Source of the DNA: an uncultured Anaerolineaceae bacterium
GTDB lineage: Bacteria; Chloroflexota; Anaerolineae; Aggregatilineales; Phototrophicaceae
Assembly (NCBI GenBank): GCA_964434365.1
Contig: CAYSVE010000001.1
Coordinates: 4,013 to 62,629, forward strand
DNA: 58,617 bases
Reading direction: 5' to 3'
Of this stretch, positions 1 through 58,617 are shown one piece after another. The translations under genes were made by a program, and so were the position numbers. The notes under the pieces were generated by a model. It saw only the letters and a list, made by a program, of their open reading frames with translations, was not told where the DNA came from and ran no database searches. Position 1 is the first letter of the stretch, and every line of letters begins with the position of its first letter.

Positions 1-546
1 GCAGAGGAAAGCTACGAGATGCTGGCAGTAGCCTACCACAGCGACGGCCAGACCTACGGCGACAACCCCGGCGCGATGGGCGAAGTCACGTTCACGCACG
101 TGATGGGTGCCTTCCCAGGCATGCAGGAATCTGAGACGGTTCTCAGCCTGCTGCCGGTGGTTCAGCCAGATGGCGTGCCCGAGATGGTGGGTGAGGAAGC
201 CTGGGCCGAGGCGGCTGTAATCGCCGTGGCCGAAGAAGTCGAGGACGCCTTCGAGATTACCGTATACGGCGCCAACCTCGTGGTCGATGGCCTGTACACC
301 ACCTGGGCTGTCAACGAGGGCACCTTCGGGATGCAAGTTGCCCCGGCGGGTGGCCTGCCCGATAACGAGTTCCGCGCCAACGAAGCGGGCTTCGGCATCA
401 ACGAAATCGTCATCGCCGCCGATGAGGTGCCGGACGCGCTCGCGCTGGCATACCACAGCGATGACCAGACCTACGGCGACAACCCCGGCCCCATGGGCGA
501 CACGTCCTTCACCCACGTGATGGGCATGTTCCCGGCTGCTGAGTAA
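1..546 (+). CDS. C-terminal part of a repeat-containing hypothetical protein (5' end outside window)
   Basis: The frame is open from nt 1 (AEESYEM...) to TAA at 544-546. It has two copies of the module AYHSDxQTYGDNPGxMG..(T/S)FTHVMGxFP spaced 139 codons apart. A hairpin plus T-tract follows. Confidence 0.6.
   Translation, partial: AEESYEMLAVAYHSDGQTYGDNPGAMGEVTFTHVMGAFPGMQESETVLSLLPVVQPDGVPEMVGEEAWAEAAVIAVAEEVEDAFEITVYGANLVVDGLYTTWAVNEGTFGMQVAPAGGLPDNEFRANEAGFGINEIVIAADEVPDALALAYHSDDQTYGDNPGPMGDTSFTHVMGMFPAAE
31..535. repeat. Intragenic duplication: near-identical ~88-nt segments at 31-118 and 448-535 (417-nt period)
   Basis: Both copies read directly: gc(c/a)taccacagcga...cagacctacggcgacaaccccggc...atgggcga...ttcac(g/c)cacgtgatggg. 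Confidence 0.8.
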
Positions 547-580
547 TTCGTCTGTAGCGCATATCACGGCTTATACAGGG

Positions 581-614
581 TCGGCCCTCGTGAGGGGGTC
601 GGCTCTTTATCTTT
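581..614 (+). terminator. Candidate intrinsic terminator of the partial CDS
   Basis: tcggccctc-gtga-gggggtcgg can form a ~9-bp stem (three G-U wobbles) with a GUGA loop. It is followed by ctctttatctttat. Confidence 0.45.
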
Positions 615-615
615 A

Positions 616-643
616 TGTAAGGCAACAAATGTAAGGCAACAAA
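616..643. repeat. 14-bp tandem direct repeat (tgtaaggcaacaaa x2)
   Basis: Read directly at 616-629 and 630-643, in the intergenic region between convergent genes. Confidence 0.8.
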
Positions 644-666
644 AAAAGCGAGGCCATTGGCCCCGC
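641..666 (-). terminator. Intrinsic terminator of the 693-1139 gene
   Basis: On the minus strand GCGGGGCC-AAU-GGCCUCGC (8-bp stem, one G-U) is followed by a run of seven U, about 27 nt after the stop. Confidence 0.6.
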
Positions 667-692
667 CCTATCGATTACGTCGCAACCCCGGC

Positions 693-1139
693 CTAAAACT
701 CAAGCGCGGTGACGGTCGTGCTCCATGCGTTGGTTTCGCCGTTGACCGTGTAGGTGCCCTCGCCACGCAGCCACACCCGACCGGTGCCCGTCGCCGTCAG
801 GTCAATCTCATCGCCGCGCAGGGCGACTGCTAAATGCTCACCGCTCACCGACGCGGTGCCGTCGAAGCCGCGAAACACGTAAACCGTGCCCCGGCTGGTT
901 TCGCGAACCTCACGTTGACCGTTGCCTGCAACCCCGATTTCGGCGGCGCCGGTGGTGTCGAGGATGGTGAGGAGGCCATTGCCCGTAAGGGTGATGTCGC
1001 ATTCGGCGCAGCGGACCTGCGCGCGGCCTTCGCCCTGTGCGGTGAGGGTACCGGTTCCGCTAGCGGTTTGTGCTAATGCCGGGACGGCCATCGCTGCTGC
1101 TAGCAGCCCAACAAGGAGTGCAACTGCAAATTTCTTCAT
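693..1139 (-). CDS. Secreted hypothetical protein
   Basis: Signal peptide MKKFAVALLVGLLAAAMAVPALAQ. The mature part is G/T-rich with a beta-strand-like pattern, and a terminator lies downstream. Confidence 0.7.
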   Translation of the reverse strand: MKKFAVALLVGLLAAAMAVPALAQTASGTGTLTAQGEGRAQVRCAECDITLTGNGLLTILDTTGAAEIGVAGNGQREVRETSRGTVYVFRGFDGTASVSGEHLAVALRGDEIDLTATGTGRVWLRGEGTYTVNGETNAWSTTVTALEF

Positions 1140-1232
1140 CGGTGTGAATCCCCGTAATCACTGTCATCTGACCGTATGATGCGGGGAAAGCGTCACCGAA
1201 GTTTTTGCGAGGTGTAAGCGCGTTGTAAAATC

Positions 1233-2468
1233 TCAGGCGACGGCCAGCTTGCGCTTGCGAACGTTGACCTCGGGCAGCAGCGTCCATGCTGTGATGGCCA
1301 CCACACCGAATAGCACCGCCGTCAGCGCGAAGGTGCCCCGGTAGCCGAATAACCCGGCGGCTACGCCACCTACGAGCGGCGCAATCGCACGGGCGCCCGC
1401 CACGATGGAGTTATCCAACCCATAAACGGAGCCTTCCTCGCCGCGCTCGGTGTACTGGGCCAGCAAGGCGCTCGGAGCCGTGAGCAACCCACCCAACGCC
1501 AGGCCCGTGAGCGCTTGCAACCCGACGAGTTGCCACACGGTCGTCACGAAGACCTGCGGAATGTACAGCAGCGTCGTGAGGATGCCCATCGAAATGATGA
1601 CGCTGCGATGGCCGATGCGGTCGCCGAGGTTGCCGAGGTAAACACCGCTGAGGGTCGCGCTCAGCGACGACACGGCGATCAACAGCCCGGCGTAAATGCT
1701 CTGGTTTTCGACCGTGGGCGGCAGAAGGCTAATCACGAACAGCGGTGCGATGGGGATAATCATCACGCGGCCTGCCGCCGACAAAAAGCGCATGAAGTAC
1801 ACCAGCCGTACCCCCGGCGCGGCCAGCACATGCCCCCACTGCTGCATGATGCTGGGGCGTTGCTGGTTCGTGTCGGTTTCGGGCACAAACTGTTCGTCGA
1901 TGAAGAAGTAGATGAGCACACCACTGAGGAACAACAGCGCGGATGTAAACACGAACGGCATGGCGTAGCCGTACTGGTCGGCGAGGTAGCCGCCGATGAG
2001 CGGCCCCACGGCCAACCCACTCCACAGGCCCACCTGGAGCAAGCCCATGGCAAAGCCGAGGCGCTCGCGCGGCACCTTCGCGGCGACAAGGGCGTTGTTC
2101 GCCGCAACCGTGCCGGTAATCAACCCCTGGATGCCGCGCAGCAGAATCAACTGTTCGGCGTTGTTGACGAAGCCCATCATAAACATGATGACCGTGCCGC
2201 CGAAGGCCGCGCGCATCACCATCGGTTTGCGCCCGATGCGGTCGGCAGCGGCCCCCCACAGCGGCGAGGCCAGCATCATGGTGAAGCCCTGCACACCGAT
2301 GACCAACCCGGCGAGTAGCTCGACCGGCAGGTCGAAGATGCTACCGAGGGAATCGACGTAGAGCGGAAAAAAGGGAAAGACGAGGGAAAAGCCGGTGGTC
2401 GCCATCACCTGCCCGAAGAAGACGACACCCAATACGATGTGCCACTCGGCGTGGCGCTTTGCAGTCAC
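1233..2468 (-). CDS. MFS transporter
   Basis: 411 aa with about 12 hydrophobic segments. It has the MFS loop motif GAAADRIGRKP and a second-half LGDRIGHR. Confidence 0.85.
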   Translation of the reverse strand: MTAKRHAEWHIVLGVVFFGQVMATTGFSLVFPFFPLYVDSLGSIFDLPVELLAGLVIGVQGFTMMLASPLWGAAADRIGRKPMVMRAAFGGTVIMFMMGFVNNAEQLILLRGIQGLITGTVAANNALVAAKVPRERLGFAMGLLQVGLWSGLAVGPLIGGYLADQYGYAMPFVFTSALLFLSGVLIYFFIDEQFVPETDTNQQRPSIMQQWGHVLAAPGVRLVYFMRFLSAAGRVMIIPIAPLFVISLLPPTVENQSIYAGLLIAVSSLSATLSGVYLGNLGDRIGHRSVIISMGILTTLLYIPQVFVTTVWQLVGLQALTGLALGGLLTAPSALLAQYTERGEEGSVYGLDNSIVAGARAIAPLVGGVAAGLFGYRGTFALTAVLFGVVAITAWTLLPEVNVRKRKLAVA

Positions 2469-2829
2469 AGGAACTCCTGACTGTTGCTTCGATCAACCAA
2501 AGGGCAGGGTACACCCAACCGGCAGGACCATTAAACCCCGGATGCAGCCCAATGTTGGGTTTCTCATAGGCTAATCATTCTGTGGAGGCGATGGGCGGGG
2601 AAGGCTTGGGGCGTGGCGCTACGGCGCGTCATCTTCGAAATCGAACCGCGTGGGGGCGCGGTGCACGCAGACATTGCACGACGCCAGGACTCGCCCGAAA
2701 CCGCCCTTACTCTCATATCAATTCAGTATTTACCCAGGTTGGATATATAGTGCTTCCAGCCAGTATTCTACAATAGTGGACGTTTCTATCCGTATTACGG
2801 GGCATTGCCCCAACCAAAGGAGCCACCCC

Positions 2830-3324
2830 ATGCCCGATATTGTGATTCGCCCGGTGCAGCCCGCCGACATCGCTACCCTGCACTGCGTCGTCGAGGCGGC
2901 CTTCGAGCCGATTTTTGCGTCGTTCAAGGGGATGATGGGGCCGACAATCTTCGCGTTCTTCTATCCCGACTGGCGACAGGTCCAGCGCACCCTCGTGAAT
3001 ACGCTCATCGCTGACGCTGACGCGCACGTGTGGGTCGGGGCTACCGACGGGGCGGTAGTCGGGTTTGTAAGCTACCGGCTGAAGCCAGAGATGGAGGGCG
3101 AGATCGAACTGCTTTTCGTCGACCCGGCGTACGAGGGTGGCGGCCTCGGCACAGCACTCAACGAATTTGCGCTGCAACAAATGCGCGCCGCCGGGATGAG
3201 GGTCGCAACGGTTGCCACAGGCGGCGACCCCGCCCATGCCCCTGCGCGCCGTAGTTACGAGAAGGTCGGCTTCAGGCCGATTCCGCAGGTGTGGTACATC
3301 AAAGCGCTGGAACATGAAGCGTGA
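2830..3324 (+). CDS. GNAT family N-acetyltransferase
   Basis: The start was moved to ATG 2830, preceded by aaaggag. It has a GNAT motif A-like VDPAYEGGGLGTAL and a C-terminal YEKVGF. The upstream part of the track ORF has no coding character. Confidence 0.85.
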   Translation: MPDIVIRPVQPADIATLHCVVEAAFEPIFASFKGMMGPTIFAFFYPDWRQVQRTLVNTLIADADAHVWVGATDGAVVGFVSYRLKPEMEGEIELLFVDPAYEGGGLGTALNEFALQQMRAAGMRVATVATGGDPAHAPARRSYEKVGFRPIPQVWYIKALEHEA

Positions 3325-3422
3325 GGGATTCGGCGAGAAGTGGCTTTCGATTTGGGGATCGCCGGGTAATCGATTTTCACCGCTCATTACATCTGCAAAC
3401 GTGATGCCATTCTGCCGAAGAA

Positions 3423-4292
3423 TTACGGCATCCGCTGTTCTGCAATGACGAAAAAATTCCCATTCTGGGGTGCAGTGTCTGGCTGTATCGGCGATAGTTC
3501 GGATGCCCTGCCGCGACGCGGGTCGGTGACGACAAAGAGGACGAAGTACTCGGCAAGCAATTGTAGAACGTCTTGAGCAGATTGCCCTGTAGTTTGCAAC
3601 CGCTTGGGGTGAATTTCGATGTAGAGCTTGTGCACTGTTTCTAGCAGTCGTCGCATCCCCCTCAGAACATCTAGCTCCGCCCCTTCTACGTCGATCTTGA
3701 CGAGATCGGGAAGCACACCCTCGCCTGTGAAGACAGAATCCAGGCGAACGCTATCGACGTCGATCTTTTCGGCTCCGCGACTTGCTGAGGTGGACTTCAA
3801 GCTAAGTGCTACCGACGATTGACTGTTGCGAAAGTAACTCAGCACCTGTTCGGTATCACTGACCGCTTGATTGTACAGATGGACATCGGTATCAGTCTTG
3901 TTCAACGCAACATTGGCCTGGAGCAACGAGAAATTTCGGTTGTCCATCTCAAAAGCGTGAACTTGACCACTCGACATCAACTGGAGAGCGATGCAGGTGT
4001 AGTAACCGAGGTTCGCTCCTATGTCGACGAAACAGTGCGCGTCTCTAATATCCTCGACCAACCGCAAGGTGACCGACGGTTCATGGAGACGGTTCCCACT
4101 ATAGCGTGGATAAAACCACTTATTGGCTACCTCGTCCTTGGTGGAAAAGCGTACTTGTTTGTCTCCAAGCGTGAGCACATAGTGTTCGCGGTTTTCGAAG
4201 ATGAGGAGCCGTGTAACGTTTCGAAGTGTTTTTCTCAGAAGCGGTGTTCTACGTCTGATCAAGCTCGTCAACTGTTTTGTGGTATCTTGCAC
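3423..4292 (-). CDS. FkbM family methyltransferase
   Basis: VDIGANLGYYT SAM-binding motif and KIDVEGAELDVLRG, typical of FkbM-type methyltransferases. Confidence 0.8.
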   Translation of the reverse strand: MQDTTKQLTSLIRRRTPLLRKTLRNVTRLLIFENREHYVLTLGDKQVRFSTKDEVANKWFYPRYSGNRLHEPSVTLRLVEDIRDAHCFVDIGANLGYYTCIALQLMSSGQVHAFEMDNRNFSLLQANVALNKTDTDVHLYNQAVSDTEQVLSYFRNSQSSVALSLKSTSASRGAEKIDVDSVRLDSVFTGEGVLPDLVKIDVEGAELDVLRGMRRLLETVHKLYIEIHPKRLQTTGQSAQDVLQLLAEYFVLFVVTDPRRGRASELSPIQPDTAPQNGNFFVIAEQRMP

Positions 4293-4554
4293 CGGTTTCC
4301 CCCCCCACTATACGAACCGCGTGTAACTCTACCAATCGAAATCATTGGCGTCAAACTAACCCGACCGTACGCGATGCCTAGTCTTGGGCAGCACTATGGC
4401 TCAGGTCGCGGGTGTGTTACCCCTTTGCTTGTGACAACGGGCTTATCTACCCGGTGCATCAAGGGTTTTGGAGCAAAGTTTTGATAATTGTTAAGTCAAA
4501 GACGCGTTTCGCCCCATTTCACATGTTATAATCCCTACAGACTGCGTCGAAGAC

Positions 4555-5283
4555 ATGAAGTATATTAAGGTTGAAAATAGTTTGAGCGAACCTGTCGCTA
4601 TTGTCACAGCCGCCAGCCAGGGGATGGGTGCAGCCTGCGCCCGCGAACTGGCAAACCGTGGGTACCGGCTTAGTTTGCTGGCGCGCTCGGCGGCTGTAGA
4701 GACAGTGGCAGCGGAGCTGAGCGCCATCACGCAGCGCGGCTCCATCACACACCCCGACACATTGGCCGCACTGGTAAGCAGCACGCTAGACACCTATGGG
4801 CGCATCGATGCTGTGGTGTGCAACACGGGGCACCCATCCAAGGGTGACCTGCTGGACCTGAGCGATGAAGATTGGCACCAGGGTATCGACTTGGTTTTGT
4901 TGAGTGTTGTGCGACTGGCACGTCTCATCACGCCGGTTATGCAGGCCCAGGGTAAGGGTGCGTGGGTGCATATTTCGGCCTTTGGTGCCGTAGAGCCAGG
5001 GCTGAAGTTCCCGGTTTCATCGACGATTCGGGCGGCGCTTTCGGCGTATACTAAGCTATATGCAGACCGTTACGCTGCTGAGAACATCCGTATGAACTGT
5101 GTATTGCCTGGCTTCATCAACACGCGGGACTTTGGTAACGAGGTCGTGGAGGGCATCCCCTTTAAGCGAACAGGGACTGTGGCAGAAATTGCCGAAACAG
5201 TCGCTTTTCTGCTCTCCGATGGCGCTGGGTATATCACCGGCCAAAACATACGAGTCGACGGTGGCATGACGCGCTCGATATGA
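4555..5283 (+). CDS. SDR family oxidoreductase
   Basis: N-terminal Rossmann motif VTAASQGMGAA, an SDR-like length of 242 aa, and C-terminal GQNIRVDGG. Confidence 0.85.
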   Translation: MKYIKVENSLSEPVAIVTAASQGMGAACARELANRGYRLSLLARSAAVETVAAELSAITQRGSITHPDTLAALVSSTLDTYGRIDAVVCNTGHPSKGDLLDLSDEDWHQGIDLVLLSVVRLARLITPVMQAQGKGAWVHISAFGAVEPGLKFPVSSTIRAALSAYTKLYADRYAAENIRMNCVLPGFINTRDFGNEVVEGIPFKRTGTVAEIAETVAFLLSDGAGYITGQNIRVDGGMTRSI

Positions 5284-5329
5284 TGGTCGACGGCCAGTAC
5301 AGCACCTATCACCAAGAAAGGCTTTTCAC

Positions 5330-6235
5330 GTGGTGAAATTCGCTCATATCGGCTTGCCAAAAGCCGCATCGAGCTTTTTACAGTGGGGCCTGTTCAGGTA
5401 TCATCCACAGTTGCATGTTGTTGGGCCATACCCAGAGTCACAGCCATTACTCGCCACTGTGGATGAACTCCGTAGGGATGATACGGCTGATGTGGAGGCG
5501 CTGGGGCAACAATTTCGGCAGTTGGCCGATGAGATGCTGGACCCTGACCGCATGTGGGGCGTTGCCGACGAGCGGTTGTCTGGCAATTTGTTGGCCGATA
5601 AACGCCGGGTGCGCAACGCCGAACGGCTGCGCATGATGTACGGAGACATTAAAATTGTGATGATCCTCCGTCACCCACTCACCTACTTGCGTTCGGCCTA
5701 TAATCAAAGCGTTCGCATCGGCGAGACAAAAACACTGAACCAGTTGATACGGGAAACCCAAAGCCGCGACGAGATCGGCATGTATGGCGTGATCAACTAC
5801 CCGGCTATGATCGAGTTGTATCAGGGGCTTTTCGGGAAGGACAATGTGCTGTACCTCCCGATGGAGTTTTTGCGCGAGGATGAAACAGGCTTTCTAACTC
5901 ACATTACCGATTTCCTGGCGATTGACCCAGGCACTGAAGAACAGCTATCGATGCAGAAGCGCAAGACGAACATCGGCGACACGACGATTACACTAGAGAC
6001 TTATCGCTTCTTCAACCGTTTTGGAGATCGGCGCGCCAACCCGATACGTTACCAGATCGCTCGTAAGGTTGCCCGACAGGTGCGCCATGTTATCGATCGG
6101 CCTCGGTGGGCGAGCAAGCGAGGCCCGGTGACCATGGCGGAAATTCGGCAGAGTGAGCCACTTGCTCATCTGTTACAAGACGAGCATTTCCTGCTTTGGG
6201 AAAATGAGCTAGAGCCATTCAATTACAAGTTTTAG
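5330..6235 (+). CDS. Sulfotransferase family protein
   Basis: PAPS 5'-phosphosulfate loop-like HIGLPKAASSFL near the N-terminus and a 3'-phosphate motif-like ILRHPLTYLRSAY. Confidence 0.7.
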   Translation: MVKFAHIGLPKAASSFLQWGLFRYHPQLHVVGPYPESQPLLATVDELRRDDTADVEALGQQFRQLADEMLDPDRMWGVADERLSGNLLADKRRVRNAERLRMMYGDIKIVMILRHPLTYLRSAYNQSVRIGETKTLNQLIRETQSRDEIGMYGVINYPAMIELYQGLFGKDNVLYLPMEFLREDETGFLTHITDFLAIDPGTEEQLSMQKRKTNIGDTTITLETYRFFNRFGDRRANPIRYQIARKVARQVRHVIDRPRWASKRGPVTMAEIRQSEPLAHLLQDEHFLLWENELEPFNYKF

Positions 6236-6244
6236 GATAACACG

Positions 6245-7225
6245 ATGTCCAAACCAATAGCCGATGTACCGACCGACCTTCACCTCTCATCCCCACTTCC
6301 GGCGGACCAAAACCCGGCAGCAGTTTACCTGGCCGGTTTGAGCACAGCCCGTTCGCGGCGCACAATGGTGAACGCGCTCCGGTCTATCATCGCGGTTATG
6401 ATGGGCCTTAAGGTTCGCGATGTCTCCGAAGAGCAAATGCTGATCATGAACTGGAACACCCTGCGCTACCAGCACACGGTGGCTATCCGCGCGCGCCTCA
6501 TCGAGCGCTATAGCGCGGCGAGCGCGAATCGGATGCTGTCGGCATTGCGGGGGGTGCTGAAGGAAGCGTGGCGGTTGGGGCAGATGTCTGCGGAGGACTA
6601 CCATCGCGCGGTGGACATCCAAAATGTGCGTGGCGAGACGGTGCCCGCCGGGCGCGAGGTTACGCAGGGCGAAATTTTGGCGCTCGTAGAGGGGTGCAAG
6701 CGCGATAGCTCGCCCTTTGGCAAGCGCGATGCGGCCATCATCGGCTTGTTGTACACGTGTGGCCTTCGGCGTACCGAAATCGTGAGCCTGAGCCGCCGCG
6801 ATGTGAACCTCGATAGCGGACGTATCGTGATTAAGCTGGGCAAAGGCAACAAACAGCGGACGGTTTTCGCGCAGGGGGGTGCCCTGCGTGCGATTGCCGA
6901 TTGGGTAGAGGTTGTGGGCAACATCGACCCCGACGAGGCGCTGTTTTTGCCGATTCGGCGCGATGGCACGCTGGAATACCGCCAGATGTCTACCCAGAGC
7001 ATCTACGATATGCTGCGGCGTAGGGCAAAGCAGGTGGGCATCCCGGCGTTCTCTCCGCACGATTTACGCCGCACCTTCGTGGGCGATATGCTAGATCGTG
7101 GTGTGGATATTGCTACGGTGGCCAACATCGCCGGTCACAGCTCGGTAGACACGACACGTCGCTATGACCGACGACCCGAAAAAACGAAACAGGATGCAGC
7201 AGCGCGCTTACTCTTCCCGTATTGA
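6245..7225 (+). CDS. Tyrosine recombinase / phage-integrase family protein
   Basis: N-terminal SAM-like domain and catalytic-domain motifs GLRRTEI, HDLRRTF and GHSSVDTTRRY. Confidence 0.85.
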   Translation: MSKPIADVPTDLHLSSPLPADQNPAAVYLAGLSTARSRRTMVNALRSIIAVMMGLKVRDVSEEQMLIMNWNTLRYQHTVAIRARLIERYSAASANRMLSALRGVLKEAWRLGQMSAEDYHRAVDIQNVRGETVPAGREVTQGEILALVEGCKRDSSPFGKRDAAIIGLLYTCGLRRTEIVSLSRRDVNLDSGRIVIKLGKGNKQRTVFAQGGALRAIADWVEVVGNIDPDEALFLPIRRDGTLEYRQMSTQSIYDMLRRRAKQVGIPAFSPHDLRRTFVGDMLDRGVDIATVANIAGHSSVDTTRRYDRRPEKTKQDAAARLLFPY

Positions 7226-9130
7226 TGCCACCGGCACCGGTTGCGATGGCGTTGCCTCGGCCAACTCGGTGAGGTACTGCAACGGCGGTACATCTGGCTT
7301 TAGGCCGCACTCGATGAGGTGATCGATACGGGAGAGAATTTCTTTCGGTGGCAGGTCGGTCATCCACTGAGACAACCGCGTGATGTGCGGGTGCTTGGTT
7401 TCGGTGGGCATCTCTGCCGAGTCGTATAGCTCTTCATAGAGCTTTTCGCCGGGGCGCGCACCAACCACCTTGATTTCGATGTCGGCGTGGGGGCGCATCC
7501 CGCGCAGGCGAATCATGCGTTCGGCGATGTCGACGATACGAACCAACTCCCCCATCTTCAGCACGAAGATGTCGTCGCCGGCGGTGAGGCATGCGGCATG
7601 AATCACCAGGTTTACCGCTTCGGCGATGCTCTTGAAGTTGCGCGTGATACGATCGTCGGTAATGGTGATCGGCCCACCTGCATCCAACTGTTTGTTGAAG
7701 GTGGGGACGACACTCCCCCGGCTGCCGAGTACATTCCCAAAACGCACCACAGTGAAGAGTGTATCGTGTGCGAATTCGTTCATCAGGGCGTGCATTTCCA
7801 GTTCGCACAGGCGCTTGCTGGCCCCCATAACACTGGTCGGGTTCACGGCCTTGTCGGTGGAAATGAGGACAAAGCGCTCGACCAGATGATAACGGGCCTG
7901 TTCGGCAACGATGCGGGTGCCCTTCACGTTCACACGAATGGCTTCTTCGGGGAAGGATTCCATCATGGGCACGTGCTTGTACGCTGCGGCGTGGAAGACG
8001 ATTTGCGGTCGGTAGGTGTCGAAAATTTCGGCAACAGCCTCTTCGCGGCTGACATCGACCAGCAGGCTAACCAGGTTGAGGTTTGGGAATTTGGTGCGTA
8101 GCTCGATATTGAGGTCGTGGAGGTTACTTTCGTTGTTGTCCAGTATAAGCAGTTGTGCTGGCTCGTAGGTGGCCATCTGGCGAGAAAGCTCTGAGCCGAT
8201 GGACCCGGCGGCCCCGGTTACGAGGACGCGCTTGCGCATGACGGGTTCCAGGTTTACGCCGTCATAGGCGCTAATCTGCCGCCTGCCGATGAGGTCTTGT
8301 GGTTGAACGTCGCGCAGGATGTTGCCATTGAGGCGTGCGTTGATCATCGCAAGGGTGTCGGGCACGACTTTGATGCGTGCCTGGCTTTGTTCGCAGTACC
8401 TGAGGATTTCGCGGAAATCTGGCCCGTCGATGTTATGGATGGCCAACACGATAAGATCGATGGAATGTGCTTCTGCGATGATGGGAATACTGTGGCGGTT
8501 GCCGAAGACGGGAACGCCTTCGACGTACATACCAAACTTTTCGGTGTCGTCATCGATGAAGCCAACAACGCGATGACGGTCGTTCTGTTGGCGGTGCTTC
8601 ATCCGCCAGGCGATGGTTTGCCCGGCTTCCCCGGCGCCTATGATGAGCACCCGTGTGGCATGTTTGGGGAATTCGTGGTTCCATACGGCACGCCAGCGCC
8701 ACTTGGCACCGCTTAGCATACGCGAGCGATACCGGACTGTGGTGGAGCCGAACATCAACAGCACATGCGCGAAAAAGATGACCGTGTATGGCAACGGTTG
8801 CGGTTCTACAATGCCATTAATCGCCAACATCACGAGCATCGAGACGCCAATCGCCTCCATGATGTTCGTTACATTGTGGCCGCTTGTTTGGTTCCAAAGA
8901 CGGTGATAAAGCCCCACTGAGTAAGACACCAAAATGGTGACAAATGCCCCAAGAAGGATGAACAACCATCTGTTGTAACCAGTTGGAAGATTGAGGGTTC
9001 TTGCGTAGTAGGCGGCGGCATAAGCGATAAATACGACTACAAGATCGATTGATGCCCACCTGAGCGCACGAATGACGCGGTTCTTCGAGATTTCCGGTGT
9101 TCGCACTCTAGACCATTCCGTTTGCAACAT
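7208..9130 (-). CDS. Membrane-anchored polysaccharide biosynthesis protein, CapD/PglF/WbpM-type NDP-sugar 4,6-dehydratase
   Basis: Four N-terminal TM segments, Rossmann motifs IIGAGEAGQ and VTGAAGSIGSEL, and the AAAYKHVPMME catalytic region. Confidence 0.9.
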   Translation of the reverse strand: MLQTEWSRVRTPEISKNRVIRALRWASIDLVVVFIAYAAAYYARTLNLPTGYNRWLFILLGAFVTILVSYSVGLYHRLWNQTSGHNVTNIMEAIGVSMLVMLAINGIVEPQPLPYTVIFFAHVLLMFGSTTVRYRSRMLSGAKWRWRAVWNHEFPKHATRVLIIGAGEAGQTIAWRMKHRQQNDRHRVVGFIDDDTEKFGMYVEGVPVFGNRHSIPIIAEAHSIDLIVLAIHNIDGPDFREILRYCEQSQARIKVVPDTLAMINARLNGNILRDVQPQDLIGRRQISAYDGVNLEPVMRKRVLVTGAAGSIGSELSRQMATYEPAQLLILDNNESNLHDLNIELRTKFPNLNLVSLLVDVSREEAVAEIFDTYRPQIVFHAAAYKHVPMMESFPEEAIRVNVKGTRIVAEQARYHLVERFVLISTDKAVNPTSVMGASKRLCELEMHALMNEFAHDTLFTVVRFGNVLGSRGSVVPTFNKQLDAGGPITITDDRITRNFKSIAEAVNLVIHAACLTAGDDIFVLKMGELVRIVDIAERMIRLRGMRPHADIEIKVVGARPGEKLYEELYDSAEMPTETKHPHITRLSQWMTDLPPKEILSRIDHLIECGLKPDVPPLQYLTELAEATPSQPVPVASIREE

Positions 9131-9357
9131 TCTGCTCCCCTTACCCTATCTGCTGCACAGCTTCTGCTGTCAAACTTTAACTTTATAAGAATCCTCTTTT
9201 TCACGTAACAATAGTCGCCATTCCCAATTTTTTCTTGCAGATAGTGTCATAGAACGGCAGATCAATAATTTAATGTTGTTTGAACATAATGCTCATCGCG
9301 CCTAGCAAGGATTATAGCATAGCGGTCGTCTTGAGCGAAAGCAAGCGACACCCTGAC

Positions 9358-10965
9358 TTATTGCCCATCGATGATGGGCAACTCGTTGAACTCGACGCTG
9401 GAGCGCAACAGGAACTCGGCGATCCAACCGGAGTACCGTGCATTTTCAACCTGAATCCAACTGCTGTCTGCATTACGCCCGTTAATCGCGAGTTGGGTGT
9501 TATTGCTCAATACAGTTACGGGTGGGAAGCCCAAGCCGGGGCCACTGCGCATATTGATGGGCGCGGTGGTTTGCACGACGCCGAGCGGTTTATCGAAGAT
9601 GCGGAGGGGGGCCGGGTCTTGCTCGGCGACCAGGGTGCCACGAACAGGTTCTTCGATGCACGATTGGGCGCACACGCGGCTAAACGCGGGCTGCGTGCCT
9701 ACCTCACGCAACGGCAGCCGCAGTTCGATGACCTCGCCGAAGGCGGCAGCGGCATCGCTGATGATGCTGACGGTTCCGTCCGCACGCTCCAGGGACACGG
9801 CCCGACTGCCCTGCTGCGCACGTATCGTGGCGGCTTGGCCCTGTGGCGTCGTGAAGCTCAGTTCGACAGACGACGCTGTTTCGCCGTTGAGCAGTACGAA
9901 CGCATAGAAGTCGTTGTAGACGCTGGTTGCGGTTAGGCCGTTGGTATTGCTAACCGAGGGAATTTGTTCATACGCGGTCCAATCCTCGGCAACGCCATCG
10001 ACACCGAGTTGGATGAAGCTCTGCGAGAGGTCTGGCCAGGCGGTCTGTGGCATATCCAGCAACCAGGCGATGGCCCGCTCTACAAAGAGCACATTCCCCG
10101 GGTTGCGCGGTAGGAATTCGGGTTCGATGATGGAGTAGCCAAACAGGTTTTGCGCCCCCTCGCTGTCGCCGATGACGACAACGCGCGACCCGGTGCGGTG
10201 GTTTTCGCCCAGGGCGGCAACGGGCAGGCGACCGATGAAATCGGTGCCGATGTTGAGCTGTAGCGGCTGGTTATCCTGTGGGCGGGCGATACCGCGCAGG
10301 TTGGTTTCGCCCCAGGCCGTTTCGGTAAAGGCGAGGTTCGATGCCTCGGTGAACACGCCAAAGGGTTCGACATCGAGCGAACGCCCTGCCCACATGACGA
10401 GCGGTAAATCGAAACGTACTAGCGGCTCGACGATAGGATGCGCGATCACATCATCGGCGCGGACGAAGACGCGCGCACTGTTCAAATCGGGTTGGTTGAG
10501 GGACGCAACGGTGAACCACGGTTGGGTTAACAGTGTGTCCTGTAGAATGATGCCATACTCTTGTGCGAGCAAACGCCCGAGTTCGCTGCCCCTCAGGTCG
10601 CTAGCCGAGGCCTGAAAATCTGGTGGGTCGATCGCGAGGAGCAAGTGATTCCCCTGCTCGAGGTACTGGTACAGATAGATCATCTGTACGTTCGATAGCC
10701 CGGCCAACGGCCGTACGAGGAGCAGCAGGTCCAGCTCCGGCGACACCGGTTCGGTAAATGTGACGGGCACAAGTGTCACATTCATATCGCGCAGAGACTG
10801 CTCGAACCGCTCGAGGCCATCGATACCCGAATCGTATAGAAACGAGGTTCGTAGCTGTTGGTTCTGTACAATCCCAACAAGACGATCGTTCTGAGCGGTC
10901 ATCTGTGGTGCCAGCAGTACCATGCACAGCACGGCAAACCACATCGCACGATTAAGTTGGGTCAT
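9358..10965 (-). CDS. Secreted protein with C-terminal SH3b-like domain
   Basis: Signal peptide ...LLAPQMTAQ. The N-terminal region is paralogous in style to the next gene (possibly a DUF4350/GldG-like fold). The C-terminus NMRSGPG...WIQV...GWIAEFL is SH3b-like. Confidence 0.7.
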   Translation of the reverse strand: MTQLNRAMWFAVLCMVLLAPQMTAQNDRLVGIVQNQQLRTSFLYDSGIDGLERFEQSLRDMNVTLVPVTFTEPVSPELDLLLLVRPLAGLSNVQMIYLYQYLEQGNHLLLAIDPPDFQASASDLRGSELGRLLAQEYGIILQDTLLTQPWFTVASLNQPDLNSARVFVRADDVIAHPIVEPLVRFDLPLVMWAGRSLDVEPFGVFTEASNLAFTETAWGETNLRGIARPQDNQPLQLNIGTDFIGRLPVAALGENHRTGSRVVVIGDSEGAQNLFGYSIIEPEFLPRNPGNVLFVERAIAWLLDMPQTAWPDLSQSFIQLGVDGVAEDWTAYEQIPSVSNTNGLTATSVYNDFYAFVLLNGETASSVELSFTTPQGQAATIRAQQGSRAVSLERADGTVSIISDAAAAFGEVIELRLPLREVGTQPAFSRVCAQSCIEEPVRGTLVAEQDPAPLRIFDKPLGVVQTTAPINMRSGPGLGFPPVTVLSNNTQLAINGRNADSSWIQVENARYSGWIAEFLLRSSVEFNELPIIDGQ

Positions 10966-10998
10966 AGCTTGCGCCCTCGCTGGCCTTTGCCAACCGCG

Positions 10999-12186
10999 CT
11001 AATTCCCGTCGCCGGTCGTTTCAGCCTCTGGCTCTGGCGTATTGGTCGGTATCGGTGTGGGCACAGGGGTCGCGGTACCGGTGGGCGCGGGCGTTGGGAA
11101 CTCCAGGGTAGGCGTTTCGGCATCGGTGAGCCACGTCACCAGTTGCATCAAAAAGCGCGCATTGCCCGGGTAGATGAGCGACGCACTGTAGCTGGGCGAG
11201 GACTGGAACCCGCCACCATTGGTTGCAACCAGGTAGTCGCCGATGAGGATGAGGCGCGAGTCGGAACCGGTGTCCTCGAAGGCGGCTGCGACGATGAGTG
11301 GCCCACGTGCGGTGTCTTCACCGATGTTGAGATCGGCGGTTCCTTCGGCCACGAAATCGGCATAGCGCACTTCGCCATAGTAGTTCGTTGGGCTAAAAAC
11401 GAGCGGCGTCACGATAAAATCGCCAAGGGATGCGTCGATTTCCACTTCACGGGCCGCGAAGAACGCGACCTCATCATCCAGGCTACCGACCGACGGGTGT
11501 TCCGGGTTAAAGTTTGTCGTTTGGAAGGTCGAGATAAGGGCTGGCAGCTCGATTTCCACTTCTTCGACGGCGGGTGTGACGGTGGCATCGGGGTCGGTTT
11601 CGTCTTCGTCGACTTCGACAGGCACCTCGACGATTTGTGTGCCGCCCTCGGTCACCACCAGGGTGTTCGACGGGCGAATGCCGTAATCGGGCCAGGCAAG
11701 TACGAAGAAGCCATCCAGCGACGGGCTAAAGCCATCGACCAACCCACCACGACCGAAGGTAAAGGGTTGCGTCAACATCAGGACACGCCCACCATCGTTG
11801 ATGTACAGCCACAGGCGCGCGACTTGGTCTGGGGAGAGGCCCTGTTGTGGCGCTGCGATGACGACCATATCGGCATCGGCGGGGATACCACTCTCCCATA
11901 CCAGGGTATCCATGGATACACCAAACTGGCTGAGTAGGCCAGCAAAGCGAGAGAGACCGTTGCCTGAGCGGTCGAAACGCGAAGGTTCACCGTTGTCCTC
12001 GGTAAAATAAACGCGCATACCTTGCAGAGAGGCCAGTTCGGGCATCTCGTCTTGGAGTTCCTGGGCATAACTCACGCCCGGCGAGAACTCGGATGAAACG
12101 ATAAGAACGAGGAATAACATAACGGCAGCAAAGGTAAACTGATGACGCCGTGGCATATGTGTCTCTCTCCAATAGGGCGAACTCAC
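10999..12186 (-). CDS. Secreted hypothetical protein with P/T-rich C-terminal tail
   Basis: A TM/signal segment follows MPRRHQ (alternative start 12156). The C-terminus is PTPAPTGTATPVPTPIPTNTPEPE. It is co-oriented and near-contiguous with its neighbours. Confidence 0.7.
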   Translation of the reverse strand: MSSPYWRETHMPRRHQFTFAAVMLFLVLIVSSEFSPGVSYAQELQDEMPELASLQGMRVYFTEDNGEPSRFDRSGNGLSRFAGLLSQFGVSMDTLVWESGIPADADMVVIAAPQQGLSPDQVARLWLYINDGGRVLMLTQPFTFGRGGLVDGFSPSLDGFFVLAWPDYGIRPSNTLVVTEGGTQIVEVPVEVDEDETDPDATVTPAVEEVEIELPALISTFQTTNFNPEHPSVGSLDDEVAFFAAREVEIDASLGDFIVTPLVFSPTNYYGEVRYADFVAEGTADLNIGEDTARGPLIVAAAFEDTGSDSRLILIGDYLVATNGGGFQSSPSYSASLIYPGNARFLMQLVTWLTDAETPTLEFPTPAPTGTATPVPTPIPTNTPEPEAETTGDGN

Positions 12187-13352
12187 TCTGCGTTTGGGTC
12201 TTGCAGGTTCATCCGCACGACAACTTCGTTGGCAAACGTACCATCTTCTAGAACAATGACAACCCGCAATACATAGTTGCCCGAGTTTAGTATATCGATT
12301 CCAGGTAATTGTGCGAGTACGTCATCTGTGACGCTTTCGAAACGGGGTTCGCCGATTGTTGTCCAATCCTGGTAGGGCAAGTCGGCGGCTTCCTCCCTGG
12401 GGATGCCGCGGCGATTAACCGGAATGACGTTGCGGAATTCGACCTTAAAGTACGAGGTGTCGTCTGGCAGGCTCACAGTGCCGACGAGGGGGACGCTGTT
12501 CGTGATGTTGATGCGGTTGTTGCGAACACGCGGTTGGGTAATCGCGATAACCGGCAGGTTAGATATTCGGCGGGTTTGTATGGCAAAGTCGGTTAGGTAG
12601 GGCTGGAAATAGGGTAAACCGTTGGGTTCGAACAGGACGATACGCAATTGATAACGCCCAAACGGGAGTTCGACGGCGGGCGGTATGTGGCCGATAACCC
12701 CATTACGAATGCTGACTGGGTTGGCGGCATCGTTGATGTACGGGCCGTCGACTACGGTCCATCCACTGTATGGCCCACCCAATAATTCGATTTGGTAAGA
12801 GCCGACATCGCGCGATAGGACCATCGTCCCCCGCACTTCATTATTTGTACCAAAGTACCACTCGACGGGGTTGGGCCGAGTGATGCGAATATCGATCAGG
12901 TTCGGCGCGTTCGGTCGCACCTCGAAGCGCAGTTGATCGGGTTGTGTTAAGAACGTACCGTCGTAGGCGATGGCAACCAGCCGTACGTTCCATGCGCCTT
13001 CGGAGAGGCTGGGCCATGCTGGCAGGGTAACCAGCGGCCCGTTGACCACGGGGTCGGTACGAACGGTGTCGACGGTGAGCCAATCGCGGGCAATTTGCCG
13101 CTCTTCGGGGATAGGACCGATTGTACGTGTGCCACGCCCCTGGATTTCCACCTTCCAGAACAGAAACTCCGACGGGTCGAGGTCGACGGTACCGTAGATG
13201 GTGACTGGTTCGCCACTAACGACGAAGTTGTTCCCCGGAGAGGTGATGCGCACCCGGGGGTCTGGCTGGGCATGGGTCACATCGCCGAGAGCCAGGCTAA
13301 TGACGACCAGGGTCAACCAGCTAAGTACTCGAAAGCGCATGGAAACGTACAT
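12183..13352 (-). CDS. Secreted three-module (Ig-like?) protein, paralogue of 14443-15633
   Basis: It has a signal peptide and three internal modules, each of the form I.IT.P...G(T)V...(Y/F)(W/F)KVE. It is collinear with the 396-aa paralogue. Confidence 0.75.
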   Translation of the reverse strand: MYVSMRFRVLSWLTLVVISLALGDVTHAQPDPRVRITSPGNNFVVSGEPVTIYGTVDLDPSEFLFWKVEIQGRGTRTIGPIPEERQIARDWLTVDTVRTDPVVNGPLVTLPAWPSLSEGAWNVRLVAIAYDGTFLTQPDQLRFEVRPNAPNLIDIRITRPNPVEWYFGTNNEVRGTMVLSRDVGSYQIELLGGPYSGWTVVDGPYINDAANPVSIRNGVIGHIPPAVELPFGRYQLRIVLFEPNGLPYFQPYLTDFAIQTRRISNLPVIAITQPRVRNNRINITNSVPLVGTVSLPDDTSYFKVEFRNVIPVNRRGIPREEAADLPYQDWTTIGEPRFESVTDDVLAQLPGIDILNSGNYVLRVVIVLEDGTFANEVVVRMNLQDPNAE

Positions 13353-13482
13353 CCTATTTCATCAAATCGTCCCTATTCATAGCCTAAGATGCAGTTTTGC
13401 GCTATAGAGAGTAGGCAAAGCGTACCCTGTCAACACTTGCTAAATTATCTAAAATACCACCGCACACATATGGAGGAACGCC

Positions 13483-14439
13483 ATGCCGAAGCTATTCGCA
13501 GTGACTGGTGGTGCAGGCTTTATCGGCTCGAATATCGCCGAAAAACTTTTGATGGACGGAAAAACAGTTCGTATTATCGACAACCTCTCCACTGGGCGGA
13601 TGACGAATATCGACTATCTGCGCTCGCTCGGCAAACCGTTCGAGTTTCATGAGATCAGCATTCGTGATACCGATGCGCTGCGCAACACGCTGGCTGGCGT
13701 GGACACGGTGTTTCATCAGGCGGCGCTGCCGTCGGTACCGCTTAGCATCGATGACCCGATGGCGACCCATGACGACTGCGTAACTGGCACCCTGAGCGTG
13801 CTCATCGCTGCGCGCGATGCCGGGGTACGGCGCGTGGTCTACGCGGCGTCTTCGGCAGCGTATGGCGATGTGGAAGCCGAGTATAAGGTGGAGAGCCTGG
13901 CGCCGAAGCCCCTTTCGCCGTATGGCGCGGCCAAACTGGCAGGCGAATATTACTGCCAGGTGTTCAACACCTCGTATGACCTGGAGACGGTGGTGCTACG
14001 TTACTTTAATGTGTTTGGCAAACACCAGAACCCCAACTCGCAGTATGCTGCGGTGATTCCTAAGTTCATACAGGCCATGCAGCGCGGCGAGCAACCGACC
14101 ATCTACGGCGATGGCACCCAGAGCCGCGACTTCACACATGTCGATAACGTCGTCTACGGTAACCTGCTGGCCGCCGAGGCCCCCAACGCGCCTGGCCACG
14201 TCATCAACCTGGCGACGGGCGGCAACGTGACCCTGTTGCAACTGGTGAACTACTTGAACGATTTGCTGGGCACACAAATTAGCCCCAAGCACGCACCGCC
14301 GCGTCCTGGCGACATCAAACACTCGCGGGCGGACATCAACCTGGCAACGGAACTGCTGGATTACGCCCCCAGGGTGGACTTCCGCAGCGGGTTGGAAAAG
14401 ACGATTCGCTGGTATGCAGATCGATCTGAGAAATTGTAA
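13483..14439 (+). CDS. NAD-dependent NDP-sugar 4-epimerase (TviC/WbpP-like)
   Basis: GGAGFIGSN, the catalytic YAASSAAYG...PYGAAKLAGE (YxxxK), RBS ggagga, and a length of 318 aa. Confidence 0.9.
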   Translation: MPKLFAVTGGAGFIGSNIAEKLLMDGKTVRIIDNLSTGRMTNIDYLRSLGKPFEFHEISIRDTDALRNTLAGVDTVFHQAALPSVPLSIDDPMATHDDCVTGTLSVLIAARDAGVRRVVYAASSAAYGDVEAEYKVESLAPKPLSPYGAAKLAGEYYCQVFNTSYDLETVVLRYFNVFGKHQNPNSQYAAVIPKFIQAMQRGEQPTIYGDGTQSRDFTHVDNVVYGNLLAAEAPNAPGHVINLATGGNVTLLQLVNYLNDLLGTQISPKHAPPRPGDIKHSRADINLATELLDYAPRVDFRSGLEKTIRWYADRSEKL

Positions 14440-14442
14440 AGA

Positions 14443-15633
14443 ATGGACACGATGCGACGATTTTTCCCGCTGTTATTGCCTTTCCTTCTCCTGGGTTTTT
14501 GGGGCGACCCCACATACGCCCAAACCGAGGCGGACGCGCTCGCGGGTCCGCCTTACATCACATTGACGGCCCCCCGACCGAACCGCCGCGCAACGGTGAA
14601 TGCCGACCCGGTGCCGATCATCGGTACGGTGATTTACGACCCTGAGGTGATGCTGTACTGGAAGGTAGAGATTAACCCCCGCAACCGTGTCGCGACGATC
14701 GGGAGCAATATCAATGAGCGGTTGTTAGTCACGCGTGACGAATGGCTTACGCTGGAAAATGTGCGCCAGGAGACGGTCGAGGATGGGGTGCTGGCCGTCC
14801 TCCCGCCCTGGCCTGGTCTATCGGACGGCGGTTGGAATGTGCGCATCGTGGCGGTGGCACACGACGGTTCTTTTTTGGAGCAAGTGGACTTCAGCTTTAA
14901 CATGGTGGAGCCAGAACGCCCGGCTGCCGTGATCGACCTAACGCGGCCTGCCCCCGGTGGCATCGTGTTCGGCTCTAGCGAGATCATCGGCACGATTATC
15001 CTCGACCAGCGCGCAACCTCTTACGAGATCGAGATTCTCGGTGGCCCCTATACCACCTGGACACTCATCAGCGGGCCGTTCGAGAACCCGCTGGGCGAGC
15101 CGACGGAGATCGTCAACGGGCAAATCGGTGAACTGCCGCCGCTCCGTGGCTTACCATTCGGGGAGTACCAACTGCGGATTATCATTAAAGGGCCGGACTC
15201 CAACTACCAACAGCCCCCGGTGATCGTGCCGTTCTTTCATCAGGCGACCTTCGAGGGGAATATCGCGCTGATCGAAATCACCCGCCCCGCCCTACCACGC
15301 GGCGCACGCATCACCGTCCGCTCGACGACGACGCTCTTCGGTAACATCGACCTGCCCGAAGGCTCGTACTGGAAGGTGGAAATCCAGGACATTGTGCCCA
15401 CAAACAACCGCGGGATACCCCGCGATAGCTATGAGCCTGTTTTCCCATTTTGGACGACGATTGGCGACATCCGCACGGACGAGCGCCTCGGCCAGAGCCT
15501 TATCACCATCGACCCGATGGCCTACCCCCCAGGGGATTATTTGATGCGCGTGGTGATCGTCGCGCCGGATGATACGTTCTCGCAGGAGTATCGGTTCAGG
15601 ATGACGATTCGACGCCCGAACGCCGATAATTAA
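14443..15633 (+). CDS. Secreted three-module protein, paralogue of 12183-13352
   Basis: It has a signal peptide and aligns along its whole length with the 389-aa paralogue (for example YWKVEI...WPGLSDGGWNVRIVAVAHDGSFL against FWKVEI...WPSLSEGAWNVRLVAIAYDGTFL). Confidence 0.75.
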   Translation: MDTMRRFFPLLLPFLLLGFWGDPTYAQTEADALAGPPYITLTAPRPNRRATVNADPVPIIGTVIYDPEVMLYWKVEINPRNRVATIGSNINERLLVTRDEWLTLENVRQETVEDGVLAVLPPWPGLSDGGWNVRIVAVAHDGSFLEQVDFSFNMVEPERPAAVIDLTRPAPGGIVFGSSEIIGTIILDQRATSYEIEILGGPYTTWTLISGPFENPLGEPTEIVNGQIGELPPLRGLPFGEYQLRIIIKGPDSNYQQPPVIVPFFHQATFEGNIALIEITRPALPRGARITVRSTTTLFGNIDLPEGSYWKVEIQDIVPTNNRGIPRDSYEPVFPFWTTIGDIRTDERLGQSLITIDPMAYPPGDYLMRVVIVAPDDTFSQEYRFRMTIRRPNADN

Positions 15634-15743
15634 GGTGTGGCCAGTTTTTACTCGTGGGTCGTAGCGGGTACAGGTGCGATACCTGTGCGGTCGCGAGGGC
15701 GTGCGGTGGACAACGACAACCCGAATAGGACGAGGAGTGAGAT

Positions 15744-16613
15744 ATGCTGCCGAACTTCATTGTGCTGGGCGCAGAAAAAGCGGGGACGACTGCGCTGTAT
15801 AACAATTTACAGCAACACCCCGATATTTTCATTGCCGATAAAGAGCCGGAGTTTTTCTCGTATGAGGGGACGGACGGGCGTTACACGGCGGTGACGACGG
15901 TGGACGCGTACCATGCGTTGTTCGCAGGTGTGACGACCGAGCACGCTATCGGTGATGTGTCTACGACGTATTTGCCGTGCCCCGAGGCCCCCGCCCGTAT
16001 TCAACAGTATGTGCCAGATGCAAAGCTGATCGCGACGTTGCGACACCCCGCAGACCGCGCTTATTCGCGTTACTGGATGCAACTCAAGAGTGCCGATAAG
16101 GACTATACCCCAGAGGAGTTCCTCGACTTCTTTTATCATCATGGCGATAAAGAGCCATGGCGTAATGTTCGCGAGCGCGGGATGTACGGCAAAGCGTTGG
16201 CTCGATACTTCGCGTTATTCGACCCCGAACAAATTTTCGTTATCCTGCACGAGGCCCTGGTGAAGGACAGCGACCACGTTTATGGTGACTTACTCTCATT
16301 CATCGGCGCAGACCCTACGTTCAAGATCGAAAACACGAAGAACTGGAGCACGGGTCGGTCCAAGATGCGGTGGCTGCGCAACATCAATCGGGCACGCGTG
16401 TGGCCAAAGCCGGTTACGACCTTTGTCAAGGAACGACTCCCCTATCACCAGGTGATGAAAGTGCGCTTCTACCTCGATCGCGTCAATACGGTGCGGCCCC
16501 CGTCGATGGAGGCCAAGGTTCGCAACGAGCTTACGACTTTTTACCGCGAGGATATTTTGCAGCTACAGGACTTGCTCGGGCGCGACTTGAGCCACTGGCT
16601 GGAGATGAAGTAG
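15744..16613 (+). CDS. Sulfotransferase
   Basis: 5'-PSB loop LGAEKAGTTALY at the N-terminus and 3'-PB motif TLRHPADRAYSRYW. Confidence 0.85.
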   Translation: MLPNFIVLGAEKAGTTALYNNLQQHPDIFIADKEPEFFSYEGTDGRYTAVTTVDAYHALFAGVTTEHAIGDVSTTYLPCPEAPARIQQYVPDAKLIATLRHPADRAYSRYWMQLKSADKDYTPEEFLDFFYHHGDKEPWRNVRERGMYGKALARYFALFDPEQIFVILHEALVKDSDHVYGDLLSFIGADPTFKIENTKNWSTGRSKMRWLRNINRARVWPKPVTTFVKERLPYHQVMKVRFYLDRVNTVRPPSMEAKVRNELTTFYREDILQLQDLLGRDLSHWLEMK

Positions 16614-16632
16614 CCCGGTATTTGCACCGACC

Positions 16633-17685
16633 TCACTGGAAGTGCCGGTGGAAATGTGACCAGTAGCCGCGGGCCGCTAGCCGCGACTGCCAGAACTCGC
16701 GGCAGGCGCGTTGCAAATCCTCGAACTCAGCGGGCGATAGCCGGTCGTGGAATTCCGCAACGATTTCGCCAATGCGCGGCACATCGCTTTCATCCACCCA
16801 CACGCAGTACTCTCGCCAATCGACATCGAAGTCGTAGGGCAGGACGCAGTCGGTATCTACGAAGATGGGGATGCGCCCCCAGTTCAGGGTTTCGTACAGG
16901 CGCTTGGACCAGTTGCCGTTACCTCGCACACAGACGTTGTAGTCGCTGTGCGTTAAGTTATTGAGGAAGGTCTCGCGTGCTGTGCTGGTCGATTTCTCTG
17001 CTTCGTCTACCCCGCCCCAATACTTGTCATTGATAATAAAGTTTGTTTTCACCGATGGGCTTTGCTGCAAGCGATGGAGGATGCGCCCACGCAGATATTG
17101 TGCGGGCAGGATGGGCGGTGGCTTGAAGTACGGCATGTTCCCGGGCCTGTGCATCGACAAATTGCGCAACGCAAGCATGAACGCTTTGTTTGGCCGGGTA
17201 ACGGCCTGGCCACAAAAGCCGACAACCGGCTGAGGTTGCTTCGGGCGAACCTCGATAGCGCCATCCCCTTCATCAACAAGGGTATCGTTCATGGGCGGGT
17301 AGGAAGCAAATTCGTGTATGAGCCGCAGGGATTGGTAACCAGAAGCCTGAAACAAATAAACATCGTGCAGCGCCTCGGGTAGCTCCGCTCGATAGTCGCC
17401 CACACTCCACAACACGATCGGTTTTTCGTAAGGGCGCATTCGCTCGGCGAATGCAATGGCATCTGCGATCCGGCTTTGCCTCACATAGTGATTCCACTTA
17501 TATGTAAACAGTATGAGATCGGCTTGTTCGGGCGCATCGACGACGGTGAAGCCCTCGGCGAGGTAGCCGTAGGTCTCTAGCCGCAGTTCCTGCGACTTGT
17601 CATTCCAATGGGCTTTGAGGATATTGTTGAGATGATAACGGTGTTCTGGATCGTACAGCGATGGGTCACCATAGACGTTTAGCAC
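16633..17685 (-). CDS. Exostosin (GT47)-like glycosyltransferase
   Basis: The C-terminal pattern VCVRGNGNWSKRLYETLNWGRIPIFVDTDCVLPYD resembles the exostosin-family motif. The assignment is from memory of the family. Confidence 0.55.
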   Translation of the reverse strand: MLNVYGDPSLYDPEHRYHLNNILKAHWNDKSQELRLETYGYLAEGFTVVDAPEQADLILFTYKWNHYVRQSRIADAIAFAERMRPYEKPIVLWSVGDYRAELPEALHDVYLFQASGYQSLRLIHEFASYPPMNDTLVDEGDGAIEVRPKQPQPVVGFCGQAVTRPNKAFMLALRNLSMHRPGNMPYFKPPPILPAQYLRGRILHRLQQSPSVKTNFIINDKYWGGVDEAEKSTSTARETFLNNLTHSDYNVCVRGNGNWSKRLYETLNWGRIPIFVDTDCVLPYDFDVDWREYCVWVDESDVPRIGEIVAEFHDRLSPAEFEDLQRACREFWQSRLAARGYWSHFHRHFQ

Positions 17686-17763
17686 TGCAACCCTTCCACA
17701 TACGCTGATGCTGTGAGGTTAAGACCAGGACTGTACGGAATTCGCGAGGGTATGTCAACCCTA

Positions 17764-19911
17764 TCAGGGTCGCGCCCGCCGCCGAAATTCGACCGACTCC
17801 ACGGCGACCGCGAGCCGTCGCTCGTCTCCGCCGAGGCCGACATCGCGCGGGACAAGGGTGGCATCGTAGGCCAGCGTGAGCTTGAGATGATCGCCGCCGT
17901 GCGGCAGGTCGAAGGTATAGGGTGCCAACCCACCCACCCCTACGATTTGCGGTTCACCGAGCGGAGCGTCGCCCAGCAGCAGTTGTAGGCTTCGGGGTTC
18001 GTGGAAGGCTTGCGCGTGTACGGTGACCCCGTATTGACCGGGCGGTAAATCGACGTAGAGATCGGCCTGTGGATATTCACCCGTCCAGCGCCATGTCACC
18101 GCGCCGACCGGCTCTGGCCAGTGCCAGCCCCACCCGATGAAGCGCTCATCGCCGGGTGCGCCGAGGTCGAGGCGGTACAGGCCCGGTTCGGCCTGGGGCG
18201 GGGTGCGCGGGGGGCAGCCCGATGGGTGCCAGGTCGCGCGGTAGGCCACGGCATCGCCTTCGAAGAAGACCGGACAAAGCAAATCGGGCAGGGTATTCAG
18301 GTAGCCGATGATCTCCTGCGGGATGTGACTGCTACGCCCGATGACATCCTGATGAACCACCACATAGCCGATGGGCCATTCTGCGACGCGCTCGCGCAAC
18401 TGTGCCTCGACGATCTCCGGCTCTAAAAAGCGACGCTGCCCCAACCAGGCGAGCATTGCGTCGTCGTAGAGCCAATGCCAGAAGTGACTGAGCGGCACCC
18501 GCGAAATCGTCGCGTTGAGCATTTTTTGCTGGTGCAGGATGCCGTACATCTGCGCTTCCATCGCGCGGTACTCCCCGACCCACGCCTCGCCGCTGCCCCC
18601 TGCGACCGGCACTTCGAGCACGACGAAGGAACCGGGGTCATTCTCTGCGCCGATTTGCCGGTAAAAGTCGTACTGCGGAATGAGCGGCTTAATCGGCACC
18701 GGCAGGAACAGGCGCGCGTCGGCCAGCACCAGCAGCATCAACCCTACGCCGACCCACCCACCGCGCAGCCAACGCACCCCGGCCAGCGCGCGCCCGACGA
18801 AGATCAACGTGGGGATAAGGATAATCACCGAAAAGCGTGATGGCACCCGGAACAACCCACCGAACACCTGATGCAGCAAAATATAGGGCGTCGGGAGGGT
18901 GCGACCAGCCAACTCGATGAACGGCCCCGCCGAAACCAAGAGCGGCACGATGAGCAGCGCAAACCAGAACCAGCGCCGTCCATCACGCGCGCGTAGGCTA
19001 GCGATGATGCCACCCACCAGTAGCGGCAACACCAATGCGCCAAGCGTCACCTTGCGGTCGTAGGCGTACTGGCGCCAGAAGTACCCCACCGGGAAATCGA
19101 TGCCGATGGCTGCCTCCATTGGCTGTGGTGCCGTCCCGGCAAAATCGAAGGTGAGGATGTGCGGCAACGGCCCCACGAACCATAGCAGGGCGGTCATCAG
19201 GGCCAGCGCGAACACCCCCAGCCCGGCAAGGCGCGCCCGGGCTATCCAACCACGCGCGCAGACCAGTGTAAGGATGCCGTAGGGGACCAGCAAAAATGCG
19301 AGGAACAGCATGTGCTGGTAGTCGGTCATCATCATCCCATAAAAGGAAAGCCCCAACACACCCGCCCACACGATGCCACGACGGTTATCGCCATGACGCA
19401 TGACGCGTGCCCATAGTAAAATTTGCAGTGGGAACCAGAACTGACTGATGTAGTTGAGGTTGTTCAACGAAACGGCCAGCAGCATCGCTGAGGTGAGCAT
19501 GTAGATCGCGCCGAACGGTAAGGCAAAGCGGTTTGGCACCCCCTCTGCGCGCAGCAACACGAAGAAGACGTATCCACTGAGCGACATACCCAGCACGAAC
19601 ACGATATTCATGGCTGGTAACGTGCCCAGCCACGGCTCGAAGACCGCCCACACCGGCCACCAGAACGGCACCAACGTGTTGAAGCTCATGTTGGTTATTG
19701 CGGGATAATGGACGTAATCCGTGATGAAGACGTTGAGACCCGGTGTCGTGAGGGCGTGCCGAATCCACCAGAAATTCCAGTGAAACTGGTAGTAATCGGG
19801 AATGGGGTTGTAGCCGACGTGGGTATTGATATGGAGCAGCGGCCAGTAGAGCGCGAGACAAGTTAGGCCGAGAAACGTCGTGAATGCGAGCAAGTGTTGA
19901 CGAAAGGACAT
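17764..19911 (-). CDS. Large polytopic membrane protein, possible GT-C type glycosyltransferase
   Basis: 715 aa with more than 12 hydrophobic segments and a ~170-aa soluble C-terminal domain ending ...DERRLAVAVESVEF. The function is inferred from architecture only. Confidence 0.65.
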   Translation of the reverse strand: MSFRQHLLAFTTFLGLTCLALYWPLLHINTHVGYNPIPDYYQFHWNFWWIRHALTTPGLNVFITDYVHYPAITNMSFNTLVPFWWPVWAVFEPWLGTLPAMNIVFVLGMSLSGYVFFVLLRAEGVPNRFALPFGAIYMLTSAMLLAVSLNNLNYISQFWFPLQILLWARVMRHGDNRRGIVWAGVLGLSFYGMMMTDYQHMLFLAFLLVPYGILTLVCARGWIARARLAGLGVFALALMTALLWFVGPLPHILTFDFAGTAPQPMEAAIGIDFPVGYFWRQYAYDRKVTLGALVLPLLVGGIIASLRARDGRRWFWFALLIVPLLVSAGPFIELAGRTLPTPYILLHQVFGGLFRVPSRFSVIILIPTLIFVGRALAGVRWLRGGWVGVGLMLLVLADARLFLPVPIKPLIPQYDFYRQIGAENDPGSFVVLEVPVAGGSGEAWVGEYRAMEAQMYGILHQQKMLNATISRVPLSHFWHWLYDDAMLAWLGQRRFLEPEIVEAQLRERVAEWPIGYVVVHQDVIGRSSHIPQEIIGYLNTLPDLLCPVFFEGDAVAYRATWHPSGCPPRTPPQAEPGLYRLDLGAPGDERFIGWGWHWPEPVGAVTWRWTGEYPQADLYVDLPPGQYGVTVHAQAFHEPRSLQLLLGDAPLGEPQIVGVGGLAPYTFDLPHGGDHLKLTLAYDATLVPRDVGLGGDERRLAVAVESVEFRRRARP

Positions 19912-20009
19912 GGCGCCCCCCTACGAGTGCCATTGCGAGCCAGCCAAAACGGCACCCATTATTGCACTCGAAGAGATAAATCTACCAGGGACACCTTAAC
20001 TCTGGAATA

Positions 20010-21365
20010 ATGGACCAACTCATCGACAATTCAAACATTGAGAGAACTATGTCAACCGCAAAACAGCGATTGTTAGACCGGATCGAGGCCAAAGAGGCCG
20101 TCGTCGGCGTGGTGGGCCTGGGTTACGTTGGCCTACCGCTGGTCGTAGAGTTCGCAGAAAATGGGCTGCACGTCATCGGTGTAGATGTGGTAGAGGAAAA
20201 AATCGACTGCATCAACACCGGGCGTAGCTACATCGAGGATGTGCCCGACACTCGCTTGCGCCCACTCGTGGAGGCCGGCAAGGTAAAGGCTACGACCGCC
20301 TACACCGACCTCGCCAACGTAGACGCCATCATCATCTGTGTGCCAACGCCCCTGCGGAAAACGAAAGACCCCGACATGTCGTTCGTGATCGAAGCGGTGA
20401 AGCAAATCGCGGAGGTGACACACGCGGGCGCACTCGTCACGCTGGAGAGCACAACCTACCCCGGTACGACTAAAGAGCTGCTTCAACCACAATTGGAGGC
20501 GCGCGGGTTTACGGTTGGCGAGGATGTGTTCGTTGCGTTTTCACCGGAGCGCATCGACCCTGGCAACAAGACGTATACCGTACATAACACCCCCAAGGTC
20601 ATCGGCGGGGTTACCGACAACTGCACCGAAGTCGCGACGGCCCTGTATAGCACCAGTATCGAGTCGGTGGTGCCGGTCTCGTCGCCGACAGCCGCCGAGA
20701 TGGTCAAACTGTTGGAGAACACCTTCCGCGCGGTGAACATCGGCCTGGTGAACGAAATGGCGCTGATGTGCGATAAGCTGGGGATCGATGTGTGGGAAGT
20801 CATCAATGCGGCGGCCTCGAAGCCGTTCGGCTTTATGCCCTTCTACCCTGGGCCGGGCCTGGGCGGCCACTGCATCCCCGTAGACCCGCACTACCTGAGC
20901 TGGAAACTGAAAACCCTGAACTACACCGCTCGCTTCATCGAACTTGCCAGCGAGATCAACACGTCCATGCCCATCTATGTGGTGGATAAGGTCATCCATG
21001 GGTTGAACACCCACCGCAAAGCCGTGAACGGATCGCGGGTGTTGGTGTTGGGCGTCGCCTATAAGCGCGATGTCGATGATGTGCGCGAAAGCCCTGCGCT
21101 CGATGTGATCGAGCTGCTGCGCGAACGCGGCGCCGATGTCGTTTACCACGACCCGTTCGTGCCGCGCATTCGCCTCACCGGCGGCGTTACGATGGAGGGC
21201 GTAGCCCTGACCGATGAGCACCTGACGAGCGCAGACTGCGTGATTATCATCACCGACCACACGGTGTTCGACTGGCAGCGCGTCGTCGATTGCAGCCAGC
21301 TTATTGTGGATAGCCGCCACGCCACCCGAAATCATACGGGTAAGGCGCAGGTGATTTCGCTGTAG
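20010..21365 (+). CDS. Nucleotide-sugar 6-dehydrogenase (UDP-GlcNAc/ManNAc dehydrogenase, TviB/WbpO/WecC-like)
   Basis: VVGLGYVGLPL Rossmann motif and catalytic GLGGHCIPVDP. An alternative start lies at 20049 (MSTAKQ). Confidence 0.9.
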   Translation: MDQLIDNSNIERTMSTAKQRLLDRIEAKEAVVGVVGLGYVGLPLVVEFAENGLHVIGVDVVEEKIDCINTGRSYIEDVPDTRLRPLVEAGKVKATTAYTDLANVDAIIICVPTPLRKTKDPDMSFVIEAVKQIAEVTHAGALVTLESTTYPGTTKELLQPQLEARGFTVGEDVFVAFSPERIDPGNKTYTVHNTPKVIGGVTDNCTEVATALYSTSIESVVPVSSPTAAEMVKLLENTFRAVNIGLVNEMALMCDKLGIDVWEVINAAASKPFGFMPFYPGPGLGGHCIPVDPHYLSWKLKTLNYTARFIELASEINTSMPIYVVDKVIHGLNTHRKAVNGSRVLVLGVAYKRDVDDVRESPALDVIELLRERGADVVYHDPFVPRIRLTGGVTMEGVALTDEHLTSADCVIIITDHTVFDWQRVVDCSQLIVDSRHATRNHTGKAQVISL

Positions 21366-21371
21366 CTGGCA

Positions 21372-21400
21372 AGCCGACCCCGCGCTTGTCCGAGTCGGCT
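21372..21400. terminator. Hairpin between convergent genes
   Basis: agccgac-N15-gtcggct is a 7-bp inverted repeat in the 53-nt gap between the two stops. There is no clear U-tract. Confidence 0.3.
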
Positions 21401-21418
21401 CGTGCCGTGCAATGTGTT

Positions 21419-21949
21419 TCAGTCTGTCGTGAGGTCTGGTAGGTAGGCGGCGTAGTCGACCGCCCAGATGGGGTTCATGAAGTAGTCCCATATCTCAACG
21501 ATCTTCCCCGCTTCGAAGCGCATCACCAGCACCCGGCGGATGACCAGCGGCTCGTTCGTCGGTTGCACGAGTGTCTGGCCGGGGGTCATCACCGGGTTCT
21601 CGAAGGTGACCGTGCTGCTGAGGTGCGCAAACACGATGTCATCGGCGGCGGCGATGTGATCGAGCGTGACCATCTCGTCGGAGCCGATGCGCCCGGCCAG
21701 GATTTCCATCCACACTGGCCCCGGGAAATCTCTGGACACGTCGGCTGTGGGGCTATGGACCGTGACAAAGGTCGAGAAGATTTCGGCGGGGTCTTGTTCG
21801 TTCCCGGCGATGACGGTCTCATCGATGAGTTGTTGCGCCACCGCGAGATGTTGGGCTTCGGTCGCGGACATCTCTTGTGCGTGTGCTGGCACGCTCATCG
21901 CGAGGATGAGAACGACCGCAAAGACGAAGATCACTGGATTGCGTTTCAT
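21419..21949 (-). CDS. Secreted SnoaL/ester-cyclase-like protein
   Basis: Signal peptide ...SVPAHAQ. The ~150-aa mature part ends in the ...FEAGKIVEIWDYF pattern typical of NTF2/SnoaL-like proteins. Confidence 0.55.
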   Translation of the reverse strand: MKRNPVIFVFAVVLILAMSVPAHAQEMSATEAQHLAVAQQLIDETVIAGNEQDPAEIFSTFVTVHSPTADVSRDFPGPVWMEILAGRIGSDEMVTLDHIAAADDIVFAHLSSTVTFENPVMTPGQTLVQPTNEPLVIRRVLVMRFEAGKIVEIWDYFMNPIWAVDYAAYLPDLTTD

Positions 21950-22043
21950 GGGTAAAACCCTCTCTCATCGCCAACCGGACCCTACAGTGGGTCGGCAGGC
22001 TTGTCTGATAGGGTTAGTATACGCCTTTTATACTTCGTGAGGG

Positions 22044-22240
22044 TTAAGCAGGCGCCAGCCGATACCCCGTTTCCGCCTGGTGTTACCCGCTCACCCGCAC
22101 CCGAATTCCAGCAGGGTGACACGTTCTTCTGGTGTACTATCCCACATCTGCTGCGGGCGGATGGTATCCGGCATCCACCCGGCGTTTGCGCGCAACGACC
22201 AGTGCTGGACGGTTCATCTTTAGTCGCACGATAGTCGCAC
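22044..22240 (-). pseudogene. Decayed duplicate of the 3' end of the beta-CASP gene
   Basis: 22044-22104 aligns to 23055-23115, with 44 of 61 nt identical by hand count. This includes a perfect 20-mer ccagccgataccccgtttcc and the stop codon at the same position. The copy has in-frame stops. Similarity further upstream is weaker and seen at peptide level only. Confidence 0.45.
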
Positions 22241-22253
22241 GACCTGTCGGCGT

Positions 22254-22562
22254 TCACCCTTGTAGACGAATCGCGTTATCAATCGACGCAAAGTGTACGG
22301 CCCACACCTGCTGCCTTGGATGAAATAGCGAGACAAGCGTTCCGGTTTCGGGGTCGGGGGCCTGTGTTGCCTGTCGCTTGTGGTTGTTACAATTCCAACA
22401 AGACAATGCGAGATTTTGCTCGTCGTTACCGCCGTCAGGTTCAATGTGATCGACCTGCATGGTTTGCCCCGTGTTGACCTCGCAGGTGTGGCAATACTCG
22501 CAGCAACCGCCTGCTCGCTCGTGGACGATCCGTCGAATGTCATCCCAACTACGATCACTCAT
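22254..22562 (-). CDS. HNH endonuclease
   Basis: CEYC...VDHI.P...N...NLALSCWNCNNHK zinc-finger/HNH motif. The start was moved to ATG 22562 (MSDRSWDD), which overlaps the stop of the upstream frame (ATGAGTGA). Confidence 0.85.
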   Translation of the reverse strand: MSDRSWDDIRRIVHERAGGCCEYCHTCEVNTGQTMQVDHIEPDGGNDEQNLALSCWNCNNHKRQATQAPDPETGTLVSLFHPRQQVWAVHFASIDNAIRLQG

Positions 22563-23002
22563 CTGGTGATAAAAAATCCTGCTGGCCGAAGGTGTGCCCT
22601 CGCTCACGCAGCAGAATCGTGGCCGCTTCGGCCTTACGCAGCATCAGCCGATCCGCTCGTTGCACAAGCTGGTCCAATTCACCCTGTTCCGCCGCCGTGA
22701 GTGCCTCGCGGTTGTTTCTGTCCATCAACCAACGTACGCGCGCGGGTTTGTGCCGCCTCTGGCATTAGCTCCCGCGCGATCGTCCACAGCGTATCGTCGG
22801 ACAGGTGCTGGAGCGCAGTCAGTTCTTTCTGCTCATCTGGTGGCAGAGCGGGCAATGGTGCTGCGAGGGTTCTCAGATGATCCAGAATGCCCTGCTCAGC
22901 CGATTGATCCGCTGTCTCGGCGATGGCACGCGCCGTTTGTGAAATGTCGCCGGGTAAGGTGATGATAATTTGATCGGTCATGTGGGCATCTGTTAGACTC
23001 AT
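22555..23002 (-). pseudogene. Frameshifted (or two-part) small protein gene coupled to the HNH gene
   Basis: The 107-aa ORF ends ...QTRARTLVDGQKQP.... A second frame (ATG 22725, 56 aa, below the track cutoff) reads MDRNNREALTAAEQGELDQLVQRADRLMLRKAEAATILLRERGHTF. It continues the sense of the first ORF and ends at 22555. Confidence 0.5.
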
Positions 23003-23054
23003 TCAATAGTATGTTGAAAATAATCGGTGCGTGACGTTTCGCAAGGTCATTCCC

Positions 23055-26015
23055 CTAACCCAGCACCAGCCGATACCCCGTTTCCACTTCCAGTTGCGCG
23101 CTCACCCGCTCGACCTCGGCGGCGTCGGGGCTATCCACCAGCTTGAACGCTACCTCGCCCCGGTTCGGGTGCACGCCCGGCCCCTTCTCGACGATCCAAC
23201 CCGCCTCGGTGACGAGGCGTCGGGCGGCGGCCATAATCTCGTTCTGGATGGGATGATTATGCAACCGCAGCCCATAGCCTGTTTCGCGTGCGAGGCGGTC
23301 GAACTGCTCCTGGTAGCGCGCGCCCACCTGCGGCGAAATAAACGTCAGCACGATGTCGCCGCCCTTGAGGCCCGTTTTGATGAGGCCCGTGCCTTCGAGT
23401 TGCTCGCGGATGTGGGCGTAGGCCGCGTTGATCTCCATTTGGGTTTCGGCAGCGCCGCCGTTGGATTTGATGATCCTCACCGGCGCGCCACCCTTGGCAG
23501 CGGTCAGGCGCAGGCGATAGCCCGTGAGGTCCTCGTAGGCCCGCTCGATTGCGCGCAGGCCGTCGCCCTCGACGCCGCCGATTGCCGCACCGACCTCGCG
23601 CTTATCCATGTAGAGTGACGGCCCCTTCGCAATCGACGCGCCCTCGGGGAGCACTTCGCGCACTGCTTCGGTGAGGGCCTGCTGGTTGGTCTTGCGCACC
23701 ACGAAAATGTCCCAGCCCGTTTCGACGATGAGCGCCTCCATTTCGTCAGCGTAGCGCTGCTCGGCAGTCGATGGAAAGTCGAAGTACAACTGGAGTTGCT
23801 TGCGCGCAGCCTGAACCCCCACCCGCCGCAAACGCGCATCCGCCGGGAAGGCCTTCAGCGCGAGGTCGCGGGCCTCGTTCTGCTCCACCGGCCCCTGCGC
23901 CCGCAACACCCGCTGAATCCGCAGCACACCGTCCTCGTAGTCGGCCCCATCGGCGGCCAACGCCCACACGACCGCCGTCAGCGCGAGTTGCATATCCACG
24001 CCCTGTGGGAGCGGGTCCGGCAATAGTGTTTCGGGGACGATGTTGCCGCCTGCCTCAAGTAGCTGTTGGCGCCGCCCGCGCGGGAGCAACTGCCCGCTGA
24101 GCATTTCGGCGCGCTCGGTGAGCATGGCAAGCTGGTCTTTGATTGTGCTGGGGTCGTCATCCGCCGAGGAGGGTTCGTCGTAGCCCGTCCACGGGCCGAG
24201 CGCCCACAACAGCGCATGCGCGGGATAGTTGCGCCCCTTCGCGCCCTGCACAATCGCCTCGAAGTTGTTGCCCTCCGCACTCGTGACGACCGCCAACCGC
24301 GGCTGATTGTTGCTATTGCGCATCACAGCCAACTGCCCGGGCAGCTCTGGCGTGGTGCGGATAAAGTGCCGCCCCTGGACCGCGCGCTTGACCTGCGCCG
24401 GGGTGCGCACCGCGAAACGATGCTTCTCGCGCCAGTGCTGGGCGAAATATGTGTCATCGTCTTCGAGCACATCGCGCATTTCGGCGTCGCGGTCCACATC
24501 ACCGAACCACACCTGCGCGAGTTCGCGCGTCGTGAACATCTCACCCGCGTGTGTGAGCAGCGTCTTCCACAGTTGTTCGAGGTCCACCCCCTCGATGCTA
24601 TCCTCGGCTTCCGCCTCGGCAACACCGGTGGCCATCGGCCGCCGCCGCCGCGCGACCATTTTCGTTTGCCCCACGCGCGGACGGCTGACCATGCGCTTGC
24701 GCTGGCTCAGGCTTTCCCACAGGCTTTCGCGATTGCCGCCGTCGCCATGCACCAGAAACACCCGCTGCGCATCGAGCGCTTCGGCGATGCTTACCAGTTC
24801 GTTGCCGTCGGCGTGGGCACTCAGCGAGTAGGTATCCACCTGGCAGCGCAGCGGCACCGACTTATCACCGAGGCGCAGTGTAGGCGTATCGCCGCGTTGA
24901 CGCTGGCGCATCACATTTTGGAGGAACCGCCCCGGCGATTCCTCGTCCTGGTACCCCGTGAGCAGAATCGCGTTGCGCTCGTCGCTCGCGAAGTGACTCG
25001 CATACACGACGGACGCGCCACCGGTCAACATACCGCTACTGGCAACCACGATCATCGGCTCGTTTTTGCGGGCGATGTCCTCACGCTGGTCGCGGCTGCG
25101 CACCGGGTGCACGTTCTGCCGGAAGAACAGCCCCTCGTCGCCTGCCGCACGGACGGTGTTCTTCGGCAATATTTGCTTGAAGCCGCTATACGCATCGCAG
25201 ACGGCTCGCACCATTCCGTCGACGTATACGGGCGCGCTGATCTGGTCGCGGTAGGCGTGGATGATTTGAATAATCTCCTGCGAGCGGCCAATCGCAAACG
25301 CAGGGATGAGCGCCTTACCGCCCGCGTCGGTGATGCGCTTCAGGGTTTCGATGAGACGCAGTTCTTCGGCTTTGCGGTTGGCGTGGCCCCGGCTGCCATA
25401 CGTGCTTTCCAGCACCAGCGCATCGGCGTGGATGCGCGGCGTTTCTGCACTGACGACCGTCCGCTGTGGCGAGAGCGACAGGTCACCGGACATCACGAGG
25501 ACGCCCTCGCTGCTTTCCAGCACGAGCATGCAGGCCCCGGCGATGTGCCCCGACGGGTAGTATGTCACCTGCAAGCCCTCACCCAGCGTAATCGCCTGAT
25601 GCGTGGGCACCGCACGGAAGTTATCGAACAGCCGCTCGATGGCGACGGTGTCGTAAAGTGGCAACTCCCCTTCTGCCTCATAGCGGCTACCCATCAAACG
25701 ACCGGCATCCTTTTGAAGTATCCGCGTGAGGTCGATTGTGGGTTGTGTGCCATAGACCGGCACTTTGGGGTATGTCTCGGTGACGAGTGGCAGGGCACCG
25801 GTATGGTCGGTGTGGGCATGTGTGACGAGGATGACATCCGGCCCCCCCACTTCGGTAAGGAAATCGAGGTGTGGCAGTTGGTCATCACGAAGGCCACGAC
25901 TGGTTTTCGGCGAAATACGAATTCCGGCGTCGATCAATAGTTTTTTGCCGGCGATTTCCACCAAGGTACAGCTTGCGCCCACCTCATCGGCACCGCCGAG
26001 GAATGTTATCTTCAT
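23055..26015 (-). CDS. MBL-fold / beta-CASP nuclease with ~530-aa C-terminal extension
   Basis: The N-terminus has FLGGADEVGASC, VTHAHTDHTGALP, beta-CASP and RMMBL-like regions (...HGDG). The C-terminal half has no family I recognise but contains repeated ...ETG(Y/W)xLxL modules. Confidence 0.9.
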   Translation of the reverse strand: MKITFLGGADEVGASCTLVEIAGKKLLIDAGIRISPKTSRGLRDDQLPHLDFLTEVGGPDVILVTHAHTDHTGALPLVTETYPKVPVYGTQPTIDLTRILQKDAGRLMGSRYEAEGELPLYDTVAIERLFDNFRAVPTHQAITLGEGLQVTYYPSGHIAGACMLVLESSEGVLVMSGDLSLSPQRTVVSAETPRIHADALVLESTYGSRGHANRKAEELRLIETLKRITDAGGKALIPAFAIGRSQEIIQIIHAYRDQISAPVYVDGMVRAVCDAYSGFKQILPKNTVRAAGDEGLFFRQNVHPVRSRDQREDIARKNEPMIVVASSGMLTGGASVVYASHFASDERNAILLTGYQDEESPGRFLQNVMRQRQRGDTPTLRLGDKSVPLRCQVDTYSLSAHADGNELVSIAEALDAQRVFLVHGDGGNRESLWESLSQRKRMVSRPRVGQTKMVARRRRPMATGVAEAEAEDSIEGVDLEQLWKTLLTHAGEMFTTRELAQVWFGDVDRDAEMRDVLEDDDTYFAQHWREKHRFAVRTPAQVKRAVQGRHFIRTTPELPGQLAVMRNSNNQPRLAVVTSAEGNNFEAIVQGAKGRNYPAHALLWALGPWTGYDEPSSADDDPSTIKDQLAMLTERAEMLSGQLLPRGRRQQLLEAGGNIVPETLLPDPLPQGVDMQLALTAVVWALAADGADYEDGVLRIQRVLRAQGPVEQNEARDLALKAFPADARLRRVGVQAARKQLQLYFDFPSTAEQRYADEMEALIVETGWDIFVVRKTNQQALTEAVREVLPEGASIAKGPSLYMDKREVGAAIGGVEGDGLRAIERAYEDLTGYRLRLTAAKGGAPVRIIKSNGGAAETQMEINAAYAHIREQLEGTGLIKTGLKGGDIVLTFISPQVGARYQEQFDRLARETGYGLRLHNHPIQNEIMAAARRLVTEAGWIVEKGPGVHPNRGEVAFKLVDSPDAAEVERVSAQLEVETGYRLVLG

Positions 26016-26187
26016 TGATTTGTATTTACTCTTTTGGGTTCATTGGCTTAATTTTTTCATGGCTGAGCAATATTTCGCAAGGCGCAAATTTTTGGGTGTG
26101 TGGTTGGGTTGGCAAAAATCTCTCTTGGTGTTTCGTTATCACTGCTCGTGATTTTTGAAGGTAGTCTTTGTTTATAAGAAAAGCACG

Positions 26188-26248
26188 CACATTGTCGATG
26201 TTCTAAACGCCACATTGTTGATGTCTCGATAGTAACAGATGTTGATGT
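26188..26248. repeat. Three iteron-like direct repeats (core TGTYGATGT)
   Basis: The copies are cacattgtcgatgt (26188-26201), cacattgttgatgt (26211-26224) and cagatgttgatgt (26236-26248). The right ends are spaced 23 and 24 bp, within a 408-bp AT-richer gap. Confidence 0.55.
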
Positions 26249-26423
26249 TGGTTTGTAAACTAATAGTTATGCCAGGTTGAGTTACCCCGTTTTTGGCTGG
26301 TGATCGTGGTGAGGGCAGCGGTTAATGTTCTTATCAGGAGTAATTATTGCAGCACTGTAGAATCAAAGCAGGCCCGCCTTTGTGATGGGCTGTTTGCAAG
26401 CTCAGATTGACTGCTGTTGGGGG

Positions 26424-27578
26424 TTATTCCCGCTGGAGTTGGGTGCGCCAATCCTGCTCGGTGATAAAGTGCAGGTTTACCGGCTGCCCGGCCACCGATT
26501 TAGCGAGCAGGAGCAGCCGCTCCAAAAAGTTGCCGACAAAGGCGTCGCGGCGGCGCTCATCGGGCATGGCCAGCACATAGTCGATGCCGTTTGCGTCGCT
26601 ACGACAGTCCACGAGCGTGGATTCGCCGAAGTGTAAGTGATACTGCATGAAGCCCATGTGATTGGTGAATTCCCGCGTGATGTTCCGCCAACCCTGTTTG
26701 ATCTCATCCGTGACGTTGGCGGTGACGGGGGCCGCGAGGGCGCGTTCTTCGAGGATGCGCTCGGCCTCTTCGTTTAGCCGTTCGATGTCGTACAGGTCGT
26801 TTTTGCCGGACGCCTCTGCCGGTGAGGAGGGTGCAGGCGTGGGCTGGGCTGCCCGGGCTTCGGTCTCGTTTTGTAGCGCGGCCAGTACGTAGTTCCACGA
26901 ATGCCCGCGCCCCACACAGCGACGAATTACCTCGTGGGCCTGGGTGTCGCCGAGTTGGCTGCGCAGGTCGCGGAGTTGCTTTTTGACGTGATGGCGCAGG
27001 TGCCCGAAGTGCGGTTCGTAGGCTTTATAGGCTGCCCACGTGTTCTGCGGTGTGTCGATGGCCGGGCGCTCGTCGACGGTTGCGGTTTCGTTTGATTCAT
27101 GCGGTCCGGAACTTATGGCATTGTAGCCGAAACGCGCTTCGAGCCATTCGACAAAGGTGGTCATGAATGCCGAGAGGTTCAAGCGGTAGAAGGTGGCGTT
27201 GCGGCCATTGGGGGCCATGCGCACCATCGTCTCCAACCCGAGAGACCACAACGTGCGCCGGAACTTCATTACACGGTCGTCCCCAAAAATAACGCGGCGA
27301 ACCTGATAGGCGCTAAAGCGAAGTTCGTCGTACCAGTTGTGATGCGTCTTGTAGAACCAGCCGTCAGTGTTCGCGGTACGGGCTGTCCAGTACATCACTT
27401 GGTTGAGGAAGATCGCCGCGTTGTGATCGCCTTCGAAGAAATCCACCAGGATGGTATGGGCAAGGATGACGTCTTTGCTGCCCGTTGCCTGTTGGATCAT
27501 GCCCTCGACCTGCTTGCGTAGTTCGGCCAGATGACGAGGGTCGTATTCGCGATTTGATGTTGCTAGGAAGGTCTTCAT
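26424..27578 (-). CDS. Hypothetical protein, possibly replication-initiator/DnaD-like
   Basis: 384 aa with good coding character. The N-terminal FLNQVMYWT...DGWFYKTHHNWYDELRFSAYQVRRV is reminiscent of phage/plasmid replication-organiser wHTH domains. This is a weak, from-memory assignment. Confidence 0.7.
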   Translation of the reverse strand: MKTFLATSNREYDPRHLAELRKQVEGMIQQATGSKDVILAHTILVDFFEGDHNAAIFLNQVMYWTARTANTDGWFYKTHHNWYDELRFSAYQVRRVIFGDDRVMKFRRTLWSLGLETMVRMAPNGRNATFYRLNLSAFMTTFVEWLEARFGYNAISSGPHESNETATVDERPAIDTPQNTWAAYKAYEPHFGHLRHHVKKQLRDLRSQLGDTQAHEVIRRCVGRGHSWNYVLAALQNETEARAAQPTPAPSSPAEASGKNDLYDIERLNEEAERILEERALAAPVTANVTDEIKQGWRNITREFTNHMGFMQYHLHFGESTLVDCRSDANGIDYVLAMPDERRRDAFVGNFLERLLLLAKSVAGQPVNLHFITEQDWRTQLQRE

Positions 27579-28246
27579 GGCCTTCCTCCTTTGTGAGAAC
27601 TCAGGAGGAATGACCCGCTGGTATGACTGTGGGGTTGCCTTTTCCGTTGGTTATGATAAACTCTACATAACTTTACAACGAACAAAAGCGCACGCCCGCG
27701 TAGATGTTCACCAGGGGTCATACCTCCTAGATAGATGGACTCGTTGAGTGCCCGCGAAGCAACTTACAGCGAGTCCAGCTTCTATTTATGTGATAAGGTG
27801 CAAAATTCCCAGCGTCGCGTAAACGTGAAAATCTAAATTTTCCACGCTATATCTTTAGATCAACCATTACTACGGTTATTGGGCAGTATACTTCACTTCC
27901 CAAATTTTGTCCATATCTTAACCTTTGCGAATTTACGTTTTCCTCCTCGTAGAACACAAGTTCCATTGTAACAGAAAAATACCCGTTGCTCGTTCGAACC
28001 TGGTAGTGTTGTGGCTTGGATTGCGCTAGTAGGGGTTCGGCTACCCAAACGCGCCGGAACCGGGGCGATGTGTGCGGCTAACAATTTGAATATTCTAACG
28101 CACGTCGTATGGGTGCGTATTGCGGTTCCTTTGAATGTGATTTGAAAAGCCAAACCTTGGTGTAAATTCCGTCTAAAAAGCAGCGCCCCTCGGCATAAGT
28201 ACATCGACGCTATATAAATCGCATCAATATAGAGGATGTACTGCCT

Positions 28247-29221
28247 ATGAGGAGCGCTACCTTACTAATTGCCGCAGCCGTCGTTTTATCGACGGTCGTT
28301 TCGCCGATCGCAGCCCGAGAAGTGGTTGCATTGCCCGATCCGGCGGTGATTCCCGACATGGTCAACCGGGTCGCCGAACTGCGCACGAGCCGCGGGTTAC
28401 CCCCCCTCACACTCAATGCTCAGTTGACGGCGGCGGCACAAGATCAGGCGAACTGGTTGGTAGAAACCGGGATTCGTGCACACCGCCGCCCAGAGGATGG
28501 CTCGCGCGCGGTGCACCGTGCTGAGGCTGCCGGGTACCAGTATGAAGGCTGGTGCTGTGGCGAAAACTACTACATGAGCATCGACGCGACGCCGGACATG
28601 GTCTGGAACTTCTGGGTGTGGAGTCCGCCACACTACACCAATCTCACACTCCCCCGCTTCACCGAAATCGGCGTGGGCATGGCCACCGATGGCTACCGGC
28701 ACAGTTATGTGTTGGTGTTCGGGCGCCCGCTGGGCACCGACGCCGCTGTCGAAGCCGAACGGCAGGCCGAAGTCCAACGCCTGATCGACGAAGGCGGTGG
28801 GGTGCACATCGTTACACGCGGCGAGACCCTCGCGCGCATCGCGAATCGTTACGGGGCATCGGTGGGTGAACTGGTGGCGGCCAACAACCTCCCCGACCCA
28901 AACCTCATCATGCCGGGGACACGTCTGGTCATTCCGCAGTTCGGCGGCGGTGGTGATTTGGCTGCACCCGCCGAGTCGCCCCCACCTGTTGAGCCTGTGG
29001 AGCAACAACCACCTGCCCAACCAGAACCGGTCATGGTGGCGCAAGCTGCCTCCCCTGGTGGCGACATCCCCGAGGGCGCACGGACCCACACCGTGCAAAG
29101 CGGCGAGAATCTGTTCCGCATTGCCCTTAACTACGGGACCGACTTCGACACGCTTGCGGCGCTGAACAACATCGAGAACCCACGCCGCATCTTCAGTGGT
29201 CAAGTAATCGTATTGCCCTAG
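28247..29221 (+). CDS. Secreted CAP (SCP/PR1-like) domain protein with two LysM domains
   Basis: It has a signal peptide, a CAP-like region ...PPHYTNLTLPRFTEIGVG, a P-rich linker and two LysM repeats (HIVTRGETLARIANRYG...; HTVQSGENLFRIALNYG...). The RBS is agagga. Confidence 0.85.
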   Translation: MRSATLLIAAAVVLSTVVSPIAAREVVALPDPAVIPDMVNRVAELRTSRGLPPLTLNAQLTAAAQDQANWLVETGIRAHRRPEDGSRAVHRAEAAGYQYEGWCCGENYYMSIDATPDMVWNFWVWSPPHYTNLTLPRFTEIGVGMATDGYRHSYVLVFGRPLGTDAAVEAERQAEVQRLIDEGGGVHIVTRGETLARIANRYGASVGELVAANNLPDPNLIMPGTRLVIPQFGGGGDLAAPAESPPPVEPVEQQPPAQPEPVMVAQAASPGGDIPEGARTHTVQSGENLFRIALNYGTDFDTLAALNNIENPRRIFSGQVIVLP

Positions 29222-29373
29222 CGTGTTGGGACCCGCCCATAGCCTATGTCGGCTTGTCGCATCGGGGGCCAGTATCATCCTCAAATGTGACGAGCCGACA
29301 TCGGGCCAATGCGACCGACCGTATAATAGGCAACGACTCAGGCACATCGACCAATTTTGCAAGGGGCATAGCT

Positions 29374-29670
29374 ATGGCAGCCGTCGAATTTAAGCCAGAA
29401 AATTACAGAACGATCATCACCGACCCATCGGACAACACCATGTATTTCACCGAAGCGTATCTCGACCAGATGATTGGGCATTACTTTGGCGAAAGCAACA
29501 ACGTCGAGGTGGTCAAAGCGAAGTTGCAAGCCATCCCAGCAGCGATTCGCGCCCGCATACAGGTTCAAATGGCCGTGGTCATCCTCAGCGAGGGCAGTCT
29601 TCATCGTTTGGAGGGGGCTATCCGTAGTGCTGAGATCGATTATCGTGATGTGCTGATGGAACTGCGTTGA
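29374..29670 (+). CDS. Small hypothetical protein
   Basis: The start was moved to ATG 29374 (MAAVEFKPENY...), giving 98 aa with balanced composition. I recognise no family. Confidence 0.5.
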   Translation: MAAVEFKPENYRTIITDPSDNTMYFTEAYLDQMIGHYFGESNNVEVVKAKLQAIPAAIRARIQVQMAVVILSEGSLHRLEGAIRSAEIDYRDVLMELR

Positions 29671-29720
29671 GGTGGTGGCGTTGTCGGTTGCTGCAACGAG
29701 ATAAGGTTGCCACGGACGGA

Positions 29721-29876
29721 GCACCCTCCGTTTTGGGGCATTGGGATCGGACTGCGCCAAGTGGGAGCACACACAAGCGCTCCCCTATCTGTATCGACGC
29801 ACCCTCCGTCCTGGGGCATTGGGATCGGACTGCGCCAAGTGGGAGCACACACAAGCGCTCCCCTATCTGTATCGAC
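29721..29876. repeat. 78-bp tandem repeat x2, each unit with an internal hairpin
   Basis: Units 29721-29798 and 29799-29876 differ at 2 positions (gttttgg against gtcctgg). Each contains gggagc-N10-gctccc. They lie between convergent genes. Confidence 0.9.
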
Positions 29877-29890
29877 CAGTATCGACTCGC

Positions 29891-31189
29891 TTAGGTGGCG
29901 GTTTCGGCTGTTTCCTCGACGGGCGGTTGCATGCGCCGACGGAACAGGCCGTACAACCGCGCGCTGATCGGCGCACGGCGCAGGGGCTTCATCTCCATCA
30001 CACGGAAGGCTGCGCGGCCCGTCAGCCGCCCGTAGACGTACTGGCCGAGGATGCGCGCGCTGGCGATGAGCGGTGCCGCGATGATCACACCGACGACGCC
30101 ACCGAAGCTCGCACCCCACAGCACCGAGAGGATCACGATGGCCGGGTGCAGGTGCAGGCTGTTGCCGAGCACGCGCGGCACGAGGAACAACCCCTCGATT
30201 TGCTGGATGACGAACCACAACACGATGACGACCAGCATCAGCGGGAACCCACCCAACCCGTCGATGGTCGACGAATCGACGAAGAGCGCGGTAAGCGCCG
30301 CCGGGATAAGTGACAGCGCGGGGCCAACGTTTGGGATGAACTCCATAATGCCCGCAAAAAACGCGAGGAACGTTGCGTTTGGTATGCCGAGCACGGTCGC
30401 GAGCACCCACATCGCCGAGCCGATGATGAGGCTGAGGATAACCTTTCCGCGCAGGTAGTCGTTCCACACGGTGGCGAGGTCGCGAAGGAGACGCCGCACG
30501 TCCTCCTGGTAGCCGTCGGGGGCTACGCTGACGATGGTTCTGAGTATGGCGCGCCCGTCGATGAGCAAGTGCCCCACGATCAAAAAGAAGAACAACGATG
30601 TGAGCAAAAAGCCAATCGTGTTGCCGATGACGCCGAAGGCCGACCCGGTAATGCCCAGCACCGAGTTGAAAATTTCCTCGGCACCCTGGCCGGTGACCTG
30701 ACCGAGCAAGGTGTTCAGGTAATCGTTGAAGTCCTGGTATTCCTCCTCGCTCACCATAAGTTCGAGCTGCTCGCTGAGGATGAACGGCTCGCCATCGGGT
30801 GTTTCGATGACGGTGTCGCCGAAGGTAAGCGGCTCGTTGAGGAAGGTTGTGACGGTGCCGGGGATAACGGTGAGCACGTTGTTCGTTTGGCGCAGTAGCG
30901 CAGGCACCACAGAAATCATCAGCCCGACGAGCAACCCGACGATAAGTAGCATGATAATGAACACGGACATCACCCGCTGCCCACGCGCGACGCGCGTCTC
31001 GCAGGCGTCGACGAGGGGATGAAGCAAATAGGCGGTGACGACCGCCGCAAACATCAAAGGGATAACCGACCAGAGCGTGAGCGCGGTGAGGGCGAGCACC
31101 CCGGCAAAAAGCAAGGCGATGCCGCGCGCTGTTGTTTCCGACCACTCGGGTGCGGTGGATTGCGACTGGGGAGGGAGATCTGCTGACAT
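29891..31189 (-). CDS. AI-2E family transporter (PerM/UPF0118)
   Basis: 432 aa with about 8 TM segments, a central soluble insert and typical C-terminal ...GVVGVIIAAPL. The competing 501-aa ORF on the same strand is R-rich off-frame noise. Confidence 0.85.
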   Translation of the reverse strand: MSADLPPQSQSTAPEWSETTARGIALLFAGVLALTALTLWSVIPLMFAAVVTAYLLHPLVDACETRVARGQRVMSVFIIMLLIVGLLVGLMISVVPALLRQTNNVLTVIPGTVTTFLNEPLTFGDTVIETPDGEPFILSEQLELMVSEEEYQDFNDYLNTLLGQVTGQGAEEIFNSVLGITGSAFGVIGNTIGFLLTSLFFFLIVGHLLIDGRAILRTIVSVAPDGYQEDVRRLLRDLATVWNDYLRGKVILSLIIGSAMWVLATVLGIPNATFLAFFAGIMEFIPNVGPALSLIPAALTALFVDSSTIDGLGGFPLMLVVIVLWFVIQQIEGLFLVPRVLGNSLHLHPAIVILSVLWGASFGGVVGVIIAAPLIASARILGQYVYGRLTGRAAFRVMEMKPLRRAPISARLYGLFRRRMQPPVEETAETAT

Positions 31190-31358
31190 AATCGTCCGAT
31201 ACCTTTTATCGATTCGTGCTTATGTAGGATAGCCCATAGTTGCTAACTCTACAGCCTATCCACATTTTCTACATACAATCGTCATACCTCGTAGAGTAGA
31301 AAAGAGAGGTTACGATGATATTTCGAGAGGTACAAAGGCCGCTGCGGGGGGGCTGTGG

Positions 31359-31790
31359 GTGTTCGCGGTACCCCCTGCGGCGATTGCATGGTACGGCTTC
31401 GTACAGCAAATCATATTCGGGGTGCCGTTTGGGCAAAACCCCGCGCCAGATTGGAGCATGTGGCTGATGCTCATTCCCATCGGCATCGGGCTACCGGTTT
31501 TGTTCGCACTGGTGCAGATGACGACGGAAGTTCACGACGATCACATTCTGGTGGAATATCGCCCATTCGCGCGGCGCGAATTTGCGCGCGATGACATAAA
31601 GGGGGCGGAGGTGCGTACCTACCGCCCTATCGCAGAGTACGGCGGATGGGGTATCCGCGTGTGGTTTGGGGGCAAACGGGCCTACAGTGCCTACGGTAAC
31701 CAGGGGGTAGAACTCACCCTGGCCGATGGTGCGCGCGTGATGCTCGGCAGCCAGAAGCCCGACGACCTGTTGCAGGCCATCGGGCGTTAG
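31359..31790 (+). CDS. Small membrane protein (two TM + soluble C-terminal domain)
   Basis: Two hydrophobic segments are followed by a ~80-aa soluble part. The start is uncertain: GTG 31359, or ATG 31315 if the G7 run is one base short. Confidence 0.6.
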   Translation: MFAVPPAAIAWYGFVQQIIFGVPFGQNPAPDWSMWLMLIPIGIGLPVLFALVQMTTEVHDDHILVEYRPFARREFARDDIKGAEVRTYRPIAEYGGWGIRVWFGGKRAYSAYGNQGVELTLADGARVMLGSQKPDDLLQAIGR

Positions 31791-31815
31791 ATGTTAGCTC
31801 CGTGGTGAGTGGGCG

Positions 31816-32475
31816 TTAGCGAGGTCCGCTGCGCCCCTCGCCACGGTTGCCGCCAAACCGACTGCCCTCACCGTCCCCGCTGACTGTGGACGCATCCTCT
31901 GGATCGAAGGTGGGCGGATTTTCAGGGTCGAAGGTCGGGATATTCTCTGGATCGAAGGTGGGCGGATTTTCAGGGTCGAAGGTCGGGATATTCTCTGGAT
32001 CGAACTCGAAGTTCTCCAAGGCCTCCGCCAATTCCTCGTTTACCGTATAGGTGATGTCGTCCTCGTCGATGGTTGCGTCCGCAAGTACGTTATTTTCGCT
32101 GCTGGTGCGTAGCTGTTGGAATTCGGCGGACTGAAGCGCGGTGTTGATGTCGTCGATGGTACGCTGCGGCACGTTGAAGTCGTTCACGCTGGCGTCGGTC
32201 ACTTCCCAGTAGAAGCCCTCGCCGTCCTCTTGCTGAACCACGGCCATACGCACAGCCACACTGACGGTTTCGCCGTCTTCGGCGGTAACGGTAGCGGTGA
32301 TAATCGCGGTATCATCGGTGAAGTTTAGGTTGAGGTCTTCCACCTCATCGATGTTGGCGACAACCCCATCGAGCACGGTGTTGACATCGGCTTCGGTGAG
32401 GGTGATGGTGGTTTGGGCGAAGGCGGGCATCGCTGCGAGCAAAGCGATGATGAGCATCGGTAGGTATTTCTTCAC
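31816..32475 (-). CDS. Secreted acidic protein with FDPENxPT tandem repeats
   Basis: Signal peptide MKKYLPMLIIALLAAMPAFAQ, a D/E-rich body, a C-terminal FDPEN(I/P)PT x4-5 and a G/R-rich tail. Confidence 0.75.
   Translation of the reverse strand: MKKYLPMLIIALLAAMPAFAQTTITLTEADVNTVLDGVVANIDEVEDLNLNFTDDTAIITATVTAEDGETVSVAVRMAVVQQEDGEGFYWEVTDASVNDFNVPQRTIDDINTALQSAEFQQLRTSSENNVLADATIDEDDITYTVNEELAEALENFEFDPENIPTFDPENPPTFDPENIPTFDPENPPTFDPEDASTVSGDGEGSRFGGNRGEGRSGPR
31899..32004. repeat. Perfect 48-bp tandem repeat (2.2 copies) inside the CDS
   Basis: ctggatcgaaggtgggcggattttcagggtcgaaggtcgggatattct occurs at 31899-31946 and 31947-31994, with a partial third copy to 32004. Confidence 0.9.
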
Positions 32476-32732
32476 GACCTGGTTTTTCCCTTGTGATTAC
32501 GTTGTCGATTGCACGTAATCTATAGGGTAAGTTTAAACTAAATGCTTTGTAAGTGTAAACTATCTGTAAGGCATTTTGTTAAATAAAATAAAATAGGTAA
32601 AATATATGAATTCGTATGGTAAATCTGCGCCACCTTAAGTTAATTACGATATTTATTTATATGATCAAATTTAGTACAATGCGTCTACTGGCGATGCCTC
32701 CTTTCTAACGCAACGATAACCCTGGAACTTTT
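32476..32732. promoter_or_regulatory. Strikingly AT-rich divergent intergenic region
   Basis: It contains runs such as ttaaataaaataaaataggtaaaatatatg and repeated gtaa(g/a) motifs. It separates the divergent starts at 32475 (-) and 32733 (+). Confidence 0.4.
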
Positions 32733-33962
32733 ATGCCTAGCGTCAAAAAGCTCGTGGATACCGATCATCTGACGGTTTTACGCAATTTGGACCTGCTGGA
32801 CACCCCACCCGAAGAGGCATTCGACCGGTTGACGGGCCTCGTGGCGCGCACCCTGCATGTGCCGATTTCGCTTGTTTCGCTGGTTACTGAAAAGTATCAG
32901 TTTTTCAAGAGCGCCTACGGCCTCGGTGATTTGCGGCAGACGCCCCTCTCGCACTCATTTTGCCAGCATGTCGTCGAGAGTGACGCGCCGCTTGTCGTGC
33001 GTGATGCCCGCGAAAACCCCATGCTGAAGGATAATTTGGCAATCCCCGACCTCGATGTGATCGGGTATCTGGGGATGCCGCTCACGACATCGGACGGATA
33101 TACCCTGGGCAGCCTGTGCGCTATCGATACCAAACCGCACGATTGGACTGAGCATGAGATCGATGTGGTGCGCGAACTCGCCAAACTGGTGATGCGGGAG
33201 ATCGAACTGCGAGAGGAAATTCGCAGGCGCGAGCAGATCGAAGAAGAGTTACGCCAGCAAAACGAGGCCCTGGACGCCTTCGGGCATACCGTTGCCCACG
33301 ACCTGAAAACGCCGTTGAACAACATTCAGGCATTTTGCAGCCTGTTGCGCGAGGAATACGGCACCATGCCAGAGGAGCAGGTGCACGAGTACCTGGGTTA
33401 TGTGACGACCAACGTCGGCCAAATGAACACGATTATCGATGGCCTGTTGCGCCTTGCAACCGTCAGCCGTACCGCCGACATCACCCTGGAACCGCTGGAC
33501 ATGTACGATCTGCTGGCCGATGTACAAATTCGGCTGCTGGCAGAGATCAAAGACCGGCAGGCGGTTATTCACATGAGCGATGATTTCCCGGTGGTATTGG
33601 GCTATCGCCCGTGGGTGCAGGAGGTGTGGATGAACTATCTCTCGAACGCGTTGAAGTACGGGGGGCAGCCGCCTGTCATCCGCATCGGGGCCGATGACCC
33701 CGACGAAACCCTCAACGTGTGTTGCTGGGTGCAGGATAACGGCCCCGGTATGACGGCAGAGGAAAAATCGCAGGCGTTTGCTGCGACGACACGCTTTCAT
33801 GCGAATCAAGCCACCGGCCAGGGCCTCGGGTTAGCGATTGTCAAACGAATCATGACTCGCTTTGGGGGCGAGTGTGGTGTCGCCGATGCACCTGAGGGCG
33901 GGAGTAAGTTTTGGTTTATGATGCCCGCCCCACCCTCCTCGTTCTCGTTGAAACGCGATTAG
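32733..33962 (+). CDS. GAF-domain sensor histidine kinase
   Basis: N-terminal GAF-like domain, coiled linker, H-box HTVAHDLKTPLN, N-box and G2-box GQGLGLAIVKRI. Confidence 0.85.
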   Translation: MPSVKKLVDTDHLTVLRNLDLLDTPPEEAFDRLTGLVARTLHVPISLVSLVTEKYQFFKSAYGLGDLRQTPLSHSFCQHVVESDAPLVVRDARENPMLKDNLAIPDLDVIGYLGMPLTTSDGYTLGSLCAIDTKPHDWTEHEIDVVRELAKLVMREIELREEIRRREQIEEELRQQNEALDAFGHTVAHDLKTPLNNIQAFCSLLREEYGTMPEEQVHEYLGYVTTNVGQMNTIIDGLLRLATVSRTADITLEPLDMYDLLADVQIRLLAEIKDRQAVIHMSDDFPVVLGYRPWVQEVWMNYLSNALKYGGQPPVIRIGADDPDETLNVCCWVQDNGPGMTAEEKSQAFAATTRFHANQATGQGLGLAIVKRIMTRFGGECGVADAPEGGSKFWFMMPAPPSSFSLKRD

Positions 33963-34540
33963 GTCAGCACACTTAAGGTGATGTTCACGATGTCGTCGAG
34001 GGTGTCTCGGGACGTCTGTTGCCGCCCCATCACACGGATGCCACGCACCGCATTCATGAGAAACCGCGCCAGCGCCTGTAAGTCCCGGCCTGGGTAAATT
34101 GTGCCGTCTGCTTCTGCGCGTTCTAGCGCATCCTGGAACGCCTGCTCCGATGCTTTGATGCTCTCGTACACTAACGTCTCAACCTGGGGGTTATACGGCG
34201 CTAGCTCGATGGCCGAGTTGATGATAAAGCAGCCCCGATGCTGTGGGTCCTGAAGGACCTTACGAATTTCGGCATCGAACACGGCTTGGATACCTGAAAG
34301 TGGCTCGGTCGGTTCGGACAGCGTATCGACGATCCACGAATCGTGGGCGTGAATGTATCGCTGGAGCGCCCTCAGGAACAGCTGCTCCTTGCTGCCGAAA
34401 GTGTTGTAAAAACTCGCTCTGCCAATTTGCATTACGTCGAGCAGGGCTGAGAGTGAAGACCCCTCGTACCCCTTACACCAGAACAGGTCCATCGCTGCGG
34501 TAAGGGCTACTTCAGGGTCGAATTCGATTGGGCGGGGCAT
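33959..34540 (-). CDS. TetR/AcrR family transcriptional regulator
   Basis: N-terminal HTH ...FWCKGYEGSSLSALLDVMQIGRASFYNTFGSKEQLF. It is 193 aa long. Confidence 0.9.
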   Translation of the reverse strand: MPRPIEFDPEVALTAAMDLFWCKGYEGSSLSALLDVMQIGRASFYNTFGSKEQLFLRALQRYIHAHDSWIVDTLSEPTEPLSGIQAVFDAEIRKVLQDPQHRGCFIINSAIELAPYNPQVETLVYESIKASEQAFQDALERAEADGTIYPGRDLQALARFLMNAVRGIRVMGRQQTSRDTLDDIVNITLSVLT

Positions 34541-35019
34541 GTGGCGAACGCCTCTCTAATCAAGGTCAATCACGTTTTAGACTGCTTGATACACAACATG
34601 CTTACCAAAATCGCCAGGTTGCCAGGTGCCGTGTCCTCAGCTTTGGAGGCATCGGCTAACGGCAGCGGCCTCAGAGGCGCTCAGGGCGCGAAATCGTAGT
34701 TTGTGGGTAACGGCTAAGGGTTTTGGCCTTTTTTCGGCTTAGCGGGGCTTGTGGTGCGTTAGACGAGGTACAGGGCGCAGGAGATTGCAGCGCGGAGCAA
34801 CGATACCCGATTCTCGTGTGCGAGCGTATTGTGGCGATCACTCGATTGCATTCGGCGGCGCGGGGCTGAGTGAGCCTCAGAAGCGTGTAGCACGGATATT
34901 GGAGCCTGGGCCTTCGATGCTGGCTTTTTTCGCGGAGTGCGTCTCTCAGCGCCATACAGGGGCAGGCGGGTCGGCTGCTACCGGCGGTCCACGGGCTGGA
35001 TGATTACTCGGGTTAGTTT

Positions 35020-35078
35020 TCCCAAATCCTGTGCCCGAAAAATAACTTTTCGGGGGTGTTGAAATTTATCCCAAATCC
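35020..35078. promoter_or_regulatory. Perfect hairpin flanked by a 10-bp direct repeat
   Basis: tcccaaatcc occurs at 35020-35029 and 35069-35078. The two copies bracket cccgaaaa-ataac-ttttcggg (35034-35054). The element is ~100 nt downstream of the ParA-partner gene stop. Confidence 0.4.
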
Positions 35079-35172
35079 CCCGATGGAATGTGCCCATTCT
35101 TTGACGGTACAAGCACGTCGCAAGACCGCCCCACTTCGGCGGCGCACCCCCCCACCCGGCAGGGGACTTGAG

Positions 35173-35967
35173 TTATTTCCCAAGCTGGCGCTTCATCTCG
35201 CGCGCGTGCTCCGAAGCCGTGCGGGCGACGAGCCGCATCGCATCGTAGAGGGCAACGCGCTCCTCGTCGGTCTTGGCGCGGTCGAACTGGTTGCGCAGGG
35301 TGTCCTGCTGGCGAGTGAGCCTGTCCTGTTGCTGACGTGCCCAGTCGCTCGTAGGGGTAGCGGGGGTGTCGCTGCCATCAGCAGCTTTGAGGTATGCCCC
35401 AGGGCTGCTGTAGCGGAGGGCATCGCGTAATTTTTTCACAGACCAGTTGTGCTCGTCCGCTGCCTGGAGCCAAAGCTGCTGATTTTCTTCGTCGAGCTTG
35501 GCGACGATGCGATGATGCGAAAACGACAAAGTATGGATACGTATCCATGATTTCACGTTGGCGGCCACGCTGGCATGATGCCGCAGCGTATCGACTTCCA
35601 GCCCAAAAGCCTCGGCAAGCTCCTGGTAGGTTCGGCCCCACGCTTTATCGTCCAACGCATTAATCCAATCCCCGATGAGCCACTGCAACGAGCCTTCCAG
35701 TTGCAGCAGCAATTGGCCCAACGCACGATACTCGTCCTCGCTGGCGTTTTCGCCGCCAGCGAGGCCAGTAGGGGTGAGGCGAAACGTACCGAATACGACC
35801 TCATCGCTGCCAGATTGGATAAGCTGCGAGGCGGAGGGAATGTCGGTTTCGAGACCGGCGAAGATATTGCCCTCGTCGCCGGTCCCGTACATGAAGGCGT
35901 CGGTAGCTTCGGTCTCCTGGGTGCGCTTCACCAGCGCGTTATCGAGCTTGGCTTTGCGCTTACTCAT
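35173..35967 (-). CDS. Hypothetical protein, ParA partner (non-canonical ParB-like?)
   Basis: 264 aa, overlapping the parA stop by 8 nt. I see no classical ParB GxxRxxA box. The C-terminal third is basic and coiled. Confidence 0.7.
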   Translation of the reverse strand: MSKRKAKLDNALVKRTQETEATDAFMYGTGDEGNIFAGLETDIPSASQLIQSGSDEVVFGTFRLTPTGLAGGENASEDEYRALGQLLLQLEGSLQWLIGDWINALDDKAWGRTYQELAEAFGLEVDTLRHHASVAANVKSWIRIHTLSFSHHRIVAKLDEENQQLWLQAADEHNWSVKKLRDALRYSSPGAYLKAADGSDTPATPTSDWARQQQDRLTRQQDTLRNQFDRAKTDEERVALYDAMRLVARTASEHAREMKRQLGK

Positions 35968-36730
35968 GCGTCTTCTCGACCCGTTCGACGATCGACCAGA
36001 AGTCGCGCGTGACGGTGTGGCGCGGGTCGTACACGTACATGGTCACGCGCTGCAAAGCTGCCTCCTGTACCGTCACCGATTTACGCACGACTGGCCAAAG
36101 CAACTCGCCGTACTGCTCACCGAGGTAGGTCAAAATCGCGGCGTGTGAGTTGGTGTGCGCCTCGACCATATTCGGCACAATGCCGAGGATACGCGCCTTC
36201 GCAAGGTTGACTTGCGCGGCAGCTTCACGCACGTTTTCGGCGTGGCCGATGGTCGATGGAACGCCTTCGAGTGCGCTGGCGGCTTCGGTTTCGGTGGGCA
36301 GCAAAATGTAGTCGGTACCGGCGGTGATGGCCGCGTGTAGCAGCGAGGGCGTTGGCGCAGTATCGACGATGACGAAGTCGAAAATGCTCTCGATTTCGCG
36401 CACGCGCTTGAAGAAGCGGAGGTTGTCTCCGATGCTGGTAGCGATATTGCGCGATTCGACGTTGGATGGCACCAGGTAAAACTGCTGGTTTGCACCATAC
36501 ACTTCGCCAGGAACCTTGATGGTGGCGGTGCGCCAATCGCCGTTGCGCACCAGCAAATCATAGATTCGGGGTTCTTTGGCAAGCCCGAGGCTGCTGGTGG
36601 CGTTAGCCTGCGGGTCGGAGTCGATGAGCAACACCCGATAGCCTTTGATCGCCAGCCCTGATGCGATGTGCACGGCAAGGGTTGTTTTGCCGACACCGCC
36701 TTTTTCGTTGAGTAGTGTTATGACCTTCAT
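35960..36730 (-). CDS. parA: ParA/Soj family partition ATPase
   Basis: Deviant Walker A LNEKGGVGKTT, a DSDPQ motif, and a length of 256 aa. Confidence 0.9.
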   Translation of the reverse strand: MKVITLLNEKGGVGKTTLAVHIASGLAIKGYRVLLIDSDPQANATSSLGLAKEPRIYDLLVRNGDWRTATIKVPGEVYGANQQFYLVPSNVESRNIATSIGDNLRFFKRVREIESIFDFVIVDTAPTPSLLHAAITAGTDYILLPTETEAASALEGVPSTIGHAENVREAAAQVNLAKARILGIVPNMVEAHTNSHAAILTYLGEQYGELLWPVVRKSVTVQEAALQRVTMYVYDPRHTVTRDFWSIVERVEKTHE

Positions 36731-36798
36731 GCGGTTGAAATCACTCCTGTTGACTTCGCACTTGAACGCTCAACTGAGGCTCACGAAGCTGAGCAGCA

Positions 36799-37032
36799 TC
36801 AGATATAGCGATACTCGAATTTTAGCAAACGTTTGGGGGTTTCCACCCGGCGTATTTCGATGACATCGAATGCACTGAACATGTCGAGGTAAGCCACATC
36901 GGCTGCGCTGAGCTTGCGCTTGCCGATTGCGTAGGCGAGTTGGTCACGGTCGAGCCATTCACCGGGGGTGCTCCGCAACGTTTGGAAAAGCAAGTGGGCA
37001 CGCTCGGGTAGCTTGGCTTCTGCAAGTGTCAT
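36799..37032 (-). CDS. Small hypothetical protein upstream of parA
   Basis: 77 aa, co-oriented, 68 nt upstream of parA. The composition is balanced and a winged-helix-like fold is plausible. I recognise no family. Confidence 0.5.
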   Translation of the reverse strand: MTLAEAKLPERAHLLFQTLRSTPGEWLDRDQLAYAIGKRKLSAADVAYLDMFSAFDVIEIRRVETPKRLLKFEYRYI

Positions 37033-37138
37033 CTACATCCTCCTGAAGCTTGCTGTGCAATATCGTGATATTGCACGACCTTAGGGTACACCAGATTTTG
37101 GCTGGTGGCAACCATCTGGCACAATACGCCAATGTATC

Positions 37139-37164
37139 TATTATTACAACATAATGTAATAATA
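37139..37164. promoter_or_regulatory. Operator-like perfect inverted repeat
   Basis: TATTATTACA-acataa-TGTAATAATA has 10-bp arms. It lies in the AT-rich divergent region between the partition operon and the glycan operon. Confidence 0.5.
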
Positions 37165-37260
37165 TAAATAAATATGCCCTTGATGTTTACGGTCTTCATG
37201 GTGCACAAATCAACGCCATCTGCTAGAATACGACCCTGTTCACTGCCACTCGAGGGGGTT

Positions 37261-38919
37261 ATGTCCACGAACACATTTGTGCTGCAAGGTGACCACCTTT
37301 CGTGGCTCGATGCACCGTATCCTCGACAAACCCCAACGCAAACGCACACTGGCCACACCATCACGGCGTGGGTAATTGGCGAACTGCTGACCTATAGAGG
37401 GCAGTCGGAGAACTCACTGGCGCGCCTGGTTGCCGACTTCGAAGCAGACCGTGTGGACCTGCCATCTTTGAACGGGCGTTTCGTGTTGGTCATCAAAACC
37501 GAAGCCGAATGGCAGATCATCACCGATCGCGTGGGGTCGGCCCATGTTTACTACGCGCTGGATGACGACAAAATTTGTGCGGTGGGCAACGATCTCGCAG
37601 CAGTTGCTGCTTTATCCCCCCACGCTGACCTCGACTGGCTGGGGATTGCGTCCTTCTTCACATTTGGGTTTTTCCTGGACGATCGTACCTACTACGATCA
37701 CGTTCGTGTGATGTGGCCCGCCTCGGTTTATCGACTTTCGGCGGCGGGGGTGTTGCTGGGCCATGTACGCTACTGGACGTGGCACCACACCCCGGACACA
37801 ACACGCACGTATGACGAAACACTCGAAATCTACGATTCGCTTTTTCGGCAGGCGGTAGCGCGGTGTGCTACCAGCGAGCGCTTGCTCTTGCCGCTCTCGG
37901 GTGGTCTCGATTCGCGTTCGTTGGCAGCGGTGCTGCCGGGTACCGCACAGACTTTCTCCTACGGATACACCCAGCCATCCGTCGAAACGCGCATCGCATC
38001 GCAGGTGGCGCGGGCGGCTAATCTGCCGTACACCGAATTCGTGATGCCAGCCTACTTGTTCGATCATCTGCCGGAAATTGTACGGGCCTTACACGGCGCG
38101 CAGGATGTCACGCAGGCGCGCCAAACCAGCGTGTTCGAGTGGATGCAAGCGCAGGGCGAGGTGGTGCTGACGGGACTGTGGGGCGATGTGTGGTGCGACC
38201 AGATGGGCCTCGCCGATGGCCTGCCCGCTGGCTACGACTTCGAGGCGTACGCCTTCAAAAAGTTGGCGAAGCGCGGGCACGACTGGCTGCTAGACAATGT
38301 CGTCGCGCAGCATCTGCCCAACGCCTGCGATGTACTGAAGCAGCACCTCGCCGATGGCATCGCGGAGTTCGCATCCATCGTCGATGACGACTTTCGCCTG
38401 AAGGCCTACAAGACCTCACGCTGGGCGTTCCGCTGGTCCAACGCCAGTTTGCGCGGCCATGCGATGGGCGCTGTGCCCCGAATCCCATACTACGATGTCG
38501 ACCTGATCGACTTTTTTTTGACGGTGCCCACCGCCTATGTGCGCGACCGACGCCTGCAAATCGATCATCTGAAGCGCTACGCACCGGCCCTGGCACAGGT
38601 CGCGTGGCAGCAGACCCGCAGTAGCTTGTTCACGGAGCAGTTTATCGACGCGCGCCGGTTTGCAGCAATCGCCCTCAACAAGCTCCAGCGGATGTTGCTT
38701 TCGGTGCCAAGTTACCAGCGCAACTGGGAGGTGCAGTTCTTTGCACTGGGCGGGCGCGAGCGGCTCACCGAGAGCCTGGGCGATCTGTCGGCGTTTGGGG
38801 TTCGGCAGGGGGCGGTCGAGGGGCTGCTGGCAGACCTATACACCAACCCGAACGCGCACAACGGCTACAGCGCGTCGCTTTTGTTGACGTTCGCCGCGTG
38901 GATGGAAACCAGAGCATAG
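37261..38919 (+). CDS. Asparagine synthetase B-family protein lacking the N-terminal Cys nucleophile
   Basis: The start was moved to ATG 37261 (RBS gaggggg). It has the PP-loop SGGLDSRS, begins MSTNTF rather than MCG, and is 552 aa long. Confidence 0.85.
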   Translation: MSTNTFVLQGDHLSWLDAPYPRQTPTQTHTGHTITAWVIGELLTYRGQSENSLARLVADFEADRVDLPSLNGRFVLVIKTEAEWQIITDRVGSAHVYYALDDDKICAVGNDLAAVAALSPHADLDWLGIASFFTFGFFLDDRTYYDHVRVMWPASVYRLSAAGVLLGHVRYWTWHHTPDTTRTYDETLEIYDSLFRQAVARCATSERLLLPLSGGLDSRSLAAVLPGTAQTFSYGYTQPSVETRIASQVARAANLPYTEFVMPAYLFDHLPEIVRALHGAQDVTQARQTSVFEWMQAQGEVVLTGLWGDVWCDQMGLADGLPAGYDFEAYAFKKLAKRGHDWLLDNVVAQHLPNACDVLKQHLADGIAEFASIVDDDFRLKAYKTSRWAFRWSNASLRGHAMGAVPRIPYYDVDLIDFFLTVPTAYVRDRRLQIDHLKRYAPALAQVAWQQTRSSLFTEQFIDARRFAAIALNKLQRMLLSVPSYQRNWEVQFFALGGRERLTESLGDLSAFGVRQGAVEGLLADLYTNPNAHNGYSASLLLTFAAWMETRA

Positions 38920-38921
38920 AC

Positions 38922-40136
38922 ATGCCCATACGTCTTTATATTTTGGGGTCGGTGTGGCCCGCAGAAACCTTTGTGATGCGCAAGCTGCTCGGCCTCGCCG
39001 ATGCGGGCGTGCTCGTGACGATTTTCACGCGCGATGTCGGTGACGGTGACAGCAGGCATCGCAACATTGGGCTGCTGCAAATGCCCGTTGTGCAGCCAAA
39101 ATACCCCGCGCGGTCAATCATCAACATGACCGGTGAAACGCTCGGCAAACCGGGCGCGATCCGTGCCACCTGGCCCGATTTCGCTGAGATTGCCGATGCC
39201 CGTGTGCGCATGGCGCAGGTGCTTAAATTTTTGACGTTGCGTGCACAACCACCGGGCATTATCCATTTCGAGTGGAACGGACCCGCAATCCATTACATGC
39301 CCATGGTTCGGCAGCTCGGTTGGCCCAGCGTGGTGAGTTGCCGAGGGTCTCATGTGAATGTTGCCCCCCATGATATTAGCCATATGAAGGCCAACCCCAC
39401 CTACACCGCAGACCTCGCCGCGAGTTTTCGGTTGTCGGCGGCGGTACACTGCGTGAGCGAGGACATCGCGCAGGAGGCGCAGCAATACGACCTCGACCCG
39501 GCCAAAATCCGCGTGATACGCCCGGCGGTGGACCCGGATATGTTCACACCGGCGCAGGTACGCAAACCGAATGATCGCTTCGAGATTATGATCGTCGGGA
39601 GCTTGATGTGGCGAAAGGGGCATGAGTATGCCCTGACTGCGCTGCGAAAGTTGGTCGATGCCGGTATCGACGCTCACTTGACGATTATCGGTAGTGGGCG
39701 CACGCGTGACCGGGTGCTGTACGCGATCCACGATTTGGGTTTGCAAAACCATGCGACACTCATCGGTCGGGTGCCGCCTGCCGAGGTGGTCGCGCGGTTG
39801 CAACAGGCCGATTTGTGCCTGTTGACGAGCCACAGCGAGGGCATTTCCAACGCAGCCCTTGAGGGTATGAGTTGTGGCCTGCCGATCGTTACGACGGACT
39901 GTGGCGGCATGCGTGAGGTCGTACGCGATGGCGTGGAGGGGTTCCTCGTGCCGCTTTACGACACAGACGCGCTCGCCGACCGGATGCGGCGCATCGCCGA
40001 GGATGACACGATGCGCCAGCGGATGGGCGAGGCCGCGCGGCAGCGCATTCTGGAGCAGCACACACTGAAGGGTCAAATCGATGCGTTCCTTGATCTGTAC
40101 CGGTCCTTGATGCCAGCGGAGGAAGCAACCGCGTGA
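38922..40136 (+). CDS. GT4 family glycosyltransferase
   Basis: The start was moved to ATG 38922, 2 nt after the previous stop. It has the GT4 C-terminal motif SHSEGISNAALEGMSCGLPIVTTDCGGMREVV. Confidence 0.85.
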   Translation: MPIRLYILGSVWPAETFVMRKLLGLADAGVLVTIFTRDVGDGDSRHRNIGLLQMPVVQPKYPARSIINMTGETLGKPGAIRATWPDFAEIADARVRMAQVLKFLTLRAQPPGIIHFEWNGPAIHYMPMVRQLGWPSVVSCRGSHVNVAPHDISHMKANPTYTADLAASFRLSAAVHCVSEDIAQEAQQYDLDPAKIRVIRPAVDPDMFTPAQVRKPNDRFEIMIVGSLMWRKGHEYALTALRKLVDAGIDAHLTIIGSGRTRDRVLYAIHDLGLQNHATLIGRVPPAEVVARLQQADLCLLTSHSEGISNAALEGMSCGLPIVTTDCGGMREVVRDGVEGFLVPLYDTDALADRMRRIAEDDTMRQRMGEAARQRILEQHTLKGQIDAFLDLYRSLMPAEEATA

Positions 40137-40185
40137 CATACCACGCACGGAGGGTTTGCATAATGGGTGGGCGGTGTATCGGCTG

Positions 40186-41412
40186 ATGCGCATCGTATTG
40201 GTGGTACCCCAATTTCCGAAGTTGTCGGAAACCTTCATCGTGAGTAAGTTCCTGGGCCTGTTGGCAAGCGGTAAGGACATGCACGTCGTGTGCCGGACGA
40301 GCAAACCAGCTGCCTGGGATATCTTCGCGCGGCTGCAAAACCGGCCAGACCTCCGCAAGCGCGTGCACATCACCTGGCCGGTGAACCCCCGTGTGATCGT
40401 CGGCCCACTGTTGGTGCTGGCACTGCTGCGCTGTTTGCTGCTCCGACCGCGCACAACGGTCACGTATCTGCTGCAAGGCTGGCGTCGCTTTGGGTTAACT
40501 GTGGCCCGACACTTCTACCTGGATCATTACTTTATATTGCTGAAGCCTGACGTGGTGCACGTCGAATTTGGGGCGTTGGCCGTAGATTACACGCACCTGC
40601 CCGAGTTGCTGGACTGCCAGCTTGTCGTGAGCTTCCGTGGGTACGACCTGAACTATGTTGCGCTCGATGAACCGGACTTCTACACGACGGTGTGGCGGAA
40701 CGCGTCGATTATTCATCTGCTGGGCGATGACCTGTGGCAGCGCGCGCTGCGCCGTGGCTGCCCGCCAGGTATGCCCCACGCGCTAATTTCCCCGGCCATC
40801 GATGTCGAGGCCTTCGACGCGGGGCAGCGAGACGCAACCGAGGTCGTGGGGTCGGCAACGCGGCCCCTACGCCTGTTGAGCGTTGGCCGCCTGGAGTGGA
40901 AAAAAGGCTACGAATTCGCCTTGTTGGCGGTGCGGTATCTCGTCGAAGATGGGCTGTGTGTGGAGTACCACATCATCGGCGATGGCGATTTTATGGTGGC
41001 CGTCTCGTTTGCACGGCACGCCCTCGGCCTCGAAGATGTCGTTCACTTCGACGGCTCGCAGCCGCCGGAGCAGGTGCAGGCGATGCTTCGCTGGGCGGAT
41101 GTGTTTTTGCACGCCGCTGTTTCCGAGGGGTTCTGCAATGCGGTGATGGAAGCGCAGTCGATGCAAGTGCCCGTCGTGACATCGGATGCCGATGGGTTGG
41201 CCGAAAATGTACGCGATGGCGTAACGGGGTATGTGGTGCCACGCCGAGACCCACGCGCACTCGCCGAGAAGGTGGCCGAGCTGGCCGCCGACCCAGACCG
41301 ACGCCTGCAAATGGGCCTCGCTGGCCGCGCACATGTGAAAGAGAACTTCACCCTGGATAAGCACATCAACCAATTTCTAGAGATGTATGACCGAATCAAA
41401 CGTGACCGTTGA
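40186..41412 (+). CDS. GT4 family glycosyltransferase
   Basis: MRIVLVVPQFP start; motif SEGFCNAVMEAQSMQVPVVTSDADGLAENV. Confidence 0.85.
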   Translation: MRIVLVVPQFPKLSETFIVSKFLGLLASGKDMHVVCRTSKPAAWDIFARLQNRPDLRKRVHITWPVNPRVIVGPLLVLALLRCLLLRPRTTVTYLLQGWRRFGLTVARHFYLDHYFILLKPDVVHVEFGALAVDYTHLPELLDCQLVVSFRGYDLNYVALDEPDFYTTVWRNASIIHLLGDDLWQRALRRGCPPGMPHALISPAIDVEAFDAGQRDATEVVGSATRPLRLLSVGRLEWKKGYEFALLAVRYLVEDGLCVEYHIIGDGDFMVAVSFARHALGLEDVVHFDGSQPPEQVQAMLRWADVFLHAAVSEGFCNAVMEAQSMQVPVVTSDADGLAENVRDGVTGYVVPRRDPRALAEKVAELAADPDRRLQMGLAGRAHVKENFTLDKHINQFLEMYDRIKRDR

Positions 41413-43054
41413 TCTCATCTGGCAGGGGCAGCGCGACGAAGCCCCTGCGTGGCCACTGGGTGCGGTTCATACCATCGAGCCGACCGTAGCCGACCTTCAC
41501 CGCGTGACGGCGGATTTCGCCCCGACGACCACTGCCGATGCGTGGTTGTTTTGGCACAGTGACCTGGGTCCGCCAGATGCAGAAATCATCGCGAAGACCC
41601 TACAAGGGCCGGGGCAGTGCTTCCATGCCGGGTTGGTGTTGGGCACCGCCGGGCTGCCCGGCACGCTCGATTTTGTTGCGCCGACGTGGATGCTCAACAG
41701 CGACCCCGCGCCGAACATCGAGGCGACATCGTGGCGCTTATCGTTGGCGGCGTGCCTGGCCAAAACGGATGTGATACAGACGTTGGGCACGGTAAACCCG
41801 GCATTCTCCTCTGTGGTAGGGGCGGGGTTGGATATGGGCCTGCGCTACGTGCAACGCGGTGTGCTCATCCGACACGTCCCGGCATTGCTGCCCGCAGCGG
41901 CGCACCTCAGCGAGCAAGCGACGCTACCGCTGGCCGACGACCTGCGGTTTATCCAGCAGAACTACGCCAAACATCAACTGCTGTGGACGCTTGGGCGTGT
42001 TGTGTTGAGCGGGTATGCCCCGCCGTGGGCGGTCATCGCAGGTTGGCGGGCCATCGGTGGATTTGGCAGCCGCATGTCGCAGGCAACCTACGCCGCCGCG
42101 ACGATTGCGCCGGATGATGTGTACGATGCGTCGGCGCGTGTCGCCGTGCTCATTCCCACCATCGACCGATACCCGTACTTGCGCACCTTGTTGGCGCAAC
42201 TGCGCGAGCAGCAACACCCTCCGCACCAAATCGTGGTTATCGACCAGACGCCGCCCGAGGTGCGCGACATGGCGATCGACACGGAATTCGACGACCTGCC
42301 GTTGATCTACCTTCGGCAGGATGAACCGGGGCAGTGCTCATCGCGGAATGCCGGTTTGGCGCGCATCAGCAGCGATTATATTCTGTTCCTCGACGACGAC
42401 GACGAGGTGCAACCGGACCTCATCGTGCGGCACTTGCAGAACTTGCACCGGCACGGGGCCGTTGTGTCCAACGGTGGGCAAGATGAACCCGAAGGGGGTC
42501 CCCCGCCGCCGAACTTCCGCCACACGCAGGTGAGTAGTATCTTCCCGACGAACAATACGCTGATGCAGCGCGATATTCTGGCGCAAACGGGGTTGTTCGA
42601 CCTGGCGTACAACAAGGGGCAACAGGCCGATGGCGACCTGGGGATGCGGGTGTATCACAGCGGGCAGTTGATGGTCTTCGAGCCGACGGTGCGGGTATTT
42701 CATCATCACGCGCCACGCGGTGGGCTACGTATACATGGTGCACGCGTCGTCACCCGGGCGATGAGCCGCGCGAGCTTGTTTCGGCGTCGGCTGCCGCACG
42801 TCACCGAGCTTTACCTTGCCAAGCGATACTTTAGCCCCCGCCAATTGCGCGAGTACTGCTGGTTGGTGGTGCGCGGCACGATGGTTTCGCATCAGGGGGT
42901 GGGGCACCGGGTGTTGCGGCTGGGCGCGGGCCTGCTGATGCTGCCGAACACGCTGCTCGAACTGCGCCGCCGCACACAAACCGCCGAGGCGATGTTGCAG
43001 GACTACCCGCAGATACCGCAGTTGCAGCCGTCATCGCAGGACACCACGCTATGA
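41387..43054 (+). CDS. GT2 family glycosyltransferase with extra N-terminal domain
   Basis: The GT2 core begins around residue 245 (VAVLIPTIDRYPYL, VVIDQTP, ILFLDDDDEV). I cannot assign the first ~240 aa. Confidence 0.8.
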   Translation: MTESNVTVDLIWQGQRDEAPAWPLGAVHTIEPTVADLHRVTADFAPTTTADAWLFWHSDLGPPDAEIIAKTLQGPGQCFHAGLVLGTAGLPGTLDFVAPTWMLNSDPAPNIEATSWRLSLAACLAKTDVIQTLGTVNPAFSSVVGAGLDMGLRYVQRGVLIRHVPALLPAAAHLSEQATLPLADDLRFIQQNYAKHQLLWTLGRVVLSGYAPPWAVIAGWRAIGGFGSRMSQATYAAATIAPDDVYDASARVAVLIPTIDRYPYLRTLLAQLREQQHPPHQIVVIDQTPPEVRDMAIDTEFDDLPLIYLRQDEPGQCSSRNAGLARISSDYILFLDDDDEVQPDLIVRHLQNLHRHGAVVSNGGQDEPEGGPPPPNFRHTQVSSIFPTNNTLMQRDILAQTGLFDLAYNKGQQADGDLGMRVYHSGQLMVFEPTVRVFHHHAPRGGLRIHGARVVTRAMSRASLFRRRLPHVTELYLAKRYFSPRQLREYCWLVVRGTMVSHQGVGHRVLRLGAGLLMLPNTLLELRRRTQTAEAMLQDYPQIPQLQPSSQDTTL

Positions 43055-44103
43055 CGAATCCATCCTCGACGGTACTCATCGTGGGCAATTTCATGTCTCG
43101 GTATAAGGGCACGCGTGGTGTCTGCGAAGACCTTGCAGACCGCCTCATGGGGCGCGGCTGGACGACCATCGATACGTCGAGCCGGAAAAACGCTCTCGCC
43201 AAGCTGGCCGATATGCTATGGACGACCTATCGGCATAAGGGGCGCTACGACGTCGCGCATGTAGAAGTCTACAGCGGGCGGGCGTTCATCTGGGCGGAGG
43301 CGACCTGCTGGTTGTTGCGCCGGCTGGGGAAGCCGTATGTGCTCACGCTGCACGGTGGCAACCTGCCATCCTTCGCGTCGCGGAATCCGGCCCGGATGCG
43401 TCGGTTGCTAGCGACGGCGGCTTACATCACCACGCCATCGCGCTATTTGTACGATACGATGCAGCCCTACGCCGAGAACCTGCGTGTGCTGCCGAATGCC
43501 CTCGATCTGTCGGCGTATACGTTTGTGCAGCGCACCGCCGCCACGCCGAAGCTGGTATGGCTACGCGCATTTGCCGAGGTGTACAATGTCACGCTGGCTG
43601 CGGAGGTTGTGGCGCGGCTGAAGGATGACTACCCGACACTTCAACTGTATATGATAGGGCCAGACAAACAAGATGGCAGCCTGGAGGCGTTCCAGGCGCG
43701 CGTGGAAGCCCTCGACATCGGTGAGCACATCACGATTGTTGGGCGGGTGCCGAAGGAAGCGGTGCCGACGTGGATGAACAAAGGGGATGTTTTCCTTAAC
43801 ACTACCAACTTCGACAACACGCCCGTAAGCGTGATGGAAGCAATGGCCGCCGGGTTGTGTGTGGTAAGCACCGATGCGGGTGGGTTGCCGTATCTGCTCG
43901 ACGACGGTGAGGACGCTTTGCTGGTACCGGTAGGCGATGCTGACGCGATGGCCGGTGCGGTGCGTCGTATTTTGGAAGACCCGGCTCTCGCGGAAACGTT
44001 ATCGAGGAAGGCCCGTGCCCGCGCCGAGCGCTTCGATTGGGCGTCGGTGCTGCCACAGTGGGAAGCGATACTGGTGGATATGTTGAAGGAGAACGTGTCA
44101 TGA
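43051..44103 (+). CDS. GT4 family glycosyltransferase
   Basis: 4-nt overlap with the previous gene; motif NTPVSVMEAMAAGLCVVSTDAGGLPYLL. Confidence 0.85.
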   Translation: MTNPSSTVLIVGNFMSRYKGTRGVCEDLADRLMGRGWTTIDTSSRKNALAKLADMLWTTYRHKGRYDVAHVEVYSGRAFIWAEATCWLLRRLGKPYVLTLHGGNLPSFASRNPARMRRLLATAAYITTPSRYLYDTMQPYAENLRVLPNALDLSAYTFVQRTAATPKLVWLRAFAEVYNVTLAAEVVARLKDDYPTLQLYMIGPDKQDGSLEAFQARVEALDIGEHITIVGRVPKEAVPTWMNKGDVFLNTTNFDNTPVSVMEAMAAGLCVVSTDAGGLPYLLDDGEDALLVPVGDADAMAGAVRRILEDPALAETLSRKARARAERFDWASVLPQWEAILVDMLKENVS

Positions 44104-45461
44104 GCGAAGTTCGAAGTTTGCCTGTGTGGTGGGTGCGTAACATTATTTTCCCGCTCTCCGATTTGCTCACAAAGCAGGCGATGATGCAGCGGCTGCGCTT
44201 CCTTGAGGAGGCGCAATGGTGGGACCGCGAACGGCTGCACGCGATGCGCGATGAACTCCTGCAAACGGCTATCCACGAGGCCTACGAGACATCCTTCTAC
44301 CGCCAGTTGATGGACGACGCAGGCGTTCGCTCCGCCGATATCCGCACACCGGAAGACCTCACCAAGCTGCCCGTCGTCACCAAGGATATGTTACGCGAGG
44401 GCAACCCCCGCCGCGAGACAGGCCGCAAGCTTTATGCCAAGCACACCTCCGGTTCCACGGGCAAGCCCTTCCGCGTGTGGGAGGACCACGTCACGGCGGG
44501 GTGGTTCCGCGCCTCGACGATGCTCAACTTCGAGTGGACGGGCTGGCAACCCGGTGTCCCGTACTTGCAGAGCGGCATCAACTTTCCACGCCGCTTCGAC
44601 CGTCGGGTGAAGGATAGTTTGCTGAATTGCCACTACTTTTCCTCATACGATTTAACCGACGAAAACCTGGACCAGATGCTCCAGGCTATCGACAAGCATA
44701 AACTCCAATACGCTTTTGGGTATCCCAGCGGTATGTATTTCCTCGCAAAGCGTGCCAGGGCACTGGGTTGGAACCAGCCCCTGAAGGCAATTTGCACCTG
44801 GGGAGATACCCTATTCCCGACCTATCAGCGGACAATCGAATCGGTGTTTGGGGCACCTGTTTATAACAAGTACGGTTGCGCCGAGGGGATGGAGATCGCG
44901 TCGCAGTGTGGCGATGTGATGCTGTTGAACACGCTCGATGTGATCGTCGAGTACGTCGATGATGATGGGCAACCGGTACCCTACGGCGAGTACGGGAATA
45001 TTTTGGTAACGCGGTTGCACGCGGGGGCTTTTCCGTTTGTGCGCTATCGCCTGGGTGACCTTGGCGTGCGCGCCGAGCCTGCCCCCGCCCCCGAAGGACG
45101 TGGCTTCGATGTATTTGGGCCGATTCGTGGGCGCATTACCGACAATGTCGTAACACCGGGTGGCAACCGGCTTATCGTGCACTTTTTCACTGGGGTGCTG
45201 GAGTATTTTACCGAGATCGATTCTTTCCAGATCGTGCAGAGTGAACCCGACCGTATCGTGTTGAATGTGGTGCCTGCTGAGGGCTTCGATAGCACTGTGG
45301 CGGCGCGCATGGTGCAAGCCCTACAGGATAAAGGGGCCGATATTCAAATCGATGTCGAAGCCGTATCTTCTATTCCATTGACGAAGGGCGGCAAGCATCG
45401 CTTTGTCATCAACCATTTGGAGGGCATGGCGGTCTCGATGGAAGCGGACGATCGCGCGTAG
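44100..45461 (+). CDS. Phenylacetate-CoA ligase / CapK / F390-synthetase-like adenylate-forming enzyme
   Basis: The start was moved to ATG 44100 (ATGA overlap with the previous stop). It has the AMP-binding motif HTSGSTGKPF and a C-terminal KGGKHRFV. Confidence 0.8.
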   Translation: MSEVRSLPVWWVRNIIFPLSDLLTKQAMMQRLRFLEEAQWWDRERLHAMRDELLQTAIHEAYETSFYRQLMDDAGVRSADIRTPEDLTKLPVVTKDMLREGNPRRETGRKLYAKHTSGSTGKPFRVWEDHVTAGWFRASTMLNFEWTGWQPGVPYLQSGINFPRRFDRRVKDSLLNCHYFSSYDLTDENLDQMLQAIDKHKLQYAFGYPSGMYFLAKRARALGWNQPLKAICTWGDTLFPTYQRTIESVFGAPVYNKYGCAEGMEIASQCGDVMLLNTLDVIVEYVDDDGQPVPYGEYGNILVTRLHAGAFPFVRYRLGDLGVRAEPAPAPEGRGFDVFGPIRGRITDNVVTPGGNRLIVHFFTGVLEYFTEIDSFQIVQSEPDRIVLNVVPAEGFDSTVAARMVQALQDKGADIQIDVEAVSSIPLTKGGKHRFVINHLEGMAVSMEADDRA

Positions 45462-45516
45462 GGGCGGCTAGCGTGTGGGTGGCTAATCATTTATTGCAGT
45501 TGAAGCGGAGAGTACC

Positions 45517-46374
45517 TTGACGGAAACCCAGCCCGGTTTGCAATACCGTTTGAAGATTCGTGCCCGCCTGATGTATGGCATGATGACGAGTTCGCTGCGT
45601 ATACTACCGAATTTCCTGGTTATCGGGGTGGAAAAAGGCGGGACGACATCGCTATTCCGTTATCTCGTTAAACACCCGAACGTCTTACCCGCAGCCAAGA
45701 AGGAAATCCACTATTTCTCACACGTCTACAATGTGGGGTATCACACCTGGGGTTGGTATCGGGGGCACTTCCCACTGAAGATTACCCGAGCGATGCACCC
45801 CCACCAACCGGCCACCGTCGGTGAGGCCTCAGCGAACTACATCTCGCACCCGCACGCGCCGCAGCGCGTCGCCGCCATGCTGCCAGGGGTCAAGATCATC
45901 GCGCTGCTTCGCAACCCCATCGACCGGGCGTATTCGCAGTATCAACACAAGGTGCGCCAGGGGTTGGAGGATCTGAGCTTCGAAGAGGCGATTCGCAAGG
46001 AGCCGGGGCGGATGGCAGGTGAGTGGGACCGCATGATGAACGACCCCAGCTATTACAGCGCTGCGTATCACTATCATGCTTATGTGCAGCGTGGGCAATA
46101 TGCCGAGCAGCTCGAACGGTGGTTCGCACAGTTGCCCCGCGAGCAGTTTTTGGTCCTCCGTAGCGAGGATTTGTTCGAGCGGCCCCGTGAAATTTATGCC
46201 GATGTGCTGGACTTCCTCGGGTTGCCTGCCTGGGACCCGGTGGACTTTAAGCCCTACCTCAAGGCCACCTATACCGAGATGCCCGCAGACTTACGCGACG
46301 AACTGGGTGCGCACTTCCAACCCCACAATCAGCGGCTGTATACCCTGCTGAACGGTAATATGGGTTGGGACTAA
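45517..46374 (+). CDS. Sulfotransferase
   Basis: 5'-PSB loop IGVEKGGTTSLF and 3'-PB LLRNPIDRAYSQY. The start is uncertain (TTG 45517 or a downstream ATG). Confidence 0.85.
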   Translation: MTETQPGLQYRLKIRARLMYGMMTSSLRILPNFLVIGVEKGGTTSLFRYLVKHPNVLPAAKKEIHYFSHVYNVGYHTWGWYRGHFPLKITRAMHPHQPATVGEASANYISHPHAPQRVAAMLPGVKIIALLRNPIDRAYSQYQHKVRQGLEDLSFEEAIRKEPGRMAGEWDRMMNDPSYYSAAYHYHAYVQRGQYAEQLERWFAQLPREQFLVLRSEDLFERPREIYADVLDFLGLPAWDPVDFKPYLKATYTEMPADLRDELGAHFQPHNQRLYTLLNGNMGWD

Positions 46375-46417
46375 CACCGAATCGTGATCTACCGAAAACT
46401 GAGAGTAACCAACAACC

Positions 46418-47173
46418 ATGAACGCTGCCGACAAGCTATTGCGTAAATACCTGTTCCGTCGTGATTTGATGATCGCCGTGAGGCGACGTGCCCGGAAGTT
46501 CCGGCGGCGCATCAGCCGCGATATTTACGATGACCAGCGGTTGCTATTCGAACGAGCAGGCATCAGCCCGCAGGTCATTGTCGATATTGGGGCGTTTCAG
46601 GGTAAAATCACCGACCAGTATCTGCGGGCCTTCCCACAGGTGACTGTGCACGCGTTGGAGCCTTTCCCGTCATCACATCGTAAATTGCAGGAGCGCTTCC
46701 AGGATGAGCCTCGTGTACACGTCCACTGTCTGGCGATTTCCGACGAGAGCGGCACCGCGCAGTTCTACATAAACAATTTGCCGAATACCAATTCCTTGCT
46801 TGCGCAGGAAGGGGGGCGAAGCAAAGACGTGATCGATGTCCCCACACTCACATTCGATGCGTTCGCGTCGGAAAATGGCATCGAGCACATCGACCTGGTA
46901 AAGGTGGATACCGAAGGTGCCGAACTCAAAGTATTCAAAGGGGCGACTACGCTCCTTGCCGAGCAACGCATCGACATGGTCTCTACCGAAGTTCGCTTTG
47001 CCGATAAATTTGTGGGACAAAGCGCTTTTGTCGATGTGGTAAACCTGTTCAACGAGTACGGGTACACGCTCCATAATGTGTACATCAACCGCGAAGACGA
47101 ATATGCACAGGCTTACTTCGGTGATGCGACATTTTGGAGCCCGGCCTTTCGCAAGCGGCTTAAGGGTGGGTAG
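46418..47173 (+). CDS. FkbM family methyltransferase
   Basis: VVDIGAFQGKIT and VKVDTEGAELKVFKGA. Confidence 0.85.
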   Translation: MNAADKLLRKYLFRRDLMIAVRRRARKFRRRISRDIYDDQRLLFERAGISPQVIVDIGAFQGKITDQYLRAFPQVTVHALEPFPSSHRKLQERFQDEPRVHVHCLAISDESGTAQFYINNLPNTNSLLAQEGGRSKDVIDVPTLTFDAFASENGIEHIDLVKVDTEGAELKVFKGATTLLAEQRIDMVSTEVRFADKFVGQSAFVDVVNLFNEYGYTLHNVYINREDEYAQAYFGDATFWSPAFRKRLKGG

Positions 47174-47275
47174 GGGCGGCGGCTAGCCATCGTCCAGGTT
47201 GCACTGCGCATTGTGGACCCAATTTCTGTTCAGTACACTTTAGGCGCGCGAAAGACGGTAATTGCGAGGCAGACA

Positions 47276-47959
47276 ATGAGCACAACACAAACACAGGCGA
47301 AGAACCATCAGCCAGTCGTGAAACGCAGCCCGCAAGTCAAGCGGGTGTACTGGCGGATGAGGAACCAGCTTCATCGATTTCTGGAGCACCACCAATACAA
47401 CTTTGTCTACATTCACATCAACAAAACGGGTGGCCGTAGCATAGAAACCGCGCTGGGCTTGCTCTCGGTCGACCATCGAACGGCCTTGCAGAAGCGAAAC
47501 GACATGGGGGCCGCTGCCTGGGAGCAAAAGTTCAAGTTCGCCTTCGTCCGTAACCCGTGGGATCGCGTGGTATCGCACTATGCGTACCGCATCAAAACCA
47601 ATCGGTTGGGCCTTGCAGAAGCGAATCTTGACTTTAAAGCGTGGCTGAAGCTGGCCTACCAGGACCAAGACCGCGCGTTTTTCGACCAGCCCAAGTTTTT
47701 TATGCCGCAGTTCGAGTGGCTATCGGATGAAAATGGGCAACTCATCGTGGACTACGTGGGCCGGTTCGAGACACTCAACCAAGACTTCGCCCATGTGTGC
47801 GAACAAATCGGTCGTGACGTCGAGCTACCACATGTGAATAAATCGAACCGAAGCCACTACAGTAGCTACTACGATGACGAGTCCATTGCGCTCGTCGGCG
47901 AATTATTCGCCAAGGACATCGAGCACTTTGGCTACACCTTCGAAACGCCCAACGCATAG
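47276..47959 (+). CDS. Sulfotransferase family 2-like protein
   Basis: The start was moved to ATG 47276. It has YIHINKTGGRSIE (P-loop-like) and FAFVRNPWDRVVSHY, as in carbohydrate sulfotransferase-2 type enzymes. Confidence 0.7.
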   Translation: MSTTQTQAKNHQPVVKRSPQVKRVYWRMRNQLHRFLEHHQYNFVYIHINKTGGRSIETALGLLSVDHRTALQKRNDMGAAAWEQKFKFAFVRNPWDRVVSHYAYRIKTNRLGLAEANLDFKAWLKLAYQDQDRAFFDQPKFFMPQFEWLSDENGQLIVDYVGRFETLNQDFAHVCEQIGRDVELPHVNKSNRSHYSSYYDDESIALVGELFAKDIEHFGYTFETPNA

Positions 47960-48038
47960 GGTGCACTGCCGCCCCAGCGAGCCGACTCATACGCAGCGCT
48001 TTACCCACACCTGATCTCGAAACGGATGAACAAGCCAC

Positions 48039-49178
48039 ATGGCGTCTTCGAAACCCGCCAAAATTCTGTTTACCATTCCTAACTTCATCACGGCGGGTTC
48101 TGGCCTGTTGTTGTTTAGCGTGGTGCGGTTGCTCGACCGCGATCGCTACGACCCCACGATTGCGGTTCTGGAGAAGGGGGGGCGCCTGGAAGCAGAGATC
48201 GAGGCGGAAAATATTCCGATCATCGAATTGCCCTTCACGTTGAATCCGCGCCCATTGTGGAATTTACCCACGCGGGCCTGGCAGGTAGCCCAGCCCTTTC
48301 GCCCCTATCAGTTCGATCTCTGGCATTCCTTCCACTACTCCGCAGACTACACCGAGCCGATCATCGCGCGCCTGGCCGGGGCAAAAGCCTGGATTTACAC
48401 CAAGAAGAATATGAACTGGGTGAACCGGGCGAACCGGGCGTGGCTGGTGCGGTCGTTTTTGGCGTCGCGCATCGTTGCCGATAACTCGACTATGATGGAA
48501 ACGTTCTTCGACAACTGGTGGGCGCGCGGCAAAACGGTGCTCATCGAGCACAGTGTGGACGTGGAAAAATACAACCCGCACACCGAACCCAGCCTCGACG
48601 TGCGCCAACAGCTTCACCTCTCGCCAGATGATTTCCTGATTGGCGCGGTGGCCCATGTGCTCCCTGTGAAGGGGTACCGCACCTTGATTCGGTCGATAGC
48701 GCATTTGCCGTCGTCGGCGCATCTGGTCATCGCCGGTAGCCTGGATAATGAGGCGTACGTCGCCGAGTTGCACGCGCTCATCGATGAACTACAGTTGGCC
48801 GAGCGTGTTCACTTTTTGGGCCGCATCGGTGGGGTGCCTCAACTACACGCCGAACTCGATGCTTACGTGCTCGCGACGAATGGCCACGGGCGCATGGAAG
48901 GTTGCCCGGTCGCGTTGTTGGAGGCGCTGTCCTGCGGGACGCCGTCGGTGGCGACCGATATTCCAGGCTCGAAGGATATTATCGTCGACGGCGAAAGTGG
49001 GTTGCTGGTGCCGCCCGAAGACCCCGAGGCGATGGCGCAGGCCCTCATGCGCCTATACAACGATGAGCAGCTCCGCCGCCAGATGGGGCCAAAGGGCCGC
49101 GAGCGTATTCTGGCGCACTATCGTGTGGAGCGAGAGGCAAACGAACTTCAGGCCTTGTACGCCGATATCCTTCGGTAG
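48039..49178 (+). CDS. GT4 family glycosyltransferase
   Basis: Motif RMEGCPVALLEALSCGTPSVATDIPGSKDII; length 379 aa. Confidence 0.85.
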   Translation: MASSKPAKILFTIPNFITAGSGLLLFSVVRLLDRDRYDPTIAVLEKGGRLEAEIEAENIPIIELPFTLNPRPLWNLPTRAWQVAQPFRPYQFDLWHSFHYSADYTEPIIARLAGAKAWIYTKKNMNWVNRANRAWLVRSFLASRIVADNSTMMETFFDNWWARGKTVLIEHSVDVEKYNPHTEPSLDVRQQLHLSPDDFLIGAVAHVLPVKGYRTLIRSIAHLPSSAHLVIAGSLDNEAYVAELHALIDELQLAERVHFLGRIGGVPQLHAELDAYVLATNGHGRMEGCPVALLEALSCGTPSVATDIPGSKDIIVDGESGLLVPPEDPEAMAQALMRLYNDEQLRRQMGPKGRERILAHYRVEREANELQALYADILR

Positions 49179-49188
49179 GGCAGTCGCC

Positions 49189-50175
49189 TTAGGTGGGGTT
49201 GCCGTCACCGTTGAGGTAGGGCGTCAGGGTTGGACCGAATGCGTCCACGATGCGCTCGATTTTGTCGATTTGTTCGGTGGCGAGGGACTCGCGCCACTTC
49301 TCGATCCGTCCCTTGCGATCGAAGTTATTCCGGTTCTGGAAGACGGTACCGCTGGGGCGCTTGAGGATAGCCCCTTTTTCATCCACCGTTACCGCGTATC
49401 CCTCGCCCAGGTAGGCCAGCAAGTCGTCGAAGGTGGTGATGGGGTCCAGCACGAGGCTATCGAAGGATAGCACGTGTGCGGGCAGCACGTTCTGCTCGAT
49501 TTGCCGGAGCGGAACGTAGTAGTTGATGCACCAGCCAACGACCATCCGCGAGAAGGGGTCTTCATCGCAGCGATGGATGAGGTCGGTGTAATCGGCCAGC
49601 CAATCGACGACAAGCGCGTCCTGGCCCATAAACAGCTTTAAGTAGCCCGGCTCCTGCATGTAGCGTGTCCAGCCCTGCCGCAACATCGATTCGATCGTTG
49701 CGCCCGGATTCCGCACGATCAACACGACTTTGCAGCCGAAGGTATGGGCCAGCCAGGCCAGCATCAGGTTGCCGTGGATCATTTTGACGATGGTGTTGGT
49801 CCACCAGATGGCACGGCTATCGTGTCGGGTACGGCGAACGTGGGTGTTGCCGACAATTTTCCCCTTGAGGGCCATGTGGAAAAAAGCTTCGAGGTCCGTG
49901 TCGGTTTGGTCTGTACGGCGATAGGGGTACGCGTAATGCAGGTCGCCGGTAAAGGTGTGGGGGTGTAAAAATGGCCGCGCCGCGCTCACACGATGATGCA
50001 GCGGTTCGAACACGGTGCGGCGATGGGTGACACCCGCCAGCGATTGCGCCAGGTAGGTTGTTCCGCTACGGCCAATGCCAGAGATGACGATGGCATCGGA
50101 GGCCTGCGCGATGCTGCCCTGCAACGCCTCGGCAGCGTTGATAATGAGGGGCTTGAATGAGTTCCTAAGTTGCAT
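49189..50175 (-). CDS. Sulfotransferase family protein
   Basis: N-terminal ISGIGRSGTTYLAQSL and LIVRNPGATIESML. It overlaps the upstream gene by 11 nt. Confidence 0.65.
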   Translation of the reverse strand: MQLRNSFKPLIINAAEALQGSIAQASDAIVISGIGRSGTTYLAQSLAGVTHRRTVFEPLHHRVSAARPFLHPHTFTGDLHYAYPYRRTDQTDTDLEAFFHMALKGKIVGNTHVRRTRHDSRAIWWTNTIVKMIHGNLMLAWLAHTFGCKVVLIVRNPGATIESMLRQGWTRYMQEPGYLKLFMGQDALVVDWLADYTDLIHRCDEDPFSRMVVGWCINYYVPLRQIEQNVLPAHVLSFDSLVLDPITTFDDLLAYLGEGYAVTVDEKGAILKRPSGTVFQNRNNFDRKGRIEKWRESLATEQIDKIERIVDAFGPTLTPYLNGDGNPT

Positions 50176-51337
50176 CGGCTTCGTCGTTTGTGTAATAGCG
50201 CGCGAAGAACGGGTCCTCTTCGCTTTCGGCCAGCAGGTTTTCCAGGCGTTCCACCGAGGAGTACGGCCCGAGAATATCGGGCGTTTCGCGCAGCATCATC
50301 AGGTAAATTTCGGTCGTGAGGTATGGGGTAATGTGCCACGCATCCAGGAAGTGTTCGTCGCCAAGGGGTAGGGTAGCCGGGTCGGTAAAGTCGAAGAGTG
50401 GGAAGCCGTACTGCTCGAAGATGGCCGCCGTGAAGTCTGGTACATCTGCGAGGTACGTATGGTCGCCCGAGGTCGTCAGCCACTCGTAACTGAGGTTGGA
50501 GAAGGGCGGTAAGCACCCGACGACCTGCATCTCCAGCTCGACTGCGCGGTCGAGGATCGCTTCCACCACGGCGGCATTTTCCTCGGCAATGCGGTCTCCA
50601 TTGACCCACTGCTGCGCCCGCGCCTCGAACCGCCTGCGATGAAATTGGCTACGCTCCTCGATCGTCACGGTCTCCAGTCGTCTACGTGCCCGTACCGACT
50701 GAAAGATTTCGCCGTTGTTCAGCACAGCAGTGTCGCCGATCATCGCACGTAGCCCTACTGCCTTGAAGCCGAACTGCGGTTCGGTGCCCGATAGGATGTT
50801 GCTCCCGCGCGTGTCGACAAAACGCATCATCTCCATGCTCATATCCACCGAGCGTTGCAGCATCGTCTGGAAGTCGATATCGCCTATGTACGGTGGTTCG
50901 GTATTGACGAAGCTATTCGGCGAGAAGAAGCTCTGATCGAGGCACCACAGCATCACATCGGGGGCATCGCTCGCGTCCAGGTTATCCAGGTAATACTGCA
51001 CTTCCTCGTGGTCGAAGGAGGCGATCCAGGCGTTGTACATTTCGTAGGGTTCATCGATTAAATACGGGCCGTAGGAATAGATACGCGACGACCCCATAAA
51101 CAGCACATCGGGCTGCACGTGCTGGATGGACCGCAACCGAAAGGCGAACGCCTCATCACGGTTTGCTTCGAAGGCCCCGTACACCACGGGTTCGTCGGTA
51201 TCCAGCATCTGTATTGCCACAGAAATCGGAAGCGCATCGCCAATGTAAACTCCCAGGCCCACGATGAGCGCCAGCACTGCAACCAGCGGCGTGACAAACA
51301 AAAGCAGAGTTTTTAGGAATTGCTTGGGTGTGTTCAA
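50165..51337 (-). CDS. Membrane-anchored hypothetical protein, possible DltD/AlgX-like partner of the MBOAT
   Basis: It has an N-terminal TM segment, sits directly downstream of the MBOAT gene, and has FMGSSR and D..WH patterns suggestive of an SGNH-type fold. This is a weak assignment. Confidence 0.6.
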   Translation of the reverse strand: MNTPKQFLKTLLLFVTPLVAVLALIVGLGVYIGDALPISVAIQMLDTDEPVVYGAFEANRDEAFAFRLRSIQHVQPDVLFMGSSRIYSYGPYLIDEPYEMYNAWIASFDHEEVQYYLDNLDASDAPDVMLWCLDQSFFSPNSFVNTEPPYIGDIDFQTMLQRSVDMSMEMMRFVDTRGSNILSGTEPQFGFKAVGLRAMIGDTAVLNNGEIFQSVRARRRLETVTIEERSQFHRRRFEARAQQWVNGDRIAEENAAVVEAILDRAVELEMQVVGCLPPFSNLSYEWLTTSGDHTYLADVPDFTAAIFEQYGFPLFDFTDPATLPLGDEHFLDAWHITPYLTTEIYLMMLRETPDILGPYSSVERLENLLAESEEDPFFARYYTNDEADAT

Positions 51338-51360
51338 GGGTTCACGCTATCTTCCGACTA

Positions 51361-52815
51361 TTAGAACTGGAAGTAGATAAAGTCGGCCTCAGTTGTGCTG
51401 ACCGAGTAGATAATCAACAGAGATGCGACATAATACGCGGCCCAGCGCAGTTGCCGTGTTTTCGTCTCCAGGCTCCAGAAGGGGCGCGGCTGTTGGGCAG
51501 CCCAGTCTGCAACAAACAAAACGGTGATCGTCGCGATGGCCATGCCTAGCTCCAACCAGGCTGCACCGTAGGGTGCAATACCCCCAAACGGTTCGGCGAT
51601 TTGGAAGCCCGAGGAGAAGTTGAAGAGGTGGGTGACGATGTAGAAGCTATCCTGAATGTTGTTCGCGCGGAAGAAAATCCACCCAATGCAAACCAGCACG
51701 AACGTAAACACCGTCGCGAGCCACGGCGGCGCCGTGCGGGTGTCTGCCTGGCCCCCACGCACGTAGCGGTCCCAAACAATTTCGCCGACGATTAAAAACC
51801 CGTGGATCGTGCCCCACAGCACAAACGTCCACGCCGCACCGTGCCACAAGCCGCTGATCACGAACACGATCATCAAGTTGCGCAGCGTTGCCGAGAACGA
51901 CACCCGGCTGCCGCCCAGCGGGATGTAAACGTAGTCGCGGAACCATGTAGACAGCGAAATGTGCCACCGACGCCAGAATTCGCGGATGGACCGCGAAAAA
52001 TAGGGCTGGCGGAAGTTTTGCATCAGGTCGAAGCCCATCGTCCGCGCGGTGCCGATGGCGATATCGGAGTAGCCGGAAAAGTCGCAGTAGATTTGGATGG
52101 CAAAAAAGAACGTCGCCAGCATCAGGTGTACGCCGGTATAGTCCTCGACGTTGTTGTAAACCGTGTTGACGTAAGCAGCGAGGCGGTCTGCAATGACGAC
52201 TTTTTTGAACGCCCCCCACAAAATGAGCCGCAAGCCAGAGACCATCCGCTCATCGTTGAAGGTGTGTTGTTGCTTGAACTGGCCGAGCATGTTCGAAGCG
52301 CGTTCGATGGGGCCTGCAACCAACTGTGGGAAGAACGCAATGTACGTCGCGAAACGGCCCAGGTGACGCTCCGCAGCCACATTCCCACGATACACATCGA
52401 TGGTGTAGGCCATCGATTGGAAGGTGTAAAAGGAAATCCCCACCGGCAACAACAGGTTGTGGGTTTGGGCGGCGGTATCCGGGCCTAAGCTGACGAGGAC
52501 GCTATTTGCCGATTGGCTAAAGAAGTTGAAGTACTTGAAGACGAACAATGTGCCCAGGTTCACGCATATGCTCAGCAGCAAAAACGATCGTCGGGTCGTT
52601 TGTTGTTCTTCGGGGGTGCTTTCGATGCGTATGGCTGCGATGTAGTCCACGATCGTCGAAAAAACGATCAACAGGATGTAGTACACATTCCAGTAGGCGT
52701 AGAAGAAGTAACTCGCGACGAGCAGCAGAATCCAACGGAACCGGAACGGCAATAAGAAATACGATGAAAGCACAATGATGAAAAACACCACGAATTCATC
52801 GCTAATGAATGACAT
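51361..52815 (-). CDS. MBOAT family O-acyltransferase (AlgI/DltB-like)
   Basis: 484 aa and polytopic, with the signature FWRRWHISLSTWFRDYVYIPLGG containing the catalytic His. Confidence 0.9.
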   Translation of the reverse strand: MSFISDEFVVFFIIVLSSYFLLPFRFRWILLLVASYFFYAYWNVYYILLIVFSTIVDYIAAIRIESTPEEQQTTRRSFLLLSICVNLGTLFVFKYFNFFSQSANSVLVSLGPDTAAQTHNLLLPVGISFYTFQSMAYTIDVYRGNVAAERHLGRFATYIAFFPQLVAGPIERASNMLGQFKQQHTFNDERMVSGLRLILWGAFKKVVIADRLAAYVNTVYNNVEDYTGVHLMLATFFFAIQIYCDFSGYSDIAIGTARTMGFDLMQNFRQPYFSRSIREFWRRWHISLSTWFRDYVYIPLGGSRVSFSATLRNLMIVFVISGLWHGAAWTFVLWGTIHGFLIVGEIVWDRYVRGGQADTRTAPPWLATVFTFVLVCIGWIFFRANNIQDSFYIVTHLFNFSSGFQIAEPFGGIAPYGAAWLELGMAIATITVLFVADWAAQQPRPFWSLETKTRQLRWAAYYVASLLIIYSVSTTEADFIYFQF

Positions 52816-53114
52816 ATACCTGCCCCAGTTTGTAGCCTGCTTACCGAAGCGAATCTATCGTTTGTCGTGGGTGCGTTGAGAGTGTCGAGGGGACGCAGGT
52901 ACGAATTAGCCGTGCCCATCTGCCATACGCCCCCCCTTGGGCAACCCGCAGTGACGATCGTCTGTCGTCCGATATTCGCTGTTGTTTCCGGCGGAAGTGC
53001 GTCACGGCGCGCGTGAGCGCCGGTACCATCGCCGCAGAAATTTGGAATCAGCGCAAGTTTACAGCAGCTTGCCAGAAAGCACCATGCTTTATTGGGTGTA
53101 GCATAATGTGCCTA

Positions 53115-54788
53115 TTACGGGGTCCGTACGATTTGCAGGACGCGTAGTGCGCTGAGCATGCCGGGGTACGCTTCGCGCCGCCGTAGGCGAATGGTAGCCC
53201 GCAGCCGTGGCAGGTCTACCCACGGGTGGCGGGCGGCATCGCCGGTAAGCGCGAGTAGGGTGGTCGGCGGGGTAGGGTGGTTGCGATACGTGTGTGGCGT
53301 CTCCGATTTAACCGGCTCCCACACGAAGGGCAGGTAAGGCTCCATCGCCTTGCGGTAGAGGAAGCGCCGCATCCCGTAAAACAGATGAAACGCCTGCGGC
53401 ACCGTATACACGAACTCCATCAGCGGGCGGTCGAGCAGGGGGTAAGCGTAGTGGATGCCATGGGGGCGCGCGGCGGTCGCCCAGGCTTCGATGCGCCGGG
53501 TGAGGTGCTCTGCGAAGTACAACCGGGCCTGCGACTGCGGGCCGCCCGCAACCGTGCGCGTGAGGGGGGCCGGGCGGTAGGTGCGCCCACTTGTTCGAGC
53601 CGCCAATTCTGGTGAGATGAAGGTGGCATCGGGGCGGGCGCGTATCGCGCGGTGCATGACGAGGCGCAGCAATGGATTCGGGAGCAGGGGATAGGCGCCT
53701 TCCAGCAAGATGAGTTGCGCCGCAGTTCGCTTGCGGAGACCACCTAATGCGACCGGCAAATCGTGCCAGCGCCCGCCCCGCAGCATCCCCGCGAGCACGC
53801 CGCGCCCGTTGTAACTGACGGTTTCGTCGCCACCCCACCCAGAGAGGATCGTTTGAACCCCATCGGCGGCGGCCTGCCGCAGAACAGGTAACTCGCGGCC
53901 TATGGCGTCCATCGGTTGGACGCTCGGGTCAATGCGGAGCATCGTCATGTGGTCCGCTTGCGTGTAACCGATGAACTGGCACGTCTGGCCGAGCATTTCG
54001 GTAACCGCACCGATGCGCCCGTACTCGTTCTCATCGGTGTCTACAGGGCGTGACCATGAGTAGAAGTGCGTTCGGTTGGTAGCGTAGGGGGCAGCGAGCA
54101 CGGCAATCGAGGACGAATCGATACCGCCGCTGAGGTGAAAGCCCACCTGGCCGGCCATGGGCACCCGATACGCGACTGCCTGTTGGGTCAGTTCTTGCAC
54201 ACGTTGGACACAATCGTCCAGCGACAGGCTGCGATCTTCGGGATAATCTTGTGGGTCCCAGTAGCGCTGCAAACGATGCCCGTGCGGGGTAATCGTGAGG
54301 GTGTGGCCGGGCCGCAAACGACGGACATTCTCGAAGAAGGTGCGCTCGCCGGGTTGGTATTCGTTGAAGTGGTGGACAAGGTATGTCGCGACCTCCACCT
54401 CATCGATGACAGCGGGCACCGCGTCGAGTGCGATGAGCGCCGGAATATCGCTCGCAATGGCGGCCATCTGTGGGGTGAGGTAGTAGTACAGGGGCCGCGC
54501 GCCGATGTGATCGCGCGCGCAGAACAGCCACCCCCGCGCGGCATCCCATATCGCAAAGGCATAATCGCCGATGAGATGACGTGGACAATCGGTTCCCCAG
54601 CGTGCGTACGCCTGTGCGATGAGCGTCGTATCGTCGGTGTGAGGGGGCAGTTGCAGCCGCCGATGCAGGGCTTCACGGTTGTCGATGCGTGCGTCTGCCG
54701 TAATACACACTGCGCCGAGTGTTTGGGCGTTGGGTCCCAGGGCGGTGGGCTGCTCGGCGCGCGGAAAAACGCCGAAAATGCTAGTCAT
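53115..54788 (-). CDS. Asparagine-synthetase-like lasso cyclase (C protein) homologue
   Basis: Begins MTSIFGVF (Thr where AsnB has Cys2), has the PP-loop LSGGIDSSS, and its ATG overlaps the B2 stop (ATGACTAG). Confidence 0.8.
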   Translation of the reverse strand: MTSIFGVFPRAEQPTALGPNAQTLGAVCITADARIDNREALHRRLQLPPHTDDTTLIAQAYARWGTDCPRHLIGDYAFAIWDAARGWLFCARDHIGARPLYYYLTPQMAAIASDIPALIALDAVPAVIDEVEVATYLVHHFNEYQPGERTFFENVRRLRPGHTLTITPHGHRLQRYWDPQDYPEDRSLSLDDCVQRVQELTQQAVAYRVPMAGQVGFHLSGGIDSSSIAVLAAPYATNRTHFYSWSRPVDTDENEYGRIGAVTEMLGQTCQFIGYTQADHMTMLRIDPSVQPMDAIGRELPVLRQAAADGVQTILSGWGGDETVSYNGRGVLAGMLRGGRWHDLPVALGGLRKRTAAQLILLEGAYPLLPNPLLRLVMHRAIRARPDATFISPELAARTSGRTYRPAPLTRTVAGGPQSQARLYFAEHLTRRIEAWATAARPHGIHYAYPLLDRPLMEFVYTVPQAFHLFYGMRRFLYRKAMEPYLPFVWEPVKSETPHTYRNHPTPPTTLLALTGDAARHPWVDLPRLRATIRLRRREAYPGMLSALRVLQIVRTP

Positions 54789-55209
54789 TGGCAAAGCTGG
54801 CAATCACATGATACTGGTGTGCCACGCTTCCGCCGGTGAGGATGCGCGGCCCGCAGCGAACCCACGCGTGGGCCTCCAGTGTTTCGTGTTTGCGCACACC
54901 CAGGTACAACGTGCTCGCGATGCGGTAGCGCCGCAGCATCCACTGCGCTGCGACAGCCTGCTCGAGGCAGGTGGGTTGCCACGGCAGCCGGGCACGATGC
55001 ACCGCGTAGCTCACTGCGTCCACTGTCGGCAGGTCGTCGGCAGCGACGGTGTGGCCTGTTTCGTGTTGGAGTTGGCCCAGGTAGGGTGCCCACCAGCGGA
55101 AGGGGATCAGGTGCAGCCCGCGCACGACGACCATGTAGACTGCTGCTCGCACCGTTAGCCGACGGACCCACGACCACCGCGCCCTAAACAACGTCGATAA
55201 GCTGTTCAT
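54781..55209 (-). CDS. Lasso peptide biosynthesis B2 protein (transglutaminase-like protease)
   Basis: The start was moved to ATG 55209 (MNSLSTLFRARW). It has PTCLEQAVAAQWML...LEAHAWV, which is the Cys/His signature of B2 proteins. Confidence 0.8.
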   Translation of the reverse strand: MNSLSTLFRARWSWVRRLTVRAAVYMVVVRGLHLIPFRWWAPYLGQLQHETGHTVAADDLPTVDAVSYAVHRARLPWQPTCLEQAVAAQWMLRRYRIASTLYLGVRKHETLEAHAWVRCGPRILTGGSVAHQYHVIASFAND

Positions 55210-55465
55210 CTTGCAGTTGGCCCAGAAATTCCAGAACATCCTGCTGGCAGGTGGGTTCGTCGATGTCGAATTCCTCAAGCAGGGCCTGGCACACCTCGCG
55301 GATTTGAATGGGGCTTTCGATGAGTGTCCAAATCCGGCTGCCGACGATCTCGGTACCGTAATATTTGCCCCGCTCGATGCTGAGCATCACGACATCGCCG
55401 TCCACCTCGCGGGTGATGAGCTGAGCACTACGCACGATGGTCTGGTCCAACGTGAGATGGGTCAT
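55184..55465 (-). CDS. PqqD-family RiPP recognition element (lasso B1)
   Basis: The start was moved to ATG 55465 (ATGA overlap with the sulfotransferase stop). It has ...REVDGDVVMLSIERGKYYGTEIVGSRIW..., the PqqD pattern. It is 93 aa long. Confidence 0.8.
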   Translation of the reverse strand: MTHLTLDQTIVRSAQLITREVDGDVVMLSIERGKYYGTEIVGSRIWTLIESPIQIREVCQALLEEFDIDEPTCQQDVLEFLGQLQDEQLIDVV

Positions 55466-56310
55466 GGGGTGTCCACCACTTCCTCGTAACCATAAAAGCA
55501 CATCATAGGGCCGAGCGCCGTTGTAATCCGCACGATTTGTTCGTTGCTCAGTACGGCGTGCCCCTGGCCTACCTGCCCACTGTTGAAAAAAAACTCGCTG
55601 GACGCAGGCCGTTCGCTGAAACCATGCGCGGCTTCCTGTTGCTTAAGCTGCTCGAAGCTAGAAAACGCGATCGCTCGGTCTACCTGTTCCGCATCGGGTT
55701 CGATGCCCACGAAGCGAAGGGCTTCGGTGAATGTTGCGTGGGGGGCGGTGTGCATATCCTCGTAGCGCACCACATGAACCGGCAAACCGGAGTCTTCCAC
55801 CCAGCTTTTCACATGTTTATCCCACGAGTACAAACGCTGTTGCAATTGGGGGGTGTGTCGGTGTGGCCGCACACCGAGGACGTAATCCTCATTGAGCAAG
55901 GTGTTAATGGCGACATCGAGCGAGGACCCATTATGGTTGGCCATCGATGGCACGATATCCAGCGGGTTGCGAATAATGTAGATAACCCCGGCGGTCGCCT
56001 CGGCGGGGATGAGGGGGGCACCGTTGGGTAGGTGATGATAGGCATCGTGTATTTTGCAAAAGGGTAAAAACTCCCCGGCATCGGCAAAGCGCCGATACAC
56101 CGCCGGGCGATACGCGTTTGCCTCGGCGGGGGTTAAATTTGCCGATTCGACGCCGGTGTATTCATCGAAAATCTGGCGAGAACTCGCGATGGGGGTGCGC
56201 TCCAACGCATTGATGTTCACCGGGGTGTCGGCGTTGCGCCAGTAGTTGTTCAAAAAAATGCGCAACCACGTATTGCCAGACTTCGGGTAGGACGCCAGCC
56301 AGGTAATCAT
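55462..56310 (-). CDS. Sulfotransferase
   Basis: ASYPKSGNTWLR 5'-PSB loop and IIRNPLDIVPS 3'-PB motif. It has an ATGA overlap with the kinase stop. Confidence 0.85.
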   Translation of the reverse strand: MITWLASYPKSGNTWLRIFLNNYWRNADTPVNINALERTPIASSRQIFDEYTGVESANLTPAEANAYRPAVYRRFADAGEFLPFCKIHDAYHHLPNGAPLIPAEATAGVIYIIRNPLDIVPSMANHNGSSLDVAINTLLNEDYVLGVRPHRHTPQLQQRLYSWDKHVKSWVEDSGLPVHVVRYEDMHTAPHATFTEALRFVGIEPDAEQVDRAIAFSSFEQLKQQEAAHGFSERPASSEFFFNSGQVGQGHAVLSNEQIVRITTALGPMMCFYGYEEVVDTP

Positions 56311-57203
56311 ACGAAATCCGCTTCCACCGCGTCCAGCAGGTCACTCAGCATAAACGGTTGTATGGGCCGCTCTACACGTCGATACAGCACATCCCCGATG
56401 GCCCGCGTGATACCCATCATCACCGGGCGTTCCATTTCTTCGGCAAAGCGCGCCCGGTAAATGCGATTGCGCAGCGACAGCACCTTCGTCAGCCCCGTGA
56501 TGGTGGTCACCTTGATCGTTTTCGTGTTGGTGGGCAGCAGGGCATACACCCGGTAGAGCGGTTGCGCTTGGGTCTCGAAGGCGGTTACGGGGAGGCTGTA
56601 TTTTTCCAGTTGAGGCCGGACGCGTTGCAGGTTTTCGGTGTCCATCGCCATCTCACCGAGGGCCTCCGCCCACAGCTTGAGCTGCGGGTAACCGGGCACG
56701 ACGAAGGCGTTTCCGGTTTCATCGAAGGTGATGACGCTGATGTCATCGCTTAGCAGGGGGTAGCCCCGCTCGATGAACCCCGCCGCCGTCGTCGATTTGC
56801 CCGCGCCCGAAGCCCCGGCGAAGATCACAGCGCCGTGTGGGGTGGCGATGCTGCTGCCGTGGATGGGAAGTAGGCCCCGCTGATGCAACAACGCCCCAAA
56901 TGCCGACCCCATCAGAAATAGCCGCACGCTGTCTTTATCGACCAAGGGCATAGCGCGTTGGATGGCGATGTGGCGTCCATTGTGGACGTGGTACCGGGCG
57001 ATGCCGTCTACGCGTAGCAGAAATTCGTTTGCCGAAATATCGTACAGGACCCCCCTGGCTGTTGGGGCCGCGAGGGTCGATGGCACCACCCCTTCATCGA
57101 TCGTTACATCGGCCTGGGCCGATGTCGACGAAATGAACGCCGGTAACGGGATGCTCGAAGCAATCGTGAGGTTGAAGGCAGTGTAGCGATGAGGCGTGTT
57201 CAC
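56307..57203 (-). CDS. HprK-related kinase (lasso-precursor kinase type)
   Basis: GASGAGKSTTA P-loop followed by RGYPLLSDD, as in the HPr kinase C-terminal domain. The GTG start lies 3 nt after the DprE2-like stop. Confidence 0.8.
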   Translation of the reverse strand: MNTPHRYTAFNLTIASSIPLPAFISSTSAQADVTIDEGVVPSTLAAPTARGVLYDISANEFLLRVDGIARYHVHNGRHIAIQRAMPLVDKDSVRLFLMGSAFGALLHQRGLLPIHGSSIATPHGAVIFAGASGAGKSTTAAGFIERGYPLLSDDISVITFDETGNAFVVPGYPQLKLWAEALGEMAMDTENLQRVRPQLEKYSLPVTAFETQAQPLYRVYALLPTNTKTIKVTTITGLTKVLSLRNRIYRARFAEEMERPVMMGITRAIGDVLYRRVERPIQPFMLSDLLDAVEADFV

Positions 57204-57206
57204 AAC

Positions 57207-57944
57207 CTAGAGCTTCAGCCTCTTAAAGACAGGTTCGGGGATAAGGCGAATGATCCACATGATGTAACGCCAGAAGAACGGCACGTAAATCACATCGCGC
57301 CCGGCCTTCATCGCATCATAGATCGACTTGCCAACATCTGCCGCGCTGGCGAAAAGCGCGTTCTTGGGCAGGTGAGCCGTCATCGGGGTATCGACGAAAC
57401 CGGGCTTCACCGTGAGGACCTGCACCCCGGCTTTGGCTAGCCGGTTGCGCACCCCGCTCACGAATGCCGTGCGTGCGGCCATCGCCGTGCCGTAGACGTA
57501 ATTGCTGCCCCGGCCCCGGTCGCCCGCGACCGACGAAATCACCGTGATGACGCCGCGCCGCTGGGCTTCGAACTCGTTCGCGGCGATCGTCAGCAGCGAG
57601 GCCACACTCATGAAGTTCGTGTCGAGCGATTGCTTCGTTGCGGCGTAGGTGGCTTGCGCCGCCGCCTGATCCGTCAGATCGCCGTGCGCGATGATGAGAT
57701 TATCGAGTCCATCGAGCGCAGTTTTGGCCGCATCGAACATCGCCGCGTGTGCGTCGACATCGTTGGCATCCATCACATGAATGTGGGCGGCCTTCGCCCC
57801 ACGCGCCAGCAAATCGTCGCGCACAGCGTTGAGTTTGGCCTCGGTGCGGCCCACGAGGAAGAACGCGCCACCATCTGCGGCGAACAGGCGGGCTGTTTCG
57901 TGGGCGATGGCCGAACTCGCCCCGACAATGACAAATTTGAGCAT
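57207..57944 (-). CDS. DprE2-like SDR (decaprenylphospho-2-keto-ribose reductase homologue)
   Basis: The start was moved to ATG 57944 (MLKFVIVGASSAIA). ISSVAGDRGRGSNYVYG and the C-terminal FWRYIMWIIRLIPEPVFKRLKL resemble my memory of Mtb Rv3791. Lys of YxxxK is replaced by Met. Confidence 0.75.
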   Translation of the reverse strand: MLKFVIVGASSAIAHETARLFAADGGAFFLVGRTEAKLNAVRDDLLARGAKAAHIHVMDANDVDAHAAMFDAAKTALDGLDNLIIAHGDLTDQAAAQATYAATKQSLDTNFMSVASLLTIAANEFEAQRRGVITVISSVAGDRGRGSNYVYGTAMAARTAFVSGVRNRLAKAGVQVLTVKPGFVDTPMTAHLPKNALFASAADVGKSIYDAMKAGRDVIYVPFFWRYIMWIIRLIPEPVFKRLKL

Positions 57945-57946
57945 GG

Positions 57947-58617
57947 TTACCCCATGACCCGCCGCCAGAACGACGACGAGAACTTCGGATCGATAAACTT
58001 GGAAAACTCCTCCCAGCGCGGGTAGCTGCACCGGAAGCCCTCCGGCGACATGCGCGCATCCTTGGCCGGGTAAAGCGCGCCGCCGTTCGCAAACACAATT
58101 TCGTCCAGTTCGTCCAGCAAGCGCAGCGTGGCCGGGCCGTTATACGCGAAATCGAGCGCCAGCGTGACCCCAGGCCGTGGGAAGGACAGCATCCCCGGCG
58201 ACTCGATCTCGCCGAAGGTTTTGAACACCACCAGCGGCGACGCCTGCCCGCTTTCCACGATGCGGCGCAACACCGCCTTGATGGGTGTGTAGGGGGCTTC
58301 GTAGGGCATCACAAACTGGTATTGCAAAAAGCCGCGCTTACCGTAGCCCCGATTCCAGTTGGAAAGCACATCTAATGGATAGAAGAACGGCTCGTAGTGC
58401 GTAACTGCCCGCACCTCGGGGAAAATTTGCTTGCGAAAGTACAACTCGTTGAGAACACGCACCGTGAACGGGTTCAGGGTAAAGTCGGGGAAATCGACCG
58501 GGACCGGGATTTGCGGCAGCGGCTTGGTTTCCTCTGCGCCACCGAGCGGGGGGTCGTAGAAGTCGCCGCGGCCAAATACCCCGCGCCCGAAGGTACGCCC
58601 ACTGGCCGTGCAGTCCA
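57947..58617 (-). CDS. DprE1-like FAD-dependent oxidoreductase, C-terminal part (5' end outside window)
   Basis: The frame is open to the window edge. ...FLQYQFVMPYEA..., PGVTLALDFA and GGALYPAKDARMS match my memory of the DprE1/ALO C-terminal domain. Confidence 0.75.
   Translation of the reverse strand, partial: DCTASGRTFGRGVFGRGDFYDPPLGGAEETKPLPQIPVPVDFPDFTLNPFTVRVLNELYFRKQIFPEVRAVTHYEPFFYPLDVLSNWNRGYGKRGFLQYQFVMPYEAPYTPIKAVLRRIVESGQASPLVVFKTFGEIESPGMLSFPRPGVTLALDFAYNGPATLRLLDELDEIVFANGGALYPAKDARMSPEGFRCSYPRWEEFSKFIDPKFSSSFWRRVMG

Follow-up and report, generated by a model that had tools for sequence, protein, structure and literature searches.

A plausible sulfated-glycan locus beside a lasso-peptide operon in an uncultured Anaerolineaceae bacterium

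In Halobacterium, sulfated and transiently methylated glycans are assembled on dolichol. The synechan xss cluster is a plasmid-borne sulfated-glycan cluster that depends on chromosomal genes (the OPX gene is chromosomal) and functions (PMC8205485). Here we analyse a window of 58,617 nucleotides, i.e. the whole stretch of DNA presented above, which is a replicon fragment carrying ParA/ParB-like genes. An orthologous relation to xss, or a relation by descent, was considered and rejected, just one sulfotransferase resembling XssA (24% identity). Our main reading, to which we assign a probability of about 0.6, is that the main locus (37.2-52.8 kb) assembles and tailors a complex acidic glycan, that a second region (7.2-21.4 kb) contributes precursors and a fourth sulfotransferase, and that the lasso-peptide operon is separate. 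The domain and fold identities and the gene order, as observed, are given in Table 1; genes are referred to by their start coordinate.

Table 1. Features of the window, with profile scores in bits
Position	Strand	Feature	Match
5330-6235	+	Sulfotransferase, divergent	Sulfotransfer_3 24.2 (needs 27), Sulfotransfer_1 19.5 (needs 22); below
6245-7225		Tyrosine integrase	
7208-9130	-	CapD/PglF/WbpM-type membrane-anchored UDP-GlcNAc 4,6-dehydratase	Polysacc_synt_2 353.6
13483-14439	+	NAD-dependent epimerase, TviC-like (UDP-GlcNAcA 4-epimerase-like)	Epimerase 206.9
15744-16613	+	Sulfotransferase	Sulfotransfer_3 59.6, Sulfotransfer_1 45.9; passes
16633-17685	-	GT47 (exostosin)-like glycosyltransferase	Exostosin_GT47 46.3 (cut-off 33.4), partial
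17764-19911	-	GT-C fold membrane glycosyltransferase, C-terminal CBM-like beta-sandwich	
20010-21365	+	Nucleotide-sugar 6-dehydrogenase (UDP-ManNAc/UDP-GlcNAc dehydrogenase-like)	TIGR03026 453, above cut-off
35173-36730		ParA/ParB-like genes	
37174-38919 (probable start 37261)	+	AsnB-like synthetase-domain protein	Asn_synthase (Pfam) 46.6 only
38898-40136 (probable start 38922)	+	GT4 glycosyltransferase	Glycos_transf_1 141.8
40156-41412	+	GT4 glycosyltransferase	Glycos_transf_1 114.8
41387-43054	+	GT2 glycosyltransferase	Glycos_transf_2 68.4, residues 254-376
43051-44103	+	GT4 glycosyltransferase	Glyco_trans_1_4 97.8
44037-45461 (probable start 44100)	+	CapK/PaaK-like adenylate-forming ligase	AMP-binding 35
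45517-46374	+	Sulfotransferase	Sulfotransfer_1 70.2; passes
46418-47173	+	FkbM-family methyltransferase	Methyltransf_21 80.9; TIGR01444 108, above cut-off
47213-47959 (probable start 47276)	+	Sulfotransferase	Sulfotransfer_2 (PF03567) 61.4; passes
48039-49178	+	GT4 glycosyltransferase, final gene of plus-strand run	Glycos_transf_1 118.7
49189-50175	-	Sulfotransferase, divergent	Sulfotransfer_1 34.4, Sulfotransfer_3 33.1; both pass
50165-51337	-	Membrane-anchored putative SGNH-fold (DltD/PatB-like) MBOAT partner	
51361-52815	-	MBOAT-family membrane O-acyltransferase (AlgI/DltB-like)	MBOAT 113.4
53115-57203	-	Lasso-peptide operon (the five genes below)	
53115-54803	-	Cyclase	
54781-55278	-	B2 protease	
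55184-55501	-	PqqD/B1	
55462-56310	-	Sulfotransferase	Sulfotransfer_1 74.7; passes
56307-57203	-	HprK-like kinase	

Loci of this kind turned out to be less rare than the sequence-only reading of this DNA had assumed. Sulfotransferase 45517 has at least 4391 relatives, many of them in multi-sulfotransferase glycan loci that also encode GT4 enzymes, Wzx and CapK-like proteins besides several further sulfotransferases. On one soil contig the neighbours of the 45517 homologue also include a bifunctional ATP-sulfurylase/APS-kinase and a sulfate permease, a direct link between such loci and the use of PAPS. Sulfotransferase-dense glycan loci of a kind that is predicted and rarely proven recur in metagenomes, one of them with this in-cluster PAPS synthase. 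The GT4 and CapK-like core is kept in glycan loci of Acidobacteriota, Thermoleophilia and Anaerolineaceae. The homologous CapK-centred glycan loci of 14 other genomes, about 206 kb in all, contained no sulfotransferase gene (tblastn, E<=0.01), and the enrichment of sulfotransferases here relative to those loci is real. In a metagenome scan with 47276, no relative exceeded 35% identity across most of the query; six tandem paralogues in one metagenome locus are among its distant relatives. Given these distant relatives and the sulfotransferase-free CapK-centred loci, conservation of the sulfotransferase complement cannot be claimed. A close syntenic counterpart of the complete locus did not turn up.

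The sequence-only reading had named six sulfotransferase ORFs, and this identification holds. Five of the six pass a Pfam scan at gathering scores. Only 5330 is below threshold by itself, and it was settled at the level of its family: Sulfotransfer_3 is matched by 45 of 48 sampled relatives (best E 9e-16), and the family profile gives a full-length match to the bacterial sulfotransferase 3rnl (E 1.3e-22). Three residues that show little or no variation across the family alignment (K11, R114 and S122) are read as PAPS-binding motif positions. Both 5'-PSB-like (K-x-G/A-x-T/S) and 3'-PB-like (R-x-P-x5-S) motifs were found by eye in each of the six sequences, and all six are sulfotransferase-fold proteins. 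They are not recent duplicates, because only the pair 15744 and 45517 reaches 32% identity, and they fall into five unrelated subfamilies. None of them has a convincing transmembrane or signal segment, which favours a cytoplasmic location.

In the PDB, 45517 matched 3rnl (E 2e-28) as well as NDST1 and 3-OST (E about 1e-19), and 15744 matched 3rnl (E 4e-34) as well as 3-OST and NDST (E 1e-13 to 1e-10). Both are predicted to be carbohydrate-type sulfotransferases, nearest to the heparan-sulfate N- and 3-O-sulfotransferases (NDST/3-OST-like). A PDB sequence search with 47213-47959 gave no match. The divergent 49189 is 27% identical to the lasso-operon enzyme 55462 over 111 aa; it resembles this enzyme more than the carbohydrate type, which counts against a glycan reading. 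The six genes had been described as interleaved with glycan enzymes. This is correct for 45517, 47276, 49189 and 15744, but not for 55462, which lies in the lasso operon, nor for 5330, whose neighbours encode SDR, FkbM, GNAT and integrase proteins and no glycosyltransferases.

The evidence supports 37261-52815 as a locus for the synthesis and modification of a glycan, as had been proposed. Three sulfotransferases (45517, 47276 and 49189) lie within it, along with glycosyltransferases, a methyltransferase and an MBOAT-type acylation pair. Pfam and NCBIfam recovered the other enzymes named earlier as well (four GT4, one GT2, a GT47-like, two FkbM, a CapK/PaaK-like, an AsnB-like and an MBOAT protein). 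The tight packing of the plus-strand run proved exact, i.e. ten genes are separated by gaps or overlaps of a few nt, with a gap of 2 nt (38919/38922) and two ATGA overlaps (43051/43054, 44100/44103). The G+C content is even across the locus. The AsnB-like protein (N-terminus MSTNTF) has an SGGLDS motif but neither a detectable glutaminase domain nor an N-terminal Cys, and is a candidate amide-forming tailoring enzyme; a homologue (42% identity) adjoins a GT4 gene in an Acidobacteriota locus (L012). The best NCBIfam match of GT4 38922 is EpsE-like (152 bits, below cut-off). GT4 40156 and the GT2 protein, which carries an uncharacterised 250-aa N-terminal extension, have homologues in a Thermoleophilia locus (L005) at 54% and 41% identity, respectively. 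GT4 43051 and the CapK/PaaK-like ligase downstream are kept as a pair in L003, L005, L008 and L012 (41-56% identity). The ligase shows partial NCBIfam matches to DVU_1553-family and PaaK-like models, and homologues of it (44-54% identity) are present in glycan loci from several phyla.

The MBOAT protein has an RRWHISL His motif and seven or more transmembrane segments, and matches DltB TIGR04091 with 169.9 bits, below cut-off. Its partner, whose gene overlaps sulfotransferase 49189 by 11 nt, has an N-terminal transmembrane helix and only two homologues, one matching DUF1574; S84 (GSSR) and D332-x-x-H335 are invariant. The top Foldseek matches of its low-confidence model (pLDDT 57) are all SGNH esterases, DltD or PatB (E>=1.7e-3). 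The SGNH-type invariant Ser and D-x-x-H, together with these weak structural matches, make it a putative SGNH-like protein.

In the second region, the best equivalog matches of the dehydrogenase are WecC-type and TviB, and the best NCBIfam match of the epimerase is TviC (239 bits, below cut-off). The two fit the 2-acetamido uronic acid route that had been suggested, but CapD, with its partial PseB and FnlA matches, does not: as a UDP-GlcNAc 4,6-dehydratase type it leads to 6-deoxy-HexNAc sugars. The fourth glycan sulfotransferase, 15744 (heparan-sulfate type), lies with these TviB/TviC-like enzymes and the GT47-like and GT-C proteins. The Exostosin_GT47 match covers only the C-terminal part of the domain; a homologue of this protein (37% identity) is found beside a CapK-like gene in another locus. 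The 715-aa GT-C protein has no Pfam or NCBIfam match and about 10 transmembrane helices. Foldseek matches of its AlphaFold2 model (pLDDT 92.9) include STT3, AglB, PglB, Pmt4, Emb, ArnT and AftA (E down to 5e-10), and every match spanning the membrane domain is a GT-C enzyme. D39 is invariant in the family, whose named members all come from Chloroflexi, Anaerolineae or Aggregatilineales MAGs; this one protein family places the window most likely in Chloroflexota, class Anaerolineae. The fold supposed earlier was therefore borne out, but not the role of a missing pathway component, since an extracytoplasmic glycosyltransferase does not replace a flippase, polymerase or exporter. As already observed from the letters, the scanned ORFs of the window hold no match to PAPS-synthesis, Wzx, Wzy, PCP, OPX, phosphoglycosyltransferase or ABC-transporter families. 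With priming, flippase, polymerase, chain-length, ABC export and PAPS genes missing from the window, pathway completeness cannot be claimed.

A sulfated-glycan locus is plausible, and we infer its acceptor substrates, the order of steps and the actual occurrence of sulfation as follows. The four GT4 and one GT2 enzymes would build an oligosaccharide, presumably on a polyprenyl-phosphate carrier. The AsnB-like domain without glutaminase and the adenylating CapK/PaaK-like enzyme may then modify carboxyl groups, most likely giving amides on uronic acids, and the FkbM enzyme would O-methylate the glycan. Up to three soluble PAPS-dependent sulfotransferases of unrelated subfamilies could sulfate different positions of the intermediate before it leaves the cytoplasm, the compartment in which PAPS is at hand. 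After export, the MBOAT protein and its membrane-anchored SGNH-like partner would O-acylate the product outside the cell. The second region may supply HexNAc-uronic acid and 6-deoxy-HexNAc precursors and add the heparan-sulfate-type sulfotransferase, the GT47-like transferase and the extracytoplasmic GT-C transferase.

The sulfotransferase, FkbM and MBOAT genes agree with the sulfated, methylated, O-acylated product proposed earlier, but the term polysaccharide is not established, a sulfated protein- or lipid-linked oligosaccharide fitting equally well. A specific form of this alternative, which we consider unlikely, is a sulfated, methylated oligosaccharide that is assembled on a lipid carrier and then passed on to a lipid anchor or to a protein of the surface, sheath or S-layer, the GT-C protein acting in transfer or in extracytoplasmic decoration. 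Such a product would be comparable to the sulfated N-glycans that haloarchaea attach to their S-layer glycoproteins, and the dolichol-assembled glycans of Halobacterium provide a precedent. A window without Wzy, PCP, OPX and ABC exporter agrees with it, although export and polymerase genes may simply sit elsewhere in the genome. In structure the GT-C protein is closest to the oligosaccharyltransferases STT3, AglB and PglB (E 5e-10 to 1e-7), but TM-scores against these enzymes reach only about 0.44, normalisation by target length brings ArnT, AftA and Pmt4 to a similar level, the WWDYG-type oligosaccharyltransferase motif was not seen in the family consensus, and the gene is 17 kb away from the main locus. 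The region is flanked by two secreted paralogues, each carrying three Ig-like repeats, that could be acceptor proteins.

The integrase and the ParA/ParB-like genes hint at a possible mosaic mobile element. An incomplete and possibly non-functional mosaic on such an element or a plasmid, with sulfotransferases gained piecemeal and sulfation absent for want of PAPS or acceptor-building steps, would be in keeping with the five unrelated subfamilies, with the sulfotransferase-free CapK-centred loci and with the priming, export and PAPS genes absent from the window. We regard it as improbable, given that all ORFs are intact, that K11, R114 and S122 are kept in the 5330 family and the motifs are readable in all six enzymes, that tight overlapping packing is typical of a working operon, that G+C is even, and that the plasmid-borne synechan cluster works with a chromosomal OPX gene (PMC8205485). 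We give still less credence to the idea that RiPPs or other small molecules, rather than glycans, are the acceptors of most of the sulfotransferases, with glycosyltransferase neighbours that are incidental or decorate a natural product. One sulfotransferase (55462) is demonstrably inside a lasso operon, and 49189, weakly related to it, lies downstream of that operon on the same strand in a unit with MBOAT. However, 37-52.8 kb holds five glycosyltransferases and no PKS, NRPS or further RiPP genes, 45517 and 15744 appear to be of carbohydrate type, and their homologues occur in Wzx- and ABC-type capsule or EPS loci.

The lasso-peptide operon stands outside the glycan pathway. It matches NF033536 (90.6 bits, cut-off 80), NF033537 (83.4 bits, cut-off 33) and NF033535 (267 bits, as best match), and also PF05402 and PF13471. 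Sulfotransferase 55462 had been counted with the glycan enzymes; this was rejected, as the gene belongs to the lasso operon and the solved structures closest to the enzyme are those of the glycopeptide-aglycone sulfotransferases Teg12, Teg14 and StaL. It probably tailors the lasso peptide together with the HprK-like kinase. Plasmid-borne homologues of 55462 sit in lasso clusters adjoining HprK-like kinases, and the kinase-sulfotransferase pairing is kept in loci L022 and L023.

On its gene content, the window carries a credible candidate locus for a glycan that bears sulfate, methyl and acyl groups, and three or four of its sulfotransferases are associated with glycan genes. The sequence-only reading had proposed such a locus and had counted six sulfotransferases in the window. 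Annotation confirmed the six sulfotransferase ORFs and supported the glycan interpretation in part; one of the six was found to belong to a lasso-peptide operon instead. The coordinates and assignments of the features are collected in the table.

Features of the window with coordinates, strand and assignment (bit scores are from Pfam)
Feature	Coordinates	Strand	Assignment
175-aa ORF	19-546	+	
Sulfotransferase 5330	5330-6235		slightly under threshold: 24.2 against 27 bits (Sulfotransfer_3), 19.5 against 22
Tyrosine integrase	6245-7225	+	
4,6-dehydratase			CapD/PglF-type, UDP-GlcNAc; second glycan region (7.2-21.4 kb)
Two adjacent GldG-like proteins	9358-12186	-	ABC_transp_aux; one with terminal SH3_3 domain; second glycan region
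Secreted paralogue	12183-13352	-	
Epimerase			TviC-like; second glycan region
Secreted paralogue	14443-15633	+	
Sulfotransferase 15744	15744-16613		Sulfotransfer_3 59.6 bits, Sulfotransfer_1 45.9 bits, passes; second glycan region
GT47-like transferase			second glycan region
715-aa membrane protein	17764-19911		GT-C fold; second glycan region
Nucleotide-sugar dehydrogenase			WecC/TviB-like; second glycan region
HNH endonuclease ORF	22254-22607	-	
Beta-CASP nuclease	23055-26015	-	
Tandem duplication	29721-29876		
Periodic repeat	31894-32013		
ParA ATPase and weak ParB-HTH protein	35173-36730	-	
Main locus, gene 1		+	AsnB-like, synthetase domain only; SGGLDS present, N-terminal Cys absent
Main locus, genes 2, 3, 5 and 10		+	GT4
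Main locus, gene 4		+	GT2 plus 250-aa N-terminal part of no known type
Main locus, gene 6		+	CapK/PaaK-like adenylating enzyme
Main locus, gene 7 (sulfotransferase 45517)	45517-46374	+	Sulfotransfer_1 70.2 bits, passes
Main locus, gene 8		+	FkbM methyltransferase
Main locus, gene 9 (sulfotransferase 47213)	47213-47959 (probable start 47276)	+	Sulfotransfer_2 61.4 bits, passes
Sulfotransferase 49189	49189-50175	-	Sulfotransfer_1 34.4 bits, Sulfotransfer_3 33.1 bits, passes
MBOAT partner	50165-51337	-	candidate SGNH protein
MBOAT		-	PF03062 113.4 bits
Lasso cyclase candidate	53115-54803	-	Asn_synthase and GATase_7, both pass
Lasso B2	54781-55278	-	PF13471/Transglut_core3 84 bits
Lasso B1	55184-55501	-	PF05402 66.4 bits
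Sulfotransferase 55462	55462-56310	-	Sulfotransfer_1 74.7 bits, passes; best-scoring of the six
HprK-like kinase	56307-57203	-	weak match to Hpr_kinase_C
DprE2-like SDR and DprE1-like oxidase	57207-58617	-	

All six sulfotransferase ORFs are predicted members of the PAPS-dependent sulfotransferase superfamily (Pfam Sulfotransfer_1/2/3). The Pfam scan covered 47 ORFs over the whole window, most of them at least 150 aa long, and 30 of these were also run through NCBIfam. Five of the six exceed the Pfam gathering thresholds, and sulfotransferase 5330 is supported at the family level: an exhaustive HMMER search returned 2390 relatives, Sulfotransfer_3 is matched by 45 of 48 aligned relatives (best E 9e-16), and the family profile has a full-length match to the bacterial sulfotransferase 3rnl (E 1.3e-22) and matches many cytosolic sulfotransferases as well. 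In the family alignment K11, R114 and S122, which were read as PAPS-motif residues, are invariant or nearly so. Moreover, 5'-PSB-like (Lys plus Ser/Thr) and 3'-PB-like (Arg ... Ser) motifs could be read by eye in all six sequences. The six proteins are not recent duplicates, since the highest pairwise identity is 32% and only the 15744/45517 pair reaches it. The nearest solved relatives of these two are heparan-sulfate N- and 3-O-sulfotransferases; a PDB sequence search with sulfotransferases 47213 and 49189 gave no match. No convincing membrane or signal segment was found in the sulfotransferases, therefore sulfation must be cytoplasmic, with either a nucleotide sugar or an intermediate linked to a lipid as the acceptor, as has likewise been proposed for synechan (PMC8205485).

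The main locus consists of a plus-strand run of ten genes and of three minus-strand genes that converge on it, encoding an MBOAT, a 390-aa membrane-anchored protein and sulfotransferase 49189. Three sulfotransferases (45517, 47276 and 49189) lie amid four GT4 and one GT2 enzymes within 37.2-52.8 kb. The tight packing described earlier was reproduced: positions 38919/38922 bound a 2-nt gap, and neighbouring genes overlap by ATGA at 43051/43054 and again at 44100/44103. A promoter and terminator scan stayed at background level, and Rfam and tRNA scans of the window returned nothing.

The MBOAT carries the catalytic His motif RRWHISL. Its 390-aa neighbour has only two detectable homologues, one of which matches DUF1574; in these three sequences S84 (in GSSR) and D332/H335 (D-x-x-H) are invariant. 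The structural model of the neighbour is of low confidence (pLDDT 57) because only three sequences exist, and its Foldseek matches, all weak (E≥1.7e-3), are to SGNH esterases, DltD and PatB only. A PDB sequence search with this protein gave no match. The shared Ser and D-x-x-H, together with the weak structure matches, make the protein plausibly, not firmly, an SGNH partner of the MBOAT. The arrangement is similar to the AlgI/AlgJ/AlgX, DltB/DltD and PatA/PatB systems in that an MBOAT with a WHIS motif adjoins a membrane-anchored protein with Ser and D-x-x-H; unlike in those systems, the partner is extremely divergent.

Loci of this kind are not dense in sulfotransferases as a rule, since none was found in about 206 kb of homologous glycan loci centred on relatives of the CapK-like ligase in 14 other genomes. 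Acidobacteriota, Thermoleophilia and Anaerolineaceae share the GT4 and CapK-like core (41-56% identity), which is free of sulfotransferases there, so that in the window the sulfotransferases seem to have been added to a glycan scaffold that is itself widespread. A GTDB scan with the CapK-like ligase retrieved the GT4 and ligase core only and no close relative of the locus, and a metagenome scan with sulfotransferase 47276 gave distant relatives only.

The second glycan region contains nucleotide-sugar enzymes, a GT47-like transferase and sulfotransferase 15744. Sulfotransferase 5330 is placed differently: its neighbours are SDR, FkbM, GNAT and integrase genes, with no glycosyltransferase close by. 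No ABC transporter genes were found near the two GldG-like proteins. Two paralogous secreted proteins are encoded on either side of the epimerase gene; each has a signal peptide and three internal Ig-like repeats with recurring '(F/Y)WKVEI' and 'R(I/L)VA(V/I)A(H/Y)DG' motifs, and neither has a significant family match.

The 715-aa membrane protein of this region belongs to a family without a Pfam model and had no match in Pfam or NCBIfam. It has 132 detectable homologues, and the named ones all come from Chloroflexi, Anaerolineae or Aggregatilineales MAGs; in MAG GCA_022843745.1 three tandem paralogues (L024, 5599-12196) adjoin a small GT2 gene and epimerase genes. The probable assignment of the host to Chloroflexota is based on this one protein family. 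The AlphaFold2 model, built from a 40-sequence alignment, is of high confidence (pLDDT 92.9, pTM 0.88), and Foldseek matched it with probability 1.0 to the GT-C enzymes STT3, AglB, PglB, Pmt4, EmbA/B/C, ArnT, AftA and DPY19, and it matched ALG12 as well (lowest E 5e-10). The C-terminal beta-sandwich resembles CBM6/35-like modules. Its multi-span GT-C fold and the acidic D39 in the first extracytoplasmic loop, which is invariant in 40 homologues, confirm the GT-C-like character suggested for it earlier. We also considered this protein as a polymerase or exporter and rejected the idea because the fold is that of extracytoplasmic lipid-linked-sugar transferases, not of flippases or polymerases.

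The product may be a protein-linked glycan or a glycolipid instead of a polysaccharide. A glycoprotein would fit the oligosaccharyltransferase-like structure matches of the GT-C protein and the presence of the two secreted paralogues with Ig-like repeats. Directly upstream of the lasso kinase gene there is a DprE1/DprE2-like pair, whose SDR scores 159 bits with NF053786 and 306 bits with PRK07102, exceeding the cut-off of the latter. The pair would make a polyprenyl-phospho-arabinofuranose-type donor that a GT-C enzyme could use. A frameshift suspected in the DprE1-like ORF was dropped, as the ORF simply continues past the window end.

Whichever glycan is made, the pathway is incomplete here. 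Among the ORFs of the window none matches the PAPS-supply enzymes ATP sulfurylase and APS kinase, and none matches Wzx, Wzy, PCP, OPX, ABC transporter components or a priming phosphoglycosyltransferase. This is in line with the earlier statement that PAPS-supply, priming and export genes were not recognised in it. The window belongs to a 62.6-kb contig. The ParA/ParB-like genes and the integrase suggest a possible plasmid or mobile element. Megablast of 35-58.6 kb against PLSDB found no similar plasmid, and tblastn of ParA against plasmids gave at most 34% identity and no taxonomic signal. Searches for identical proteins found ParA on two short Logan contigs and the sulfotransferase on none.

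The sulfotransferase that does not fit the glycan reading is 55462. It is encoded in an apparently complete lasso-peptide operon of mutually overlapping minus-strand genes, running from 57203 down to 53115 in the order HprK-like kinase, sulfotransferase, PqqD/B1, B2 and Asn-synthetase-like protein. B1, a PqqD-family lasso chaperone (RRE), scores 90.6 bits with NF033536 (cut-off 80), and the transglutaminase-like B2 protease 83.4 bits with NF033537 (cut-off 33). The best NCBIfam match of the cyclase candidate, whose gene overlaps B2, is the lasso cyclase model NF033535 (267 bits, E 2.7e-79, against an equivalog cut-off of 525). The P-loop kinase also matches TIGR04352 weakly. The nearest solved relatives of sulfotransferase 55462 are Teg12, Teg14 and StaL, which act on glycopeptide-antibiotic aglycones, and cytosolic aryl sulfotransferases. 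Its closest plasmid-borne homologues come immediately after an HprK-like kinase gene; the cluster around the Thalassobaculum homologue also contains B2 and PqqD genes, a gene related to Asn synthase, and genes for an ABC transporter and a nucleotidyltransferase, and the Tistrella homologue adjoins a nucleotidyltransferase. Because of the operon placement, the kinship with Teg12, Teg14 and StaL and the kinase-linked homologues, sulfotransferase 55462 should not be counted towards the glycan.

The operon is similar to the kinase-type lasso clusters of paeninodin and pseudomycoidin (PMC8498205) in having B1 (PqqD), B2, a candidate cyclase of the Asn-synthetase type and a homologue of HPr kinase. 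It differs in that the window has no precursor gene, ABC exporter or nucleotidyltransferase, the sulfotransferase sits between kinase and B1, and the host is probably a member of Chloroflexota. No credible precursor (leader Thr at -2, Asp/Glu at core position 7-9) was found among short ORFs near the operon or in any intergenic region; the gene may lie outside the window or may have been overlooked by a simple pattern scan. Putative sulfotransferase genes of unknown function have been noted in kinase-type lasso clusters (review PMC8498205), and our literature search found no sulfated lasso peptide. An operon with both kinase and sulfotransferase points to a peptide modification without description in the literature searched.

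In the literature examined, genetic proof of a bacterial sulfated-EPS cluster exists only for the synechan xss cluster (sll5042-sll5060) on plasmid pSYSM of Synechocystis sp. PCC 6803 (PMC8205485). As in xss, the sulfotransferases come from different subfamilies and lie between numerous glycosyltransferase genes, the replicon also bears ParA, sulfation is presumed to occur on a cytoplasmic intermediate, and the cluster by itself is not complete (in synechan the OPX gene lies on the chromosome). Unlike xss, the window has no Wzx, Wzy, PCP, priming glycosyltransferase or XssQ/R/S regulators; it has more sulfotransferases along with FkbM, MBOAT/SGNH, AsnB-like and CapK-like tailoring enzymes, and its host is probably a member of Chloroflexota and not a cyanobacterium. 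When all window proteins were compared by tblastn with 35-80 kb of pSYSM, sulfotransferase 45517 matched XssA (24% identity over 219 aa), and the other matches were to generic GT4 genes plus one weak match to a histidine kinase. Judged from these sequence comparisons, the resemblance to xss is functional, without orthology.

Predicted sulfated-glycan clusters outside cyanobacteria include wps-1 of Actinoplanes missouriensis (PMC13390465) and a GAG-like cluster of Pontiella sulfatireligans (PMC7356697). Compared by description, these share with the window a heparan-sulfate-type and a Gal/GalNAc-type (Sulfotransfer_2-like) sulfotransferase and a methyltransferase among GT2/GT4 genes, and in all of them sulfation is inferred from genes. 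In contrast to the window, they contain Wzx, Wzy and Wzz, or membrane-protein candidates for these, and they have one or two sulfotransferases, against three or four here.

Uncharacterised counterparts are found in metagenomes. The family of sulfotransferase 45517 comprises at least 4391 proteins at E≤1e-10, and the three close homologues whose genomic context was inspected all lie in glycan loci. Locus L017 has three sulfotransferases, GT4 genes, Wzx and a CapK-like gene, and L018/L019 is a capsule locus of the ABC type that encodes NeuB and a KpsS-like protein. The forest-soil locus L020/L021 has six sulfotransferases in 10 kb with GT4 genes and Wzx between them; L020 (ENA ERZ1758434, 2368-18387) also encodes a bifunctional ATP-sulfurylase/APS-kinase, a sulfate permease-like transporter and a PMT_2 (GT-C) protein, and a CapK-like gene comes next in its sister contig L021. 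This is a candidate sulfated-glycan cluster more complete than that of the window, and the PAPS synthase encoded within it is a strong, though circumstantial, indication that such loci do sulfate their glycan. Locus L027 (JGI Ga0209362_1001056, 9558-15795) carries six Sulfotransfer_2-type paralogues in about 6 kb, with 30-41% identity to sulfotransferase 47213. Taken as a group, L017, L020/L021 and L027 resemble the window in having 45517 homologues (46-48% identity) amid GT4 genes and a CapK-like ligase, with three to six sulfotransferases per locus. They differ in that Wzx is present (in L020 also the PAPS synthase and the sulfate permease) and that the MBOAT pair and FkbM are absent; what they have in common with the window is limited to the sulfotransferases, the GT4 enzymes and the CapK-like ligase.

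The locus adds to a kind of cluster that is predicted but rarely proven. Its probable Chloroflexota host, the unusual breadth of its tailoring enzymes and the lasso operon with kinase and sulfotransferase add to its interest; the pathway being incomplete, no relative with conserved synteny being found and comparable loci being evidently abundant in metagenomes detract from it. Bacterial sulfated polysaccharides are still described as essentially confined to cyanobacteria (PMC8205485, PMC13390465), and in a metagenome study of a mat the Chloroflexi MAGs contained no sulfotransferase and Chloroflexi were counted only as degraders (PMC9723792). The window and the related metagenomic loci suggest that glycan loci dense in sulfotransferases occur widely among uncultured bacteria of soil and sediment. 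If the host is indeed a member of Chloroflexota, the locus bears on the source of sulfated GAG-like matrix polymers in sludge granules and mats. A bolder reading, which we hold to be unlikely, is that Anaerolineae-type Chloroflexota make both a multiply sulfated GAG-like surface polymer containing HexNAc-uronic acid, by means of heparan-sulfate-type sulfotransferases and a GT47 exostosin-like transferase, and the first sulfated, possibly phospho-sulfated, lasso peptide. They would then be producers of the sulfated GAG-like polymers that have been detected chemically in granular sludge and biofilms and whose producers are unknown. Sulfated polysaccharides are of industrial and biological importance, and the window offers an enzyme set for the heterologous production of new sulfated glycans, in which three or four sulfotransferases unrelated to one another are combined with functions for methyl, acyl and amide tailoring.

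Several further features of the window were recorded. The 986-aa beta-CASP metallo-beta-lactamase nuclease, which a small HNH endonuclease ORF adjoins, has partial NCBIfam matches to aCPSF1 and to type VII CRISPR Cas14, both well under the cut-offs; it was dropped as a type VII CRISPR marker, there being no repeat array and no PADLOC match. The tandem duplication has a 78-nt unit with 97% identity inside a 501-aa ORF, and the periodic repeat a 24-nt unit inside a 219-aa ORF, neither ORF having a family match. The 175-aa ORF, likewise without family match, contains the internal duplication 'AYHSD(G/D)QTYGDNPG.MG..(T/S)FTHVMG.FP' twice.

Follow-up and report, generated by a model that had tools for sequence, protein, structure and literature searches.

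The window, a stretch of DNA of 58.6 kb analysed here at its full length, ends in seven tightly packed minus-strand genes that run from a DprE1-like gene to a gene for an Asn-synthase-like cyclase. These genes and the features downstream of them are as follows.

57947-58617, minus strand: DprE1-like FAD oxidase, C-terminal ~222 aa, cut by the end of the window
57207-57944, minus strand: DprE2-like short-chain dehydrogenase, 245 aa
56307-57203, minus strand: HPr-kinase-like (ScmC-family) P-loop kinase, 298 aa
55462-56310, minus strand: cassette sulfotransferase, 282 aa
55184-55465, minus strand: B1, PqqD-like leader-binding (RRE) protein, 93 aa
54781-55209, minus strand: B2, transglutaminase-like leader peptidase, ~142 aa from ATG 55209
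53115-54788, minus strand: C, Asn-synthase-like macrolactam cyclase, 557 aa
52816-53114, no strand: 299-nt gap behind the cyclase gene, without a precursor
49189-52815, minus strand: downstream glycan genes on the cassette strand (context), comprising the next three
51361-52815, minus strand: MBOAT/DltB-like gene (Pfam MBOAT, E = 2e-32; DltB, 169.9 bits, below the cut-off of 375)
50165-51337, minus strand: unknown 390-aa protein, with no family or solved-structure match
49189-50175, minus strand: downstream sulfotransferase (Sulfotransfer_1/3)

All six junctions were read from the sequence, and every gap and overlap reported in the original prediction agrees with it. The TAA of the DprE1-like gene (57949-57947) is followed after two nucleotides (CC) by the DprE2-like ATG (57944), and the TAG of the latter (57209-57207) after three (GTT) by the GTG of the kinase gene (57203). 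In GTATGATT the stop codon TGA of the kinase gene shares bases with the ATG of the sulfotransferase gene (56310/56307), and in CCATGACC the same holds for the sulfotransferase TGA and the PqqD ATG (55465/55462). The PqqD and B2 genes overlap by 26 nt (PqqD stop 55184, B2 ATG 55209), or by 8 nt if B2 starts at the alternative TTG 55191, and the B2 and cyclase genes by 8 nt (B2 stop 54781, cyclase ATG 54788). The GC3 values of the cassette genes (0.68-0.78) are similar to those of the adjacent genes.

The family assignments proposed earlier for the five cassette proteins (PqqD, B2, cyclase, kinase and sulfotransferase) hold in the Pfam and NCBIfam searches, and the accompanying motifs (GASGAGKST...LLSDD, YPKSGNTW and RNPLD, PTCLEQ...HAWV, SGGIDSS) are present in the translations. 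B1 matches PF05402 (66.9 bits, E = 2e-18) and exceeds the cut-off of 80 for the lasso model NF033536 (lasso_PqqD_Bac) with 91.1 bits, and B2, which retains both conserved residues, Cys in PTCLEQ and His in HAWV, matches PF13471 (84 bits, E = 9e-24) and exceeds the cut-off of 33 for NF033537 (lasso_biosyn_B2) with 83.4 bits. The two B proteins thus pass the lasso models, whereas the cyclase and the kinase score under the curated cut-offs. The cyclase carries GATase_7 and Asn_synthase domains; its top NCBIfam model is lass_lactam_cya (267.5 bits, cut-off 525) and eps_aminotran_1 is also matched (137.5 bits). Its N-terminus, MTSIF, is without Cys2, and the PP-loop SGGIDS is present. The kinase reaches 25.5 bits against Hpr_kinase_C (E = 1e-5, cut-off 33.3) and 35.5 bits against HprK_rel_A, below the cut-off of that model, and its precomputed Pfam assignments are PF27840 (ScmC) and PF07475. 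It keeps G130, G135, K136, S137, D153 and D154, and agrees with 82 relatives at 43 of the 44 columns whose conservation among them is 90% or more. Conserved columns are likewise kept in PqqD (3/3), B2 (15/17), the cyclase (32/32) and the sulfotransferase (74/82), the eight departures of the last lying mostly near the C-terminus.

The cassette sulfotransferase (Sulfotransfer_1, E = 1e-20) has Teg14, Teg12 and StaL as its closest solved structures (E = 1e-15 to 1e-7), in a match that spans only residues ~92-228. These three are tailoring sulfotransferases of glycopeptide antibiotics; they modify a peptide natural product, their substrates being non-ribosomal glycopeptide aglycones. The PKSGNTW and RNPLD motifs mark the PAPS-binding site, and the protein is presumably PAPS-dependent, as is its family. 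It shares 43-49% identity with most of the sulfotransferases encoded next to a kinase in other phyla and shows essentially no relationship to the five further sulfotransferases of the window; it is therefore regarded as a member of the cassette and not as a gene of the glycan locus.

A search with the kinase yielded 647 homologues. In 80 GTDB loci from Chloroflexota, Desulfobacterota, Acidobacteriota, Bacteroidota, Planctomycetota, cyanobacteria and Entotheonella, the genes mostly follow the order kinase, sulfotransferase, PqqD, B2 and cyclase on a single strand; the gene tables of two of the loci (L001 and L004) give the identical five-gene order, and L004 also carries an ABC exporter and NTP_transf_5. 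The five genes thus constitute a module conserved across phyla. The arrangement had been described as highly unusual, a view that cannot be maintained in the light of this recurrence and of an earlier genome-mining report (Letzel et al. 2014, PMC4289311; PMC8498205) that lasso clusters can contain genes for an HPr kinase and a sulfotransferase, the gene type being known bioinformatically since 2014–2016. No characterised product of such clusters was found in the literature searched, nor did a characterised sulfated lasso peptide turn up there, as had been supposed. Since the closest cassette relatives are only ~48% identical to the window copy, the history of the latter is not traceable.

Three known lasso systems invite comparison. 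The paeninodin-type clusters (PadeK, ThcoK, SyanK) share with the window a split B1 (PqqD), B2, an Asn-synthase-like C and an HPr-kinase-like P-loop kinase, and the window B1 scores above the cut-off of the Bacillus-type lasso PqqD model. In lasso systems, HPr-kinase homologues act on the linear precursor, phosphorylating its C-terminal Ser (PMC8498205). A Ser also ends the precursors found in the relatives, and it is this residue that PadeK-type kinases phosphorylate (PMC8498205). The window differs in having a sulfotransferase directly behind the kinase, no precursor or ABC exporter and a chloroflexotan host, and its kinase, a presumed counterpart of PadeK, ThcoK and SyanK, lies below the Hpr_kinase_C and HprK_rel_A cut-offs. 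The reported kinase and sulfotransferase clusters (PMC4289311) have the same gene content, combining lasso genes with those for an HPr kinase and a sulfotransferase, but precursors accompany them, as do, in many cases, an ABC exporter and/or a nucleotidyltransferase. None of these is in view for the window copy, which has the DprE pair on one side and glycan genes on the other. The pseudomycoidin cluster (kinase and nucleotidyltransferase; phosphoglycosylated product) is also a kinase-bearing lasso cassette, whereas the window has a sulfotransferase instead of a nucleotidyltransferase; NTP_transf_5 accompanies 12 of the 29 complete relatives.

The relatives encode precursors of a clear family: the leader carries W-x-x-P-x-[LIV], the core has a Glu/Asp at about its eighth or ninth residue (~8-9), and the last residue is always Ser. 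They occur as tandem peptides (e.g. ...RQPWQTPTLVNLSARRTESGNPYIVED...GS), either ahead of the kinase gene or beyond the downstream end of the cassette. At least one cis precursor is present in 24 of the 29 complete loci (83%), and in L006, L041, L014 and L035 precursors lie close behind the final maturation gene. No precursor was found in the whole 58.6-kb window by six-frame searches with two HMMs, the best E-values (0.04 and 0.15) both falling in alternative frames of coding genes, and the 299-nt gap behind the cyclase, the precursor site in the closest relatives, is empty by the ORF list, the sequence and the precursor HMMs. An ABC exporter and NTP_transf_5 were likewise not found in the window. 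The reported lack of a precursor and an ABC exporter is therefore true across 58.6 kb, within the limit that the window edge sets for the precursor: the sequence visible in front of the kinase gene amounts to only 1.4 kb, and ~4 kb of the 62,629-nt source contig lie outside the window. As a detectable cis precursor is absent from 5 and an ABC exporter from 16 of the 29 complete relatives, their lack alone is not exceptional. The precursor gene most likely lies in the ~4 kb of contig outside the window or elsewhere in the genome.

Upstream of the cassette, the DprE1-like fragment aligns with the DprE1 model NF053785 from position 221 to 436 of its 449 (E = 4.6e-46), and the DprE2-like protein matches adh_short (E = 8e-32), the SDR model PRK07102 (306.7 bits, above the cut-off of 267) and the DprE2 equivalog (160 bits, E = 7e-47, below the cut-off of 250). 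As in mycobacterial DprE1/DprE2 (decaprenyl-phospho-ribose 2'-epimerase), an FAD oxidase adjoins an SDR reductase and both match DprE models; the window SDR differs in being of the PRK07102 type and failing the DprE2 equivalog cut-off, and the host is a member of the Chloroflexota. The pair presumably acts on a polyprenyl-phospho-pentose. The DprE2-like protein shares 60-73% identity with equally long (244-245 aa) proteins from Chloroflexota, and its orthologues in three related Chloroflexota contigs are paired with an upstream FAD_binding_4 gene of 439-446 aa; the genes downstream of this pair vary by contig (PMT_2, MFS, unrelated), with no lasso genes nearby in any of the three. The DprE pair is thus a two-gene unit kept in the Chloroflexota lineage of the window. 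No DprE1, DprE2 or MBOAT match of at least 40 bits was obtained in 85 cassette loci (82 after removal of three near-duplicates), and DprE genes are also absent upstream of the three closest kinase relatives; in all, 0 of the 88 independent loci examined have DprE genes nearby. Because the pair stands alone in the three contigs and is missing from all 88 loci, its adjacency to the cassette is most likely positional and not functional, although the 3-nt gap before the kinase is shorter than one would expect if the cassette were transcribed on its own, and counts against incidental placement. The proposed joining of the cassette to the DprE pair thus stands as adjacency, with its gaps of 2 and 3 nt, but as a link looks incidental. 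The surrounding glycan locus is indeed rich in sulfotransferases, as had been noted, with six counted (the cassette one included), and it holds a second, divergent Asn-synthase-like gene (37174-38919).

The region 53115-57203 is interpreted here as a complete and intact split-B lasso maturation cassette comprising kinase, sulfotransferase, B1, B2 and cyclase. The favoured reading of the locus as a whole, with a probability of about 0.68, is that this cassette serves a lasso precursor encoded out of view and has come to lie behind the DprE pair without a functional link to it. That the Asn-synthase homologue is instead an XrtA/PEP-CTERM-type polysaccharide amidotransferase, with the other genes as unrelated neighbours in the glycan locus, is hardly credible: the eps_aminotran_1 match, the score under the lasso cyclase cut-off and the Asn-synthase-like gene in the same locus would fit such an enzyme, but the match to the lasso cyclase model outscores that to eps_aminotran_1 roughly twofold (267.5 vs 137.5 bits), B1 and B2 exceed lasso-specific curated cut-offs, and the same five-gene order with lasso-type precursors is found in dozens of genomes without surrounding glycan genes. 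This assignment was rejected as contradicted by synteny and precursor evidence. A very unlikely extension of the pathway would have a pentose joined to the Ser phosphate and C2-epimerised (ribose to arabinose) by the DprE pair, yielding a phospho-arabinosylated and sulfated lasso peptide. DprE enzymes use a pentose held by a phosphodiester, the genes from DprE1 to the cyclase share one strand with gaps of 2 and 3 nt at the DprE junctions, and the pair would be inside the cluster if precursors lay upstream of DprE1. Pseudomycoidin, a phosphoglycosylated lasso peptide with hexoses on the phosphate, provides a precedent (PMC8498205). Set against this are the 0 of 88 cassette loci with DprE homologues, the occurrence of the pair among unrelated neighbours in the three Chloroflexota contigs, its far better conservation (60-73%) than that of the cassette (48% or less), the absence from the window of the sugar-attaching NTP_transf_5 nucleotidyltransferase and the lack of a phosphoribosyltransferase among the Pfam/NCBIfam matches of the window genes in general scans.

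It is unlikely that the cassette lost its precursor genes when it came to be flanked by the DprE pair and the MBOAT genes and that its enzymes are now decaying or serve another substrate, be it some different protein or peptide or part of the sulfated glycan. The missing precursor (at the usual downstream site as elsewhere in the 58.6 kb), exporter and NTP_transf_5, the surrounding glycan genes and the eight of 82 conserved columns at which the sulfotransferase is off consensus speak for such a copy; the five intact frames with nearly all conserved residues, a GC3 typical of expressed genes there, the specialisation of B1, B2 and C for a leader-bearing peptide, the complete relatives that also lack a detectable cis precursor (5/29) or an ABC exporter (16/29) and the ~4 kb of contig and remaining genome outside the view speak against it. 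To our knowledge, there is no case of B1, B2 and C acting on non-peptide substrates. Recruitment to a non-RiPP substrate, as suggested originally, finds no positive evidence here, and the relatives have obvious cis precursors.

For the lasso maturation cassette, a route can be outlined in which all enzymatic steps are inferred by homology with characterised lasso systems and from the precursors of the relatives. B1 would bind a leader bearing the W-x-x-P-x-[LIV] motif, the kinase would phosphorylate the linear precursor at its invariant C-terminal Ser, and the sulfotransferase, being similar to Teg12, Teg14 and StaL, may sulfate a core hydroxyl at some site. B2 would then cleave the leader after the conserved Thr-x, and the cyclase would link the new N-terminus to the Glu/Asp ~8-9 residues into the core. 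The cassette would have come to lie behind the DprE pair and among glycan genes, where it is possibly co-transcribed with the pair on a shared transcript. The product of the cassette is probably a knotted lasso peptide that is both phosphorylated and sulfated.

Seven successive reading frames of the ORF list occupy the minus strand from 58617 down to 53115, and when each junction was read directly from the sequence, the chain of genes laid out in the original prediction was borne out as written.

57947-58617, minus strand, truncated DprE1-like FAD oxidase
57207-57944, minus strand, DprE2-like SDR
53115-57203, minus strand, cassette of HPr-kinase-like kinase, sulfotransferase (55462-56310), PqqD/B1 protein, B2 protein and Asn-synthase-like cyclase
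DprE1-like/DprE2-like junction, minus strand, TAA, CC, ATG
DprE2-like/kinase junction, minus strand, TAG, GTT, GTG
kinase/sulfotransferase junction, ATGA overlap
sulfotransferase/PqqD junction, ATGA overlap
PqqD/B2 junction, 26-nt overlap with the B2 ATG at 55209, or 8 nt with the TTG at 55191
B2/cyclase junction, 8-nt overlap

Every motif quoted with the prediction was also found in the translations. The kinase is bound to the next cassette gene by its ATGA overlap, and the 3-nt spacing between the DprE2-like gene and the kinase makes co-transcription of the DprE pair and the cassette likely. A promoter and terminator scan of 49000-58617 gave counts equal to the shuffled expectation and is uninformative on transcription units.

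HMM searches placed the B1 and B2 proteins above the cut-offs of the lasso models, in agreement with the type proposed for them and with a lasso cluster of the split-B kind. B1 scores 66.9 bits against PF05402 (cut-off 23.4) and 91.1 bits against NF033536, lasso_PqqD_Bac (cut-off 80), while B2 scores 84 bits against PF13471 (Transglut_core3) and 83.4 bits against NF033537 (cut-off 33), with its conserved Cys (PTCLEQ) and His (HAWV) both kept. The cyclase has GATase_7 and Asn_synthase domains and a SGGIDS PP-loop; its assignment to the lasso type holds in so far as, of the NCBIfam models, the lasso cyclase fits it best (267.5 bits, against 137.5 for the EPS amidotransferase model), but that score is below the curated cut-off of 525. 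The cassette is of the kinase-bearing (paeninodin) type in that an HPr-kinase-like P-loop kinase is encoded inside it. This kinase carries the Walker A motif GASGAGKST and has precomputed Pfam matches to PF27840 (ScmC) and PF07475; its match to Hpr_kinase_C is weak (E = 1e-5, score below the model cut-off), and the 35.5 bits obtained against HprK-related kinase A (TIGR04352) fail the 200-bit cut-off.

The integrity of the cassette was measured as the share of the columns conserved at 90% or more in the relatives that the window protein keeps.

kinase, 43 of 44 conserved columns kept
sulfotransferase, 74 of 82
PqqD, 3 of 3
B2, 15 of 17
cyclase, 32 of 32 columns conserved among cassette-linked cyclases

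Among the kept residues are the kinase's Walker A motif and Asp-Asp, the B2 Cys and His, and the cyclase PP-loop. Retention of these columns, together with GC3 values of 0.68-0.78 in the five cassette genes, like those of the rest of the window, argues against recent import and against pseudogenisation; compositional evidence of a recent insertion was sought and rejected, the GC and GC3 of the cassette resembling those of the neighbouring genes. By these measures the cassette is intact and not decaying. Kinase, sulfotransferase, B1, B2 and cyclase form, as predicted and as judged from their sequences, a genuine lasso maturation cassette.

The kinase has 647 homologues, the best of which is only 48% identical. 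The loci compared comprised 80 from GTDB species genomes, L001-L005 (five places, for two further kinase homologues) and three for the nearest kinases. Mapping with tblastn revealed the order kinase, sulfotransferase, PqqD, B2, cyclase, or close permutations of it, in many lineages, including Chloroflexota, Desulfobacterota, Acidobacteriota, Bacteroidota, Planctomycetota, Nitrospirota, cyanobacteria and Entotheonella, and conservation of the kinase-sulfotransferase pair extends over at least seven phyla or major lineages. The arrangement had been regarded as unusual, a view that is weakened by its recurrence across these lineages, and the cluster type had already been flagged by genome miners: Letzel et al. 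(PMC4289311) drew attention to lasso clusters that contain HPr-kinase and sulfotransferase genes. For the paeninodin type the kinase chemistry is established (PMC8498205): the linear precursor is phosphorylated at its C-terminal Ser. A literature search found neither a characterised sulfated lasso peptide nor a characterised product of the kinase-sulfotransferase clusters. The window cassette is one more copy of a known, uncharacterised lasso cluster type.

The sulfotransferase of the cassette belongs to Sulfotransfer_1, and its nearest solved structures are Teg14, Teg12 and StaL, which are glycopeptide-antibiotic tailoring sulfotransferases. It is the most constrained of the cassette proteins, with 82 columns conserved at 90% or more; the eight from which the window copy departs are clustered near the C-terminus (S164D, R243N, W250G, H266L and others). 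Five further sulfotransferases are encoded in the window.

5330-6235, sulfotransferase
15744-16613, sulfotransferase
45517-46374, sulfotransferase
47213-47959, sulfotransferase
49189-50175, sulfotransferase

The cassette enzyme shows essentially no similarity to these five, whereas in most of the relatives' loci a sulfotransferase immediately follows the kinase and is in nearly all cases 43-49% identical to the window copy; on these comparisons it is therefore a component of the cassette and not a gene of the glycan locus. With respect to its possible target, 68 precursor peptides from L001-L083 were compared, and Tyr was present in 28 of the 53 predicted cores from sulfotransferase-bearing loci against 2 of the 15 from loci without the enzyme (Fisher p = 0.008, in a test that ignores relatedness). 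Since about half of the cores at sulfotransferase-bearing loci are without Tyr, the excess is a weak hint of Tyr O-sulfation in such loci, and Tyr as an established sulfation site was set aside for the same reason and for the neglect of relatedness in the p value.

Precursor genes in the relatives lie either a short way before the kinase gene or a short way past the last maturation gene. An Anaerolineae relative, for instance, has three tandem peptides upstream of the kinase, such as MSDRREPTAEITRQPWQTPTLVNLSARRTESGNPYIVEDTYTNGSLIYFYGPVATEPGS, and the loci L006 and L041, among the closest relatives of the window (47% kinase identity), have downstream precursors in 3 and 6 copies, respectively. 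A scan of all the loci yielded a coherent family with the leader motif W-x-x-P-x-[LIV]-x-x-[LI]. A Thr is conserved two or three residues ahead of the point of predicted cleavage, the core has a Glu/Asp at roughly its eighth or ninth residue, and the precursors invariably end in Ser. Genes in cis were counted over the 29 loci that contain the four core genes and have 1.5 kb or more on each side: at least one precursor was present in 24, an ABC exporter homologue in 13 and an NTP_transf_5 gene in 12. Tandem precursor genes, 2-6 per relative, were observed at L001:1728-2902, L006:14648-15477, L041:9732-9962 and 14825-15694, and L009:2144-2690. Several of the L006 and L041 cores are rich in Cys, with endings of the form C-C-x-P-S or similar, a composition that suggests extra disulfides or cross-links.

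Within the 58.6-kb window, the original claim that both a precursor and an ABC exporter are missing is true. Two precursor-family profile HMMs detected no precursor in the six-frame translation of the whole window, and neither did motif searches and a generic lasso pattern; a split-B cluster would be expected to include one with Thr penultimate in the leader and Glu/Asp at core positions 7-9. The weak HMM matches, with best E-values of 0.04 and 0.15, were rejected as alternative frames of real genes in which the motif is absent. The 299-nt gap after the cyclase (52816-53114) has a single ORF, of 62 aa, which ends in Arg, is without lasso features and was rejected too. The search upstream of the kinase reached the 1.4 kb that lie inside the window and are occupied by the DprE genes, on a source contig of 62,629 nt. 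Exact look-ups of the DprE2-like protein, the sulfotransferase and the kinase gave no record, and a 70-nt sequence from the window end had no exact match among metagenome contigs. Neither an ABC exporter nor an NTP_transf_5 gene was found in the window.

By homology with characterised systems, B1 would bind the leader, the kinase would phosphorylate the C-terminal Ser of the linear peptide and the sulfotransferase would sulfate a hydroxyl group of the core, after which B2 would remove the leader and the cyclase would form the macrolactam.

The window copy has two local oddities, namely that no precursor is in view and that it is positioned between the DprE pair and the glycan genes. The DprE2-like SDR scores 160.1 bits on the DprE2 equivalog model, below the cut-off of 250, and passes PRK07102 with 306.7 bits (cut-off 267); the DprE1-like FAD oxidase, cut to its C-terminal 222 aa by the window end, scores 158 bits over model positions 221-436, against a full-protein cut-off of 500. 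The DprE2-like protein is 60-73% identical to 244-245-aa Chloroflexota proteins, including those of Aggregatilinea lenta, Anaerolineales and Phototrophicales, which places the window in the Chloroflexota and makes the pair far better conserved than the cassette (at most 48%). In three DprE2-like relatives the SDR gene follows a 439-446-aa FAD_binding_4 gene, the neighbours of the pair being different in each (a convergent PMT_2 glycosyltransferase; an MFS transporter and a sugar kinase; unrelated genes), and no lasso genes were found beside the pair in any of the three. Conversely, none of the 85 cassette loci searched has a DprE1, DprE2 or MBOAT match of at least 40 bits, and upstream of the three nearest kinase relatives there is a nucleotidyltransferase gene, an intergenic region or a short ORF instead of DprE.

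Cassette and DprE epimerase pair had been considered transcriptionally fused, and the direct adjacency with its 3-nt gap stands. Were the chaining functional, the precursors would lie just beyond the window, upstream of DprE1, and the DprE pair would remodel a pentose borne by the C-terminal Ser once this is phosphorylated, so that the product would be a lasso peptide both sulfated and phospho-arabinosylated, or else the cassette would have been taken over by the sulfated-glycan pathway for a non-RiPP substrate. However, a functional tie of the DprE pair or the glycan pathway to the cassette has no positive support, and either version appears highly improbable. Because the pair is conserved alone, the compared cassette loci are without DprE and the pair is the better conserved of the two, the adjacency is best taken as fortuitous; in the simplest reading, a patchily distributed cassette would have come to lie directly behind a lineage-conserved DprE pair. 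In related Chloroflexota, a PMT_2 (GT-C) glycosyltransferase often adjoins the DprE-like pair (2592-4118 in contig L086 and 6624-8588 in contig L087), a neighbour that fits a function of the pair in supplying envelope glycosylation with a polyprenyl-phospho-sugar donor.

Elsewhere the window consists of a large glycan locus. It has six sulfotransferases when the cassette enzyme is counted, glycosyltransferases of the GT2, GT4 and GT47 families, sugar-nucleotide enzymes and FkbM methyltransferases, together with an MBOAT and an adenylating enzyme.

16633-17685, GT47 (exostosin-like) glycosyltransferase
44037-45461, plus strand, adenylate-forming enzyme of the PaaK / DVU_1553 type
50165-52815, minus strand, DltB-like MBOAT and a 390-aa protein

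The glycan region of the sulfotransferases also holds a UDP-glucose dehydrogenase and a Polysacc_synt_2 gene, and its gene content suggests that the polysaccharide made there is methylated and heavily sulfated. The adenylate-forming enzyme, the MBOAT and the 390-aa protein, which matches neither a family nor a solved structure, may constitute a glycan O-acylation module. A second Asn-synthase-like gene (37174-38919) encodes a divergent protein of 581 aa in which the glutaminase domain was undetected; it was rejected as a second cyclase, its matches to Asn synthase, EPS amidotransferase and macrolactam cyclase models being only weak and generic. The GC3 of the ORF at 29640-31145 (minus strand, 501 aa) is only 0.44, while all the other genes fall within 0.58-0.84, mostly near 0.7; the ORF matches no family and is probably not a real gene in that frame or strand. 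A tyrosine recombinase (phage-integrase family), an HNH endonuclease and a ParA/ParB pair (6245-7225, 22254-22607 and 35173-36730) are present within or between the glycan regions, and the window may have its source in a region that is plasmid-like or prone to rearrangement. Neither the Rfam scan nor the tRNA scan of the window gave a match.

The window copy adds little alone, and the cassette family is more useful than this single member of it. For expression, multi-precursor relatives such as L041, L006 and L001 offer a better start than the window does, and a sulfated lasso peptide, if made, would be a new modification for the lasso class.
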